Shown here: piece after piece, positions 1 through 64,000 of the stretch | Layout of the letters: each line of letters starts with the position of its first letter | Numbering within the stretch: the first letter of the stretch is position 1 | Notes under the pieces: model-generated | Told to the model about the DNA's origin: nothing | The model's database searches: none | The model's input: the letters and a program-made list of their open reading frames with translations, nothing else | Source: Chrysomallon squamiferum | Taxonomy: Eukaryota > Animalia > Mollusca | Reading direction: 5' to 3' | Assembly: GCA_012295275.1 (NCBI GenBank) | Contig: CM022670.1 | Location: 23,126,001 to 23,190,000, forward strand | DNA: 64,000 bases | Made by a program: the position numbers and the translations under genes

Positions 1-3000
1 CGATAAAATAGAGAACATTCATTTGACGTTCCATATTATGAAGTTGTTACATTATTCTTATTTTATGAAAGGGTCATACTTGGCCATTATAAACAAATGT
101 TTGACTATACAATTGGAATTTAGATTCTGGAATACTTCACTTATTGACATAAATCTATCCATTTGCAGTTAAAAAAACATGAACAAATATATATCAAGTT
201 ACCCTGCCAAATACATATGAAAACAAACTTAGTGTCAGACATATCCTTTCCTATTTGAATATGCGCAGTAATCTTAAATACCTATAAATACCTGTTTCAT
301 GCTAAAATGTTTGTCAGTTTTAGCAAGAAGGTGAAAGTAAAATTTTATTACTTGAGAATGTCAGTTAAATTTGTAGATGTCAGAGAAATGGTTCCAGTAC
401 TGCAAAATTTAAAATAATAATAATTCTTATCAATTAACCCAGTAGAGCTATCTTTAATCACACTTCTTTCTTTTCTTGAATCAGATTTTATTTTATATAA
501 TTACTGAACTGATTTATTACTGTATTTTGTCAAAGAGAACCAACCACAAATGTGTAATTAAACAAATAGTAATAAAAAGATTTTTAAAAATTTAATGAGC
601 ACTGTATCTCCAGTAGAATGTGACGCAACTATAAATACATTTTCAAAAGGAATAACAATTATAGCTGGTGTGGAAAGGAGATTTTGAACAAACAGTTACA
701 TTTGTTAATATTTGTAATATCATTATATGGGTGGTGTTAACAGTAATCAATATATTTAGTATGTGTAGCGATGTCTCTGGAGATCCTTCATCAGCAGTCT
801 AAATTAGTTACTTTCCAGTAAAAACAAGAAATCGACCGTGTAGTGTTTGCTAATCATTACTAGGACTGCAGCGGACAGCTTTGGCGATATAACTTTGATT
901 CATCTGCCCACATTGGCCTGTCGAAATGAAACAAGAATGACCGATTTTTCTGTCAGCTGATGACCAGGAAGACTGGGAGTAAATTTGTTGCAGTCATGCG
1001 CAAGTTCTTTTGTTAACGAAAATAGAACCAATCGGTCTTTTAAACAATTTTTTCTCCCATTTTAAACCTTAATTAATATTCTTTCTTCTTTTAAAAATAA
1101 AATTAAAATAATACAAAAATAACACCCATATATTAACTAACACATTTTACAAAAACAAAACAAATTAAGTATTTTCAGATTTTGGAGAAAATGTCTGCCA
1201 GTAAATCATTGTGTTTCTGGTAATTAGTTGCCATCCTGTTATTGACCCTAGCTGATAAAATCATTAAACAAGAAACTGACTGACAAATCTATGCAGTTTT
1301 CTTCAAGTTGCCCTTTATAAATTCATGTTGAGTTTTTTCCTTAACTAAGTATGAAGCTGGACCAGTGTCAACAGATGCGTATCTTGTTAATCCTCAAACA
1401 CAGATCTTGGGAGATGTCTGTCGTTATAATCATCTTTCTCCACTTGATTGCAAATCTGGCTTGGCGGCCAGTCAAGTTATCCATTTGGTAAAGTTGTGAG
1501 AGTATCATCTTCCAGCCCACTGATCTATATAATCTCTCAGTCTGGTATCAGTCCATGTGTGGCATCCATTTCTCTTTGAAGCATCCTCTTCCACATCCAT
1601 TATTACAAGACGTGCTAATAGCTTGCATTGATTTGTGCTTACAATGTAAAACTTGGACCATATTGTGTGCAGTTGTTTCACATTTTCCTTGACAATGGCA
1701 TCTTAGATATCAATTTTCTAAACAACCATGACCTTTTGTAAGAGCATCAAAACAGTATTTTGGAATGCTAACAAAGAGGAGTCAGTTGTTTCACACATTG
1801 GTTATCATAAACATCATTTTGCATTTGTACCCATTTGTTTTGACTTCATAAATCTGTTTTAGATTAGTAAAAGAGAGAGTATTTCTGCAGGTGCACTTAG
1901 GTTTTTGTCTGTTTGTGTTTATCAGAATTCTTTTTATAAATATTTTATAAATAGGCAATGTTTTCTGTACAAACAATAGAAATTCATCTTTCCTTTTGTT
2001 TCTTACTATTGATAATAGTTTCTGATATAAAATTTCTCTGACGTTAGTGTTAACAAACTTATTGTAGTATTTGTAAAGATTTTTATTAGAATTCATAATG
2101 AAATTGGTTTTGTTTTATAAGATTAATTTTTTTCAATTTTTTTTTTCTTCTTGAATTGACTGGAATATTCACTCATATGACTTTGATAGGAGACATTTTA
2201 TACATTATTAATATCAATATATAGTATAATTGCCTACAGCTGAAGATGAATACATTCTTTTCATTTTATGTATATATTATTTTCTACCAGTCCTGCCTTT
2301 GTTCTGCAAAACAAATATTGATTGTAAAATGAGAGTTTTTTTCCACCATAGTATTTATCTTCTAGTATAAAATTTCATTACAACTCTGAATTTCATTATA
2401 ATTCATCCACCAGGTCTTCGCTTTGCTTCATCAATACTAACACTCCAATCAGAAATCTTTGTCCTTACAGCCACCTTCGTCTAAATGCCCTGGATATAGC
2501 AGTTATCACCAAACACCATATTACGTTTTTGTTGTCAATGCATTATTCAGCTGAGACCACATACATTATTCATTGACTGTAAACACATTGTTTTTCGCTG
2601 TTGTCTATCATTCTGTCTCTGGGCGGTGGACAGCTACACCAGTGTCACTCGGTCTGTTTGCCTTATGCTCTGTGGTCTTCTTCTTCTTCTTCATTGTGTC
2701 TATCGATCTGCGTTGTTCAGGACTGCAGACAGCATTTCCATGCAGAATAAGAAAGAGGATGTTTTCCACATTCAGTAATCGTGTTAGTGGTTTGCTGCCT
2801 AGCAGAGCTCTCTATTGCTTTCTTCAACCCAATCACAAATGGCTGTAGTGTACAAAGATACTTTTGTTTGTTGGTAACTGTTCTGTAAATAATTAACTAG
2901 CTGCTTCATGAAAAAAATACAACATTCTTTATTGCATTATGCGAAATGTTTTCTGTGATCACAAATGGAATGTTAATGTTTTTGTAGCATGGATAAATAT

Positions 3001-3591
3001 TAAATGATATGAAAAATTAGGCAAAAAAGTTGATTTTTGAACGCATGTGAATCAAGATTACATACATCTATAACAGAGAGGAAAAAACAAACAAAAAAAA
3101 CACCTAACCCCCTAAAAACACCAAACTCCCCCTTGACATCTAATCCATTTCTCATTTCACTAATGCAAGCATAATTATAAAACAACATGCAACACAGGCC
3201 ACCGTAATTTAAATAGTGTCTGAATAAATAAATACAATTAGATATTTAAACAAAAATTAAGAAGAATAAGAAAGAAAAAAGGATGACAGAGATAACCTTT
3301 TGTCATTTGTCTAAAAAGTTGATTGATTTAATTGAATTTACTTGCAATGAGAATAAGCAAAGGAGTAAAAAAAAAAGAATTAAATCAATTAATTTCCTTT
3401 GGGAGGTAACCATTTAGTTCTGTGCCAAGCAGGGAACCTCTGTGTTCATTAATGTAGCAGAACATTTTTGTTTTTTTTCCAAGGAAATTTTGTTACTTTT
3501 GTTATTTATTTATTTTCAAAAATCTTTTTATAAAAAAAAATTTGTAAAAATTGTATACATTGATATATGTAAATTATTATTATTAAAGTTA

Positions 3592-3633
<42 letters not shown>

Positions 3634-4186
3634 ATTATTATAATTATCTTCATCATCGTCATCGTCATCATCATCATTATTATTATTATAAGAGATTTTA
3701 TACATTTATTGTGAATTGTGTGAAGAGTAAGTCATCTTTAATTTCTACTGGAAGAAAAATATTTTAAAAATAACTAAAAAAGAAAACAAGAAAGCCTGTT
3801 CTAGAAGCAGTATTACCTGCATAATTATGTTGGGATAAATACTTTATATAAATGAAGTAATACAAACAACATATATATATATATATATATTTTTTTTTTT
3901 CTCCATACATAAATATGTTGGGGTTAATATATATTTATGATAGCAATGATTTGGCACTATGAATCACAGCAGTAATGGAGAAACACTTACAATAATACCA
4001 CATACAATTGGTATTTTTCTCTTTATGATGCATATTTAGTTTTACTTCAGTTTTCTAGATTGGCTTATATAGGGGATTGTTTTTCTGTTAACAGTGTTCA
4101 AAGGATTTAGCAAATATATATATTTTTTAAATTTCTGAATTCTGAAAATATCAAGGATTATTCAGTTCATTATTTATTAACAAAAA

Positions 4187-4220
<34 letters not shown>

Positions 4221-5252
4221 AATGTACAAAAATATTTTAGACATGTCTGTGCCTGCCAATATATATATGTACATCTATATAGATAGAAAGCTAGATAGAC
4301 AGGTAGATAGATAATGTCATTCATTTTATACATTTTACTGTGTAATGTTTGGACAGTTAAAATATTTCCTCAGATGTTATAGAAAACTGAATGTAAAAGC
4401 TGTTCTTGCTCTGAAGGTCACTTTCAGAATATTAAGTAAGCTTAAATTCTTCTGTGGTTTAAAAAACATCTGAAGAATCATGCTTAATAATTTTAAAATT
4501 TAAATGAACAAAACATTTCACATTGTGTAGGTTTAATATCTAGACTCCACAGCAAATCGAAAATGTAACATTTTCTTAATGTTATTAACAATCGTAAAGC
4601 GATCTTTCTTTGTGACTGTATCTGTTATTAAATGTTTTGTAAGTGCTTGCCATCAGAACTGAACAAAATGTAATTTAAAAAAGGTATTTTAGATTGCAAA
4701 TAGAAAGTGCCAGCATTCAGGAAATATTTATTTCCAATCTCTTGTTGCTATGACAATCCATTTAACAAGTTCAGTGGGTATAAAGAGGACAATCATACTA
4801 GGTTAATGGACAGAGCCAGGCTGTAATGAAAAGGTGTACAGGATAAAGGTATTTATTATTGATTTTCTCTTGCAATTCTGTCAGTGTGGCCGACTTGGCT
4901 AATGAAGTGGTTGTGATTGATGTAAAATACACGGGAAATAGATGTGCCTGATCTGTTTTTGAGATGTGGGAGGGATTGTTGATAGCAGTTCATTTAATTT
5001 TTTGTTGTTGTTTTGTTGTGTATTTGATACAGAAGTGTGTATGTGTACCTGTGTTTGTGTGCATTTCACTTATGTGTATCTGTGTATGTATGTGTGTGTT
5101 TGATATGTATGTGTATACACATTTGAATGAGAAATATAAAAATACCTTCAGTTTGTATATCTGTTTGTTTGTTGAGAACATTTGAAGGATATTAATGTAA
5201 CTTTATCAGTAATTATGAATATGTTCATTTAATTTGTAAAATGTGTGTGTGT

Positions 5253-5290
<38 letters not shown>

Positions 5291-5760
5291 GGTATGTTAT
5301 GTGTGTGTGTGTGTGTGTGTATATGTTATGTGTTTGTTAAGGTATGCTTTCTCAGTGTATGTACATGCATGTGAAAACAGATTCTTTCTTTTTCCTAACT
5401 TTACTTAACATTAAGCAGCTTCACAAAAACATTAAGAAAAACTCCCTCTATAACAATGTATTCACTTTTTAATATTTGCTGTTAGAGTCAATTGATAATA
5501 TTTTTATTTATTTTTCTGTTGTGTCAATGGTTAGTGTTAAGAAAAAAACAACTTTAGAAATTAGATGACACAAACAGTTTTTTAATTTATTTGCCCATGA
5601 CTGACTACTCATTATTAGATCAATCCACAGATGACAAAATGACTGTTAAAAATGCAAAATGTAAATTATTTTAAATTGGATAATGATAAGTAACTGGATA
5701 CAAGAATGTAAACATTTCGGTTTATATCATGAATACCTGTAGGATTTTGAAGTCATTTCT

Positions 5761-5831
5761 GTATTTGTCAATGCGAACGACAACGCGATGATCAGGATTG
5801 AAATGATAGCCAGTACCTGAAATGGAGGATG
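5761..5831 (+). promoter_or_regulatory. Intronic inverted complement of the Kv2 3' splice site and S1 codons (candidate ECS)
   Basis: 5778-5831 pairs with 8382-8435 (51 Watson-Crick, 2 G:U, 1 U:U); 5766-5776 pairs with 8440-8450. Confidence 0.85.
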
Positions 5832-7306
5832 CATGCATCTTCTGTCCCCCTCCCCTTTCATCTCATAATCATTGTACATTATTTTATTTAATCATAAGCC
5901 ATTTCTATGTTTCATCTCATTTTATATGTCATTATGATTATCATTTTCCTCCTGGTTTATCTCATTCGATCACATTGCATTTTATTGCCTTATTTATAAC
6001 ATTTTTATTTTTCCTCTGTTTTGTTTTTATTTGTTTTTCCTCAGTATATTTCTATGATGTCATTTTCCACTTTTCCTGTATTAAATACCTGTTGCTGTCT
6101 TTGAATGTTTTTAATGGAATCATCAAGTTAATTTTTGTTACTTGTCTGTTTAAATGTCAATCACACTATTTTCCAGTGTGTTCTTGCTTCTGTCTAAACC
6201 CTGTTTCATTCATTGCAAATGCTTTTCACATTCCATGTTTTAATTTGTGATGAAATATCAGTACACAAGTTCTAAATTTTTATATTCAGAAGTTGTTGCA
6301 GTAAATTTCTCTTGCATATACCTTCTTCTGTTTCTTATACAGGCATTATTCAGTAATGTGCTGTCAGTAACATAAAATGACATCATAGAAATTTTGACTT
6401 CATAAAACACTGTTAATAAATTTTTATGACAAAGTAATTTAGTTTCTTTGGTTGGTTTTTGTTTTAATAACAAAAGAAGAGAATTTTAATTGTCATTATT
6501 TCATGTTCATACTTCCATGTTTGTTTTTATAAATGATTCCAAACACTTGACATTAAAATTCTTATGTCTGGTGTCAGACATGTTTGGAGTCATCAAGGAA
6601 TGGTTGAAATGATTTGATCTAAAGGTATTCATGATTTACAAAACGTCAAATTATCGATTTCTTTTTCAGGTATGTTGACTGTATTGCAGTTTACTGTATA
6701 TATTTTGTGTTGTGCTGAATGTTTGTGAATTTAAATATGTGTTGTAATATTAACACTTTAATTCATTAACAATGTTTGAATGATTTTTTGAAATGTTACT
6801 AACATAAATGAATTTGTTTTACTGTTCAGCAGAGAATTTTAGCATAATACACATTACATTAAAATAATATTAATAATAAAGAAAATATAAAAAATACAAA
6901 ATGATATTTACAAATAATTGAAGTCATATTAATTACATACTTCTTAAATTCATTGGCTGATGCATATTTAAGAACAAGTTTATCAAATGTATGACCCTTT
7001 GAATTAGTTGGAAAAAATGTTGATCATACATTAATCACTAGATAATTTTCTATTTTATTTACACAAGATATGAACACTGAAAGTTTATAAATGTAACTAG
7101 CTCACAGAGGTCACTGTCAGGCCAGGATAATGCTGATGAATGTTAATGGTCTGGGAAGACATAATTGGGTTTTATCAATATCAAATTAACATTTTTGTCT
7201 CTCTTTGTATTAGCAATTTGTGAGCCATAAATTAACTGATGTTAAGGTCTGGCAATTGTTTTTAGCTTTTTACATAACTTTACATAAAATTATCAGAATA
7301 AATCTG

Positions 7307-7357
<51 letters not shown>

Positions 7358-7746
7358 TTATTATAAAGTCATTAAATATTTTTTATTAATTCTAAATTTT
7401 TTATTTTTTGAGATTAATAAGGTTAAGAAATTTTTTTGAGTGTAGTGCATAATTGTTGAAATATATTAGTTTAAAATGTAGATTGTATACAAATGAAGCA
7501 ACGATAGATTAATTTCAATTATTGAGACTGTTTTTAATGCATTACTGTAATTAAATATGATAATGTTTTTTTGTTTTTTAAATTATTATTTAAACTTCAA
7601 CATATCATTTACAACTTATTCCATAAAAGTATATTTTGAATACTAAACTCTCTTTTTATTCCAGGAATGTGTAACTTTGTTGTTGTTTTCTTTTTCCAAT
7701 ATATTTTCATGATTGATTGCTTGCTTGCTTGGTTGTTTCTGCTTCC

Positions 7747-8058
7747 ATGAAAGCGTGTCATCATTCATATTTCCAGTACTCCTTTCTGCTTGTGCTTGAT
7801 CAAATTTGTAACAGCGCTTCTGTTTTACTGAAAGCTTGTGTGAACTCATTGGTGTTTGAAATGGCAAAAATATTTTTACTTTTTTCCTCTCCTTCGTAAA
7901 TATCGGAATCTGCAGCGCAACAACATGTATACTACCTTCATTTCCTGTACAGCACACATTACCTGCCTGAACATTTTCTTCTTACCTTCCTTCCATCGTG
8001 ATCGTAATCTTTCTTCTGCCTCTCCTAATAAGCAGCTGTCACTGTTGCAAATATGCTA
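7747..8058 (+). promoter_or_regulatory. Degenerate collinear inverted complement of the Kv2 pore/S6 region (candidate ECS)
   Basis: Nested helices 7782-7811/9089-9117, 7901-7925/9041-9065, 7946-7963/9012-9029 and 8046-8058/8875-8888. Confidence 0.7.
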
Positions 8059-8396
8059 TCATTGCTCTTATGAGATGTCTAAGTCGTAACTTCAATGAAA
8101 TAAATCTCTAACTATTCTTTTTTATCTGGTGTTTTTAAATTTGCTAATATACCTTGTCAGGTTCTCACCTTTTGTTGTCTGTATTGTAAAAACATTCTTA
8201 TATGTAAACCAAAAATGTTGATCAAAGATAATTTTTGAAATTAAAATTATATAAATATATAAATTATAACAATGATAAACCTCGTATGTATTTGTGAACC
8301 ACATCAGTTTGTGATGCTCTATACAATATGGTTAAGATAATATTGTCAAGTTGGGCTGATTCCTTATGGTTTTCACTTGTTCATCCTCCATTTCAG

Positions 8397-9473
8397 GTGC
8401 TGGCTATCATTTCAATCCTGTTCATCGTGTTGTCGACAATCGCATTGACATTAAATACCATTCCGCAACTCCAGGAGCGGACAAACCCCATTGAACCTGC
8501 GGATAACGCCCGTCTTGCAATTGTCGAAGCTGTGTGTATAGGGTGGTTCACACTGGAATATTTAGCCAGGTTTTGGGCGTCCCCAAATAAATGGAAATTT
8601 TTTAAAGGCCCATTGAACGTAATCGATCTGTTAGCCATTCTTCCGTATTTCATATCTTTAGGTTTGACTGAAACGAACAAAAGTACTACAGAACAGTTTC
8701 AAAATGTGCGCCGTGTTGTACAGATATTTCGAATTATGAGGATTCTAAGAATTCTAAAACTTGCTAGACACTCCACTGGTTTGCAATCCTTAGGCTACAC
8801 TTTGCAAAGAAGCTACAAGGAGTTAGGATTGCTACTAATGTTTCTTGCCATTTCAATCCTTTTATTTTCTAGTTTAGCATATTTTGCAGAAAAAGACGAA
8901 CCAGAAACAAAATATAAAAGTATCCCAGAGACATTCTGGTGGGCAGCAATCACCATGACCACTGTGGGATATGGTGATATTTATCCCAAAACTGGTCTTG
9001 GCAAAATTGTTGGTAGTGTGTGTTGTATATGTGGTGTTCTTGTTATTGCTTTGCCGATTCCTATAATAGTGAACAACTTTGCTGAGTTTTACAAAGATCA
9101 AATGCGCAGGGAGAAAGCGTTTAAAAGGCGAGAAGCCTTAGAAAAAGCTAAAAGGACTGGCAGTATCGTGTCCTTTCATTCCATCAACCTGCGTGACGCC
9201 TTTGCACGCAATGTTGACCTCATTGAGGTCAACTCCCAAGGTCACAAAGAAGAGGGTTCTGATGTGTGCAGTGAACGAGAAAAGTTCGTTTCCAGTCCTC
9301 ATTTTGGTACATCGAAAAACAACGAGACGCAGGATCAGCCCGCTCGGGAGACCGACAGCAGCGATGGCACCCAGTTTAATCTGACCAACAGCAGCACCAA
9401 CAACCTTCTGGATACAGACGAGGAATCACTCAACAGAATGGCATCGCAGCCATTGCTGAATGCTCAGACTCAG
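8397..9473 (+). CDS. Shab: Shab/Kv2 (KCNB) voltage-gated K+ channel, large internal exon S1-S6 plus proximal C-terminus
   Basis: Acceptor tttcag|GTG and donor CAG|gtataa, 1077 nt, phase 0/0. Encodes S4 [21 protein letters not shown], filter TTVGYGD, S6 ALPIPII (Kv2-type PIP) and [24 protein letters not shown]. Confidence 0.96.
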
Positions 9474-11118
9474 GTATAATGATGTAGTTTTTTTTTTTAA
9501 ATTAGCGGCAGCATAATTCAGACATAACTCAAACATCTCTCATGTAATAAATTTGGGGCTTTTATTTTATTTTTTTTTAATATTCTTTATATTTTATTAG
9601 TTCTACAAGCACAGTCTATAAATTTCTAACACAAACTATTGATTTAAGTCATATTAAATAATTTATTATCATCATCATCATCATCATTACAATCAAATTA
9701 TAAATATTTTATTTTTTTTTATTTAAGTTTATTTATGTATATAATTTTTGTTTTGCATTGGGGTTTATATGTCTTTTTTTTAAAAATACATTTTTTTATT
9801 TTTTTTATTTAAATGTCAAATAACAAAAGCACTAAACAAGGCTGCAGCTCTCTGTTTCTCTGTTAAAGCAGATGACTCACAAATGACATAATCAACATCA
9901 GATCACTTAAAGTATATCTCTATGGAACATTTTCAGTAACTGAGACTCCCTAATCCTCTGAACACAGATCTCACAATGTCTCACTGCTAGTTTCAGCTTT
10001 TAGGATGACTGAGTTAACATTTAGTTGAAATACTAGAAACCATACAATATATAATTATTAATTAATGTAAAATATTTATATGAAAGCCATTACAGTTAAA
10101 AATTATATCATATTACCTGATTATTATTAAAAATTAAATGATCCTATGGAATCAACTGTCCATAAATGAGCAGGAGAAAATAAATAAACCTACCAGTTTC
10201 TTTATAATGTAATATAACATTATATATTTTTCTTTCACAAACCTGCTGGTTCAGAAATTTCCAACCAAAATATACCTCCATCTGCCTCTGAAAATATGAA
10301 TAGATGAACTGAATAGAAACAGCAATATTAGCTAAATGTGTAAGATGTAGTTTTCTTTCTTTTCTTAGAAAAGGAATAATTTTAGTGGATTCCAGTTTTA
10401 CAGTTTAGTTTAAAAATGGGTGCTGTTGTCTTATATAATAATAAATTTATATAACAAGTAAGATCTTCTCCCAGTTTTTAATGTTATTAGATATTCTGTA
10501 TTGTTATTCTGAATATTCAAAAGATTTGCTAATTTGTGAAAGTATGCCGACTTGAACTGATAACTCACAATTAGGTTATTGTTTAATGGCTGTTATCTTT
10601 GATGCTTATTCGAAATAATGTACATTAGTTTTATTTTAAGTAAAAAAATCAATAAATTAAAAAAAAAAATTCACAGAAATTAAATCAGGATATAGAAAAT
10701 ATTATTAGAAAAATGGATTTTGTTGTAAATATACTTTTGAATTACCAGTACCATGTAGTGTTTTTTGACTAACATTTTATATGGAGGTGTATGTACACAA
10801 ACACACACCATTTTACCCCCAAATAATCTTCTATCATTGGACATAAACATTTACAATGATTCAGTTAGTTGTTTATGTTTTTAAAATAACAGTGTTTTTT
10901 CCAATTGCTGGAAAAATTATACAAGAATGAACATTTATTTATTAAACGATACCTTTCTACTAATGATTATCAAATATAAGGTTGTTGTGTAATGATGTTG
11001 TTACTGAAGAATATAGTTACTATCCACTTCACTGGCAACAGATAAACTTCTGTTTTTTAATATATTTATCATATATAGAAATATATCATGACCATTAATA
11101 AGTCAGTTTTGAGTCATG

Positions 11119-11172
11119 GAAGTTTGAACTTGAGACCTGTCATTCCTCAGTTCTGCTCACTAACCATTAAGG
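11119..11172 (-). mobile_element. Possible decayed tRNA-derived SINE head
   Basis: Minus strand reads taatggttag (A-box-like) ... agttcaaac (B-box-like) at tRNA-like spacing; no intact cloverleaf. Confidence 0.3.
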
Positions 11173-14100
11173 TAAAGTCCTCTACTTGAATGTCAGGGAC
11201 ATGAGGTCAGCCAGCAATATCCGCTTTGTAATAACATTTTACACTAATCTTACATTTCTTTTTTTTTTTTTTTTTTTAACCCATGTCCAATCAATTTCTA
11301 GGCTAGTTCTTGCTTTTTTTTTTTTTTTTTCATTTTCAAATAAAATGTTCTTTCCTTTTTATGTATTTTTTTTACTGCAAATTAATATTGGAAGCTGTCT
11401 AATAGAGCAGATAATTAGATTATAATTAATCAAAAAGAAATGCTATAAAAAAAAAAAATCAAGAAAAGAAGAAAAAAAGCCTATTAATTCTGATTAAATC
11501 GTTCATTCTACCGTCAGGCATTTCCCAATTACTATAATTTTGCTCTTTCTCTTTTTCTTAAAAGATCTTATGAGTTACAGTAACGATTCATTCAGTCGAA
11601 AGTTAATATTTAAAAAGTACATATAATATATTACAAATAAAACATTTTGTGTATGTGTGTGTGTGTGTGTGTGTTTTGTGTTTTTTTTAAAGAAAGAAAA
11701 AATCTATTTCAAATTGTAAGTGCACAAACATGCACTTTAATGTGTTAGTCTATTATGGCTCTGTAACTAGAGACATGAATTATTCAGTGATTACACATAA
11801 TTATACACTTTTTGTTTCCATTTGCTTTTAAAGAAATTTCAGTACAAATAGATCATCATGCGTCTGCTTAGACTGTAAGATAGTCAAGTATAGACAAAAT
11901 ATTTTTCTCTTGGAGTCTTCATTCGTTGCTGCTAGGTGATTTTGTGCTCGATGCCTTGTATGGTCTTTGATAGATTTGAAACAAGGAGAAAGTATTGATT
12001 AAACTACAAAGATGTTGCCAGTTTACATCTCTAGACAGGAAACATAAGTACACTTAACATTTGCTACAGGGTTTTTCACCCAGATTTTCTGATCTCAAAT
12101 TAGTTTCTGTTCTTTCTTTCTTTTTTATTTTCTTTTTTCTTTTTATTTCCTTTTTTGTTGGAAGGTCAAATTCATTGACAGTTCATTGAACAGAACTATA
12201 TATTTTAATCTGAAAGATTTGTCGTTTATCTTAAGTTCAATACTGTTTGTCCTCTTGAGGTTAAATAGAGGTTTTGCATTTTATTTCTTTATTTTCCGTA
12301 AATACTGTTAAATAGTTAAGTAAAAACAGCTGTAAGTCAGTGATGATATATTGGTCATGTCACAGTTTGATACACTGGAAAATATTTTCTTTTATTTACC
12401 CTTTGCAATTCTTTTTCAGAATTAATATTCTGACTGTGACAAAGTGCCTGCTTGGTTTATTAGTCAAGTTTTTACTAACAAGTTACCTCTGCAGTGATAC
12501 TCGCTGTCAAGAGATCTGGTCTGAGCCATGGTACAAAGCTGGATCAGTTGATAGTATGTCTGACATTCCATGATTTATAAAATACTCAGGAAACTGAACA
12601 CACTTACAGACAGAAGTTTTTACTTGGTTTTAACACACAATGTTCAGAAGTCTCAGAGTATATAAGACTAGCTCAGATTTGAAATAATCATTCAGCTTAC
12701 AGATTAAACATTCATTTTCCTTTCCATTATTCTTTTTTCCTTTTGCTGTGGTGAAGCAGCAGCAGGTTTCTTCTCTAGTATAAACAAAATCATTCAGCTT
12801 ACAAATCACACCTTAATTGCTCATTCCAACGTGGCTTTTATTCCATTTTTATTACCCAAGTTTTAATATTTTCCAAAACATAGTCAGTGAAATGACTGAG
12901 TTGGCTGCTTGCTGCATCTGTTACAAGAAGTGAAAAATTTGCTTTAAACATTTCATGAATACTAATCTATATACTGGCGCCAGGAAAATTAATGAAGTTA
13001 TCTGAAGAACATCCTCTGTGGGAAATAAAAAAATTAATTCATAAATATTTAAAATGAACATTTGTTCAAGTAATATAAAATGCATACTGTAATTGGGGCT
13101 GTAGTGGAATGCATTACTAATTTTGTCATGAAAAAAGAACAGCAAGAGTATGATTATATTAACTAAAAGTAGTGATTTGAATGAGTTCCAGTTCTTCAGT
13201 AAACTGTTTATATCTTTAGACAGGTTTATCTTTTGTCTTAATTTTTTATTACAGTTTAGTCAAAAAAATGCTTATTTTATGCTGTTTGTTGTGATTTGTT
13301 TTTTGTTTTTAATTTAATTTTTAATATATTTTTTTTTTATTTATTCATGTTTCTTTGTTGATTTGTAATTTTTAATTTATTTTTATATATGTTTTTTTTT
13401 TTCAGCTTAGTGGATTAACAAAGAATTTATCAAATATTATGCGCATTTAAATCTAATTTCATTAATATTTTTTGATTCCTAATAAGAAGAAATTGATTTA
13501 ATATAATCCCCATTTTTGTTTTTTTAATATTGTAAGGAAAAAAAAAAAAGAAGAAGAAAAAGAAGAAGAAGAAGAAAGAATAAATAAATAAATAAAAAAA
13601 CATAGATATAAAATAAAACAATATATCACAAACAAAAACCCTAAATGAAGGCCCCTAACTAAAGTATATTAAATTTATTCTCCCCACCCCCATAAATATG
13701 TTGCAGATGCTATGAGACATTATTGTTCAATCATGATATATTTTGAGTGTTTGAAAAACAGGCAATATTTTCTGAACCAGCTTGTTTATGGAATTGAAAT
13801 GGTATGAAATAGTAAAATAATTATGAAAATTAGTGCTAAGATGAGGGCAACAACAATAAAAACAAAACTAGTGTCATTTACATTCTTTTTTCTTTTTTTT
13901 TATGACTTTTAAAATTAAAATCGATTATTTAAGATTTTTTTGGTTGAAAATCCAGGCATGAAAACAATAAATAACTAAACAAATAAAAAGGAGAAAAAAA
14001 AAGATGAAAAATAACGAGAAAATAAACAGTTTATTTCTAACCTTATTTTCAAATGACAACAACATCACTTCCAACAAAAATAACAACAGGAAGCTGATAA

Positions 14101-14362
14101 TGATGATAACTATGATAATAATAATACAAGCGATGAAAATGATTATTTCTAGATGTATTAAGAATACAAAAATCTGTCCTGATTTCTGGAACTAAATACA
14201 AAAGTCCAAATACAGTATCCTGGTCGGTGTTAACATTACTACTGTAAATGAAGAAGTTTGATTTATTTTGTTATTAAATCAAGGTTATGTTATTGTGTTG
14301 CTAAAATGCATCATATACAATTTATACAGTTTTATTACAAAAAAAAAAAAAAAAAAAATAAA

Positions 14363-14425
<63 letters not shown>

Positions 14426-15033
14426 GTCTTGAAGAAAGAAGGCCTATAATTGATTTATTGTATAACAAAGAATATGTAACAGGGAATATAAATACAGGGA
14501 TAATGCTCACAGAAATCTGATACTGCGCTTCATCTAGATATAAAAACTTTAAAAAAACAAACAAAAAAAAAAAGCAACAAGAAAACAAGAAGAAAATCAA
14601 TACCACTGAAGAAAACAGTACCTTATATTGGCTAATTTTTTCACCATAGTCAATAATCTTGTATGGGAATATTATCTAAAGATATCTGTCTCTGAAGAAA
14701 AACACATATTATTAAGGCAAAACAAAAGAGTACTTATCTTTCTGTAGTATTTAATTATTTTTATTTTTATTTTTATTTTTCATCAAATGCTTTTGACAAA
14801 AATAAATTTCATATTAACATTATATTCTTACAAAATCTTTTAATTATTACTAAGCTTGACAAAAAAATACAGACAATAATTTCTGTATTTTTTTAATCGT
14901 TTTTGCTAGCTATATCAAACATCTTATTATAGAAAAGAAAATAAATTTAGAATGTCAAGAATAAAATAAACTGAACAGTCCTGTCTACTGGCATTCTTTA
15001 TTTTTTATTGTTGTAATAAAATATTTAAAATAA

Positions 15034-15065
<32 letters not shown>

Positions 15066-17248
15066 ATTGTTGCCCTGTTTAATGTAACTGTCATTTGTTA
15101 GGCTTAACTGTGAAAGACTGTTCAGTTAGTCACGTTCTCTTTATGTCCTCTTTAGATGAATCTCCCTACTTTTTTACAGAATTGTGGGTGGAATGATGGT
15201 AATGAATCACTCTAATAGCTGTCAGTTTCACGTTTGTGTTTTATGCCAAGATTCAGAATTAGGTTCAACAACCGTGGTGTTTGCATAACAAAAGAAAACA
15301 AAAACGATGAAGTTTTTATCTTTTTTAAACACTTCAACAAGCAAAAAAACAAATCAGTCTGTTTGAAAGGAACTTAATTCTACTGAATATTCATGCTCAC
15401 CAGACTCTGGCACAATACAGAAGTCTGTGCTGTCAAGCTTAAAGAGTGTGAAGTATTTATTACAGAGAAAAAAAAAAAAAACGTAATCAATTATTTTTGG
15501 ACAGGAAAGAAAGAAATATTTTATTTAATGATACACATTTTTAATCTATGATTGTTGGGAATTAATCATTTGGATAAGTTCCAGAAAAATAGAAAACCAA
15601 TCTGAAGGGCTACTTTTTATTTTATTTTATTTTTTTTACTTGAGAGAAACATAATTTCATAAGAATATTGTACTTATCTTCATAATTATGAAGCACGAGG
15701 TTTAAGAGGAAAGTGCTAACTGGGAATGATGATCCTGCCATTGATCATGCAGTAGACTCTTGAATAAAATCTAAAATAGGACAAATTACCCTTAGTATCA
15801 CATTGCATGCTGATATAATATATCTTTCTAAAATCTCATTTCAGTTTGTGATTAACATATGTAATTATTTTATTAAGGCCTCAGAAAGGAAATGCCTCAG
15901 TGTGAAATTTTACAGTTTTCAGAATCTCTGCAAACAAACAGTGTCTTAGTATGTACAAAAATCAATATTAATCTACGTGAAGATTTACTTTCTATCAATT
16001 AACTGACTCTGAAAATTTACACTTTAAAAGCAGAGGTGAATAATGAACCAGTGTTTGGATGGAGTTCTCCATGTGAAAGGTCAAACCATTGACATGAATC
16101 TACTAACTAGAACGTGAAACCTTTGACTCTGACAGGTTTGTAAAGAGAACAGAAATTTTCATTAGCACACACTGATATAACTTACAACAAGGTTTGCCCT
16201 AAACTTTATTGCCTGGTATAGTCAAATTCTTTAGAATGGAGATGGTGTAAAGGCACCATAGGAGGAAATTAGCATTGATTACATTCTCATTTTAAAGCTA
16301 TTTGGTCAAATGGTGATTGGTCAATATCTATTTTAACTGACCAAATTTAATTCTAAAACTGTTAGGCTGTTACTTGAGAAAATGGAAAATTGTCTTCTAA
16401 AAGAAGAAAGGGTATTGACCTTTGAAATTTGATGATAAAACCTTTGGAAAATGCCAGCTTATCAATAAAAAACAAATTTGAGAATTTGATCAGTGTAATT
16501 GCTATAGCAATCTGATTTCCAAACAGTTCACTTAACTGAAATGATATTTTGTTTTATTTAATTATAGCAGAAAAACAGAAAGCTGCAATGCCTTGGTATT
16601 AAAATTTTAGAAATTTTGTAGTCAAACATTATTTTTTCATATAGCATAACTGTTTTATTAATTATATTTGAATAAGTTTACAATGAATTATAACAATTTA
16701 AAGCAACAGTTCTAAGCAGATTATATCCCCCCCCAAAAAAAAACATACACAAAAACAACAACCAAACCAAACAAACAAAAACAACATCACATTTATTACC
16801 TTCAACCAAAATCTAAGTCTAAGCTGTGGCCCAGACAATAATTTTGATCCTGATATTTTCAAATTATCTTTGTTACATTTATTTCACCTTATAACCTTAT
16901 TTAAAATTTTAACAAATTTTATATTTTTATTTTATTATTATAAATTATTAGTTTTTTGGGGGTTTTTTCAAACAGAAATGAAACCATTCTATTATTATTA
17001 TTTAATATTCTTCTTCTTCCTTTTTAATTTAATTTTTGTTTTCTTTCAATCATTTATTCCTGTTGTTTTATTATTTCTAATACTGGAAAATATGTATGCG
17101 CTGAATGTTAAATTCTCTTCTGTAGTTTATAACTTGCCTCTCTTGGGTTGGAATTTTTCAGTCTCCATCAGACACTGATAGATTTTGTATTCGTGACTCG
17201 AGGAATAGAAAACCAACACGAGTGACACCTTATCACTGAGTCCGCAAA

Positions 17249-17295
17249 AACGACACCACCTTTCGAAACCTTTAACTCTGATCTTTATGAACTCC
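17249..17295 (+). promoter_or_regulatory. Intronic inverted complement of Kv2 exon positions 18700-18744 (candidate ECS)
   Basis: aacgacaccacctttcgaaacctttaactctgatctttatgaactcc against exon reverse complement aacgaaaccgcctttcgaaactttaactttggttttatgaactcc. Confidence 0.8.
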
Positions 17296-18133
17296 GTTTT
17301 TCAAAAACCTTTTAGTTACATAGATATAAATTTTTCTTAATCCTTGAATGAGAGATTATTCTGGAAAGAACATTTCGACCCATTGATAATTTATCTGGTG
17401 TTTTTAATTATCTTGCATCCACTGGGTGTGAAAGAAAGTGAGTAACATTGCACAATCTTTGACAAATTATCTGTGAACACTACTGTACTTTACTTCATCT
17501 TTTTTCTTCTTTTTTTAAAAAAAACAACAACAAAAAAACCTTTAGTAATTCTTTAACAGGTACAAGTAATAAATACATTTTTATCTAATGACAATTGCAG
17601 ATTCTCTCACTTCATGAGACAGATTTCAACAGAAATTGTTCATCTTCTCCTTCCTTGCCATTGGTATGCAGAATAGTAAAGTAAAAACAAACAACAACCA
17701 AAAACAAAATCATAAAAAGGAAAAAGGAAAAGAAAAAGAAAAAGAAAAGGAAAACACTAGAATTCCTTAGTATATTTAATTTTTAAAAAAGAAAAAGAAA
17801 AAGACAAATATTAATTTAAAATATTAAATTATAAGTGTCTGTGGAGAACAAAAGTATTTGATTTTTGTTCATAAATTTCAGAATGATTAAAACTTTCCTT
17901 TTGTACTGTCCTCCATTATTTTGGGTTTTTTAATGTAATAATTTTTAAAATGGAAATTGGTAACAGATACATGCATAGATTTAATAAGTTATTTATAACT
18001 GCACATTCGCTGGGACATTATGTATTCAATTGCAATGTTTTTCAGTGTGATCATACTGTTTGTTGTTTATGCAGTTGAAACTGTATTAATAACTACATTA
18101 CATTAATTGCTGTGATTTCTTTATTGAATTTAG

Positions 18134-18824
18134 GGTAGGTATGACCCAGTGCTGCCAGATAAAAGTTGCATCGAAATGAAACAGCTTCACCGCCAAACGA
18201 GCTCAACTAGCACAGACACATATGCCAGCTGCACGACCCACCCCCAGGACAGTCCCTCCAATCTGGCTCAGCCCATCACCACTGACAGTCCCAAACACAA
18301 TCTCTATGTGAACCCTCTTGACGCCCCTTCTCGACTGTCTAACCCTCCTCAGTCACACTGCCCACCGTTTCATGGCCATTTCAACGATTTGCATGAGTAT
18401 TACAATAGCCAGCAGCAAGAGACTGGATTTAACAGACCGAGTGTTCAGTTCTGCCCTAACCAAGTTGTTCAGAAACTTGACAGTGGCTTGACGACGACAT
18501 GGGAGTGTGAGAATCTCGTACCCAATCCTTCACCGACAAGTGACTCGGGAGGTGTGGTGAGGCAGCTCCGCCCGACTCTGCCTCCTCCAAAGAAATCCAG
18601 CTTTAAACGATACAAATCATTATCCGTGGAGAAACATCCGCGGTTCGCAGATATCATTAATGAGAGAAACTGTTCTTCCACGGACAATCTCCATTCTCAG
18701 GAGTTCATAAAACCAAAGTTAAAGTTTCGAAAGGCGGTTTCGTTGGCAAATCGTCTGCATGCAAGCAGTCCATCAACAGGCAGGAGGCTTGCCAACTATC
18801 ACCTTATAGCAAACACAAAATCAG
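18134..18824 (+). CDS. Shab: Kv2 C-terminal exon containing a PRC/FFAT-like motif
   Basis: Acceptor tttag|GGT in phase 0 matches the previous exon; donor TCAG|gtaaga is phase 1. Open, GC-elevated, Ser/Pro-rich frame (ORF 18149-19036). Confidence 0.85.
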
Positions 18825-21558
18825 GTAAGACTTTAGTTATGTCCTTGAGAACCAATCAACAAGGCACAATGTGCATGATTTATGCTTCAGTTTATGTTAA
18901 TTTTAATTTATTAATGTGTGGTGGGAATTTATTAATATTATTATTACTCCCCTTGTCATTCCTGTATTCAACTGCACAGAAATCTTTGTTAGAGTTAAAA
19001 CACCCACACACAATCAATCTGCATGGTTTTAATTAGTTTTGGGTGGAGTATAAACACTCCTGGTTTTATAATTAATATTTCAAATTAAGGATAATACAGT
19101 ATTCATCTACTGTAATGAAATTAGATATTAAATCAAATAACATTCTGAATATTTTACTGAAATCATATCAGTCACTACTGATACACTGAATAGAAAATAT
19201 ATTGGGTTTTTTCTTTTCCTTTTTAAATCAATATGTCAACTACATAATGTAATAATTTACTCTAAGACATTACTAATAGATTTTGTCTTTGTCTGATGGT
19301 TTGTATTCAAGTTAGGTCTTAATAACTTAAGTCTCTAGCTCAACCAAGACCATAAAATACACTCTGTTAACAGTATTCCTCACTCTGCTGGAAAAAGTAT
19401 ATAAAGATTTTTTTGCTCTTAATAATTAAGATTAGTCTTAGAGATGATGACAGCAGGATTCCTGTCTTAGATTTTATCACTGCAGCAGTTCTTATCAAAT
19501 AAAAATATGATGTGGTCTTGTTCAAATCATTTTTTTGGTCTTTTTTGAAATTGTTTTCTAATGATTCATATCAAATATATATAAATACTTATTAATACTA
19601 CTACAAATACTACTACTGATAAGTAAACTTGTGTGCATTATTATCTTAAAACATCACTTGACAAGATAGCCACATTTAAATATTCCACTAAATACTATTT
19701 ATACACAATAGACATATATCAGTATGAAATTCTGCACAACATTAAACCGTGTATGGTATTTTCTTAAATTATTTATTTGTTAATTAAATCATTATCAAAT
19801 TACAGATTCCGGAAACAATTTTACAGCCAAATAAAAATTTGTTTTTATGTTTAAGTAAGAAAACAGTTTCAAACGTTTTTTTTTTTAAATTCTCTCAGTT
19901 CTATCAAATCATAATTTTATAATTTTTTAAAATAATTATTGATTATCAAACAAAACAGTCCATAACCTTAAAACAACAACAACAAACAAACAAAACCTCT
20001 TTGAAGAAACACCAGACTATTTATTCTATTGAGAAAAACAGATTTTCTAGACTTTCCAAATATTGGTGCCATTATCACTTTTTCTATGCTATGAAACACT
20101 TCACTAAGCATCCAAAACCACAACAAGCAGGCAGCACAATTTCCTTAATTCCACATTTGCATCAGTTTCTAGTTCTCAAAGATGGGTAGCTTTTCTGCAC
20201 CATTAAACAAAATCCATATGTCTAAATGCCAGAAGAAACTGTCAAAACACTGGTAACATGATCTATGGATTTATGAAATATTAATAAATCACATTCATCT
20301 AATTCTTTATTCTAAAATTTATTTTTGGAAATTAACTTTGTTTTCTTTCTTTTCCAAACAAGAATAGAAAAAAAAAAAAAAAAAAGAATACAAAATTTAA
20401 TGATTTGTGAAATTGTTCCAAAATTAATTCATGATGAAAGAATAGTGAAATGAAGAAGAAGAAAAAAATATTATGAACATACATACTTTAATAAATGACA
20501 GAGATGACAAATATTGACTCTTTTTTTGTTACATGTAATTTAAATTTTAAATAGCCAAGTTGAAAATGTTAAAAAAAAATTTAAAAAAATAAAAATAAAA
20601 CAATAAAAAAAATATTGAAAATAATAAATAAATAAATAAATAAGTAAATAAATAAATAAATAAATAATTAAACAATTTGCATTTTGACATTTCCAAATTC
20701 ATTCAGTGGATTATTCATATTATTTTTATTATAGATATATATGTATGTATAATTCATTTAGCATTAAATTTAATCGTTTGTTTAGTTCAGATTTTAAAAA
20801 CATCAGTATTAACAAAATGAGCTGATTTATCTATTCCTTTATTTCTTGTTTAATAGGAAATAATTCAGTTTCTTTTGTTAAATTTGGAAATCTATGAAAT
20901 TTTCATAATATTATTTTATTTTATTTTATTTAAATATCTACTTCATGCGACCAGTAACACGTTTTTAAAACATATTTTACATAGGACAAATGCAATCTGA
21001 ATTTTGTCCATTCAAAAATATATATTATCTTGTATTGTACAAAAAAAAAAATGGAGGACATTAAATAACAATAACAACAACATTACTGCTAAAAAAGTTC
21101 CTTTCATTTAAAAAAAAAAAAAAAATTATTTATATAAATCTCTTTCTCTGTGTTACACAACCTGTAAAAAAGAACCATTATGAAAAAGATAGTTCCTTTA
21201 TGAAGATTACAAAACAGAATTAAGTTCTAAAGAGTGGTCACAAGTGAAATCATGTAGAAAATAATTACAAGAGAATCTGAATTACTAATTTCTTAATGTT
21301 TTTCATTTGACCTGAATCATTATATACTTATCTAAAAATTTAAACAAGATCCTTTGTTTAGCTTTCCTTTTTCTGTTCTATTTAAAATAATTATGTAAAG
21401 AATATATATTATTTAACAGGAGACATAAAATGAACTACATTTTGTGGACTAATGTTGACCATTAATTCATTCATCCACAACTCTGATATCACACTTAGTT
21501 TCCAAACTTTAGTTCCCACTCCAGGGTTAAACTGCACGTTTGATGTAATTAGATTTTT

Positions 21559-21591
<33 letters not shown>

Positions 21592-24353
21592 CATCATTAA
21601 CTTTGCATTCCTCACCAAATTATCTTGCAGATGAAACTTTTCTACTCAACTGAAGAGGTGAGTGGTGTAATTCGCAAGGAAGGGCGCTTCATGTAATGAC
21701 AGAGCACATGCACTGGTGTGACCTGCACAAGAGCAAGTAGTAAAAAAATTCCCCCAACCCAAAATGGAGCACCAGCTAATAAATTAACTTTTATTTCATT
21801 TTTTTTTTTTTAAACAAAAAAACAAAACAAAAAAACATTATATGTAATCATAATTGCATGTAAAACAAATGTATGTGTAAATCATGGTATATGTATGCAT
21901 ATATACCATGTTAAGGACAAATTAACTAATTTTTCATAATAAACAAATACTTTTACAAACAAAACTATATTGACATAAGCTCTGCAGTTCACCAGGGTAT
22001 TTTGGCTTGTTTCAAACTCCTGCGAACTAAATGTGCTTTTGGCTTCATTCGTCTAGTGTACTGGTCAAGCTGTAGTATGCCTTGTGAATATTCATGGGCT
22101 TTTTTTTACATCACAGTTGCGCTCCGGTTCATTGTTGTAGTTCTTTAGAACACCCCTGCCCACCTCCCCCTCTCTGCTTGACCATGTCTTTCCCTCACTT
22201 CCACAGCCGTTCACCTCTGCTTTTGTGATGGTCACACCAGTCCAGCGGTCCACCTCCCCTGTCCACCCGCCCAGCCAGTCCACCCTGACACCATACTTGC
22301 TTTACCACTAATGTCTTATATATATGTAGTTAATATAATACATTTTCAAAAATGATTATTAATTGCTGATCATTGATGTTATTGTATTCTGAAAAACGGA
22401 AATATAATAAAGTCATTTGTATCAGAAAAGAACAGAGCTGACATTAAGTAAGCTAAATTCATAATGAGAGCATTTCTCATGTTTAAAAATTGTTAAATTA
22501 CTAACATGAGTGAAATAGATTAACATGATGACAAATCCAGAAAAAGTTAATATAAAAATTTAATTCAAAGAAAAATAAATTTGGTGTGAATTATAAAAAA
22601 GTTTTAAATCATTGAACACTTGAATTCAATTTCTCAATTATTAATTATCATTTTTTAATTTGCATAGTAATAAAAGAAATGTAGCTATGCTAAGTAGTGC
22701 AGTTTTGTGTAGTGTTGCTTAAAATAATTAAAATAAAAACAAACAGTATTCCACTTTTCAGTACTTTATGACTTTGGACATCGATGGTGGGTCAGACACA
22801 AATTATTAAATAAAATATTTGTTATTCACAAACTAAAATAGATATATTAAATTAATAGTGCTTCCTTTGCTTTGAAAAAACATTCCGCATAGAATGAGAG
22901 ATCTATCACATTGATTCAGATATTTGACTTCAGCAAATTAGCATTTTTATACATAATCTTTCAGCAGACTTTTTATGTATAATTTCATATTCATTCAACA
23001 AGATAATCTAATATCCTTTCTTCATTTTCTGTTTTTTTTCTGTTACTTTTCAATTTTCTTAATTTTAGAAACTTTGCAAATGTATTAAGTAAATAATACA
23101 TGGGGATCAAACAGATATTTAGCAGTTTTTATGTTTGTAAAAACAATTAGTTTAATTATTTTCTTTAATAAGGCATTCAGTGTTTTAGAATAATGCAAAA
23201 TAACTATGAGCAACAGGTTTGTAAAACTTTAAAACAAATTTATTTATTTATGTATTTATTTATTTATTATATTTTTTATGCATGTTATGCAAATTCAGTG
23301 TACATGTTTCTTACTCTGTTGAAACTATAATTAATTTTTTCTGTACTGACTATCTTAATACTAGGAATTTTGTTTTTAGTGTAAAGTTATCTCAAGATTG
23401 TCAGGAATCTAGTTTGGCCACAGATGGTTAATCAAAAACTGAAATCTCTTACTGCTAACTGATAGAAACACCTTGCAGAGTGACATCAGCTTATCAGCAT
23501 AGTACAAATTCATATATTCTGCAATTAATAATAGTTGTCAGTACAAATTAATTCACAGTTTTGTTAAATAATCATTCAATCTTTGACAAGTGGTAAAAAT
23601 GTTTATCATTTACATTGAATTAACATCTCATTTTCTTTATTATTAATTGCACGTTTGAGTTGATACAAATTGTACCAGATCCTCTGAGACTGAAAATGTT
23701 GTACCTGTTCTGGCCTAACATCTTATGTCCCTTCCTTTTTGTCCATCCTCTCATCTTCATTGGTATTAACAAGGTGAAGGAGGAATTCCACAAAATGTAT
23801 TTCTGTCATAAAGTTATTGTACCTTTTGCTATATGAAATATTTGGTGTCTGTTGTTTAAAGCAATGATGTTGTTTATGAATGTACTTACTTGAAATTTTT
23901 CTTCAGATTAAAAACAAAACGGAAGAAAAATAAAGAAACTTAGAATCATTTCGCATAATTTAAATGACTGTATTTGTTTATTTTGATTAAATCATATATA
24001 TATATATTTAAATTTTAAAAATATTTTTTTTTGTTTTGTTGCAGTAATAATTTTTTTGAAGACTTGTTTTATTGAAGTTTTAATTTTATATCATATATTA
24101 TATATACATATATAATTTAATGATTATTAAAATTATTACAGTTTTGTATCTCTGGAAATTGAGCTTAATCTGATATCTTCATTTTAACTAGAAATATTTA
24201 TAATTTAATATACATATCACAGTATTTGTTTGACATTTATGTCACAGTTTTTTTTTATCATTGCTTTAAAAAATAACTAATAATAAGAATAATAATACAA
24301 AAAATATTTAACATTACTTGTCAGTTAAATCTCATTTCTTTGTTTATTTACAG

Positions 24354-25153
24354 GTTCTCTACCAAACAGCAGACACAACTTGGACCAGGTAAAACACGAA
24401 AAGCTGTCTCCTGTCCAGCGATCTAGTCCATGTCTGTTTGAACCTTCACCTGCTAAAAAAAGATCTATTTCAAAAAGAGATGCTTATGACTGTGAAGAAA
24501 CTGAGAACCTTCTTCTGGCTGCTTGCAGCCACGGTGAGTGTCCAGAGGTCACGCTTTCTGCCCGGAATGGAACTATTTGTGATAACAGTATATACTCTAA
24601 TTCAAAACTGCAGTACCCGAACAGTATCCCCAAACAGACTGCCACGCAATCAGGTGACCAAATTCAACCCACCACTCTAAAGTTCACGAACATCGAAGGT
24701 CCTGAGGATGACCATCAGCTGTTCTCACTGGGCAGTCCTGATCGATCAGAAGAGGACGTTGAGTTCAGTGACAGCATGGCGAATCATGCCAAAAACACCT
24801 TGCTGTGGAAAGCCAATCGTACGAGGCCGATGACATCACCAATGTACGACACAAGCCCGTCAGACAATTTGGAAAATGATGACAGTCTAATTTATTCAAA
24901 TTCTGCTGATTATTCTGCTTTCTCAGACTCCAGTCTTTCTGACCCAAATCTTCTGCGGTCTTCCCCATCAAGTGACCTGGTCAGTCGAACTGGGGGGAGT
25001 CGAACAAGTGGAGAGGACCACACAGTGAGTGTGTATGACACAGCTGAATCAGGGCCTCCAGACAGTGATTCTAACATGGACAGCACTGTTAATGTGATTT
25101 CCTCAGACGACAGTAGAGATCTGACTATAGTGTTTCCTGATTCTAGTGGATAG
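24354..25153 (+). CDS. Shab: Kv2 terminal coding exon
   Basis: Acceptor tttacag|GT completes the phase-1 Gly codon and continues in the frame of ORF 24380-25153 to TAG. Ser/Asp-rich tail. Confidence 0.8.
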
Positions 25154-27037
25154 TTTGTCTACAAATAGAGTGTTTTTACAAACAGGTAGGCTGATTTTGT
25201 TTCATTTCACTGACAGTTTGCTTTGCTAATTTGCTGTTATTTTTGGTGTTTTTAAATTTAAGAAACAATTTTAATAGTTTATTCATTCTGAATAGTTGTT
25301 GAGGTTGTTGGTTTTGTTTTGCTAATATCTTTGTTGATATCTTTGTTTATTTTTTTATATTATTATTTCAGTAAATTGTTTAATGTCTATGTTTAATATT
25401 TCAGTTTGATTCAGAACAAAAAAGAAAGTTGACAATGCTGTGGAAAATGTGAAACTGAAAACAAACCACAGTACAAATGTGATGTTACACTATGGTTTGC
25501 AGTAACCAATCATGTTGAGATTCATCCATTCTTCCAGCTTGTCTGATGTAATCTCATTCCTCATTGGATGGTGCTGACAATACTGAATACTGCTTTCTAG
25601 ACAACGGGTCTTTGGAGCTACTGGGAGGTCATTGCAGATGTGAAGCCATATTTATGCAATTATTATGATGTATAGCCAATGAATTTTCTACACTTGACTT
25701 TTTTCATCTGTTTACACAAGACTGTGATCTTTTCGCCATCTTTAATCCAGTTTTAGTACATTTTGTTTGAACTATTAGTCACTAACAATCAAAATATCCT
25801 GTAGTTAGCATTTAACTTTTTCAACTCTTGAACATATTTGTTATTCTTAAAAAAAAAAAAAAACTTTTAGATTTTTTTTTCATTTACATTTTTATTACTC
25901 GCTGTTTATAGCATTCATGACAGTTGGGAATAAGACAGAGGCTGTTTCACTGTTGATAAAACAGAGTGTGAAGGCAGGACCATCACAGGAGGCTCAACCA
26001 TGGACAGATTTTTTTTTTTTTTTTTTTTATCAAGTTTAAGAAAAATAACAATATTCAAATACTGACACTGCTCAATGGTGACGTTCCCTTAAGACAATTT
26101 CTGAAAGATAAAGGGGAATTGTGGCAGTGCCTGGGTGCTGGATTCAAGCTATAGCTTTGCCCTAATGTATCAAGGCTATCTTTACACAGAATAATTTTAT
26201 TACTGTTCTTATTCTTATTATTGTTATACAAATAGGTCTTGTAGACAGAAACAAGTAAAAAAGAAAGAAAAAGAAATAAACCGTAAATCTTATTTCATTA
26301 GCCTCAACTAAAAAGGTCAAATTTCTTTTAAAATTTAGACTTTTTTAATTTTTGTTTTTAAAAATCAGTGACCATTAGACTAACATGCATAACACAAAAA
26401 AACAAAAAACAATAAACAATACATACTATTAAAAAAATATATATTTAACTTTATTTTTTATTTTTTAAAGTCATTGTTAACGTTATAATTTTAATTAATT
26501 TACCTAATTGTTGCACAATATTTTTACAGATACTTTTTATGCCTATTGTTTTTCTGACAGTGGATTAGATTTTATTGTCTAATTGAATGCTTTATTGGTC
26601 TTCATATTTCATTGGTACTTAAGGTTACACAGTCATTATGTTAACATTACTTTCTCAGAATAACACGCTCTTTACACAGGTTTAATAATGTTGTTTTAAA
26701 ATGGAAAGAAAGTTTAGTATTTAAATCCTCAAGCAATTAATAGAATGAAAATAGCTGTTTGAACTGAATTTAGTTAGGACTAAAAAAAATTGTTTTTATT
26801 TATATAGATTGTTATTACTGACATTAACATAAATGTAACAAGAAAGTATGTTAACTGCTTTAATTTAAATCATGAATATTAAATATTACATAGATGTTAC
26901 CCTTTTCAAGACAACAAATGCAATATGTATAAATACCTAGCTGAATAACATCTTTACAAATTAAACCAAATTTGATTTAGTCAACTGCATTCAGAAGAGA
27001 TTAATGATAGCTGGATAATACTTTAATAATATTGAAA

Positions 27038-27566
27038 TAGTTTATTTAAAAATAAATTTTGCATTCTGTAGTAATATTAACAGTTTATTAAAAAATAAAT
27101 TTAACATACTACAGTGACAATTTATTAAAACAGATTTTGTATACTAAAGAAAAGTTTATAAAAAATAAATTTGACATACTAAAGAAAAGTTACTAAAAAT
27201 AAATTTTACATATTAAAAGAAAGTTTATTAAAAATAATTTTTACATACTAAAAGTAATTATTTATTAAAAATATAATTTACCTACTGAAGAAAACAACAG
27301 AATTTCGATGCTAAAGTATTAGTTTGTTAAAAACAGATTTTACAAACTAAAGTGATAGTTTATTTTCTAATTATTAGATTCAGTATTAATCAGTAGATTT
27401 GAGTTACTTGTCTAACAGAATGGAAAAAAAAACAACAACAGAATTTAGATGCTAAAGTATTAGTTTATTAAAAACAGATTTTACAAAGTAAAGTGATAGT
27501 TTATTTTCTAATTATTAGATTCAGTATTAATAACTAGATTTGAGTTACTTGTCAAGCAGAATGGAA
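27038..27566. repeat. About 30-bp minisatellite followed by an about 140-bp tandem duplication
   Basis: Repeated agtttattaaaaataaattttacatacta-like units; acagaattt..atgctaaagtattag...gaatggaaa occurs near 27296 and 27437. Confidence 0.75.
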
Positions 27567-29731
27567 AGAAGCATGAACGTGGATTGAAAATAAAAATGTG
27601 TTAAAACTGAGACTTTGTTACTTTAAATACCAGTGAACTGAATGGATCATATTACAGTTATTAATTCTTGAGAGTTAAATACACATTATATTACAATTAT
27701 ATACGTGTGCAGTGTATATTCCCATTAACTTTCAGATGTTTCATTAAAACAGAAGAAAACTAGTTACACATAGCTTTGTGCTGTTTGGAATGATTAATGT
27801 GTTTGGTTGTTGTTTCCAATATTGTTATTCTGATAAAGAAGAGAAAAAAAAAAATGATTTGAACTTTTGAAAGCATGTTTTTTTTTAACTCTTTGGGTGT
27901 GTGTTTTGTGTGAGTATGCACATATTTTGTATGTGTGCCTGTAGAGTCTGTGTAAATGTAGATTTGTGAGTGTATAAAAAAGAGAGAGTATTTGGAAAGA
28001 GTCTGGGTGTGGTATGCATCACTGTTTCAAAACATTAACAGCAGACTAAAAATATTAGTGCCAGTAAACATAGTTAGCAAAACTAGAAGTAAAAGAAAGG
28101 TTAAAAAATAGCATTTAGTACAGAAAAACAAGAAAACAAACATGTCAGCGAGTGAACACGTGTGAATTTCTGAACACAGATAAATGTGTTTCATTCGTTA
28201 ATCAAAAAACTTTTCTTCGTCTCATCACAATTAACAAACTTATTTTTTAAAATCCTTTTACATTTTCTTTTCTTCCCATTTTTAAATTAATTATATACTC
28301 GAGTCTTGCCTGACAGATTCTAACAGGTGAAAACAAACACATACCTGTTTTTTACTTGCAATGTTCCATTTGACTTTTTACAGTCCATATTCTCAAAAAA
28401 TATCATAATGTACTAATTTTTAGTTCTGTGTTTACAGCTGTTCTTTATTTTCAAAATTATATTTAGTTGTTCAGAACAAGATTTAGCTATAATTAACTTT
28501 TGTATTTAGTTTTTGTGCACTTTTTATTTATCTTATTAAAAATTAATTTTTAAAGAATACAAAAATGCTAATTATATAGTTTATTTTGATCTCTTTCCTT
28601 TTAGTCATTCCATTATTTTAATTTTATTTCTTTTCTGCTATTTTTATTCAATTTAACTGATTTTATTTACAAGGTCACATTTTACAGAATAATGAAAGGA
28701 TTAAAAAATTGCTAGTGTTTTTATCTTCATATCATCTTATTTTCTCTAAACTGTTGTTTTTGTCCTTCATATATTAACTTACTATTTACAAAAATACCAT
28801 TTTTATAGGAAAATGAAATGAGCTTATTAACTGGCTTTTATATTTACATCCTGTTGATAAATTAAAAAAAATAATTGAGGTCCCAAATAATAATAAAAAA
28901 ATTATAATAACAAAAACGAAATTTACAAGAAAAGAAAAACACAAAAAATAATAATTCCTTCAAATTCTGTCATTTGTTTCTTTACTCATTTTGTTTTATT
29001 TTTAGCTTAGAATTCAATAAACTGTGTTAGATACAAATGTTTTTCTGACAAAACAAAATAAAATATTACATATATTACACTGTTTATTTGAGGTTTACTA
29101 TGTATTTAATTTACACATCATGGTTTTTATTATTATTATTATTCAGAAAACAAAATGGCCATCAGTTGTTATATTTTTTTTTTTTTTTTTTTTTTTTTCT
29201 CTTAAGTTGCATATTTAAATTGTTTGAACTGTTTTCAGTTTCACATAAACAAAGACTCAGGTTAAGAAAATGTTATTAAAAGATAACACAAGATTTGTTT
29301 TGTATTTATCCTTTAGGTAGTAATTACTGCTGAGTGAATTTTGGTTTTTGTTATGAAAGAAAACACAGAGCACCTAAAACAAAAGATTTCGCTTAATTTT
29401 ACAGATGAGACTTGAACATGACATACACACACACACAAATAAGAATAAAATAATAAATAAATACAAAACAAAAATATTACTAATAAATAATAATAATGAA
29501 ATTAATGATAAATAATATATGTAGGTATGTATGTACATAAAATCTTTCTTGAAATGCAGATAGAAAAATATAATTTTTAAAGAAAAAATAACAACCATTA
29601 ACACATAAAAATAAATAAATAAATAAATAAATAATTGAAAAACCCCACAAAAAAAAATGTCATTTCCATTTATATTCAATAAAAACAGCCTATTAACTGT
29701 CTTGAACACAATACCAATAAACATATCACAA

Positions 29732-29805
<74 letters not shown>

Positions 29806-30623
29806 TAATAATAATAAAAATAATTTTAAACTAATGGAAAGCAGATAAAAATCCAGTATTACTTATATTTATAGGCAGTAAAAAAAATAAATGTACTGAA
29901 GATGACAGACATACATACATCACTGAAAAAATAAATAATAAAAATTAATAATTATAATTAAAAAATAAATAATAAAATAAATAAGTAAATATATAATATT
30001 AATAATATTGACAATGATGGTGATGATGTTGGAAAGAAGAATAAAGAAAGAAACAAACAAACAAATAAACTTAAACAAACAAACAAACATAAATAAATAC
30101 ATAAACACAAATAAACAAACAAACAACTGTGGAGTTTGTAATCTGGGTCTGAATCAACAGACATGATAAAGAAAAATGAATAATTGATTTTTAAAACAAG
30201 CAAAACACTCACACTGATGTTAAACAGGTTTGCTGATTTTTCATTAGTATTACTTTACAACATTGAAATTTAAAATGTACAAACACAGGAAATGAAAGCT
30301 ACAACATAAAAATATGCATACTGTGTAGAAAATGAAAGCAGTTATACACCAACCAATACACCTAGGCTTGTCTTATCTAATTAACATGTATCTTTTCATA
30401 TGAAAAATAATGAATAAAAAAAGAAACTGTGGTGTCTTCATGCCCTAACTTTGTCATCTTGAAATGTCATCAGAAGGGATGGTCTAAAACCTCCAGAGAG
30501 CCTGTGCCTTTAGATCCACATCTGAAGACTAAAGTTTTTATGTTAATTTTTATTTTTTTTTTTTTTTTTTATTATATATTTTTTGAATTTATTTATTTAT
30601 TAATTTATTTATTTATTGATTCA

Positions 30624-30655
<32 letters not shown>

Positions 30656-31188
30656 TATTTTATATAAATTTTTTAGTATTTGTTTTTCTTTGCAGGTCAA
30701 GTTTAAATCTATTAATATTTCAATTGCAAAAACATGTTTAAAAAAAAAAAAAATGTCATTATTAATTAGATAATATATCTTTTAAAATAACAAGATATGT
30801 AAACATTAATAACCATCAGTTCACATAACTGAACATGAACTGCTTTAGCTAAACTTTATACTCTAACAATGAAAGTTTTAGAAATAGAACACTGTTGATT
30901 AATGCATTGTCTAAAACACAAGGCACATTATTAATGAGTATCTGTTTAATGAAAACTCAGTTTTATTGTTAATGATTATTAATGTGCATGTCAAAACTCT
31001 TACTTTTTTTTTTTTTTTTTTTTTAATAACCATAGAACATGGAAATGATGATTTAAAATTTGCTAATATTATGAAAACGAGATTGAATTTTCCCGTAAAG
31101 AATAAATAAATAAAATAAAATAAAGTAAAATAATGTAATCAAAATAAAATAAAATAAATAAATAAAATTAAAACAAACAAAACAAACA

Positions 31189-31223
<35 letters not shown>

Positions 31224-32311
31224 AAGTAGTAAATAAATCAAACAAAATAGAAATAAATAAATTAAATAAAACAAAATAAAATAAATTTAACAAACACAAA
31301 CAAACGTAACAATGTAAATTAATGAATGAATAAATAAATAAATAAATAAATAAACAAATAATAAATGAAATAAATAAAATGAATGTCTTTGTTGGTAACT
31401 TTATCAGATCTCCATTAAATTTGATTTGTTGAACAGAAAATTTTAAATAATCACTTTCAGTAACTCTAATGTGCTTTGATAAATAATTTGTGGAAAGTAG
31501 CTATAATGTAAAATAACCCTGCAGGGATAAAGGAAGGAGTGAATCCACCTCTATGAGTCATGATAAAATTGTTAATTTTATGTTTTATTTGTACTCAGAT
31601 GCAGGTATGAGAACATTCATCTGCCAAACTTGGGTCCTGAGTTAATGCAGATTCCTCTGTTTTCTGGTTTTCTGGATCATGTAGTTAAAATTATAAAATA
31701 AACAATGAACAATAAAGGACAATACTGTATTTAACTAACATTTCTCAAATTTGTTTTCTGGTAATTCAGCTTGATAAATAGTCTGTTACACTTTGTGCTA
31801 TTAATGAAAACAAAGCCGGGATATGCAAAAAATAAAAAAATAAAACAAATCCAACCAAAAAAGATTGGTAGCATCTGTTTAACTTATTTAATAAATGTAT
31901 GACATACCTTTCTTTTTTTTTTTTTTTAAATACTCTGTAATTATATTCCCACAGATCAATAATTACATTAACTATTGATTAAATAATGACTTCAAGGAAA
32001 TGAAATAGGTAACTGTTGCATAGTTTTATAAATACACACCGAAATTTTGCAGTGTATGCATTTCAAATGATAGATGTAGTAATTGCAGACTGAAAATATA
32101 TATTTGATTTTATTTAAAATTTGTGTATAAGAAGGTATGAAAAATACATTTTAATGTTCTGGTGTTCTTATAAAACTAAATATTTATTTAAAAATCTGCT
32201 CAGTCAACAAAAAATCAAACCACTGGATTTAAAAACAGATAAACCAAATGCATTCATATTATTTATTTATTTATTTCTTTATTTATTCATTATATATTGT
32301 TATTTATATTA

Positions 32312-32346
<35 letters not shown>

Positions 32347-33289
32347 TTTTTTTTTTTTTAAATGCTGCTGTTGTTATTATTTACATTATACAGTGAATAA
32401 AATAACTAGATTTCCACAGTAATTTCCCCTTTCTCTTCTGATAATTTGTGTTTTCATGACCTTGACATATCTGACCTCAGCAAATGTCATCTTTATCTGG
32501 TTCACCAGCTTGTCTGTAAACAAATGCTTTCTCCAACTCTATCTTATTCTTCTTCTTCTTTTTTCTTCTTTTATTTTTTACTTAACTTTTGTAATGTGAA
32601 CTAAAGCGAAACTGCAGATAGCACTAAGGTATTTTGTGTAAAAACCATTTATCACATTTACTGTGCCAATGTCTTATATATTTCTGAGTATCGTTTACTT
32701 TTTTGCAGCTGGTAAATATTTTGTTTGGGTTTTCATACTGAAAATGAGAGGCATTTGGTGCAAAATGATTTTTTAATTTCAGTACCTGTATATATATATA
32801 TATGTACTTTTCTAATGTCATTTTTCATTTATGATATTAAAAATTAATAACTATTTATCATGATAATTCATTAGATAAGAGCCTAATATTTAATAATTGT
32901 AATGTAAACATTAAAGGATAAAAAGACATAGCATATTTTACACACTTCCAAATTATGTTTTGTTTTTACTGTCCAATTTTCTTTAATGACAAAAATTATA
33001 ACAACTAAATAGTATCTGGAGATTGGGTTTTTATTTTTTTTTTTTTCAGTTGTTTTTGTATTTTTGTATTTTATTTTATTATTTTTTTTTTTTGAATTTT
33101 GTAGTCATATCACTGTATATAAAACAAACCAGTTTATTCTAAAGTTTCTGAAAGTTTTGTTCAAAAGACCAAACACAAATACCAGTCCATCATACAGCTC
33201 ATGATGTCATGACTGAAGTTTTAAAGGATTAAAAAGGCAATATTATTTTAGATGAAATTTTTTTTTTTGAGCAATGGTAAGTTACTATA

Positions 33290-33650
33290 ACACTGATATC
33301 AGTAATCTGAAGAAGGCAAGAACTTACTGGACACACACTTGGTGTAAAATGCTTCAGTTAATGAGAACAGTCCTGTAGTCACAGAACACATTCAGAGTCC
33401 AGAAGATGATTATCTACATCACAAACTCATGTCTGATGAATACACGTTCACAGACATTTGTTTTATATGACAGAGAAAAAGAAGAAAGAAATGTTTTTGA
33501 AGATCACACTGGTTAATGGTGTTATACGTGAGAGTAGACAAGCACTTGCAGTTCACAAACTTGAAGTAAAATGTTGTGAACAGGTGTTTTCAGTTAATGA
33601 GAACTGTTCTTACATACAAGTACGGGTTAATCATGTTCAGTTGGTACCTA
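33290..33650. repeat. Decayed tandem repeat
   Basis: Recurring ttcagttaatgagaac, cacacttg/cacactgg and gttcaca motifs. Confidence 0.4.
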
Positions 33651-36600
33651 GTTATTTGTTTTATGTGTATGTCCTTCACAAAACACAAGCCACTGCTTTT
33701 TGATAAACCAAATATATTAGTAAATTACCCTGTCTGTAAATGATGAAGTGAAAGTTTAAATAAACTGAAAGAATATTTCTAAGAAAATGAGAAAAGTACT
33801 TACCAGATGGTGTATGTTTTTTCAAAAACACTCTTAAATTGTAGTAAATAGTCAGAAACATTAAAAGGATAAAATACAATGAAAATAATAATAATAGTAA
33901 TAATAATAATAATAAAAATAATAATAATAGTACAAAAGTAACAATAATAAAAAATAATAATAATAATACATGATTTAAAATAAGTTAAATTAAAATAAAC
34001 AGATTTGAAGAAGTATTGCAATATAGTGAAACTAAACATTAAAGCTAAAATACTACTTATGTTAATGTAGCCTTTCAATGCACTGAACCAAACAACTAGT
34101 TATATGAACTAATAAGAAGCTTAATTTAAATATTAGTGTTGACCTATTTACTCTTCAGTTATTTCTAATAAATAAAATAGATAAATAGACAGATAGACAG
34201 AATGATAAATGGTGAGATAAAGAAAAATTGTAAAATTAAAAAAAAAAAATCAAATATTAAAAAGTCAGTAATTATTGTTTCTATACTTTATTTTTTTTAA
34301 ATTGATTACCTGTTTTTTTCCACTTAGTAATGGAAGACTTAAAAAAAAAAAAGGTGAAACATCCGAACTTTTAATTTTTATTGTTATTATTTATACACTA
34401 ATTATGATGGTTCAACTAATTTGCATGAAATTACATTGTTAAAATTGCTTTAATGATACACTATCTTAGTCAATTTTCCATGTCATTTATGAATGCAAGA
34501 TAAAATTAATTTGATCTTTTATTAATAGTTTCATAATTTTTGAAGAAATGAAACATTTATTCATCCATCCTGAACTTTTTTTAAATACTGTCTGTCTACA
34601 TAAGAAAAAATGTTTTAATACTAATAAATAGAATTATAATTTTATTGTTAAGTAATAATTCTAAAAAGATTAGACATCAAAAAGAACAAAATTATATGTA
34701 TTCATCAATCATAACTTGCCAATAAACTAAAATATATATTTCAATATTAAATAATAGTTTAGATAAGAATAGGACTTTTAATAATAATATAATCTTTATG
34801 ACATTACAAGGTTACTCAAGATGACAAATCTCTTGCAATGGCTCGTATCAGTTCTATGAACCTTGTTCGACTTTTTAACTCTTTTGAGCACACAAAAATT
34901 ATATATTAACAGTTACCTGGAATAACATAAAAATATCATTTTTATTGTCATTTACTTAATAACAATTACGATGTAAATGATACTAACTGGAACAGAAAAT
35001 ATCAAACAAAAACACAAGTCAATCTAATTAGTTTTATTTTTATATATGTCACAAAAAATTCTTTAATATATATAATACATAACCATTTCACATATATACA
35101 ATACTGACAAAACTGTCAAGACAAAAAAAAAAAAAAAAAAAAAATGAATAATAAAAAAAGAGAATTATTTTCTACATTAATGACTTTCCTTTGGCCTTAT
35201 GTTTTAAAAATTAACTTTGAATGAAACAAATGCAACAAAATATTATTATTAAATACATTCAAATGAAAACATGTAACAGATAAATAAAATAAACACAATG
35301 CTACTGAACCTGAAATTGTAACAGTAGATGGTTTTGATTAAACATTTATACATCCCTTTCATACAACCTTAGTCTTACAATAAATTTATCTGTGTGATCA
35401 CGTACTGCGGAGACAGATTAAAACACCAGTATAATTGTTATAATTAAACAATTCTTGTAAGATTAAAAACACATAATAATAATAATAATAATAATATTAA
35501 TATTAATAATAATAAGACTAAGAAGAAGAAGAAGAAGAAAAAAAAGAAGAAGAAGTGGAAGAAAATTTTAAGAAATTTAAAGAAAATTTTATCAGATTTA
35601 TTTTAAGAATAATGAAAAAAAAAAAAAAAAAAAAGGAAGTTTAACCATAGAGTTCTCAAATTCAGTTATAATCTATAACATTTATGAGCAAAGATTAATA
35701 AACAGGAAATGTTTAGTATGTTTGTTATGTTTGTAAAGACTGAAGATACAGTGTATAGAGAAGTCAAATAGGTATATTTTTAATATAAATTGTATTCTTC
35801 ATTTTTATTTCTCATATAATTTTAAAGAACCAACGTGCTGTTAAGAGTATTAAATAGAGATAGTAAATGTAATGTTAATTTTCTCTGATCACAAATACTA
35901 TGATAATAATTTTCCCAGATTACAAATGTTACAGTTTGAAATAATGCTGTGAAAGTTGTGAGTAATGAGTTATTCTGACTAGCACAAACTCAAATTGCGG
36001 AAAACAGTGGCAAATCTATGTACAAATCTAAACACACAGCAATGCAAAATACAAATTTACAGCAATTTATCATCATCATCACCAGCAGCATTACTAATTT
36101 TAAACTTCATTAAATGTGTATTTATATATATATATATGTGTGTGTGTGTGTCTGTGTGCACAAAAAGTCAACAATTATTTATAATAAACAAGAGTTAAAA
36201 CATTTTAAATAATTTTTATATTACACAGTATATATAATTATTATTCATTACCATCTCACAGATATAAGCTATTTATTTTTCTTTAAATAAATCTCTTTTT
36301 AAAAAGATACATTAAAATGAAAAAAAAAAAAAAAAAAAAGAAAGAAAAAAATTATCAATGGATAATAAAATAATCATAACATTCATAAATTGTTGATAAT
36401 CATTTATAAACTTTATATTACCTATAAATTTCAAAAATTATTAGTCTAGTTTGATTTTATTAGTCCAATGTGTTTTATTAAAACCAAAAAATGTTTTTCT
36501 TTTAAGTTTTGATTTAATATTTTTTAAAAACAAATTTGTAAAATAATTTCTTTCTTCTAAATTATAAATATAAATATTTCTCAATACTGTGAAAAAAAAA

Positions 36601-37155
36601 AAATAATAATAATAATAATTTAAAAAATCGAAAGTTAAAGATGAATAAATAGGAAAGAAAAAAAAAAAGAAGTCAAAAAAATAAATAAATAGTAATACAA
36701 GGAAAACAAAAACTAAAACCAAACATTTTTATCCAGAAGATGTAATAAATAAAAAAACTTAATTAATTAATAAAAATACAAATAATCTTCATGAAATGTC
36801 CAATCTGTTAGATAACCACAGAACAATTTTGAATAAATCACTTTGTCTTCTTGTAAAATTGGTGCTATAAATAACATGAACAAGCTAACAAATGTTTTAA
36901 ATTTCACTTTCAAACTGAGGTAACCATCTACTGCTATGTACAATATAGAAGACATATTTGTTATACCTCCTTGCACTAGTGTCTGCACAAGAACAGGTTA
37001 AAGTCTGTGATTGCAAAATGTTCAGTAGCTGTAGCTCGAGTGACACTGACGGTGAAAAGCTTGTGTGCAGGATAAGTACAGGGCAAAGATTCCTCTGTTG
37101 ATGTATCTCTGTGTTGAATATACTTTAATACATTATCTACAGGCATTCTTTACTG

Positions 37156-37169
37156 TCATACTGTGTCAT
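37156..37169 (-). CDS. UBE2W: UBE2W terminal coding exon, distal copy (DDTV*)
   Basis: tttatttcag|AT GAC ACA GTA TGA completes the phase-1 codon; matches the UBE2W end WWYHDDxx; followed by complex UTR-like sequence. Confidence 0.65.
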
Positions 37170-37264
37170 CTGAAATAAATAAATAAATAAATAAAATATA
37201 ATAACTATAGTTTTAATACTGGTATTCTTTACTGCAATACAATATCATCTAAAATGTAATTTAA

Positions 37265-37339
<75 letters not shown>

Positions 37340-37390
37340 AAGAAGAAGAAGAAGAAGATGATGATTTCAATATTAAATTCTGTTGTATTG

Positions 37391-37404
37391 TCATACTGTG
37401 TCAT
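37391..37404 (-). CDS. UBE2W: UBE2W terminal coding exon, proximal copy (DDTV*)
   Basis: ctaac branch-like motif, then ttttacatttcag|AT GAC ACA GTA TGA. Confidence 0.6.
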
Positions 37405-40400
37405 CTGAAATGTAAAATAAGTTAGTATATATATATATATATATTACAGGTACTGGATCAATTATCTTTACTCCTTGGGGCCTGAGACATTCCAGATTTC
37501 TGAATTTTCCAAGGCATCTAAATATGTAAATAATTAGGCATAAACATTTTAAAATTAAAAACATAAAGAAAATTGATGATACACAACTGTGCCGACTCGA
37601 CACGTAAACAATGTGGTGAGTGAATGAACGCCACATGGCTTGAAAGAGTAGTTCTGGTCTAGTGAGGACAAAACCCACGCATGCAAACTATGAAAATAGT
37701 GTCGGGAAAAAACTTCTGGTTTTCTGATCTTACTGGATTTCAGGATGCCAGATAATTGGTCCAGTACCTGTACTACTAGTAGTAGTAACAAGATGAAGAA
37801 GAAGAAGAAGAAGAAGAAAATAAAGAAAAACATAATGTTCCTGGATTTGATATACTTTGGGCTCTGAGGGTGAGTTTTTAAAACCCAAACTTAACATGAA
37901 ATCAGTACCTCACTAATCTGTTACACCACTGTCTAGAAGTTCATGCAACAAACAAACAAAAAACCAAACATAATTAAAAAAACATAATAAATAAATAAAT
38001 CGAAATAAAATAATCAAACAAATAAAATAAATGACAAAAATAAATTTGGTAGAGGAAAGATTAGAGAGAAAAGAAAATTGAATTGTTAAACAAAACAATT
38101 ATCTTCATGATAAAAGAGGAAACTTACTGAATACATAACTACATTTCAAATGATTAATCATTTCCATCATTCAGCCAAAGAAATGTAAATTCATAAAAAA
38201 CATAAAATGAAAATCTTACATTTCCGTTTTCAAATGCTTCCCAGCTACAAGTGTCATGTTTTGTTGAAAAATTTAATAAAATTTTAAAATAAATTGTTAA
38301 TACTACAGGTTTTAAGTAAAAACCTTTCTCTATCCTTCTTTGCTCTACTGTTTATTTCAATCTAAAATGTCTTAATTAGCATTGTTTGACTTAATTTCAC
38401 AAAAAGTGTCTGCTGCAGTATCTTAGCAACCGAGTGGAGGAGAGTAAACGAAAAGTCCAAAGTGACATTTAAGCAAAGTAAAAATTGCAGAGTTTCTCAC
38501 AGACAATTAGCAGGGACAAAGCAAAGCAGTAAACAGAGTGAGAATGAGAGGAAAATGCTGCAATTACCCAATCAAAGAACACACTGAAAATACTTTTATT
38601 GCTACAAAGATTTTGCCAGTAAGGATGTTTCTGAGCAGAGGACTTGTCCAAATATATTGATCCTTTATCACTCAATTCACTTGATAAGCTGTAAGGTATA
38701 TTGGCCAGCACGACTCTGTGGAATCTCGTGACCACAGATTTTAGCTAGACCAGCCAATCAATATTTATCTGATGACAGTAACAACATTCTAAGTGGGGCC
38801 TGGGGGACATTTCACATTTCAAATTACAAAAATTGATTGTGGCCAATGAGAGCACCAGCAGACACTGGATGCAAATAAGGTGTGGGTTACAGAACTAGTC
38901 TGGTGTCCAAACTCTCAAGTCTCTCACTGGTCTGCCTGTCATTCAGTTGCCCTATGCAATTAACTCCGATTGTATCAAAACAAAAAATAAAATGCATCAC
39001 TTTGAGATGCTATAGAGACCAATCCTGTTAGCCTATTTAAAGATATACCCACTGTACGTTAGTCAAACATAATGACAAGATGTGTGCTGACATTGCTTGG
39101 TTTGATGATGATTCAAACAAAACAAAAATTTGCTTCAAGGCACAGTTGCACAACAACAATCATGAAACAGGTCTACAGGTGATAAATTAATCTATTTTTG
39201 ATATTACTTTTTTTGTTTTTAGCAATATCATTTTATTTTCTCCAAATGTGTCTCCAACCATTTTAACAATAACACCTTTAATCTGTATGAAATAAAATTA
39301 AAGTGCAAAAATATCCATAATCATTGATGTAATACTTTAGGCATAAATTATGTATACATTTGTTTTATTTATACTTTTGTCTGTGTGTATGTGTGCATGT
39401 ATTCATGTAACACTTCTATATAGACTGAAAAATTATAAAAATAGTCTATGAAGACAGATCTACTGAAGTGTTATAATGCCTCGGGTTAACATTTCAGCCT
39501 TTAGCTCCAGCATCTAACATCTTAGTCTTATTAATTGCACAATTAAAAATATCAGTGGTAGTGAAAGATATGAGGAATCAATACAACTCCTATCATTAAA
39601 AGTCACATTTGTGACCTGATGTGTTCTGGCACTAAAGACTAGATTATAACTTGGCCTGTAACACCTAAATCTTGTCTCTGCATGGATTCCCACACTAGAG
39701 TCGCAATCTTCACACATCAGGCTGCTTGAACATTAGTCAAAGACTGTCAGTGCCGATAAACATTAATGTATATCACTAATGAATGTTCCAGCCAAGCTGA
39801 GACCAGTGACAGAGAGATGGCAAGCGCCTCCTTGTCAAGAGTCAGACTTTATCCAATTAAGGCACACGAAAATAGCCAGTTCCTCATTCTTGCTTCCAGC
39901 TAATCAAATTCTTGAGAAAGCCAAACAATGATTCTTCATCACAGAAAACAATCTATGGCGAGCATATGCTCATGCATTTTTTATTTGATGAGTGTGTACG
40001 ATTTCCAGTAAAAGCAAACCAATTTGTTTTGACCGCAATTAGTGGCAGCATGCCTCAAGAGCACACACATTAAAAATATTTCTTTGGTGTCATAAAGAAA
40101 TTTGCCTCAACTGCATCTGCTTTATTTCCTGTTTCAACCAGTACCAAATATCTGGTAAAACACAAAACCAACACAGCTTAAGGCAGTGTACAAACAGACA
40201 TCCACTGCTATAGATGTTTTTTAATTGTAGAAATTTAATAACATCAAACCTATGCAAACAGTCGGGTGAAATTAACCTGTGAAATGAAAGTGGCTACATT
40301 TCTCTATAGTTTTATTTTGTAACAATACCTTTGGGGTAATTCCCATTTTAGCTAAAACCTCACATCTCGGTTGAGAAAGGTCACGTTGCCTGCATTTTTG

Positions 40401-41875
40401 CCTATGTTCCCCAAGAGCAACCCCATTCTGATATAAAATTCATTTTTAAAGGAATTGGTTAATTTACTGTTTGGAAAAACATTTTGTGCTCAGTATTAAA
40501 TTTATCATAAATAATACAAAAAAAAAAAAAAAAAAAAAATAAAAATATAAAGAATAATGCAGCAGTCTAATTGTCATATTTCAGAGAAACAGACCAGTTT
40601 TATTAATTCTAAATAGTAAAAGTAATGTGAATGAATTGCTGAAAGATTTAATAATCTAAATATACAGGATGTTACACAGACTGAAAGAGATCATTATATA
40701 TATGTGACCAAATCACAGATGTCAGCTCCAGATTAATCAGGTTACATTGCTCATTATAGAATAACACAATTTCTAAAATATAACTTTTTACACCTTACAA
40801 GTTAAATCAATTATATTGTCCATAATGAAACTGGTCCCTTATTTTGAAAATATGCATAGAAAAACTGAAAATTCTTAAAACCTAAAAATGTCCGGACCAT
40901 GTAAAATGTTTGATCTGGAGGTGTGTTCTGTTTACTGAGGTTTTTCATGTTAAAAGAAGTGCAAATCAAAGAAAGGAATGCAGAAATCCTTCTGTTTTAG
41001 AGAAAATCTTTTTTAGTGAGGAACAAGGCATGTTGAAAAATATTTCTGTATTGCAAATAATGTAACTGTGTATAATTGCTTATGTGGAAAAAGAAAGAGA
41101 AGAAGAAAATGCTTGGGGGAAAAAATACCATGTTATGGCTTATATCATGTATACAGTATTTCAGCAGAAATAATGTTAGAAGTTATTTATGTGCTCTTTC
41201 ATTTCTCATATACATCTATCAGAGAGAGGCATCAACTGTAATTACTTTCTGAGGTGTAATTATTATGGTAATTTGTTTTATATCAGGGGTGCTCCAACTA
41301 TGAAGAAATGATGAGATACCATCAACTTGCATGATACTACCAATCTTCATAACTTGGCAGCAACCTCTTTAGAAAAGCCTTATTTCATCTAGGTATAAAA
41401 ATAATCCCATTCTTGTTTCTCATCCTTACTTCGTTCATTTAAATAAAAAAATCTCATTCTGTATCTCATTCTTACTTCACCCATTTATAAAAAAAAGTAT
41501 CTTTTACTTATTTTACTCAATTATACAAATAATTTTCTTCTGTATTTCATACCAACAGCACTCAGTTTAATTTCATTCATATTTCACTCACTTATAAAAT
41601 AATCTTTTACTTATTTCATCCAGTTATGAAAATAATTGTATACATCTTTCACTCAGTTATAAAACAAAATAAATGTATATTTATTTCACTGTTAAAAAAA
41701 CACTTAACATTCCGACTCTCATACATACTTCATTCAGGTATACAAATAAAAGAATACCTATTTCACTCAGATATAAAAATAATATATTTCTTTATTAATG
41801 TGTTTTGGTTTGTTTGGAAGATTTCTGTGTTTGTTAACAAATAGGAACTAAGACCTGCAGAAATGATTAACTCAC

Positions 41876-41951
41876 CATGATACCACCATCTTGTTTTCTT
41901 TGGATTCTTGCTGCAGGTTTTCACATAAATAGCATTATCAGGAGGGCGTTT
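41876..41951 (-). CDS. UBE2W: UBE2W exon 5
   Basis: KRPPDNAIYVKTCSKNPKKTRWWYH; tttcag acceptor and gtgag donor. Confidence 0.93.
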
Positions 41952-42676
41952 CTGAAAGAGACAATAAAAAAAATAATATATATATATATGCTCAAACAAA
42001 ACATTTTTAAAACAAAAAGAGATCTGAAGAAAACATTTACAAAGAAAAACAAAAAAACAAAACAGAAAAAGTTCTAACCTTGACTTGGGTTCTACTGATA
42101 ACAAGCAAAATCAACAATTTTCAATATTTTCTTTATCTTTTGTTTTTCTTCTTCTTCTTCTTCTTATTTTTTTTTTGATTTCAAAAATAGGCCATTGATT
42201 CTCAACTGTTAAGATGCCATTGAAAACACATAAACTGTTTCCAAACACAATCAGTATATTTATTAGTCTTCAGTTTTCATGTCCTAGTAAAAAACTGATA
42301 TTTGTAAGACTCAATCATGACTGAATTAATAAAACATTTTACCATGCTGAATAACATCATGATAGTCTGTACTACTGAAGATCTTTTTTGTTAACAAAAC
42401 AACATGAGAAAAAAATAAAATAAAAGTACTTTAGAAGAAATTTAAACCACATGTGTCAATTACAAGTTTTATTGCCAGCAACAATTTTCCTGAAATTGTG
42501 CATATTTTAGAAATACTTTTATATGCCATAGAGAATTATATAAACAAAACCTGGTTTCAAAATAAATACAATGTGGCAGCAGCTTGAATCCCATTTAATA
42601 TTTTAAAGGTAGAATGATTCTTGCCTGTACATGGCATAGTTAACCAACATGCAACTGTGTGATGAGAATAATTTAG

Positions 42677-43275
42677 TTTACTTGATTCACTGATTATTTC
42701 AGTGTAGAATAAATGAACATATGTGTTGATATGTAACAGACTGCATGATATATATTAATATTTTAATTGTATGTAAATTTAGTCCACTAGTTTCACTGAT
42801 TGTTTCAGTGTAGAATAAATGAACACATATGTGTAGATATGTAACAGACTGAATAACAGATGATAAATACTGTAATAGTATATATATTTAGTCTACTTGT
42901 TTCATTCATTGTTTCAGAGTAGATAGAATAAATGAACAGATATGTGTAGATATGCATGATATATTATAATAGTTTAATAGTATATAAATTTGGTCCACTT
43001 GTTTCACTGATTGTTTCAATATAGAATAAATGAACCATATGTGTAGATACTGTAATAGTATATAAATTTAGTCTACTTGTTTCATTCATCGTTTCCAAGT
43101 AGATAGAATAAATGAACAGATATGTGTAGATATGTAATAGACTGCATGATACATAATAATACTTTATTAGTATATAAATGTAGTCCACTTGTTGTTTCAG
43201 TGTTGATTAAAAGAACAGATATTTACAGATATGTAACAGACAGCATGATATGCTAATACTTTCATAGTATATAAA
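42677..43275. repeat. Tandem repeat, units about 90-125 bp
   Basis: About six copies of tagaataaatgaacagatatgtgtagatatgtaacagactgcatgata-like sequence. Confidence 0.85.
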
Positions 43276-43938
43276 GATACTGCATCATGAACAAAGGTAA
43301 GGCATAACTATCAAAGAAATGTTTCTTGTCCTCTAACAGAGCACTGATGAGCCATACCTATTTTTGATCCATATATACATAAACTGTGTCGGGTAATAAA
43401 TAAAATTTTTATATTTTGCAACAGCAACTCTTATGTGCTAATAATAAGTCAGCTGTATTTAAGAAACTATTTATGTTTGAACTCTGTATTTATGTTTATT
43501 TAAACAAATGTTTAGTATGATGCTTGCAAAATGAATTGCCTGAAGCATTTTATTAGGATGACTGATTTTTGCTGTGAATTTAGTTACATTAATTACATTA
43601 ATAACCCCAGTGAGATCATTAAACATACATAATACATTAGGATAGGTAATAAATACTGTACTTAACAGGCTGAATTTCATCACAGAAACCGTAAAAATAT
43701 TAACTATGATTGCTATTTACAATTAATAAATATAAACAATTATCTAAATATTATTGATTTAGTCAAACTAATTTTACACATGTATATTAATCAACAACAA
43801 CAACAATAATAAAAAAAAAAAAAATCTGACATGCTGGTATATCATGTTTTAACTCAATAAAATATTTAATAGATAGTTTATTTTTAAATAAAAGACTGGA
43901 TTCAAGTTCGAAAATTGTAAAATGTCCTTTATGTAAAT

Positions 43939-44782
43939 GGTTCATTCCGTGTCAAATCACCCAATGGGTTAAACCCGACCATCTCAGATTTTTATCAAAC
44001 TTGGTATACTTGTTGACTGGGATCCCACAGCACCAAATCTGAAATTTTAGCCCAATTGGATCAGTGGTGTGGGAGATATGGCCCATGGAATTTTGAGATT
44101 TTTGGCAAAAATGGGCGTGACCACAAACCTTTGAACCCTCATATCTCAGGAACTACTGGGCCAATCTTCATAAAATTGGTACTGTTGAAAAGGCAATATG
44201 ACAAGGATTCCAAGAACTGAAGTAGGAAATAATCCAATTTTATGAAAGTGATGAAAACAGTAGAATATGTCTGGGAATGAAGGATACAGTGAGCATTTGA
44301 AACAGATGGTGAGAAGGTTAAGCATCAGAAACACCTAGTTCTCTCAAATTTATGTGAACTTTATCCATACATTTAGGCCTACAATGTCTTACTTGGTGAG
44401 ATGGTGATTCCTAGCATTCAGAATTGATCATTCATGTTTTAGTTAATCAGATGTTAATAATGGCTGAAAATGTATGTGTTTTTTTATATTGTAGCTAAAC
44501 AAAAATATTTACACCCAGGAAACTTTTATGTTTTAGCATTTTTTTAAATAAAGGTCATCTCAAAGTCCGTGATTGTTGGTCAGTTTCAAGGTCATAGCAA
44601 AGGTCAAAAAATAAATGTACAATATTTTCCAAACTGAACAAAAAGGAAATCCTTTATATGTTTTCAACAATACCAATTTTATGAAGATTAACATAAATGG
44701 GAGATTAAATCCCAGTTAAATAACCATGTTGTATAAAAATCTGAGACGGTCGGGTTTAAATTTCATCTTGACAAAATGACCC
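43939..44782. mobile_element. Non-autonomous TIR DNA transposon (MITE-like), possibly Sola-type
   Basis: Termini ggttcatt...aatgaccc; 27-bp subterminal inverted repeat 43969-43995/44733-44759 with one mismatch; AAAT on both flanks (4-bp TSD); no transposase ORF. Confidence 0.75.
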
Positions 44783-45903
44783 AAATGTATTATTGGATCC
44801 CCAAATCATCAATATATTTATTTACAATTTTTACATACAACTTCACCATTCATTTTTTTTACTTTGTAGTAATTTAATAAATTTTATAGATATAACAAAC
44901 CTAGGTAAATGTGTACATTATTTTATACAGCACAATATTTTTAAACCATTTTTTCAATTTTCCAAACTGAACAAAAAAGGCAGATTTCCTATCTACCTAC
45001 CTTCTCATATATATACATTGTCAAATATGCTCGAGTTGTTATTCTGTTTATGTTAGTATCGCACACAGGCCAAAGCACTTATAGCTATTATGCGTTTATG
45101 TTTCTGTGTTGAGTAAATACAAATGAATCAATGTTACATTTGTGCAAACATAAATTTAGCTTGAAAGCTGTTTCAGGATATTCTGTTGAAATTGTTAAAA
45201 TTAGGTAATTAATGATTTCCATTAAAGTTACAACATAACCAAACTAGCAAAAGCCTTGTGGTTGTCAGTAGATATGATTTATAATTAGAGACATGTTAAA
45301 AACAACAAATTTGTTTGAACAGGGTATAAATATTATTTGGTTGTTAAAACAAATAGCCATTATCAAATTAGGCCTGGCAACATATCTCAGTTTTTTGTCA
45401 TTATATGTTATTTGGTTGTTAATTATCAAAGAAACACAGACTATTTAAAAAACCTGTAGACCCTCGGTCACTTCTGTAATGACCCATTATATGACACACA
45501 TTATTAAAGAGCCTTGTCAATTAGGCCTCTGTGCTTGATTTGTTACACTCTTCCATAAAACACTTTATTCTTAAACTTTTATAACAGGTTCATGCTTGTT
45601 AAAATTAATTTAAATTTTTTATTCTGTATCCTCAGCTTAAAGAAACTGTTAGAAAGACTCTATTCCAGACTCAGTAAGTATATCATTAGTGTAAGAACTG
45701 ACCATGTTAGCAGTGTTTGATTAGCAGCAGAAATGATATTGACTGATGTTTATTTTTCATTGTTAAACTGTGTTAAAATCATATAAATATATATTATTTA
45801 TTATTTAGGCATGTATTTCATTTTCCTCAACATTCTTTGTGGTTTCTGTGAGACTGAAACAAGAAGGTTATATATATATATATATATATTTTATTATTTT
45901 TAC

Positions 45904-46059
45904 CTTGTCTTTACAACTCGACAGCATGCTAACCACAGACAGACAGACAGACACAACACTCAGGGCTGGTGACCAGTCATCAGTTAAAATTGAAAGACAT
46001 ATATGACCATTGCTGTACACATGTGGATGAACTGGGATGTTGGGACCAAGAAAAACAAC
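45904..46059 (-). CDS. UBE2W: UBE2W exon 4 with catalytic Cys
   Basis: VVFLGPNIPVHPHVYSNGHICLSILTDDWSPALSV; HPH in place of HPN is diagnostic of UBE2W. Confidence 0.96.
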
Positions 46060-46320
46060 CTGCAAAATAGTTACATATAAAACTGAGATTAATATTATAA
46101 TATCTCAAAACATAAAACTCCATAAACAGATAAAAAAATATTTTTCCATTTCATTTTCCTGATCATATTCTGTGATTTACTTTGGAAACAAATAGGTTTT
46201 TCTGCATGTGTTGCATGTGTACACTGTTGTTATGTATGTGAATCTTTATATGATTATTACTTATGGCTATTGTGTATATGCATGCATATAGCAGATAAGT
46301 GCATGTGTTTAACAACTCAC

Positions 46321-46423
46321 TTGAGGGGAGTCAAAAGGATATCGTGATCCGAACTTGAACTGTAATTGAAATTGTTCACCTTCATACAAAGTTCCAGGTG
46401 CACCTTCCAAATCAATAATCCAT
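46321..46423 (-). CDS. UBE2W: UBE2W exon 3
   Basis: WIIDLEGAPGTLYEGEQFQLQFKFGSRYPFDSPQ; splice phases consistent. Confidence 0.95.
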
Positions 46424-47734
46424 CTAGAATAACAAACATTTAATTACAAAATTATAAACAGTAACTTCTGGTTTTTAATGAAAAAGAATAAAAAAACTGA
46501 TTAATTTAAAAAACATGTAATAAAATACCATTAATTATTTTAACACTAATTATTTGTTTAGCCATAAACACTTATTGAAAAACAGTTAAAATTCATTATG
46601 ATTTCTGTAACATATGTGTTTCACACGGTTTTTTTTTTTTTTTTAAATTTCATTCAGATAATGAAATTAAATTTTACACAATAAAGTCAGAAAGCCCAAT
46701 GCATTAAAGGGAGACAATTCTAAAAGAATTCAATTGTATTTTTTATTAGATTTTTATATTCATAATCATGGACCGTAATTTACCATTTTATTGACTCATG
46801 ATATTCAATATTCAATTTATGTATTCATAATTTTTTTTTTAACTCTTATTTTTTTTTATTTTATGGATGTAGTTATAAAATGAAGAATTAAAATTTGTTC
46901 ATGAAGATATAACCTAAATGAATTCAAACAACTGAAATCATTTTCTCTCTACTGCTTTTGTAACCCTGAAATAATAAATTTAATCACAACAGCATTCAAT
47001 TTAAGACATCTTCCTGCAAGCTTGTTTTTAAAGCTATATAATTAGAAAAACCTTCAAAATCTCAGTTTACACCTCCTGTCAGTTTTTAAAATATTTCTGA
47101 AAAATGTGCTTTCCAATCTAAAACAATAAAGTTATTTGCTGCTATATTTCTGTTACTAATATAAATCAGAAGCTACCACTTTTTAACTGGTATTTATACA
47201 TTTGCTGTTAGTGTGTATACGCAAAGTTGGGCATTCCAATTTCTTTGACTTACATCTTGCATGTTAAGATCTCCCCTTTCTTAAATATGTTTTGATGCTA
47301 AAAATTCTACATACATTTACTGGTGAAAAATACAATGTAACATTTATTATTTTATGACATTTAATAAAATAATATGTATTTTGTTATTTATATGATAGCT
47401 GCATTAATTTTTAAAAGGCAATAATACTGGGTAGGAATAAAAGTTCATAGCACATTATTTGAGTGAACTTCAAAGACAATATTTAGATATTTGTACACAT
47501 GTTAATCACCTTTCAGAATATGTATACATCATATATTGTCAAATGTGGAATGAAATATGTGCTCAAATACCACCACAGCAAAAAAACAAAACAAAAAATG
47601 AAAATTTGTTCCAACCAAATATTTATCCACTTGAATAAATTTGATGTACCTTTGTCCAGTCACCTTTACACAACACATTAGTTCCAGTAACTTATTAACA
47701 ACAGATATTAACTTGAGAATGAGATGAGACTTAC

Positions 47735-47826
47735 TCTGAAAAGTTACTAGAGAGTCTATCTGAATCTACTTTAACACCAACTGGCGGATCCTTCAGCAAT
47801 GCCTGAAGCTCCTTTTGAAGCCTCTT
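47735..47826 (-). CDS. UBE2W: UBE2W exon 2
   Basis: KRLQKELQALLKDPPVGVKVDSDRLSSNFS; ttgcag acceptor and gtaag donor. Confidence 0.93.
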
Positions 47827-48240
47827 CTGCAATAAAAATAATAATAATAATAATAATAAATATATATATATATATATATACATATACAGTTAAAATAAAG
47901 CATATTAATAATTTCCAAATTCAGTAAAAATTAATTAAAACAACACTAAAAATAAATTCTTTGTTTTTTCCCAAAGTCATTAATGAAAATAATAGAAAAA
48001 GTAAGAATCACTTTCTATAAACTTGGTTTCTTTGTCACTTTAAATATGCTTTTGTCCTTCAACTTGAAATGGAAACATTAAAGGTTTTTTTTTTTTTAAA
48101 AGATCACTAATCTGTAAATTTAGAATGAAAATTTCACAAAACTCAAATCCAAATTAGTTAGTCCTCAACACAATACATTGTGTTTCATTGTAATCTATCA
48201 TTTGATCAAGGAATAAAATATGGTAACAAACTATCCCTCC

Positions 48241-48290
<50 letters not shown>

Positions 48291-50515
48291 AAAAAATAAT
48301 AATAATAATAATAAAATAAAATAAATTAATATATGAAAAATGAAACCGTAACAGTAATTTAAAAAATGGAATAATCAGACACTAAAGGCACCCAACATAT
48401 ATTTTCACTGTCAGTGGATGAGCTCTGCATATTGTTATCATAATTCTAAATTAATTTTCTATTCAGACATAACATGATACCAAGAAATTTTTTACTTTTT
48501 ATTATTTCTTTCAAATTAGTGTCTTTTGAAGCATTGTTTCTGCAAATAAGTCTAAAATTATAATGAACTGCATTTTTTTGTTGTCATGATGTCAGATGTT
48601 AAAATTGTTCAAAGCTATTTGTAAAAGCTACAATAATTTCAATGCTTTCAGTTTGTATTAATGTATTTGTTAAAACAGAATAATACACAAATATTTTATA
48701 AATGTATTTACACATTCAACAATAAAATTATTATATACAATATTGTTGATGAAAGAAAATAAACATTTTCAAATCCAGTGCTTGGATTAAATCTATTAAT
48801 TTTATTTCTATGCAGTTTTTCATTTCAGTGTATTGTTAAGAGTCCATTTAAAAGGAATATCTGAGGCAATAAGTCTGCTTACATATTAAGTCATCCATCC
48901 TTCATGTATTACAGAATTTATCTCTCTTTCACTGTGACAGTATCACAAGTTGAGAACATCAGTGAAAATATAGCAAAATGTCATTATAATGCCAATATTG
49001 GTGCTGAACAGACATTTAGGTTTATAGTTTTTTTTAGCAAGTTTCAGGACTGACCCAAAAATACCCCAGAGTCTGACCAGTTAAAGACTCCTTTATAAGC
49101 TTCAACTGGTAAAAGAATTTTAAAAAGAAAAAAAATATTGCTTATCATTGAACCATTTATATCACCTTTATTCTTGTGATTTTACTTTTTCTTAAAGAAC
49201 TGTATTTCAGGTAACTAACATCGGGGAATCAATATCACACTGCATGTTGTTTTGAAAAAAACTAAATATAAAAAAGATGTAAGGTGAGGTTATGTGCTAT
49301 TTAAGAGAGTTAAGTAACATCTTTATTTATAAAATACTATCAATTTTTGATGGGGAAGTCTTAATGTTAAAAATAATAAAACTGTTAGAGGGAATAAAAA
49401 AACTGAATTATATAACAGTTGTTGGACAACATTTCAGTGAGATGAAGATGGCATGTGTCTTGTGTTGTTAAACATTCAATAAAAGGGTATTTGGCAATGA
49501 TCTGAAAGATGAATGATCAAAAGGCATGAGATGTGCTTTTCTGTTTGAAGGTCCCTTTCTTTCTTAACTGAAAAAATATTCATTATTAAACTTCATTCTG
49601 ATGGCACTTATGTCTTCACATTAACACTGGCACCATTTGTTTTTTGTACAGAAGGTTCAAATATATTTTATGGAAAAGTGTAACTGTGATACTCTGCATA
49701 GATAAGGAACACTGTAGGGTGACAATTAAAGACTGTTTTGGGACTATGCTTGCTGTTGATATCATGCTTTTGGAATTGTATTGTGAAATTTTCAGACTTG
49801 AAAATGATTCTTTTGAAGAGAATTTGGTCTGCATTCTCATGTATGAACGTGGGTACCAGCCAAACCATCAAGGACTTGACAAAGGGCTATGGTTTTCTGT
49901 ACCTTCCTGTTACGCCTTCTGAACAGGAATACCTGCGTAAAATAAAACATAAAAACCTCCCTCCCCATCTGAATAAATTTGAAATGTATTAACAATAAAT
50001 ACATTTTTGTTTTTTAAATGTAGCCTTATCATTGTTCCTTTTTAATATTTGCAGTCCTAAACACAATATATATATAATGCCATATAATCGCAAATCAAAA
50101 CGTGTTGATTACATCTTAAAATTAAAAATACACACAGAATTTCAATTTACGTCAGGGTAACGAGTTCTATTACACTTATCAATAAGCTTAATAAAAATAA
50201 ATTCTGCAACATTAATAGGTAAATTCTATGATAATAATCACTGATCAAAGGTTATAAATATAATTTAATAGTATTATTATTAAACATAAATCTTAATGAT
50301 TAATCATATTAAAGAACCGTTTCAATTTCATAGGACAAGAACAGCTGTGACAAACTTATGCATAAAATAAACAAGCTCGCTGCTTATAAACCAATATGCA
50401 TCAAGGCAAAAACTTTATCTAAATTTACTATGAATGATGGACAACAAATTTAAATGTAATATTTAGAAACATTTGTAAAATACTACAAAATAGGCACAGA
50501 TGAAAGCGGAAGTAC

Positions 50516-50530
50516 CTCCATGGAAGCCAT
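50516..50530 (-). CDS. UBE2W: UBE2W exon 1 coding part (MASME)
   Basis: ATG GCT TCC ATG GAG|gtac; matches the vertebrate start MASMQ|KRLQKEL; phase 0. Confidence 0.85.
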
Positions 50531-50718
50531 ATTTGTTTAGAAGTAGTTTCGTATCTTCTAAGATAATAACTTTTTAAAAGAAGATTTCAATAAAAATAGA
50601 CGAAATTATATATTTATTATTATTATATATGTATATACATTATATTAAAATGTATTAGCTATTATTAATAAATATTATCATACGAAACGATAATTATTGA
50701 CTTCACAAATTTTGCAAG
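50531..50718. promoter_or_regulatory. Shared divergent promoter and 5' UTRs of UBE2W and BPNT2
   Basis: 188 bp between divergent ATGs. Confidence 0.7.
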
Positions 50719-51042
50719 ATGGCACCAGTGAATGTCCGCTTGAATCCTTTTGGGATGGTGATATTTGTTTTAGCTACATTATGCATATTGTTTTATTTGT
50801 TTGGTCTTCCATGGTTTTTTCCAGGAGAGCCTCGGGTCAGTATGAGAGAACTGTTGTCAGTCAGCATCGTGTTAGCACAGCGAGGTGGCATTATTGTACG
50901 CGAAATTGCGAAGAACCATACACTCAATGCAAAACAAAAAGGACTGACTGACGAAGGAAAGAAAGAATTATTGACAACAGGAGATATGGAATCACACAAA
51001 GCTATATATTATGGATTCGCAAAGGCGTACCCAGGAATGCAG
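50719..51042 (+). CDS. BPNT2: Golgi PAP phosphatase (IMPAD1/gPAPP) exon 1
   Basis: MAPVNVRLNPFG plus hydrophobic signal anchor, KGLTDEGKKELLTTGDMESH; donor CAG|gtaata. Confidence 0.93.
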
Positions 51043-51151
51043 GTAATAAATTATCCAATAAATTAAATAGGAAGTTATAGAATTAATTATTCTATATTAT
51101 ATATAAAATCAAACCCAAAGTGAAAGTTATGAAACTATTAAAGCTAAACAG

Positions 51152-51186
<35 letters not shown>

Positions 51187-51287
51187 AGAGAGAGTAAAGT
51201 TGGATGGCAAGATATGAAAAGAAGGATTTAGAATATTATCAAAAGAGGGTAGCAAGAACACTGCAAAATTAATAATTTACATTTTAG

Positions 51288-51453
51288 GTAATTTCTGAAG
51301 AACATGACACTGAACCTATAAGTTTGTCAGCTATTCCTGATGTTAACAAGAAACTTGAAGAAGTTCAGAATATTATAAAAAGTGATCAGTCTATTCCAAT
51401 GAAGTCCATTTCAGTCTGGGTGGACCCACTTGATGCCACTCAGGAATATACAG
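51288..51453 (+). CDS. BPNT2: BPNT2 exon 2
   Basis: VISEEHD...VWVDPLDATQEYT, the IMPase metal-binding motifs. Confidence 0.95.
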
Positions 51454-51907
51454 GTAATAAGTGAAAGGGAAAAACACTGTTCTTTATGTGTTCAGTTGGA
51501 GGATTTAATGATACAAAGTACTTAAATAATTTTTTAAATGGGGAAAAGAAAAATAATAATAAAAAATAAAGAAAAATAAATAAATAAAACAAAAAGTAAA
51601 ATAAAAAGTAAATAAAATAAATACACAATCAGAATAAAATGGTACAAAATGTATACTTTAAGTCTTTATATATTTTTACAACAGTAAGCTGTTTTGAAAA
51701 GCTTATCCAGTTAAAAATATAGCTTATGTCATAATCTAGAAAATTATTTCTAAAATGTTTATTATTCAGAATTATTGTGAATAATGAAAACAGTTTATTA
51801 TAACCTTATTTATATTTAATTATCCTTTGTTTTGACAACCCTGTTGTAAATTTTTAATTCAACTAATAATTTTTATTTTAGAGTTATAAATATGTTTACA
51901 CCTTCTT

Positions 51908-51942
<35 letters not shown>

Positions 51943-51954
51943 TTTTATTTTCAG

Positions 51955-52053
51955 AGGGATTATATCAATATGTAACAACAATGGTGTGCATTGTGGTTAA
52001 TGGAGAACCAACAATTGGAGTTATTCACAAACCTTTTTCAAATGGAGAAACAG
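51955..52053 (+). CDS. BPNT2: BPNT2 exon 3
   Basis: [27 protein letters not shown]; phase 1/1. Confidence 0.93.
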
Positions 52054-52528
52054 GTATTTGTATTTTTCTCTTTATAGTTAGTTACATGATATTTCCATCA
52101 TATGCTTTACAAATATTGTTGTACATTACTTTTAAATGTGGAGCAAGCAGAGCTGAACAAAAATCTCGTCTCTTTTTGTTTCAATATTTTGAGTAATTCA
52201 TTTTAGACAAATTGCCTGGGGTGTTGTCTTATCAATCAATAAAAGAGAGGCAGCAGCTGGTGTCCTCAGATATCATCATTTTATACAAAGGATACACTCT
52301 ATGAGAAATAACAACTGTTAATTATAAAATCAATTAACACTTAATATAATACTTATTCATATATATGTACACACACACAAACAAATGTATACATGAACAT
52401 GCATACATAGAAACAGAGAGACATGAATACAGACATACATATACACACTTTGATGACTGAAATTTTTTGATGTTTTTGGATTTATATATCCTAAATATAA
52501 TCTTATTTTCTTTACATTGTATTTCCAG

Positions 52529-52699
52529 TTTGGGCTTGGGTAGGCTATGGACATTCCGCAAACATTAATAAAGCATCTGAGAAACCAGAAGGGAGTGCAC
52601 CAAAGATAATAGTATCACGATCTCATCAAGGAATGGTGAAAACAGTGGTTGAGAAAGCACTTGGAAAAAATGTTGAAGTTGTACCTGCAGGGGGAGCAG
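52529..52699 (+). CDS. BPNT2: BPNT2 exon 4
   Basis: WAWVGYG...IIVSRSHQG...VVPAGGA. Confidence 0.93.
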
Positions 52700-53077
52700 G
52701 TGTGTTCACAATGTTTGTTATTAATTAATTAGAAATTTTTGAAATGTATAATATTAAACATTTTGAGATAGTTTTTCAGACATTAATTTATCACAATATT
52801 TGTTTTCAGATGTATTTTACATGCTTATAACAGTACAAAACAGAAAAAAGAATTGAATAAAAAGACTAAACCAAATTTGCTGTTCAAAATTACTATTTAC
52901 TTTTTTTAATTTTCAAATTATTTTGTAACAGTTATTTATCAGTTCGCATAACCAGCTGATTTTATTTTCTTAAACATTTATGTAAGAAAACTGCACATTA
53001 TTTCAAACATTTACTACTTCCTGCTTACTGTAGAATGTTTGTGAGATAATTATATATCCATTACTTCTTCATTTCAG

Positions 53078-53346
53078 GGTACAAAACACTAGAAGTACTT
53101 AGAGGGAAAGCAGACGCATACATTCATGTAACATTAATAAAGAAATGGGACATATGCTCAGGGAATGCTATTCTCAGTGCTCTTGATGGCAAAATGACAA
53201 CTTTGGAAGGAAATTATCTTAATTATTCTCCAAGACTTGATGTCAAAAATGATAAAGGCCTTTTGGCAACAATGTATGACCATCATATGTTCTTAGAACA
53301 TTTAGAACCAGCCACTGAAGACTTAAGAAACAAGAAGAAAAGCTGA
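53078..53346 (+). CDS. BPNT2: BPNT2 terminal exon
   Basis: GYKTLEVLRGKADAYIHVTLIKKWDICSGNAIL...KKKS*; the five exons give 342 aa. Confidence 0.94.
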
Positions 53347-54493
53347 ATTGTCTCAGTAATGTAATGTCATGTCTTCTTTTATCATTCATACATAGTCATC
53401 TTGCAACTCTTAACATTTTTAAACATACAGCAACTTTCAGATGAATTATGCAGTGTCATTATGAGGTTAATTTTTATTTATTTATTTATTTTAATTTTAA
53501 ATTTTTTTTCAGTATACAAAATAGAATCGAGGCAAAGACAAAATGTCAAGCTTACTTAAAAACTTGCTATATTGAAGTCATACTTTATTACTGCAAACAG
53601 AAACTAAGCAAGTATACAAAATTTATACAAACTGTTATGATTTCATATTATCTTGTACAGACAAATTAAAAAGCCAGGATCACTTACTATTTTGATGTGC
53701 AGTATTTAATTTTTCATTTTTTAATTTATTTTTTTGAATTACTATTTTTTTAATCAAAATAAAAAATACCTTTGTTTCATTTTTATTTCTATAAAATTGT
53801 TTATCCAGCAAAAAAAAAAAAAAAAAAAAAAAAAATAAATAGGTTTCAGTATCATTGTGTAAATCTATATTTGATTTAACTTTCTAATAACTTAATTCTT
53901 TAAAATTTTATCTACTTAAACTAAGAAGAAATCTGTTGATTAGAAGGATTTACATTCTTAGATATCAACAGATGTATTTACATTTATGTATTCATTATTT
54001 TTTTCCTTCAATCTTTCATATCTATATAATTTAACAAAAATAAAATGAATATAAAGAAACACACACACATGCATACGTTTTACCTTTTGTTAAATAGACT
54101 GATTTAGTTTATTTCATATCAAGAAACTACCACATAAACTGTTTTAGAAAATCTTTACAGTCAAATGATTGTTGTTGTCTAATTAAAAACATGATGTAGT
54201 AAGTATGTACTTGTAAAATAACTTGTTAAATTTATTTTTATTTTCTCTTTTTAAATATGGTAATGGATGTTTATTCATGGAGTTTCTGATGTTGTGATGA
54301 GGGCTAATGGCTAAAGGTTATCTTTATTGCTTTGTTTTAAAATATAATTATTTTTGCTCCTGTGTATGTGATAACATGAATATCTTGCGAAATCCTTACA
54401 AAAACTGAAGAAAGTTTATTTTAGAGTGACTAAGTCTGGAGTTTTGATTTGAACTTTTTAGTTTTGTACTCATCAACTGTTTGCCTTTATAAT

Positions 54494-54727
54494 CAGGGGC
54501 AGATCTGTTATTTAACTAATAAAGCTTAAGCTTCAGGGTCCCTAATCCAGGTGGTCAAGAAGTGAAATTAGTCCATATTGTTCAAAATTTTAATCCATAT
54601 TTAGAATTTATCTGTCTTGAAAGAAGCCCACTGAAAAATACAGTGTTTGCCCAAACTTTGTTGTTGCTTGTGAAGGGCCCCAAAACAGTTTAAGATTCAG
54701 GGCCCCACAAATGTAGGTCTGCAACTG
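54494..54727. mobile_element. Small hAT-like MITE
   Basis: Termini caggggcagatct / aggtctgcaactg (10/13 inverted match); flanks tttataat and tttatcac resemble a degenerate 8-bp TSD; internal repeat taag.ttcaggg.ccc. Confidence 0.55.
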
Positions 54728-56614
54728 TTTATCACAATCATGTGATTTTGCTTCTAATATTTAAACAATTTAGTTATAAAAAAATCAATTAACAAAATAT
54801 TAAACTGTTTGGTAGTTTTACTAAACGGTTCAATATTTTGTTAACAGATATTTTTACAAAATATTTGTATATATGTATTAAAAAACGAAATAACACTGTC
54901 ATTATATGTTGTATCTCAGAATGAGTGAATCAAAGAAAACAATATAAAACAGTCAGTACTTAATATTTGTAAAAACTTGGAAAATGTTATCAAGCAAACT
55001 TTTGTATCATACATTTCAAACACTTTAACATTTATTCCTAATAACTCATTACTGAACTAATTTGTTTTTAATCATTTCACTTGAATAATTTTAAAGAATA
55101 TACCAGTTTCAAACTAATAGAATAGAATGAAGATAATAGCAGTTGTTATGACTTCACTGAAGATGTCTTTTGGTGAGTGGGTTAATTGTGCTGTTTAAAA
55201 CTTTATTTTGTTATATTTGTAGGTCCAGGTTTTATATGTAAATCATGTATTTTTCAAAAATATGTTTATTAGCTTTTCTTTTCTTTTCTTCTTGTTTTTT
55301 TTTTCTTAATTACATGCAATTAATTTATTATTATTACTATTTGTTTACAAGCTCAGAATTGTAATAGTTATGAGGAAGAATCTTTTTTTTTTTTTTTTTG
55401 ATGCTTGGATTTGGTATGCAAGAAAGTGTCTTCCAAATGTTTGTTTTTTCTTGTATGAACAAATGTGTTGATGTGAATATTGTTTTGATTTCATTTGTTT
55501 CATACTCTTATTATCATTTTTAACAAAAGGCCAGTTGTTTCTAGTCTCATTTTATTATGCATAATTATCTACAGCAATTTATCTGTAGAAGGTGGAAGGA
55601 GAATAAAATTCAAATCATGAAGTTTAATATTCCATTTGATTTTACCTTAATGGAGACATTAAGATTTATAATTTGTGATCATGTTTAAAATTCTTTTATT
55701 CATGATTCCTTTTGTTCACAGACCAAGTTGAAGGTAAAAACTTTGAAAACAGTATCACTAATTATTAAAACTGAATTGAGCACTTTAAACCAGCTTGAAG
55801 AGGTATTTTTGGCAGCAGTGTAGTAATAATTTAAAAATATTCTCTTGGTCAACCATGTTCTATTGTTTCAAAATATTTTGAGTTACATGCAACCTGTTTG
55901 TGATAGAGCATAAAAACAAATTATTATTTTTAATTAAAACTCTTTTATTTGTACTGACACATGTACACTTTAAATTAATGATCAAATTTCTTTATTCTTC
56001 TAAGTTACTATTTTCTTTTGAAATGACTATCAATCCTTATTACAAAATATGACAAAGTGATATGGTGCTATTACAAAACATGTTAGCACTGCCATTTTAC
56101 CACTTCACAGCTGACATTACTGTTTACACAGCAGATTGGTCTGCTAAAGAAAAGCTTCTGTTATTATATTTAATTGTTTAATAAAACTGGATGGCAAAAA
56201 ATAAATAAACCATAACTCAGAACTAAGCAGTATTTATTTGGACTTTTTTCATATCACCAAAGATCCACTTTCAAACCTATTGTGTTATCTGAATAATCAT
56301 AAACTGTGAACAAATACCAATATAACTCTGTAATCTTATATATATATGTGTGTTGTATATTATGTGATATTTATCTTCACATGTGGTGAATAAAACATTA
56401 CTTGATAAAGTATTTATTTTAACTGGTTGTCATTTGATATATAATTTAATTATTATGTGTCACAAAAATGAATTACTCAATGTAGACAATCATAATTATT
56501 TATTTATGCAAATATTTCTTAATTACTTGATAAATATTCAGTTACAAAAAGATTCTTTTTGTTTTATTTACATATTTTATCAGATAGGATTGAATCTTTT
56601 AACTGGACCCATTT

Positions 56615-57853
56615 GTTTCATTTTACATGACAGGAACACCCAACAAATATAGGAATGTACATATAAAAACTGTTCATTATTTGGTCTGTTATGAACTCCC
56701 AAACATTTTCATTAGCAGTTTTTTTTCTTCTTGCAAATTAGTACTCTACTTCTAAACTTAGAAGGCTATATAAAGTCAGCACCTTTAAAACAAAGAGGGA
56801 AAATGAAGTTATAGCTGATAGTGTATGTGATTAGATGTACCAGACTTGTTGCAAATTTTCAAATCCGATTTGAGTTATTGGTATCTGTGGCACAAAAACA
56901 TTGATTTTGGAACATTATGTTGCAAATTAACTATCTGTGATAAAATCAGCTAGCCTATATTTTGTGCTTTGTGATTAATTATGCATGTAACCAAGTTCAC
57001 AAGCATTTAAAATCTCTAGAAAAAACAAAACTATACAGATTTATACTGTAACTTTATTACAATAAGCAAATGACAAAAAAAAGTGATGTTCCAATTGTTT
57101 TCAAATATATAACCAATGTTTATACAAACGTAATGCCATATTTTTACTTGTTAACAAAGAAATTAATAAAAAAAGGAAATTTCTGAAACAACAGAATGCT
57201 GAATATAGTTAAAATAACATCTATATTAACAAAAACAGTTATTAATGAAGTAAGGAGAAAAATAAACAATAAAGTGATACAATATACAAAAGAAAGATGC
57301 TATAAACAAAACCTAATAGTACAAAATATCTTAAATATTATTTTGAGTTCTCTTGGGTAAAGAAGTATCTAATAAAGCAACTAAATCCAAAAAAAACAAA
57401 AAAAACAAACATTATGCGTGGTACATTAAAAATTAGTTTTAGGTTATTTTTACAAAGATGTTATTCCAGTTTTGGTTAAGAAAATACTGTTTATATTCAT
57501 CTTAAACATCTGTAATCAGTGATATATGGGTTACTTTGTTTTTTGTTATCTATAAAGGAATACATCTACTTTTTAAGGCAAATTGGTATAACATCTAATA
57601 TAGGATGCAATATATATATACAAATGCTATAAAAGAGAAATGCCCTATCTACAGAAGGAATGCATGGCTGTTTTTTTTTTTACTCAGTCTTTGTAAATAT
57701 AGCCAAAATATACTGATACAAACCCTGAATGTGTTATGACCATCCAAATACATAACAGTGACTGCACAACAAACATGGGGATGTACATATAAAAATTGTT
57801 CATTATTTGGTCTGTTATTAACTGTTCTCAGCCTCTCCCCAACATTTTCATTA
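56615..57853. repeat. Two direct copies of an about 80-100 bp segment (near 56615 and 57781)
   Basis: atgtacatataaaaa.tgttcattatttggtctgttat...ctccc.aacattttcatta in both copies. Confidence 0.65.
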
Positions 57854-58081
57854 TAATTTTTTGCAGTCTTTTTTTTTAAATATATCTGTTTGTGCTAATA
57901 CAGCTAACAATTCTAATAATTAGAAATAAATAAATAAATAAATAAAAAAAAAAGTGAGAAACTGTTAATAAAAAATTAAGTAAAAAAAATAATAACAGAA
58001 TTCTATTTTAGTGAAAAATTAATGTTTGGCAAAAAGATTAATTCCATGCTAGCACTGACTTATCAAAATGTTTTACTGAAA

Positions 58082-58171
58082 TCACACTGGAGAAAAACTT
58101 ATCAAGTTTTCTTTAACATCAAAGAGAGAGACTTTGTCAACTTTGTCAGGAGTGAAGAGAAGACTTGGTCG
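58082..58171 (-). CDS. DLGAP5: DLGAP5/HURP-like terminal exon
   Basis: RPSLLFTPDKVDKVSLFDVKENLISFSPV*; resembles the NLITFSP end of HURP. Confidence 0.75.
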   Translation of the reverse strand, partial: RPSLLFTPDKVDKVSLFDVKENLISFSPV

Positions 58172-58502
58172 CTGAAAAATGAAATAAAACATTCTGTTTT
58201 AGAATACAGGACTATCAACAGCAACAAATTAAGTATTATTTATACACTGTTAATATGATTGATTTTTAATTTTATTTTATTTTTTTAAATAAATATTGCT
58301 GTTCAGGTAATAAGAAGTATTGGAAACACAAATGGTTAAAAATGCAGAGAAATTCATCGAATATAACACTCATTTTTCATCATGTCTAACAAAATTCTTT
58401 TTATATTTGGCCTTAGTAAAATAGAAATATATTCACAAATATGTTACTCCCTCTTTGTAGTTATAGACTTTATTTAGTAACATAACAGGAATTTCTACTA
58501 AC

Positions 58503-58600
58503 ACTCATCTTGCTTGGAACTGATGACTCAGAGCTGAAAGAGTCATTGGTCAGATCTGGAAAATCACACACATTATCTTTCTTCACTCGACACTTTGGAA
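58503..58600 (-). CDS. DLGAP5: DLGAP5-like exon
   Basis: ttttcag acceptor, gttagt donor, phase 1/0, open frame. Confidence 0.65.
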
Positions 58601-58957
58601 CTGAAAACCAAAATTGACAAGTTTAAATATGAAGTAAGACACTGCAAAAACTGGACAAGATATTTAAAATACGTTGCAAATTTATCGTTTTAAATAATTA
58701 TTTTAATAATAACTGGGGCATACACTTCAGAGCAATACACTTTTGTTGTAGTCAAAAGATTAACCCAATATGAATTTTGTTTCTCTGTTATTTTGATTAC
58801 TGCTTCTTGAACAAAATTCTAAAAACAACAACCAAAAACAAAAACAACAGTTAATATATGTACAGCGCTATCAAAATGTCCTAAGAATAAGTCTCAGAAT
58901 GAACCATGGAAGTAACCATCAAGAAACAAAGCAGTACACATGTAATAATATCTGTAC

Positions 58958-59107
58958 CTAGAGATCCACTGCTGTATGGTGTTCGAGGCAAAGTGTGACA
59001 AGGACTCTCCTGCAGTGGAGAAACATCACAGAATTTCACACTGCGATGACAGGAACGGCGTTTTCCTGATGAGGGTGGAATTTTCAACGAACTCCGCAGC
59101 AGTCTCC
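58958..59107 (-). CDS. DLGAP5: DLGAP5-like exon
   Basis: RLLRSSLKIPPSSGKRRSCHRSVKF...LPRTPY; phase 1/1. Confidence 0.75.
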
Positions 59108-59361
59108 CTGTTCAAAACAGAACAAGAAATCGAATAATTTGAGAATGCTTTCAGGATGTGTAATGTTATAAAAAAATAATAAAAGTGATTAGTGTATTTT
59201 ACATTTTGTAAATTCAATAAGAGAATCAAAAAGGAAAAAAGATAAAAATTAAAATTAAAATTAAAGATAAGTAAATTATAAATAAAAGTTTAAAAAATTT
59301 GCAAGAATAAAAATGTATGAAACTGCTAATTAAAACAATTACTAGTAACAGAAATATTTAC

Positions 59362-59489
59362 CAGTGTGTAAAGGAGAAACAGCATCAGATGGTTCCAGAT
59401 ATTTCTTAAATTCCAGACTGTTAATGTCAGGACCCAGTGATGCACTTTCTTCTTCATTCATGGAGCGATTTCTAAGTCGTAGACTGCGT
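59362..59489 (-). CDS. DLGAP5: DLGAP5-like exon
   Basis: RSLRLRNRSMNEEE...FKKYLEPS; phase 2/1. Confidence 0.75.
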
Positions 59490-59803
59490 CTAAAAATATA
59501 ACAATAGAAAACTGAATTTTTTTTATAAAACATTAACCAGCACTTACTATTTTAAATAAAATCTCCTAAAATAGTTAAATTATGTTTATAATACATCTAG
59601 ATTTTAATTTGGCTGTTCTTTACTAATCTCCAACTCTGGTTAACAATGTCAGAATAAAAAATACATTTTGAACTTTACTTTAGTTTTTATTTATTTCTGG
59701 AAATTTACTTACGACCTGATGATATCTCAGAATCAGATGCATTACAGAAAGAAGAAGAAAACAAAACTGCATAACCTTCATTATACTATTACAAAAATAT
59801 TAC

Positions 59804-60165
59804 CTTCTTGGTGTCATACACTTGGTTGGTGATAAAACAATACTGGAACTATTTGCTTCTGGTTCAGGAATATTTTCTTTACACTCAGCCTGTTCATCTA
59901 TGAGCTTTCTTGGAACAGCTATCTGTCCCAGTGCTATACTTTTCCGATGTGCATGCTTTGGTGTGATGTCTTTCAGCAGTGGACTAGGAACTGGTGGAGC
60001 ATAACTTCTGCGGTTGGGAGTTGCAGCTTAGCTGTAACACGTTTGACATAGAAGGTCGAGACACCTGTTCCTGTTTCTTAAAGCTGTCAGAGTTAGCTGA
60101 TGTTTTCAGTTCAGTGTCTTGCATTTTCACATCTGATTCACATTCATCTTTTGATTCAGGCACAA
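59804..60165 (-). CDS. DLGAP5: DLGAP5-like exon with an apparent +1 frameshift between 60027 and 59984
   Basis: Entry frame VPESKDECESD... stops at 59984; exit frame ATPNRRSYAPPVPSPLLKDITP is offset by +1. Confidence 0.65.
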
Positions 60166-60424
60166 CTAAGGAATAGTTTAAAAAAAAAAAAAAAAAATAA
60201 TAATAATAATAATATAAAATATATTTTGAAAAAATAATAACAAAGAAAATGAAGAAATAATTTTGAAGATGAAAAATGTGATTTAGAAATAATGAAAATG
60301 GAAAGCAACTAAGTAAGAAATGATCAACAAAATTAAAGGTACAAATTAACAAAGAAAATAAAGGCTGACTGGCGCTTTACGGTTTTGTAACTGCTATGAA
60401 GATAAAACAAACTGTATTTCAAAC

Positions 60425-60620
60425 CTGGTGTAAGAGAAGCTCGGCTTTTTATAGGACTGTGAACTTTAAAGAATCCTGCATCAAACACTTTGAATGTGTC
60501 ATCTGTTTCTCCACTGTTGCCACCTATGACACTCTGTATTTTCTTCTTCTTCATCTCAGCTCGGAAACCAGCGAATTTGGAAGCAACAGATTTTGCTGGT
60601 TTAGCAGCAACTGGTTTCTT
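60425..60620 (-). CDS. DLGAP5: DLGAP5-like exon
   Basis: Contains VFDAGFFKVHSP, matching the HURP motif FDAGFFRVESP. Confidence 0.88.
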
Positions 60621-61314
60621 CTGAAAATGATAATTGTTAAGTGTGTAATTTCTTGTTTCAAATCATGTAAAAAGACCCACTAAAACAGCCATGAGTGAAC
60701 TCTGGCCTACCAGGCTTTCTGAACAGCATGCCTAATATCATGAAGAATGTAACATTTTTTCAACAATAAATCTAAACATCCTAAATGTATGGGACATAGC
60801 AAATAGATTGTCTAAAAACAAAATAATACAGAAAATTATTCATGCTGAAACTTATGCAGTATACTTTTGTTCCAGACAACACTGATCGTTAGAAAACCAT
60901 TGTAGATGAAGACAGGTCACCTTTAGGATTCTGTTACCTTTAACAGTTTAATTTTATTCACTGCTTTAAGAATAGGCAAAAAAAGATTAGTTACTGGTTT
61001 TAGCTACTAAAGAAATATTATAACAATTTGTTTAATACATACACAATTAATATGTCAACCAAGCTGCCATAATTGACTTTTTGTTTTTAAAGAGCATGAC
61101 TAAAGAATATTACAACATTTATTCCCATTTTCATATGAACTGATTTATGAATATAAGAAACACAAATGTGTTAAATAGGTGAATCTTTTCACCAACTAAA
61201 TATTAAATTAAGAATTTGAAATAAAGATTTTTATTTCACTTTAAACATCAAAGAACAAGACAAAAATGTCAAATACTTGTTCTCATTTTTCTTATTTATA
61301 TAAACTGTAATGAC

Positions 61315-61410
61315 CTTAAGTATTTTCTTTTTTGGAACAACATTTTCTGTCACCCAGTTTTTATCTTTCTGCTTCTGCAGATCCTCAAATTTCTTGTCTA
61401 CATCTTTCAC
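61315..61410 (-). CDS. DLGAP5: DLGAP5-like exon, end of GKAP domain
   Basis: VKDVDKKFEDLQKQKDKNW; phase 0/0. Confidence 0.87.
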
Positions 61411-61544
61411 CTTCAAAAAGAAATAAATATAAAATACATGTTTAAAAAAATATAAAAATTTATGTATGTTGTATAGATATTTTCCTAATTATCATCACAC
61501 ACTAAAATTTAATGGCAAACAAGATGCAGTATTTTCAATTAGGC

Positions 61545-61597
<53 letters not shown>

Positions 61598-61632
61598 TAA
61601 AACTTCTTACACACAGAACTCCATAGCTATAC

Positions 61633-61793
61633 CTGATAATAAATCATGTCCCAAAATCCTTGTAGATCTGAGCAGGTCGTTTCTCTCTCACCACGTTTAA
61701 ACTCGCAGTCATCAACGAGACCACGAAACTGTTTGAATCTCTGATCTACCAATAACTGAGCCTGGCCTATCACTGTCCGAATCTGACCCTCAG
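61633..61793 (-). CDS. DLGAP5: DLGAP5-like exon, GKAP/GH1 domain core
   Basis: GQIRTVIGQAQLLVDQRFKQFRGLVDDCEFKRGERETTCSDLQGFWDMIYYQ. Confidence 0.93.
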
Positions 61794-62099
61794 CTGTAGA
61801 AGAAAAAAAAAAAAAAAAACATTCGTTAAGGAAATTAAAACTTTAATTTTCCAATTATTAACACCAATTTTGTTCCTGTTTAAAACATAAACCAGTTTGT
61901 TATTTAACAGTCACATCATATCATATTATTACAAACTAAATAATACTTTCAAATTATTATTATGGACTATCCAAACTGTAAATGTTATTTTTTGTTTTTC
62001 ATTTAAAAAAAAAAAAAAAAAAATTACAAAAAGGAATTAAAAAACATAAATAAATAAGGAAACAACAATGCTCAGGTTGGTGCAGAAAATGTAGCCTAC

Positions 62100-62246
62100 A
62101 TTCTTCAGTGATGGCAGAGTCAGAGTGGTCCATGGTTTCCCACTTCAAACAAGAATTCTGCAGACGAGCTGTTTCTGTTAACAACAGATCACGGAAATAT
62201 TTCACATCATGCTCTCCATTTGATTCTTCAGCTTCTTTTGAGATAT
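62100..62246 (-). CDS. DLGAP5: DLGAP5-like exon, start of GKAP domain (NAGNAG acceptor, alternative start 62249)
   Basis: HDVKYFRDLLLTETARLQNSCLKWE; acceptor aagcag. Confidence 0.88.
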
Positions 62247-62620
62247 CTGCTTTGTAAACAAATCAAACATATCATACTTTCAGTGATTTAAAAAAAAAGA
62301 AAAACAAACACAAATAGGACACAGCAGAAAAGAATAATAATAATAATGAAATAAAACAAAAAACCGTCAATTAATAGATGGTAATTACCAAGATGTTCAT
62401 TACAAATGTACTTCCAATATTTTGTTACATTCATAAATTATTATTATTAACAATAATAATACCTAACATTTTCAATCTGTCAGAAATTGCAGCAAGTTGA
62501 TATTAAGAAATAATGCAACCACACTTTAACAACTGTGCAATATGCAATTGTAATTTCATAGATGAAAACAATTATTAACAAGAAAAAGAAAATACAATCA
62601 ATTTAGTTTCACATAATTAC

Positions 62621-62788
62621 CCTGTGTATTAACATCTGTTGATGGGTCTACTGAGAATGTCTTGTCTGCAGAAACATGATTGTCAGTTATCACATTTACA
62701 CCAGTTTCACCATCTGGCTTTACAACATCTGGAATAACATCATCCAGGTCATCAAAATTGATTGGTTCTATTGTAATTTGGTGTTTTC
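62621..62788 (-). CDS. DLGAP5: DLGAP5-like exon
   Basis: Open phase 1/1 exon, PINFDDLDD. Confidence 0.75.
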
Positions 62789-62941
62789 CTGGTGAGAAAA
62801 AAAAAAAAAGAAGAGGAAAAGCGATGAAAATTAAATGAATTTCTAAATATTTTCTTATAAGACTGTGGCATTAATTTCATTCAAAATTTATTAAAAGCAA
62901 AGATAAAAATCACTATTATGAAGTTTTAGTCATAAATGTAC

Positions 62942-63012
62942 CTGGTGGTGTTTTCATTTTTGGGGTTCTTCTTGACATTTCAATCATAGGACTTGTTGCT
63001 AGTACTTCTATC
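62942..63012 (-). CDS. DLGAP5: DLGAP5-like exon
   Basis: IEVLATSPMIEMSRRTPKMKTPP; phase 2/1. Confidence 0.78.
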
Positions 63013-63553
63013 CTGGAAAATAAAATTTATCAAAATTATTTTTCATATTAACAAACAAATTTTTCAACACAAAAAAATCTTTTAATAAAAATATAATAAT
63101 TTAAAAAAACCACAAAATTAAATACAAAATTAAAATTTAAAAAAAAACGAAAAGAAGATGAGTAAGAAGAAAAACAGAATACAACAAGATTATTATTGCC
63201 AATTTACAATTTCTGATCTTATATATGAATAAAATCTTTAGATTCAATGTTCTAAATTTACTGTACATGTTTTCAATGGATTAATTATACACTGAATAAT
63301 ATATTTTATTCATGATTTTATTATGTTATGTAAATTTTAAACAGTTTCATCACTATGGAGATTTACAGAACCATGACACTAACATATACATACAGTGATA
63401 TACTATTTAAATACTACTATATGTTTCAAATCCTATTCAAGTTCACAAGATTTATCTTTAAAGATATTAAAAGAAGTTTATCTCCCTAAATACACGAATA
63501 AGAAATGGTAGACATATTACACAGAACACACTGAAAGAACTGTGATAGCTTAC

Positions 63554-64000
63554 CATTGATCAGGACTACGAAGTTCTGGTGGAATGTCGCAGGCGGTCGT
63601 CTTCCTTCTCTTTCGTGTGCCTTTTCTAGCAGACATTGGTTCTTCAGGCTCGCGGAACTGTTCCATGGAAGATGATGACTTTCTTCTGGCTCGTTTCACT
63701 GGTGTAAAGTTGAAGACAGAATCATCAGACTTCTGATCCATCTTACTTTCTCTGTCCAGCTTAGTTATAGCTTGGCTTTCCATTCTGCTCAACTCCAGTC
63801 ACAAGAGAGGAAGTCTCTGATTCAATGTCATTCTGTGAACTGACAGACACTGTAACCGTATCAGCAGTGTATTCTCTGCCAGTTTCTCCATTACTTTCTG
63901 GTGACTTGGTTTTTACAGATGTCTTCTCAGCTTCATCTATTTCAGACAATATTGAATTATTCACTATTTCAGATACTTGATTAATTGATTCTGCTTCGTT
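63554..64000 (-). CDS. DLGAP5: DLGAP5-like large exon, truncated by the window edge, with an apparent +1 frameshift between 63798 and 63761
   Basis: Overlapping ORFs 63761-63964 and 63550-63792 are in different frames; donor TG|gtaag fits the next exon in the second frame. Confidence 0.65.

Follow-up and report, generated by a model that had tools for sequence, protein, structure and literature searches.

Bees, flies, four coleoids and mammals are known to recode the S6 Ile to Val (Drosophila I681V, Bombus I533V), and according to PMC6453909 no other known recoding site is conserved across metazoans. In mammalian Kv1.1, which is intronless, the equivalent cavity-lining Ile (I400V) is recoded under the direction of a local hairpin in the exon, represented by the Rfam model RF00485 (relevant parts of PMC3265383 and PMC2606942). 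The 2009 paper, in its passage on squid, gave the structures directing Kv1.1 and Kv2 editing as unknown (PMC2606942). It also describes Drosophila Shaker, where conserved elements in introns, the editing-site complementary sequences (ECSs e1-e3), found in drosophilids only, pair with exons over long range. Long-range intron-exon pairing is likewise outlined for the paralytic ECS/DCS pseudoknot, whose second element sequesters a splice donor and tunes editing (PMC4299485). The shab rows of a 22-species editome table (PMC9989829 Table S5) cover ant, flies and octopus only, with none for Aplysia or oyster, which counts against editing in the locus studied here; these Shab sites are also absent from a table of predicted fly ECSs. 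An incomplete literature search found no described structure that guides invertebrate Kv2 S6 editing; an earlier description may exist. The locus analyzed here, in a window of 64,000 nucleotides (the whole stretch studied), has the same gene family and the same codon as Shab I681V, 21 codons after the pore Tyr as from Y660 to I681 in the fly; unlike the described cases (PMC6453909, in the part concerned), it comes from a non-coleoid gastropod and carries a candidate structure.

Results

The gene is Kv2/Shab, encoded on the forward strand; three of its coding exons fall within the window, and its N-terminal T1 exon lies upstream of it. The protein is 84% similar to that of Haliotis, 81% to Patella and 75% to Octopus, and thus the gene is likely the Kv2 of a gastropod and the host non-coleoid, a case for which the earlier suggestion had allowed. 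Features are listed in Table 1.

Table 1. Kv2 exons, intronic elements and the putative editing site (window coordinates)
Feature	Position	Strand	Description	Basis
E1	8397-9473	+	Kv2/Shab exon, S1-S6 and proximal C-terminus	Translation, homologues, splice motifs; RNA contig spans 8396-9473
E2	18134-18824	+	Kv2 C-terminal exon	ORF; mollusc Kv2 tails match by eye; ends from splice motifs
E3	24354-25153	+	Last Kv2 coding exon	ORF; ends from splice motifs; no intronic partner above chance
D1	5761-5835	+	Near-perfect inverted copy of E1 splice acceptor and S1 start; pairs with 8378-8458	Masked self-blastn, shuffles, energy
D2	17249-17397	+	Two-arm inverted copy of E2 18648-18744	Masked self-blastn, shuffles
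D3 core	7893-7967	+	Candidate ECS; pairs with S6 9008-9073	Shuffles, folding, relative
D4	8304-8364	+	Possible hairpin, less strong, formed with S2 (8500-8556)	Picked post hoc; exon-wide score of 43 is not significant
A9045	9045	+	S6 Ile codon, ATT to GTT (Ile to Val)	RNA run X8 reads G; X9, X5 and X10 read A

The original prediction held that seven intronic islands are antisense copies of coding sequence, at least one for every exon. Three of them beat shuffled controls (D1, D2 and the D3 core), while 22000-22080, 22135-22299, 21649-21691 and 2595-2725 remained at chance level against each of the three exons (p 0.11-0.99, 12 tests); the last might instead have its partner in the T1 exon, beyond the window. 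The best partner of E3 anywhere in 1-26000 scored 45 against a null mean of 42.5, and the statement that each exon has a copy is therefore false for E3. D1, predicted at 5761-5831, was confirmed with a score of 99, where the best of 100 dinucleotide shuffles reached 65 and the best of 60 synonymous-codon shuffles 62; masked self-comparison by blastn gave E 1e-14, and the duplex energy is -116.5 kcal/mol. The predicted copy at 17249-17295 also held up as the first arm of D2, pairing with 18700-18744 (E 3e-5; score 67, reached by 0/100 and 0/60 shuffles), and a second colinear arm joins 17346-17397 with 18648-18696. D2 places A:C mismatches at 18716 and 18663, where editing would change K to E and E to G, respectively, and by its sequence is a second candidate editing element. 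Only the core of the island claimed at 7747-8058 stood; its flanks gave little signal, with p values of 0.04 and 0.23 and z scores of -1.1 and -2.0. Many departures from complementarity had been described as G:U or an intronic C opposite an exonic A. An excess of G:U was not general, as the first arm of D2 has no G:U and three A:C or C:A, and a count of 23 G:U to 7 A:C was left out as evidence because the scoring rewards G:U; C7921 does lie opposite A9045 in D3.

These results bear on the proposal that all the islands form one multi-ECS system recoding all three exons. D1, D2 and D3 are real, and two A:C mismatches of D2 fall at recoding positions, but four of the seven elements are at chance, E3 has no partner, the D1 exon arm (8397-8458) has no RNA change among the listed differences (one of the contig's five is not shown), and no counterpart of D1 was found in other loci. 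A gene-wide system of this kind is unsupported and highly improbable.

As a control, 15 exons or approximate exons of two adjoining genes were searched in the same way; for one exon the score (47) exceeded that of every one of 100 shuffles, and for another (score 44) 3/100 shuffles reached it. D1 and D3 are present both in contigs of a same-species DNA run, possibly the window's own source, and in an RNA run, which makes an origin in assembly error unlikely. Descent of the elements from a single old inverted copy of the whole gene was rejected, since their order is not the reverse of that of the exons and D1 crosses D3. A phage search gave no match. Inverted repeats of like strength also occur in non-coding DNA of the window, at 43969-44759.

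The D3 core lies in the intron about 1.1 kb upstream of its target, with 7893-7963 matched to 9012-9073 in S6. Its score of 58 was reached by 3/100 dinucleotide and 3/60 synonymous-codon shuffles exon-wide, which is marginal, and by 0/200 shuffles when only the S6 window was considered. The predicted duplex comprises about 55 pairs (-57 to -60 kcal/mol) with an intron-side bulge at 7936-7945, and thus exceeds the imperfect duplex of at least 20 bp around the site that is expected of an ECS. In an unconstrained fold of 7850-9100 the duplex formed with pair probabilities of 0.86-1.0, leaving A9045 unpaired beside it. The A:C mismatch at the Ile codon was seen before any RNA contig was compared.

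Base 9045 is G in the contig of RNA run X8 (depth 15). It is A in the contig of RNA run X9, where it stands 3 letters from the contig end at a depth of 4.6, as well as in the same-species DNA run X5 and the relative X10. G was thus found in one of two RNA runs, with RNA and DNA from different individuals, and contigs allow no editing level to be derived. The X8 contig has other, SNP-like differences, namely A8786G and A9428G, which are synonymous and shared with X9 and the relative, and C9353T; an SNP at 9045 is accordingly possible. On such an account the genome itself would carry G at 9045, and the intronic matches would have arisen neutrally, as inverted micro-duplications, or by chance, for which the repeats in non-coding DNA and the isolated D1 could be cited. 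However, the change would be nonsynonymous at an Ile invariant in 18/18 aligned proteins and would fall on the sole A:C mismatch of D3. Conservation also argues against neutrality. A contig of the relative X10 matches 7902-7978 and 8318-9247 but not the intervening 339 nt (7979-8317); the D3 piece (7902-7978; 10 substitutions, 2 gaps) was kept while the intron behind it diverged, and 8318-8396, overlapping D4, has only 2 listed differences. Together with the enrichment across animals described below, this makes the neutral account improbable as a whole. D1 by itself does fit it, because no counterpart was found in X10 contigs or other loci, although the X10 contigs leave 5700-5961 uncovered and absence from contigs proves nothing.

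Another possibility considered is that A9045 is edited by way of a local hairpin within the exon, of the kind known from mammalian Kv1.1, and that the intronic element is incidental. RF00485 matches 8964-9077 with 72.8 bits (gathering score 51). The match reflects coding homology, since 12/12 Kv loci tested match, with or without a partner. Many of the model pairs are non-canonical here, the consensus pairs are largely broken, and the segment folds no better than its shuffles (z 0.20; 113/200 as good), at -21 kcal/mol against -57 kcal/mol for the intronic duplex. Such a hairpin is a very unlikely guide.

An upstream S6 partner was found in 8 of 37 other animals' Kv2 loci with at least 1 kb upstream, whereas nine other exon windows gave 6 partners in 269 tests (Fisher p=3.9e-5); none was found in the other 29 loci. 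The partner-bearing loci are mollusc-like, other lophotrochozoan-like and arthropod-like. They are not independent and represent about six lineages, with approximate placements from a quick tree. By comparison, no partner of S1 like D1 was found in 36 other Kv2 loci. All six partner loci that were folded whole paired 41-49 of 56 S6 bases with the partner. A C opposite the Ile-codon A recurs in L010, L014 and L015, while this A is paired with U in L001, L003, L007 and L026. Over 1040 positions, L017 and L018 show 2 differences; one of these is A/G and falls on the Ile-codon base, where the L017 partner has C. After removal of a TG-rich run the partner was still significant in five of nine loci (the window, L010, L017 and L026 at 0/100; L007 at 2/100) and no longer in L001, L003, L014 and L015; in L007 and L015 the antisense strand outscored the sense strand. 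Synonymous codon identity was higher in the S6 duplex than elsewhere in 15/15 pairs, which are not independent (peak 0.75 versus about 0.35). Double-sided changes occurred in 25 columns across nine loci, a count that is partly by construction because partners were chosen for complementarity. A MAFFT alignment of the partners misaligned the window element and was uninformative on homology.

Discussion

The ECS idea thus survives for the D3 core, which predicts the exact site that reads G in one RNA run, is kept in the relative and recurs in other animals. With a probability of about 0.78, this intronic element pairs with S6 and directs ADAR editing of A9045 from Ile to Val. The element, 70 nt at 7893-7963, belongs to the intron that precedes the S1-S6 exon, and its pairing with S6 is predicted for the unspliced RNA. 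This duplex, which would have to form in vivo while the intron is still present, probably guides ADAR to A9045, whose deamination would turn a cavity-lining Ile into Val in some of the transcripts. The G at 9045 would then be inosine, and by analogy with Kv1.1 I400V and Shab edits the Val channel may gate differently.

The partner's position distinguishes this locus from Kv1.1, which has the equivalent Ile and a model that matches the window but uses a local hairpin (PMC3265383 and PMC2606942, as far as they cover it). Shaker shares the long-range pairing with an intronic element, yet its elements are described for drosophilids (same section of PMC2606942), whereas the S6 partner occurs in three broader groups. 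In paralytic the second element covers a donor (PMC4299485, in outline), and D1 here covers the acceptor in a putative role: crossing D3, it may delay splicing and thereby favour editing. That D1 is a young neutral inverted copy is equally likely.

A wider view is tentative, and we lean against it: that the S6 partner is one ancient element dating from the protostome (or bilaterian) ancestor and retained ever since in the intron before the S1-S6 exon. Molluscs, other lophotrochozoans and arthropods would then have inherited the edit rather than gained it convergently, and it would be routine among gastropods and bivalves, with D1 here holding the intron until the pore codon is edited.

To our knowledge, gastropods and bivalves are thought to recode little. 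If editing at this locus is true, the S6 Ile-to-Val edit extends to non-coleoid molluscs. With its 70 nt defined and its A:C pair predicted, D3 makes the mechanism testable. The S6 partner, if it is a true guide, would predict from the genome alone which animals edit the S6 site, and lets ancestry be tested against convergence.

Results and discussion

Three Kv2/Shab channel coding exons lie on the + strand within the first 25 kb of the window. The protein encoded by the S1-S6 exon is nearest to those of Haliotis (84%) and Patella (81%), with Octopus more distant (75%), and in a quick tree the exon groups with gastropods, without strong support. The host is taken to be probably a non-coleoid gastropod. 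The features discussed are collected in the table.

Coordinates of features in the window
Feature	Position	Partner	Remark
D1	5761-5835	8378-8458 (exon 1 start)	71 predicted pairs
D2	17249-17397	18648-18744 (exon 2)
D3 core	7893-7963	9012-9073 (S6, exon 1)	candidate editing-site complementary sequence (ECS)
D4	8304-8364	8500-8556 (S2, exon 1)	possible weak hairpin
Intronic islands	2595-2725, 21649-21730, 22000-22300		higher GC, no partner in window; could be regulatory or pair with an upstream T1 exon
Intronic island	12484-12575		higher GC behind a possible acceptor, short frame ends at stop; may be an alternative last exon of a Kv2 with a short tail
Nested inverted repeats	43969-44023, 44163-44209	44709-44759, 44648-44689	like the termini of a non-autonomous DNA transposon
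Control gene (+)	50719-53346		resembles inositol monophosphatase 3 (IMPAD1)
Control gene (-)	58990-64000		resembles a DLGAP5-like gene

The original prediction held that seven intronic elements are antisense copies of the Kv2 exons and that each exon has a partner. When the whole 64 kb was masked and compared with itself, the strongest inverted match was 5766-5831 with 8382-8450 (E 1e-14); 17249-17295 with 18700-18744 came joint second (E 3e-5), tied with the non-coding pair at 43969-44759. Elements were also scored by antiparallel alignment with G:U permitted, against 100 dinucleotide and 60 synonymous-codon shuffles, the exon scans beginning 1-3 nt inside the final exon boundaries. The top partners of exon 1 were D1 (score 99; dinucleotide-shuffle maximum 65) and the D3 core (score 58, reached by 3 of 100 dinucleotide and 3 of 60 codon shuffles); that of exon 2 scored 67, which no shuffle of either kind reached (0/100 and 0/60). 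Exon 3 had no partner above chance (top score 45 vs null mean 42.5), contrary to what had been proposed. Among exons of the neighbouring genes, 1 of 15 beat all 100 shuffles, with a score of 47. Thus D1, D2 and the D3 core beat the shuffled controls and are real, whereas the other four of the seven elements stayed at chance (p 0.11-0.99 in 12 element-exon tests).

The D3 core is complementary to S6 coding sequence, and its sole A:C mismatch is at A9045, the first base of an S6 isoleucine codon. The predicted duplex appears in the unconstrained fold of 7850-9100, where 9044 pairs with 7922 and 9046 with 7920, leaving A9045 unpaired and facing C7921. This codon lies 21 codons past the pore tyrosine, the same spacing as from Y660 to I681 in fly Shab, and its isoleucine is invariant in 18 of 18 proteins. 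Its editing is reported for bumblebee, fly and four coleoids, with mammals said to be similarly edited (PMC6453909); I681V is classed as highly conserved (PMC5319793); and Kv1.1 I400V concerns an inner-cavity lining residue, its edit speeding recovery from inactivation (PMC3265383). A local exonic hairpin of the Kv1.1 type (Rfam RF00485) might guide the edit instead, and this family does match 8964-9077; however, that segment folds no better than shuffles, and RF00485 matches 12 of 12 loci tested.

Of 22 sequencing runs listed, two recorded as RNA contain the exon, and four were compared over 5700-9600. In RNA run X8, the contig that carries the exon reads G at 9045 (depth 15.1); RNA run X9 has A (depth 4.6, three letters off the contig end), as do both the same-species DNA run X5 and the relative X10. 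The X8 contig differs from the window at five positions, four of them listed. A8786G and A9428G are probably polymorphisms, because they are synonymous and common to X9 and the relative, and C9353T is not an ADAR-type change, so the G at 9045 could itself be a SNP. Such a SNP would nevertheless be nonsynonymous at an invariant residue and would fall on the one predicted mismatch of D3.

In the relative, a single contig aligns with 7902-7978 (10 substitutions, 2 gaps), omits the following 339 nt and aligns with 8318-9247 (82 substitutions). Of the twelve changes in the first block, six are listed: three lie in the predicted bulge of the D3 core (7936-7945), the other three at the end of the helix next to it. 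Among the differences listed, the intron end at 8318-8396 has 2 in 79 nt; it may form D4 with S2. Changes at 8512-8513 would strengthen the predicted D4 pairing, and one at 8543 might break it. The exon side of D1 has no listed change over 8380-8467 (0/71 exonic bases vs 30/281 downstream, Fisher p = 0.001), yet no X10 contig covers its intronic arm. D1 crosses D3 and, if it pairs as predicted, would span the exon 1 acceptor AG and polypyrimidine tract, an arrangement reminiscent of the DCS of fly paralytic, which sequesters a splice site (PMC4299485). Both D1 gaps are 3 nt, and its bulge at 8436-8439 leaves A8439 of an S1 isoleucine codon unpaired; Octopus and Ostrea have valine at that position. 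Neutral inverted duplication is a fair reading of D1 and D2.

A metagenome contig scan yielded 80 Kv-type loci, or 55 once redundant entries and those lacking the S6 motif were dropped. Ten 85-nt exon windows per locus were compared with flanking DNA, a partner being a match of z at least 3. Upstream DNA of 1 kb or more was available for 37 loci. The S6 window had an upstream partner in 8 of these, and the other windows gave 6 in 269 tests (p = 3.9e-5); 29 of the 37 had no upstream S6 partner at this threshold. The eight represent about five lineages beyond that of the window: bivalve-like (L001, L003), one lophotrochozoan-like clade (L010, L014, L015), arthropod-like (L007, L017) and unplaced (L026). 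The site is 1.5-5.2 kb downstream of its partner, and in the loci checked the exon begins at the corresponding position. When the full span was folded for six of the loci, 41-49 of the 56 S6 bases paired with the partner in every case. The A of the isoleucine codon faces C in L010, L014 and L015, and U in L001, L003, L007 and L026. Across 1040 positions L017 and L018 show 2 differences, of which A/G at this base is one, and C stands opposite it in the L017 partner; these records may be DNA or RNA. Several records carry valine at the site (L024, L025, L030, L031, L033 and others), L017 being the only valine locus with an upstream S6 partner. S6 synonymous codon identity was raised in 15 of 15 non-independent pairs among six partner-bearing loci, with no such rise in seven partnerless control pairs, several of which have few aligned codons. 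Weighing against recurrence, besides the 29 loci with no partner, the S6 partner was still significant in 5 of 9 loci once the TG-rich run was removed, and in two loci the antisense strand outscored the sense. A partner has to match a conserved exon, so similarity between partners cannot tell ancestry from convergence.

Conserved intronic ECSs occur in fly Shaker, and structures for squid Kv1.1 and Kv2 editing were undescribed as of 2009 (PMC2606942). A hairpin around a nearby Shab site has been drawn for a bug (PMC10937787). In PMC9989829, 'shab' rows of Table S5 cover ant, flies and octopus only, a row under another gene name being possible, and the Aplysia and oyster samples are whole animals; the predicted-ECS table of PMC4573499 has no row for four Shab pore/S6 positions. 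An upstream intronic partner for the S6 isoleucine site was not found described in the literature, of which the key papers are partly covered.

Conclusions

In sum, two of the seven elements, D1 and D2, are real inverted copies of unassigned use, and four are chance matches. The D3 core has good support as a candidate ECS for a well-known recoding site; the host group is new, and partners of this kind recur across phyla.

Follow-up and report, generated by a model that had tools for sequence, protein, structure and literature searches.

The Kv2/Shab Exon and Its 3′ Splice Site

The sequence examined, hereafter the window, was a 64-kb stretch of the Chrysomallon squamiferum genome (assembly GCA_012295275.1, CM022670.1, positions 23,126,001–23,190,000, forward strand). 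It contains a long exon of a Kv2/Shab potassium channel gene, and the features at its 5′ end are the following:

8397..9473, + strand: Kv2/Shab exon of 359 codons for S1–S6 and the proximal part of the C-terminus, starting and ending in phase 0 (Ion_trans, E 1e-57)
8395..8396, + strand: 3′ splice-site AG in use (RNA runs X6 and X9, 2 of 2, each have a spliced loose end at 8396)
8473..8474, + strand: next downstream AG, just beyond the helix formed by the intronic element E1 described below; its use would drop 78 nt (26 codons, S1) in frame

The exon groups in the gastropod clade (100/95). RNA contigs span 8396–9473 and then resume at 17162, and the exon start at 8397 is placed by a spliced loose end that the two RNA runs share. 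In the contigs of these two runs no joint or loose end was listed at 8473–8474. Six differences across runs were listed within the exon, A9045 being the sole non-synonymous one. It must be noted that RNA contigs drop minority variants and that the tissue of the RNA runs is not given.

An Inverted Copy of the Acceptor/S1 Junction

The intron upstream of this exon carries, 2.6 kb before it, a sequence complementary to the splice junction itself:

5761..5831, + strand: E1, intronic inverted copy of the acceptor/S1 junction, recognized by self-complementarity; a 54-bp core (5778–5831) plus 11-bp and 5-bp extensions
8382..8458, + strand: E1 partner arm, made up of the last 15 intron bases, which include the acceptor AG, and of 62 bases at the exon start (S1 helix codons)

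An earlier, sequence-only reading of this DNA had described a near-perfect duplex burying the splice site, and its geometry was confirmed. Segments 5778–5831 and 8382–8435 pair at 53 of 54 positions (register i+j=14213), with G5785:U8428, U5814:G8399 and U5792:U8421 as the only non-Watson-Crick positions of the core, and the extensions join 5766–5776 to 8440–8450 (11 bp) and 5761–5765 to 8454–8458 (5 bp), giving a total helix of about 70 bp. The acceptor AG and S1 codons are covered as had been claimed, but the polypyrimidine tract is covered only for the last 15 intron bases (8382–8396), its upstream pyrimidines lying outside; a branch-point-like CTGAT at 8356–8360 is also outside the helix. 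A8395 of the acceptor is predicted to be paired with U5818, and no adenosine of the E1 helix is opposite a C. It had also been remarked that two substitutions in the core keep pairing only on the sense strand. Both transitions (2/2) do give sense-strand wobbles, but the chance expectation of this is 1 in 4 and it carries little weight.

The predicted energy of the E1 duplex was −118.7 kcal/mol for the sense strand and −110.1 for the antisense strand. With the low-complexity filter on, blastn ranked the duplex first among inverted matches within the 64 kb (E 1.2e-18), and E1 matches nothing in the window other than its partner. Against 1274 window tiles it scored −117, the mean being −23 (sd 7.9), and the longest acceptor-covering helix was 54 bp in the real intron and at most 19 in 100 intron shuffles. 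Neither E1 nor the second element described below (E2) belongs to any Rfam family at E values up to 0.1. A role of E1 in circular RNA formation was rejected, since its arms do not flank an exon.

A Predicted Editing Guide for S6 in the Same Intron

The same intron holds a second conserved element, missed by the sequence-only reading, which is predicted to pair with the S6 codons of the adjoining exon:

7901..7966 (about), + strand: E2, predicted editing-complementary sequence (ECS) for S6, with its core at 7905–7963 and C7921 opposite A9045 (predicted pairing)
7846..7971, + strand: intron block alignable in organism B, containing E2 (18 substitutions and 10 gaps in 126 nt)
9012..9061, + strand: S6 coding arm predicted to pair with E2 (cofold pair probabilities mostly >0.9, the two excised stretches being folded together)
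9045, + strand: A of ATT, Ile217 of the exon, in S6; candidate A-to-I site, Ile to Val (A:C mismatch with C7921 in the predicted helix)
9015, + strand: A of AGT (Ser207) in UAG context, homologous to the Ser-to-Gly site of insects and cephalopods and predicted paired with U7960 in E2

Among the 1274 window tiles, E2 was the best partner of 9010–9080. The predicted energy of E2:S6 was −56.1 kcal/mol, while the best-of-intron values of 30 shuffles had a mean of −38.5 and a minimum of −42.1, so that it beats 30 of 30 shuffles by at least 14 kcal/mol. When the exon was divided into 25 tiles, those of S1 (z −15.3) and S6 (z −6.9) were the strongest, with the caveat that tile 8800–8855 also scores z −5.1 and false positives therefore occur.

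By sequence correspondence, A9045 is the Ile-to-Val site reported to be edited in insects, cephalopods and mammals, and its spacing to Ser and Tyr fits bumblebee Y512/S523/I533. Editing at this S6 position in those three groups is described in PMC6453909, where it is given as reaching up to 98% in insects and is called the sole recoding site conserved across metazoa. Position 9045 is G in the X6 RNA contig and A in the window, in DNA run X2 (another sample) and in X9 RNA, where the reading sits 3 nt from the contig end. We treat G9045 as a candidate edit, as opposed to an allele; it comes from one contig of a single run, the DNA compared is from another sample, and A is what the second RNA run shows. 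Position 9015 is A in the contigs of both RNA runs.

Conservation in a Second Species

The E1 core was found in one DNA and one RNA run of organism A, with 3 differences each, the same as in the window. The sequence-only reading had named absence from close relatives as the observation that would speak against a function, and this proved not to be the case: in organism B, E1 stands in the same intron at 52 of 54 positions. The organism B copy shows 2 differences from 8382–8435, and the 54-nt match includes 15 intron bases. Window and organism B share 0.03 of sampled words. The conservation of E1 is thus known from two species.

A single 3979-nt contig of organism B carries both E1 and the block that coincides with E2, the two being 2883 nt apart in organism B and 2015 nt apart in the window; at the 80% level, the stretch compared had no alignment with any further part of that contig. 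No listed organism B substitution falls within 7903–7924. Of 13 listed substitutions in the block, 5 are at paired positions of the window's helix, and 4 of them would disrupt pairing with the exon of the window, the alignment being gappy in that part; this counts against the model proposed below.

Survey of Other Animal Loci

Eighty loci were gathered and 47 scanned, the 33 left out being near-duplicates, loci with short flanks or distant paralogue-like matches. An upstream S6 partner (z of −4.2 or lower) was found in 10 of the 47 other animal loci, and counterparts of E2 occur in bivalve and arthropod loci. At offset −4, a third-codon position, four different Watson-Crick pairs were found and 11 of 12 loci are paired; pairing registers were taken from each locus's own fold, so that these pair counts lean towards the model. 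In all 11 loci compared in this way, which were picked for having a match, the S6 tile has the best energy of 13, the tile itself being GU-rich. In locus L011 the best S6 partner is downstream (z −5.2, a false positive), and in locus L001 another tile is ahead of S6 by z. Two MAFFT alignments did not bring the E2 of the window into register with five other elements, and the homology of E2 therefore rests on fold-anchored registers.

The E1 helix was different in this regard. None of 30 other loci, which included no gastropods and of which only 16 had at least 2.6 kb upstream, showed an acceptor-covering helix above 21 bp, and the best S1 partners in the 47 loci reached z −4.5 at most, versus −13.1 here. 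Given this result, and since insects nevertheless edit S6 at very high levels, E1 is not required for S6 editing elsewhere.

A Proposed Brake on Splicing

The sequence-only reading had offered two functions for the duplex: an ECS for S1 Ile codons, or a brake that delays intron removal until editing is done. The second gains a candidate target, namely the S6 site A9045, whose predicted guide E2 lies in the same intron. We consider it plausible, if somewhat short of probable, that E1 acts as an acceptor-side splicing brake keeping E2 attached until S6 is edited, mirroring the donor-complementary sequence (DCS) of Drosophila para. With E2 some 430 nt upstream of the acceptor and the S6 target 650 nt downstream, splicing would break up the substrate for editing. 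E1, pairing with the newly transcribed acceptor in a helix of some 70 bp, would slow removal of the Kv2 intron and hold splicing back until ADAR or a helicase opens the helix. The intron would then stay attached long enough for E2 to pair with S6 and direct ADAR to A9045, changing Ile217 to Val, so that the delay would raise editing. The order along the transcript is E1, E2, S1, S6, and the two predicted helices, which we suppose to form in the cell, would cross as a pseudoknot. With no A:C mismatch, E1 fits a structural role better than that of a selective editing target.

Several observations speak against such a brake. With 54 bp of near-perfect pairing, unselective editing would be expected, that of the acceptor A included, at a cost in mRNA; the helix leaves the branch-point-like motif and some of the pyrimidine tract uncovered; and other animals have recorded or likely edits in S1, so that E1 could simply be their guide.

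This last reading, in which E1 is mainly an ECS for S1 (A8406, A8409, A8415 and A8424; Ile to Val) in neurons and covers the acceptor incidentally or as an aid, we regard as unlikely. All four adenosines are inside the helix, the intronic complement on which the original claim was based stands in both species, and its conservation in organism B fits equally. Squid Kv2 cDNA P0129 differs from 6 cluster members by A-to-G-type changes, including Ile-to-Val at the A8424 codon, and a Drosophila table lists Shab I480M, which lies near S1 by subtraction from I681 (PMC5319793, supplement 13); the squid change, however, could be a species difference. Direct support was not obtained: in the contigs of 2 of 2 RNA runs, which hide minority edits, no A-to-G was seen at 8406, 8409, 8415, 8424 or 8395 or elsewhere in the E1 arms, though one of them reads G at S6. 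In addition, the four adenosines are all in A:U pairs, A8409 and A8424 have a 5′ C, and a helix this perfect would be poorly selective, fused stems being known to spread editing (PMC5654063).

We think it distinctly unlikely that E1:S1 serves as an editing inducer, that is, a long stable stem recruiting ADAR and raising editing at the weaker E2:S6 helix without any splicing delay. Its length of about 70 bp, near-perfect pairing and lack of A:C mismatches would suit that role, and the crossing helices would bring both stems close. Inducers of Gabra3 and GluA2 are likewise long stable stems in cis to a shorter edited stem, and stems of about 45 bp raise nearby editing from either side, including at the Kv1.1 I/V site (PMC5654063). 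Known inducers, however, adjoin the edited stem across an internal loop, while E1 does not and its arms are about 550 nt and 2 kb away. Moreover, one arm of E1 is coding sequence plus splice site; an inducer would have no need to cover the acceptor, yet E1 does so and keeps doing so in organism B.

A splicing switch, in which a masked or edited acceptor would lead to intron retention, or to use of the in-frame AG at 8473–8474 with loss of S1, and in either way tune the amount of working Kv2, appears improbable. A8395 is in a CAG context within the helix and the next AG is 15 nt past the helix end; in human transcripts, about 500 editing sites within 3′ acceptor sequences are able to change splicing, and exon-intron duplexes bound by ADAR act on it mostly as repressors (PMC5991522). 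Run X6 also carries contigs of the unspliced intron end (7761–8425, reaching only 29 nt into the exon) and of E1 (794 nt), and it lacks coverage immediately beyond the donor at 9474, a part that DNA run X2 does cover; run X9 has no comparable intronic contig. Intron retention as read from these X6 contigs was given no weight, since contig depth does not measure levels and DNA may be in the library. Both RNA runs show the normal junction alone, neither a joint at 8474 nor a G at 8395 being among the joints and differences listed, and an AG in frame is a one-in-three coincidence. That E1 arose by a neutral inverted duplication, as a scar of repair or template switching which has yet to decay, is hardly tenable and has been largely refuted: E1 is known from just two species, but it is kept nearly intact in the same intron of the second, against the many changes of the E2 block, and it shares that intron with a conserved element aimed at a known editing site.

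Comparison With Known Systems

The brake that we favor has its closest parallel in para of Drosophila, where the DCS sequesters a splice site and tunes editing, and where extending the DCS raises editing together with a splicing defect (PMC4299485). In both cases an intronic element lies over a splice site of the edited exon, a separate ECS is intronic and the structure has several helices. In contrast, the para DCS masks the donor, while here the acceptor would be masked, both elements are in the upstream intron, the helix is near-perfect over some 70 bp with its partner 2.6 kb off, and the candidate edited site lies 650 nt from the exon start. As E1 covers an acceptor and not a donor, it is less likely to be a DCS in the strict sense, which does not lower the case for its working like one. 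The presence of an ECS in the same intron agrees with para, E2 being predicted to pair with S6 of the adjoining exon. Other ADAR-bound duplexes at 3′ splice sites (RELL2 and CCDC15, PMC7404189; PMC5991522) resemble E1 in covering the pyrimidine tract or acceptor, but they govern alternative exons, often via Alu, whereas E1, single-copy within the window, lies over the start of an exon needed for the channel.

E2 is upstream of its exon. BLCAP is also reported to have an upstream ECS. The elements of Shaker e1, GluA2 and GluK2, in contrast, are downstream (PMC2606942, PMC5654063). Otherwise E2 is like the intronic ECSs of Shaker e1–e3 (PMC2606942), Syt1 (PMC5705066) and the GluA2 and GluK2 Q/R sites (PMC5654063) in being imperfect and conserved, with the target A at a mismatch. 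The structures behind squid Kv2 editing were unknown as of 2009 (PMC2606942), and no description of an RNA structure directing the S6 edit in Kv2/Shab was found in the open-access literature searched. The table rows of PMC5319793 that were examined list Shab sites and give no fly Shab ECS coordinates; such an ECS may already have been predicted in that work or its source pipeline.

E2 is a concrete candidate for the S6 guide in the upstream intron of a non-cephalopod mollusc, and it makes ancestral versus convergent origin testable by genome comparison. E1 would answer the timing problem of any upstream ECS, whose intron could be spliced off before the target is edited, and, if it is a brake, it is a clean, single-copy clamp on the acceptor coupled to recoding. 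On a broader reading, which is tentative and rather doubtful as a whole, gastropod Kv2 would use an acceptor-complementary sequence, a mirror of the para DCS, pseudoknotted with an upstream-intron ECS and holding splicing until the pore is recoded; the ECS position would be common to gastropods, bivalves, copepod-like crustaceans and insects, implying that edit and guide were inherited from the protostome ancestor and not repeatedly invented.

The edited residue itself is shared among mammalian Kv1.1 (I400V, RF00485), bumblebee Shab (I533V), Drosophila Shab (I681V) and cephalopod Kv2, and recovery from inactivation is about 20-fold faster in edited Kv1.1 (PMC3265383). The Kv1.1 structure is an all-exon hairpin, whereas here the predicted partner is intronic. 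An exon-only hairpin of the RF00485 type was not recovered at this locus, the corresponding fold having many non-standard pairs and a weak local energy (−18.4 kcal/mol over 121 nt), and local exon folds around Ile217 change with the span folded. Positions 8964–9077 match RF00485 at 72.8 bits (gathering score 51), a match probably driven by likeness of the coding sequence.

A predicted long duplex over the Kv2 acceptor

The elements discussed here, by window position, are:

5761-5831: E1, intronic inverted copy of the Kv2 acceptor/S1 junction
8382-8458: partner arm of E1
~7901-7966: E2, second element of the same intron, predicted editing-complementary sequence (ECS) for S6
8397-9473: Kv2/Shab exon, S1-S6 and part of the C-terminus (human Kv2.1, E 1e-135; Pfam Ion_trans)
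9045: A9045, candidate A-to-I site, Ile217 (S6) to Val

In the tree, the window Kv2 grouped with gastropods (100/95), beside and not inside the Pomacea plus Elysia/Bulinus group, and no T1-domain exon was found upstream within the window. The upstream exon left an identical loose end at 8396 in both compared RNA runs and RNA passes from 9473 to 17162, which shows the AG at 8395-8396 to be the used acceptor. The duplex described by the sequence-only reading was recovered in full: in the helix of 5778-5831 with 8382-8435 (register i+j=14213), 53 of the 54 positions are paired, with the wobbles G5785:U8428 and U5814:G8399, a single U:U at 5792:8421, and extensions of 11 and 5 bp. It spans the final 15 bases of the intron and the first 62 of the exon, acceptor included; of the polypyrimidine tract, also claimed, the upstream part lies outside, as does a branch-point-like motif at 8356-8360. 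Its predicted energy was -118.7 kcal/mol (-110.1 for the opposite strand), and the two arms were the top inverted blastn match of the window (E 1.2e-18). The duplex scored -117, where 1274 window tiles averaged -23, and the acceptor-covering helix of 54 bp compares with at most 19 bp in 100 intron shuffles.

Conservation and range of E1

Of eleven sequencing runs listed (nine of organism A, two of organism B), four were compared over 7400-9600. Organism B had 0.03 of sampled words in common. In one of its contigs, of 3979 nt, 8382-8435 is matched in inverted orientation with 2 of 54 bases different, and 7846-7971 is matched on the same strand, there with 18 substitutions plus 10 gaps; the two lie 2883 nt apart in the contig vs 2015 nt in the window, and no further piece of the contig was placed on 7400-9600. 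These matches indicate that the position and orientation of E1 are preserved, more strictly than the 7846-7971 block. Absence from relatives, which had been held to speak for a recent neutral duplication, was therefore not observed. Among other animals, 30 loci offered a usable acceptor (no gastropod among them; 16 with at least 2.6 kb upstream); no acceptor-covering helix in them exceeded 21 bp, and E1 looks lineage-restricted. Imperfect upstream complements of acceptor/S1, covering the same place as E1 but far weaker, were seen in L056 (first 140 nt; z -4.5) and L073 (~6.7 kb upstream; z -4.3). The final intron bases of a bivalve-clade locus (L001:1121-1138, with 1138 nt of upstream DNA) closely resemble window 8379-8396.

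The S6 site and its predicted partner E2

Six exon differences were listed across runs, five at synonymous third positions and one being A9045G (Ile217 to Val in S6). At position 9045 the contig of RNA run X6 reads G; the window reads A, and so does DNA run X2, which comes from a sample other than the X6 individual; RNA run X9 has A, 3 nt from the contig end and adjoining a gap at 9034-9041. The spacing of Tyr196, Ser207 and Ile217 equals that of bumblebee Y512, S523 and I533, and the I533 Ile-to-Val edit is reported to be common to Drosophila (I681V), cephalopods and mammals (PMC6453909; PMC9989829). The motif is present in 153 homologues, of which 144 carry Ile at this site and 9 carry Val. 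In one 58-aa protein of a gastropod-like cluster (P0122), the S6 Ser site is occupied by Gly and the Ile site by Val, the combination that an edited transcript would give.

When the whole window was searched for partners of 9010-9080, the block conserved in organism B (7851-7970) ranked first of 1274 tiles. Cofolding paired 7905-7963 with 9012-9061, placing C7921 opposite A9045 and including A9015, the counterpart of the Ser-to-Gly site, in UAG context. The energy (-56.1) was better than all 30 best-of-intron shuffles (mean -38.5, minimum -42.1). None of the substitutions listed for organism B lies within 7903-7924, which surrounds the site; five hit paired positions farther on, where the alignment is gappy, and four of these would break pairs with the window exon. 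G7915A in X6 converts a G:U pair to A:U. Local exon folds around S6 were weak, and the Rfam Kv1.1 hairpin model scored 72.8 bits against 8964-9077 with many broken pairs. By its sequence, E2 qualifies as a putative ECS.

Counterparts of E2 were sought in other animals; 80 loci were fetched and 47 scanned. The best S6 partner lay upstream of the exon at z <=-4.2 in 10 of the 47, a count to be read knowing that isolated scores of about z -5 arise by chance (L011; tile 8800-8855).

Loci with an upstream S6 partner
L001, L002: bivalve clade
L013, L014, L015: unplaced clade
L037, L057: with the copepod Caligus
L059, L007: insect clade
L065

In the window and the bivalve and unplaced-clade loci the partner sits 430-1260 nt upstream of the exon, and the target A is opposite C in 4/6 and U in 2/6. 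Twelve consecutive positions are paired in all six (72/72 cells), where the exon codons are identical; whole-exon identity is 0.70-0.88. At one third-codon position four types of Watson-Crick pair occur, with 11/12 loci paired there. The site helix has 97/108 cells paired vs 31-69 if slid, and such pair counts lean to the model because each register was taken from the locus's own fold. MAFFT did not align window E2 in register with the other elements. Arthropod-clade loci have sequence complementary to the region of the S6 Ile codon in the upstream intron, ~4.5 kb (L007), ~1.2 kb (L037) and ~1.9 kb (L057) before the exon and, weaker, at ~3.2 kb in L042/L043/L045, in all of which the target A is paired to U.

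Possible roles of E1

Given the order E1, E2, acceptor/S1, S6, the two predicted helices cross. E2 would be effective only before its intron is removed, and its target is transcribed 650 nt past the acceptor; a 70-bp helix across the AG would be expected to slow acceptor use. ECS availability is reported to be limited by intron removal (PMC5991522). Our preferred though tentative reading, by analogy with the Drosophila para donor-site complementary sequence (DCS), is that E1 may serve mainly as an acceptor-side splicing brake. The para DCS acts on the donor side; its deletion lowers editing, and its extension raises editing at a cost to splicing (PMC4299485). E1 falls outside the DCS definition since the acceptor, not the donor, is masked, but its function is likely to resemble that of the DCS.

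The sequence-only reading had proposed an S1 editing guide beside the brake, which we consider possible but rather unlikely. Squid cDNA P0129 differs from six cluster mates by A-to-G-type changes including Ile-to-Val at the codon matching A8424, and a Drosophila edit table lists Shab I480M, near S1 by subtraction (PMC5319793). However, no adenosine of the helix is opposite a C, and the contigs, from RNA of unspecified tissue, showed no A-to-G change at any of positions 8395, 8406, 8409, 8415 and 8424, which is weak evidence since contigs mask minority edits. The E1 contigs of X6 and X2 have three differences each, equal to the window. An inducer stem, with a precedent in PMC5654063, seems unlikely, and a splicing switch, whether by editing of the acceptor or by use of the in-frame AG at 8473-8474, very doubtful; guide, stem and switch can be compatible with one another. 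Neutral debris is the most improbable account.

The chief objection to the brake is that no E1 was seen in the other animals with E2 and that insects still edit the S6 site strongly; E1 would thus be at most a lineage-specific tuner. The openly accessible literature searched yielded no description of E1, E2 or the structure behind Kv2/Shab S6 editing, and squid Kv2 editing structures were stated to be unknown in 2009 (PMC2606942). A fly Shab ECS may already be on record, as distal ECSs within 2.5 kb were predicted genome-wide in that organism (PMC5319793).

Other features of the gene and the window

An exon at 17162-17239, joined to 9473 in both RNA runs, closes the protein after 25 codons. 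Matches to the long C-terminus of Kv2 from oyster and gastropods occur at 18134-18826, which also matches squid Kv2, and over part of 24329-25153; Kv2 transcripts likely have short and long C-terminal isoforms. An inverted repeat, 17249-17295/18700-18744 (47 bp, 87%, E 1e-6; -52.6 kcal/mol including flanks), links the 3' UTR of the short isoform to a coding exon of the long one. It is possibly a third long-range helix of the pre-mRNA, which might influence editing or the choice of terminal exon.

Elsewhere, nested inverted repeats (43969-44005/44723-44759, 37 bp; 44163-44191/44661-44689, 29 bp) and an 86-nt hairpin at 54774-54859 are possibly small-transposon ends. An open frame of 121 codons (50701-51066) begins with a hydrophobic stretch and had no match in a Pfam search; it resembles the first exon of a Golgi inositol-monophosphatase. 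Degenerate tandem arrays with a unit of ~105-150 nt lie at 42670-43275, 27047-27570 and 41463-41787.

Follow-up and report, generated by a model that had tools for sequence, protein, structure and literature searches.

The nearest described counterpart of the site considered here is the I/V editing site of Shab/Kv2 channels (fly I681V, bumblebee I533V, squid I597V/I579V, and also octopus and cuttlefish), which is the same in family, residue and A-to-G change. The site is given as edited in bee, fly and four coleoids in PMC6453909, where it is called the sole recoding site common to metazoans, and it is presented as a possible exception to the independent origins of recoding in PMC9989829. In supplement 6 of the latter (Zhang 2023), as judged from all 16 'Shab' entries and 30 of the 44 Aplysia rows, Shab I/V editing appears in two flies, an ant and octopus only; Aplysia and oyster, for which it is not listed there, were sampled as whole bodies. 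In cephalopod Kv2, the I/V edit alters the closing rate (PMC5705066; bioRxiv 10.1101/714394). PMC2606942 (2009) described the RNA structure behind squid Kv2 editing as unknown.

Other systems bear a more partial likeness. Mammalian Kv1.1 (KCNA1) is edited at I400V, the homologous cavity residue, which is equated with Shaker I470V, and the edit there speeds recovery from inactivation (PMC3265383). Kv1.1 belongs to another subfamily, however, and its intronless gene uses an exonic hairpin (PMC2606942), in contrast to the long-range intron-exon duplex predicted below for the snail. Drosophila Shaker e2/e3 resembles the snail locus in that a Kv channel exon undergoing editing is preceded by conserved intronic arms (PMC2606942). 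These arms serve another gene and other sites, and are described in that source as kept in 12 Drosophila and absent from mosquito and bee, whereas the snail arm can be traced from gastropod to bivalve and into further lineages. In Drosophila paralytic, an ECS (editing-site complementary sequence) is accompanied by a DCS (donor-site complementary sequence), a further arm that masks a splice site and modulates editing (PMC4299485). The snail locus also has two arms; while the second arm of paralytic covers a donor, that of the snail covers an acceptor, is near-perfect over 54–69 bp and is seen in this species only.

The known I/V sites of Shab/Kv2 come from insects and coleoid cephalopods, whereas the present one lies in a gastropod, Chrysomallon squamiferum. 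No report of an intronic ECS in Kv2/Shab or of a gastropod I/V edit was found in the accessible literature, subscription papers being mostly outside reach. The site itself is known already; what appears to be new is its guide in the intron, its likely editing in a gastropod and the occurrence of the arm in more than one molluscan class, with a possible extension to pancrustaceans.

The Kv2 gene and the predicted intron-S6 duplex

The window is the whole 64-kb stretch of C. squamiferum DNA that was analyzed. RNA of the species was available as contigs from four runs of one study (X1 to X4), and these contigs were aligned to positions 7400–9500 of the window. The exon and the elements of the predicted duplex are as follows.

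8397–9473, + strand: Kv2/Shab exon encoding S1–S6 and the proximal C terminus, with an AG acceptor at 8395–8396 and a GT donor at 9474–9475
7893–7974, + strand: predicted ECS for S6, located in the intron that precedes the S1–S6 exon, 423–504 nt before the acceptor
7921, + strand: orphan C, which forms an A:C mismatch opposite A9045
9003–9073, + strand: exonic strand of the duplex, comprising the end of the pore loop and S6
9045, + strand: likely A-to-I site, changing ATT (Ile) to GTT (Val)
9015, + strand: candidate Ser/Gly site at the position of fly T671A and bee S523G, read as A in X1, X2 and X3

The spliced ends of the exon are seen in RNA contigs of X1, X2 and X4. The top PDB match of the exon protein was Kv2.1 (E 3.5e-135, versus 1e-77 for Kv1 chimeras), and the nearest named proteins were those of Haliotis (84%), Patella (81%) and Octopus (74%). 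The gene tree nests snail Kv2 within Gastropoda with a support of 100/98. By these sequence comparisons, the gene is a gastropod Kv2/Shab orthologue. Further downstream, an X2 contig joins 9473 to 17162, and long open frames at 18134–19036 and 24329–25153 resemble C-terminal Kv2 exons. The open frames at 50701–52196 (+ strand) belong to a different gene, which we take to encode an inositol-monophosphatase-family (IMPAD1-like) protein. Within the intron, a 33-nt piece (7558–7590) has, with the same flank, an approximately 91% match in unrelated contigs of all four runs and is probably a dispersed repeat.

Residue mapping places the Ile encoded at 9045 (query Ile 31) at Shaker 470 and Kv1.2 402, which bears out the homology to the Kv1.1 site that the first-pass annotation had proposed. 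The numbering given in that annotation also proved accurate: in P0269, the squid Kv2 cDNA protein, residue 597 is indeed Val, and the two further established editing positions are occupied by Cys and Gly; fly I681V and T671A lie 30 nt apart (PMC6453909, Table 2), the same spacing as that between 9015 and 9045. Of 240 homologues, 233 have Ile at the site; the seven with Val do not include any of molluscan appearance. Val was found in none of the 32 listed bivalve cluster members that cover S6, many of which are genome-derived, and among the 23 members of the gastropod clusters its sole occurrence was in a 58-aa fragment whose origin is doubtful.

Of the remaining known Shab/Kv2 sites, the Tyr/Cys (A8983) and S/G positions of the snail read A in all covering contigs, which in the case of A8983 means all four runs and refers to the majority base that a contig records; the neighboring synonymous Val site cannot be edited in the snail, where the codon is GTT. 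All 15 listed Haliotis Kv2 proteins of the P0001 cluster have Ala, not Tyr, at the Y/C editing position, and the Y/C site is therefore lost there.

The complementarity from which the annotation started was reproduced exactly. In helix I, 7901–7925 pairs with 9041–9065 through 20 Watson-Crick pairs and one G:U pair out of 25 positions, and C7921 faces A9045, the first base of the ATT (Ile) codon in GVLV-I-ALP, as an A:C mismatch. In helix II, 7946–7963 pairs with 9012–9029 at 18 of 18 positions (15 Watson-Crick and three G:U); this helix contains A9015, which is found in a UAG context within an AGT (Ser) codon. The two helices are collinear within the ECS and are separated by a 10-nt bulge at 7936–7945. 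Taken together, 7893–7974 and 9003–9073 form one collinear duplex with approximately 55 inter-strand pairs and an energy of −59.7 kcal/mol. The context of A9045 is U-A-U opposite C7921. A context favored by ADAR has an A:C mismatch and a 5' U, with no 5' G.

When helix I was extended to 7893–7935/9031–9073, its ungapped score of 50.5 was reached by none of 200 dinucleotide shuffles of the exon (maximum 49.0). Helix II alone (score 41) is not significant, as 20.5% of exon dinucleotide shuffles reach 41, and it thus counts only through its collinearity with helix I. With S6 as the target, the arm ranked first among 2,509 sense and 2,509 antisense 100-nt windows taken across the whole 64 kb, where the background was −24.8 ± 5.9 kcal/mol and the runners-up scored −49.2 (sense) and −50.3 (antisense). 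The S6 arm does not occur as a repeat within the window.

In a contiguous 1,271-nt fold of the pre-mRNA, 12 of the 13 duplex pairs tested had a probability (P) of 0.86–1.00, the terminal pair 7903–9063 having a P of 0.28. A9045 is unpaired in this predicted fold, and A9015 (with U7960) and A9027 are both A-U paired. A third arm at 2599–2623, directed at the pore helix (8924–8948, over the position of fly T643), was discarded, as its score was attained by 35.5% of shuffles and it has no counterpart in eight other loci.

The upstream arm in other Kv2 loci

A scan of metagenome contigs provided 76 Kv2 loci with flanks (identified here by L numbers), which made up 51 sequence groups when the window was included. 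Thirty-three groups had at least 900 nt upstream of the exon, and the other 18 were left out for having less than 900 nt. An upstream arm beat all 30 codon shuffles and all eight other exon tiles in 10 of the 33. A stricter null, in which the protein sequence is preserved (100 synonymous recodings each, 15 groups), left eight groups with 0/100 recodings matching, namely the window, L001, L002, L012, L014, L015, L016 and L036. The upstream S6 arm in these eight of 33 groups had z values of 4.8–10.0. All eight carry the arm in an intron that ends at the same codon, and the base facing the site lies 476–1,240 nt before the acceptor, or 3,206 nt in the case of L036.

The gene tree assigns L001 and L002 to the bivalves, makes L036 the sister of the copepod Caligus and places L016 beside insects (support 86). 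L012, L014 and L015 group together in an unplaced clade that falls outside the molluscs and arthropods sampled. The annotation had assigned the editing of A9045 to an ECS in the upstream intron; this is supported by the conservation of the arm in seven other lineages and by a G-reading contig of run X1 that is discussed below.

Arms that failed the stricter null were dropped. Those of the insect-like L008 (6/100 recodings matched) and of L075 (7/100) had passed the first screen, and L052 (23/100) and L060 (2/100) had both failed it. Insect-like loci, from a group in which editing is known, show no robust arm and a weak signal, as judged from L008 with up to 6 kb upstream and L013 with 1.4 kb (86/100). 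No arm was found in 23 of the 33 groups, which include the vertebrate-like L020 and L025; many of these are short-flanked, divergent paralogues or Val-encoding. Val is encoded in DNA at the site (GTC, GTG or GTT) in L019, L022, L023, L024, L026, L063, L064, L075 and L076. Seven Val-encoding groups had enough flank for the analysis and showed no robust arm, as would be expected had the edit become fixed in the genome and the ECS disappeared. In their flanks, L036, L037, L040, L028, L033, L034 and L039 carry a further direct copy of the S6 region (reverse-complement control scores 77.5–102), which suggests tandem Kv2 paralogues or duplicated exons.

For a comparison of individual base pairs, helix I was aligned collinearly in nine loci, each anchored on its own best pairing, and the resulting tables lean towards the structure. 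A MAFFT alignment of the arms was unreliable, and automatic anchoring was non-collinear for helix I of L001/L002 and for helix II of the arthropods. The pair tables show positions −3 to +4 preserved in almost every cell, with U:U at +2 in the bivalves. Two-sided changes are found at −1 (U-A versus C-G in pancrustacean-like loci) and at −4 (four pair types). Opposite the site, the window, L012, L014, L015 and L016 carry C, and L001, L002, L036 and L008 carry U. The 17-mer on the exonic strand of helix II (9015–9031) is identical in six loci, the window and five others, which represent gastropod, bivalve and the unplaced clade; helix II is not common to the arthropod-like loci. Across seven loci, codons −10 to +1 are invariant at 5 of 11 positions versus 3 of 93 elsewhere (Fisher p 2.4e-4), where the codon window was chosen after the alignment had been seen and the loci are related.

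One pair of contigs differs at the site itself. L016 and L017 are identical over approximately 1,290 nt except for G/A at the site base and one T/C, and the L016 arm has C opposite the site. The upstream intron is retained in both contigs; both also continue past the point at which the related L018 becomes non-coding, and they diverge abruptly further down. From these sequence features, we infer that L016 and L017 are RNA-derived. At the fly T643 position of the pore helix, L016 (2251–2253) and L017 have GCC (Ala) and L018 has ACC (Thr). T643A is a fly Shab editing site, and the equivalent position is possibly a second edited site in the arthropod-like lineage of L016/L017.

RNA contigs and alternative explanations

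The genome window reads A at 9045. Three of the four runs cover this position: the contig of X1 (depth 15.1) reads G, and those of X2 and X3 read A, the position being the fourth base from the contig end in X2. X4 has no cover there. As contigs keep the majority base only, low-level editing is invisible in them. The exon holds 231 A positions at which A>G would be protein-changing. Of seven exonic differences listed between the RNA and the window, only 9045 alters the protein; the other six (8519, 8579, 8786, 8897, 9353 and 9428) are synonymous changes in the third position.

The earlier expectation of editing at several predicted sites is thus partly supported. The G at 9045 in X1 agrees with it, but 9015 and 9027 read A in all three covering runs and so far lack support. 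Neither of the latter is refuted by this result, since minority variants are lost from contigs and editing of the S/G site in bee and fly reaches only 12–31% (PMC6453909, Table 2).

Cover of the intron and the exon ends is uneven. X1 has no contig past the donor at 9473 though one crosses the acceptor, and the contigs of X2 break at 9033–9042; both were treated as gaps in cover and given no weight as evidence. The contig that crosses the acceptor in X1 (record 3, 7761–8425) spans intron into exon and may be pre-mRNA or DNA. It covers the S6 arm with one change, G7915A, which turns a G:U pair into an A-U pair; the support that this gives to the helix is weak because 16 of the 75 possible changes in 7901–7925 also keep the energy.

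A rival reading is that the duplex is real and conserved, serving splicing control or giving only low-level editing, while the G in X1 is a germline A/G polymorphism. The G is confined to one of three covering runs, the six synonymous differences among the four runs attest to variation, and Val at the site is genomic in some hemipterans (PMC10937787). Against this stand the facts that the sole listed protein-changing variant in 1,077 nt falls on a base that had been named beforehand, with the A>G sign, and that the same G/A split is found at the same base in L016/L017. Given the match on that base and the presence of Ile in 233 of 240 homologues, a rough estimate puts the chance of a SNP at about a tenth, and a polymorphism is considered improbable.

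That the complementarity arose by chance or by a recent inverted duplication, with no function, might be argued from the fraction of shuffles that match helix II alone (20.5%) and from the young inverted copy at 5766–5831 nearby, by which such copies are seen to arise in this intron; however, the arm recurs in the same intron of seven other lineages, the paired codons are frozen (p 2.4e-4) and the S6 arm is not a repeat in the window, so that for the S6 arm this explanation is largely refuted and scarcely credible. A local exonic hairpin or some other element could also direct genuine editing and leave the intronic arm incidental, as Kv1.1 uses an exonic hairpin (PMC2606942), a hairpin has been drawn for the hemipteran Shab S/G site (PMC10937787) and the insect-like L008 and L013 lack a robust arm, but in the contiguous fold S6 is paired to the intron, at P near 1, rather than to nearby sequence, which renders this very unlikely.

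Second arm, mechanism and origin

The intron contains another arm, which is directed at the splice acceptor.

5766–5831, + strand: second intronic arm, a near-perfect inverted copy of 8382–8450
8382–8450, + strand: acceptor and S1 strand, containing the acceptor A8395 and four Ile codons (A8406, A8409, A8415 and A8424)

Between 5778–5831 and 8382–8435 there are 51 Watson-Crick and two G:U pairs out of 54, extending to approximately 69 nt, and this pairing, which the first-pass annotation does not mention, is stronger than either of the S6 helices. It covers the pyrimidine tract, the AG acceptor and the start of S1, and it crosses the S6 duplex in a pseudoknot order. The sequence of the arm is unchanged in X1 record 5. 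No acceptor-covering arm was found in 12 other loci with 1.1–8 kb upstream, and the arm, seen in this species only, is therefore probably a young inverted copy and is rejected as a general part of the system. Chance or a recent inverted duplication without function remains the simplest reading of this second arm. If it does act, it might slow the removal of the ECS-bearing intron by hiding its acceptor, by analogy with the DCS of paralytic; alternatively, it could attract editing of S1. Further differences, beyond the seven listed above, lie near contig ends in this area, with three in X4 record 16 (8396–8453), none in X4 record 17 (8397–8775) and four in X3 record 12 (8404–8822). They may be clustered S1 edits under the 54-bp arm.

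For the S6 arm, the rare complementarity, the orphan C, the residue homology, one contig with G, the recurrence of the arm and the frozen synonymous codons together argue that 7893–7974 is likely an ECS. It very probably lets an ADAR convert the S6 codon from Ile to Val in a fraction of the transcripts. Once S6 has been transcribed, the intron arm would pair with it before the upstream intron is spliced, and an ADAR, conceivably ADAR2-like, would deaminate A9045 in the U-A-U/C mismatch. The G in X1 would then represent inosine rather than a genomic allele. The ribosome would read Val at the cavity-lining position, and the Val form might change closing kinetics as it does in cephalopod Kv2.

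The first-pass annotation described the site as convergently edited. This description holds for mammalian Kv1.1, with its exonic hairpin and independent origin; it is doubtful within protostome Kv2, where an arm in the same intron recurs. A tentative reading, held with somewhat less than even confidence, is that the Kv2/Shab S6 edit and its upstream-intron ECS descend from a protostome ancestor and have come down to gastropods, bivalves, other spiralians and pancrustaceans. A duplex inherited from the protostome ancestor would have been kept for more than half a billion years. If this is true, the match between insects and cephalopods would be one of inheritance, not convergence, and the arm would be the oldest traceable cis-element for mRNA recoding. 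The arthropod arms may instead have arisen in parallel. With a defined 80-nt intronic arm and its orphan C in hand, the question of convergence versus descent becomes testable. If the arm is an ECS, snails and clams, commonly regarded as low-editing outgroups to the coleoids, should likewise show site-selective recoding in neural tissue.

What the first reader, a model, noticed from the sequence alone, without database searches (positions are those of the whole stretch)
17249..18744. 45-bp intron-exon duplex over a C-terminal lysine cluster, predicting a K-to-E edit
Seen: 17249-17295 pairs with 18700-18744 at 41 of 45 exon positions with two bulged C. C17278 lies opposite A18716, the first base of AAG in EFIKP-K-LKFRKAV. 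Inference: editing would give K to E, and neighbouring AAA/AAG codons could give K to R or E, changing the charge of a polybasic patch in the cytoplasmic tail, outside the transmembrane region where the familiar Kv edits lie.
Basis: partly seen in the sequence, partly recalled or inferred. Interest (0 to 1): 0.75.

Follow-up and report, generated by a model that had tools for sequence, protein, structure and literature searches.

The report
Intron guides for snail channel editing
A snail potassium-channel gene carries three intron stretches complementary to its own coding sequence, predicted to pair in the RNA and likely to guide editing; one, aimed at a site edited in insects and octopus, recurs in a limpet, a clam-like animal and a more distant invertebrate, while the flagged one over the tail lysines was found only here and showed no edit in the RNA contigs examined.

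Summary
The inverted repeat is real (41/45, BLAST E 1e-8; 0/100 shuffles) and extends by a weaker second helix (17346-17397 with 18648-18696). It lies in a gastropod Kv2/Shab gene and targets a conserved tail motif. K-to-E is not shown. Contigs from three runs other than the probable source run read A at 18716 (low depth, tissue unknown, minor variants dropped). E occurs there in 0 of 61 ortholog motifs, and K-to-R at the three AAG codons is at least as likely. The gene has two more upstream-intron arms. One (5766-5831, 62/69) covers the splice acceptor and the S1 isoleucine recoded in octopus. The other (7906-7964) places a C opposite A9045, the S6 isoleucine edited in insects and cephalopods. 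That arm recurs in 4 of 4 loci tested, with double-sided pair changes and frozen synonymous codons. Best reading: an ancient editing guide plus two lineage-specific additions, of which the finding is one; editing itself is inferred throughout. No earlier scan note covered this DNA.

The parts
5766..5831 (+). Intron arm 1 (S1 arm), complementary to the splice acceptor and first 18 codons of exon A; seen only in this window
   Evidence: 62/69, E 1e-18; -114.8 kcal/mol; absent in L001, L003, L004
7906..7964 (+). Intron arm 2 (S6 arm), ancient predicted editing guide; C7921 opposite A9045
   Evidence: equivalent arm in 3 of 3 related loci that hold exon A
8382..8450 (+). Target of arm 1: acceptor AG plus S1 codons, including A8424 (Ile recoded to Val in octopus Kv2)
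8397..9473 (+). Kv2/Shab exon A (S1-S6 and proximal tail); read-through stop at 9477-9479
   Evidence: Pfam Ion_trans E 1e-57
9011..9061 (+). Target of arm 2: S6 codons [17 protein letters not shown] with A9015 (S/G site) and A9045 (I/V site)
17249..17295 (+). Intron arm 3, helix I (the finding); C17278 opposite A18716
17346..17397 (+). Intron arm 3, helix II (weaker extension); C17380 opposite A18663
18134..18824 (+). Kv2 exon B (cytoplasmic tail), present in RNA contigs and spliced to exon C
18648..18696 (+). Exon target of helix II (DIINERNCSSTDNLHS)
18700..18744 (+). Exon target of helix I (EFIKPKLKFRKAVS); candidate As 18710, 18711, 18716, 18717, 18722, 18723, 18731, 18732
21631..21657 (+). 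Conserved stop-bearing microexon (DETFLLN-stop), alternative end of the tail
24354..25153 (+). Kv2 exon C (last coding exon)

Best explanation
The flagged intron stretch is an inverted copy of part of the channel's tail exon that is predicted to pair with it in the unspliced RNA and likely lets ADAR edit tail adenosines in neurons, as one of three such guides in this gene. Shown: the complementarity, the exon's expression and splicing, and an equivalent S6 arm in four distant animals. Inferred: that the duplexes form before splicing; that ADAR edits them; that the tail arm arose by a local inverted duplication in this snail lineage; and that the products are a mix of K-to-R (18717, 18723, 18732) and, less surely, K-to-E at 18716 (about 0.25 for an edit of 10% or more), which would change the charge of a conserved basic motif.
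For: Duplex far beyond chance. The same gene has an upstream-intron arm with C opposite the S6 Ile A known to be edited in insects and cephalopods. In 4 of 4 loci the best partner of S6 anywhere in the locus lies 0.4-1.6 kb upstream of exon A (best of 1987, 1722, 506 and 1366 windows), and 0 of 60 shuffles reach it in each. The C is invariant in the arm alignment and unpaired opposite the A in the lowest-energy fold in 3 of 4. Seven exon columns show double-sided pair changes. Codons identical in all four species: 7 of 17 inside the duplex versus 12 of 170 outside, p 0.0004. The S1 arm covers the Ile recoded in octopus. Among the 20 self-inverted hits at E<=0.01 in 64 kb, the two strongest that are not low-complexity both have one arm in a Kv2 exon. 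Three of 4 Lys codons in the tail arm are AAG against 5 of 39 elsewhere in exons A-C, each G matched by C in the arm (p 0.016, post hoc).
Against: No A-to-G difference anywhere in exon B in four runs; X1 (RNA, depth 12.8), X2 (RNA, 3.4) and X6 (kind unknown, 2.6) cover 18716 and read A. The tail arm is absent from L001, L003 and L004 (best z -3.2, -4.0, -3.5 against -10.4 here), and no synonymous freezing is seen there across four species. All four substitutions in helix I break pairing; none is a G-U wobble. E is at this position in 0 of 61 ortholog motifs. A18716 has only two base pairs on its 5' side before another mismatch. No mollusc-like Kv2 protein among those fetched shows Val at the S6 site; the six with Val are arthropod-like or named Caligus. 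The published strict recoding table has Shab rows only for ant, flies and octopus, not whole-body Aplysia or oyster.
Confidence: 0.55

Rival explanations
1. The tail arm is a neutral inverted micro-duplication of exon DNA that is decaying, with no editing or only trace editing; only the S6 arm is functional.
For: Lineage-specific. It resembles the exon by identity rather than by wobble-rich pairing, and 0 of 4 substitutions in helix I are wobbles. Helix II is more decayed. No edit in contigs. CpG retention in the arms (5 of 7 by my count) is not decisive.
Against: Two independent such copies both hit Kv2 exons and no other gene of the window shows one. One covers an octopus edit site, although about 1 in 5 random 54-nt stretches of exon A would (my estimate). 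The gene has a conserved arm of the same design. AAG enrichment in the arm.
Confidence: 0.3
2. The duplexes mainly regulate splicing or isoform choice (short read-through form, microexon form, long form) rather than recoding.
For: Arm 1 covers the acceptor AG of exon A. The gene has alternative ends. A donor-sequestering duplex is known in fly paralytic (PMC4299485, passages).
Against: The tail target is about 570 nt from the acceptor and 80 nt from the donor and covers neither. The S6 arm has the A-C mismatch on a known edit site.
Confidence: 0.1
3. The inverted copies are an assembly artefact.
Against: The arms differ from their exon copies by 10-30% substitutions and small indels, and an equivalent S6 arm is present in independent assemblies.
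Confidence: 0.03

Closest known systems
Shab/Kv2 S6 Ile-to-Val, Ser/Thr-to-Gly/Ala and turret Tyr-to-Cys recoding in insects and coleoid cephalopods (PMC6453909 passages and Table 2; PMC9989829 section 13 and Table S5 rows)
   Same: Same gene; arm 2 covers the homologous I/V (A9045) and S/G (A9015) positions; arm 1 covers the octopus S1 I34V position.
   Different: Editing is not shown here. No partner stood out for the turret Tyr. The tail target has no reported counterpart in the octopus rows I saw. A 2009 paper says the RNA structures directing squid Kv2 editing were not known (PMC2606942, passage).
Intronic editing-site complementary sequences of Drosophila Shaker, paralytic and Syt1 (PMC2606942, PMC4299485, PMC5705066; passages)
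   Same: Intron element pairing with coding sequence over kilobases, imperfect duplex; one arm also sequesters a splice site like the paralytic DCS; arms 1 and 2 cross, forming a pseudoknot topology.
   Different: All three arms lie in the intron upstream of the target; the arm that masks a splice site masks an acceptor; the S6 arm spans several animal classes rather than one insect order.
Rfam RF00485 K_chan_RES (mammalian Kv1.1 I400V exonic hairpin)
   Same: Hit at 8964-9077, 72.8 bits, and in 3 of 3 related loci; same edited Ile.
   Different: The exon alone folds no better than shuffles (z 0.20, -0.26, -0.03, -0.53) and many consensus pairs are broken, so the hit reflects coding sequence; the stable partner here is intronic.

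Membership tests
Kv2/Shab potassium channel gene | Six-TM Ion_trans domain and best similarity to Kv2 proteins | tested here: met
ADAR editing-site complementary sequence (tail arm) | Intron-exon imperfect duplex, more stable than chance, on the same pre-mRNA | tested here: met
ADAR editing-site complementary sequence (tail arm) | A-to-G differences in RNA within the duplex | tested here: inconclusive
   None in contigs of X1, X2, X6; contigs drop minor variants and the tissue is unknown
ADAR editing-site complementary sequence (tail arm) | Conservation of the intron arm with compensatory change | tested here: inconclusive
   Absent in distant loci; close relative's DNA not delivered
ADAR editing-site complementary sequence (tail arm) | Editing depends on the arm | not testable with these tools
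   needs minigene or genome edit
ADAR editing-site complementary sequence (S6 arm) | Conserved intron arm, compensatory pairs, depressed synonymous change, A-C mismatch at target | tested here: met
   C opposite A in the best fold in 3 of 4, costs 5.5 kcal/mol in L003
ADAR editing-site complementary sequence (S6 arm) | A-to-G at A9045 in RNA of this animal | not tested
   no read-laying run left for exon A
Rfam K_chan_RES exonic hairpin | Stable hairpin within the exon | tested here: not met
   z near 0 in 4 of 4

The most novel reading that the evidence does not exclude
Kv2 S6 recoding is not a separate invention of insects and cephalopods but an ancient trait guided by an upstream-intron arm kept for over 500 million years in snails, limpets, bivalves and a more distant invertebrate; this snail lineage has built two new guides by inverted micro-duplication, one recreating the octopus S1 edit and one recoding the basic tail motif.
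Probability: 0.35. Interest if true: 0.72.

Novelty: new member of a known kind. Interest (0 to 1): 0.52.

Why it matters
Molluscs outside the coleoid cephalopods are described as having few recoding sites (PMC8382921, PMC10937787; passages), and the structures that direct cephalopod Kv2 editing were called unknown in 2009 (PMC2606942, passage). The S6 arm names a concrete structure and predicts a specific edit in gastropod and bivalve ganglia, which existing Aplysia or abalone neural RNA-seq could test at once. It bears on whether the shared Shab Ile-to-Val edit is ancestral or convergent. The two young arms, if edited, would show how new recoding sites arise in an already edited gene. The flagged K-to-E edit alone is a plausible but unproven single-lineage site.

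Tried and rejected
No whole genome is held. The close relative P0077 (86-90% identical; the conserved block differs by one N/S) returned no DNA, so the key conservation test for the tail arm is open. Viral and prokaryote collections held no relative. Of 7 related loci only L001, L003 and L004 hold the whole upstream intron; L002 and L005-L007 are short, and my window on L006 was out of register. X6 is identical to the window over 215 nt, so it is no conservation test. An in-exon hairpin over SLSVE/SSTDN, perfect in Patella and 12/13 here, has p 0.013 under synonymous shuffling but only about 9% pairing probability in this sequence: left as a weak lead. A possible extra exon at 17163-17240 has no homolog support. 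A Patella-only partner at exon A offset 180 is a loose AT-rich pairing. The tail motif has no Pfam, PDB or Atlas match, and AlphaFold gives a low-confidence, mostly unstructured model (pLDDT 54), so its function is unassigned; calmodulin-binding or PP1-docking likeness is recalled and untested. Scripts used an exon A start one base off; the frame-dependent parts were redone. Ten paper searches found no report of these arms; the library lacks most subscription papers. Supplements that may list coleoid tail edits could not be read: the PMC9068888 spreadsheet is too large and the PMC8382921 text held no Kv2 term.

Full report
Setting. The window is AT-rich animal DNA. The finding lies in a Kv2/Shab potassium channel gene on the plus strand. 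Exon A, 8397-9473, encodes S1-S6 (Pfam Ion_trans). Exon B, 18134-18824, and exon C, from 24354, encode the cytoplasmic tail. The best named relatives of exon B are Haliotis (61%) and Patella (56%), so the animal is most likely a gastropod. RNA contigs X1 and X2 join exon B to exon C.

Observation. None of 100 shuffles of the neighbouring intron reaches its energy. A second, looser helix follows in nested order, 17346-17397 with 18648-18696; 1 of 100 shuffles reaches it. Together they cover about 95 exon bases in the most conserved part of the tail. Helix II has its own A-C mismatch at A18663, which would give E-to-G in a poor 5'-G context (ADAR neighbour preferences recalled).

Is it edited? 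Six runs hold the exon; four were laid, all as contigs. X1 (RNA, depth 12.8) spans the exon, X2 (RNA, 3.4) covers 18707 onward and X6 (kind unknown, 2.6) covers 18515-18729. None shows an A-to-G difference; the only variant is one G-to-C shared by X1 and X5, the probable source run. This excludes majority editing in those samples only. The libraries are metatranscriptomic, the tissue is unknown, and contigs drop minor variants. Among 61 distinct ortholog motifs the K18716 position is K 36, S 12, R 11, T 2 and never E. In the Aplysia recoding rows I saw (29 of 44), 11 are AAG-to-AGG and none AAG-to-GAG; the 25 oyster rows have two of each. K-to-R at 18717, 18723 or 18732 is therefore at least as likely as K-to-E.

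Is the tail arm conserved? One Patella locus and six metagenome loci (6 of 79 pattern matches) were fetched. None has a comparable partner; only three hold the full upstream intron. Synonymous sites in the target vary among four species. The one close relative found gave no DNA. The arm looks like a lineage-specific inverted copy. Three of its four Lys codons are AAG against 5 of 39 elsewhere in exons A-C, where Patella and two bivalve-like loci mostly have AAA; this is a post hoc hint of selection.

Two more arms. The strongest inverted repeat in the window is 5766-5831 with 8382-8450 (62/69). It covers the acceptor of exon A and 18 S1 codons. The octopus Kv2 recoding site I34V (PMC9989829, Table S5 rows) maps to the Ile at A8424 inside it. 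It too is absent from the related loci. A weak hit in L004 led to a third arm, for S6. In the window, Patella, the bivalve-like L003 and the distant L004, the best partner of the S6 segment anywhere in the locus lies 0.4-1.6 kb upstream of exon A, and 0 of 60 shuffles reach it in each. L004 and the window suggested the site; Patella and L003 are independent checks. The arms align with an invariant C that sits unpaired opposite the Ile A in the best fold in three loci and costs 5.5 kcal/mol in L003. Seven exon columns show double-sided pair changes, from separate folds that lean toward pairing. Codons are frozen inside the duplex: 7 of 17 against 12 of 170. The duplex appears in both the minimum-energy and centroid folds of the 1.27 kb span. 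This Ile is the Shab I681V and octopus I240V site, and the duplex also covers the S/G site (PMC6453909, passages and Table 2). The Rfam K_chan_RES hit here is sequence-driven, since the exon alone does not fold better than shuffles. A caveat: the arm core is CA-rich, and dinucleotide shuffles do not keep CA runs; the comparison with all real windows of each locus covers this in part.

Mechanism. Each arm is transcribed before its target. Pairing would have to precede removal of the upstream intron (inferred). For exon A, arm 1 masks the acceptor and could delay splicing, as the donor-sequestering element does in fly paralytic (PMC4299485, passages); arms 1 and 2 cross, giving a pseudoknot topology. 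For exon B the target lies before the donor, so pairing can occur before the exon is defined (inferred). ADAR would then deaminate As in the imperfect duplexes, favouring A-C mismatches and AAG contexts (recalled). The tail edits would lower or reshape the positive charge of KPKLKFRK, a motif without a known family or structure.

Against the reading. No edit was seen in any RNA. The strict published table lists Shab only for ant, flies and octopus, not for whole-body Aplysia or oyster. No mollusc-like protein fetched carries Val at S6. A decaying neutral duplication explains the tail arm nearly as well.

Comparison and novelty. It works like the intronic editing-site complementary sequences of fly Shaker, paralytic and Syt1 (passages). 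Membership is met on structure, open on editing and on conservation for the tail arm, and met on conservation for the S6 arm. Cytoplasmic Kv2 edits are known. Ten searches found no description of these arms. Papers seen: PMC9989829 (passages, section 13 whole, Table S5 rows by search and one part), PMC6453909, PMC2606942, PMC4299485, PMC5705066, PMC10937787, PMC3391646, PMC8382921 and PMC9068888 (passages; supplements of the last two gave nothing readable on Kv2). Patton 1997, Bhalla 2004 and Ryan 2008 were seen only as citations.

Verdict. Observation confirmed; interpretation partly supported. New member of a known kind, interest 0.52. Most of the value lies in the conserved S6 arm found beside the finding, which makes a sharp prediction for snail and bivalve neurons.

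Noticed in passing
window 21631-21657; L001 about 13729-13755: Stop-bearing 27-nt microexon (DETFLLN-stop) conserved in Patella and matching the short isoform ends of Haliotis, Mytilus and Pecten proteins; skipped in contigs X1 and X2.
   Followed up: partly
window 9474-9479: Read-through of the exon A donor gives a short isoform ending TQV-stop, which resembles a class I PDZ-binding end (motif recalled); Patella has no stop there.
   Followed up: no
window 18203-18240: STSTDTYASCTT resembles the vertebrate Kv2 PRC/FFAT-like clustering motif (recalled); conserved across molluscs; outside the duplex.
   Followed up: no
window 18619-18688; L001 12088-12154: Same-register in-exon stem in this gene and Patella with two double synonymous changes; p 0.013 here but low pairing probability.
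   Followed up: partly
window 8121-8138 and 17390-17407: Exact 18-nt direct repeat, each copy in the intron ahead of a targeted exon and near an arm (E 0.001).
   Followed up: no
window 18660, 18672 and near 18786: The close relative P0077 has S where the window has N inside helix II; window and P0077 both have C and R where most molluscs have Y and K, changes of the A-to-G type fixed in DNA.
   Followed up: no
window 18199: G-to-C difference from the window in both X1 and X5 contigs: an allele or an assembly error.
   Followed up: no
window 43969-44191 and 44661-44759: Inverted pair of repeat-like fragments, probably a mobile element.
   Followed up: no
window 45871-46104 (-), 50701-53343 (+), 58900-64000 (-): Neighbouring genes: ubiquitin-conjugating enzyme, inositol monophosphatase family and GKAP-domain protein; none shows an exon-intron inverted repeat.
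   Followed up: partly
L001 9079-9390: Long palindromic element in the Patella intron before exon A.
   Followed up: no
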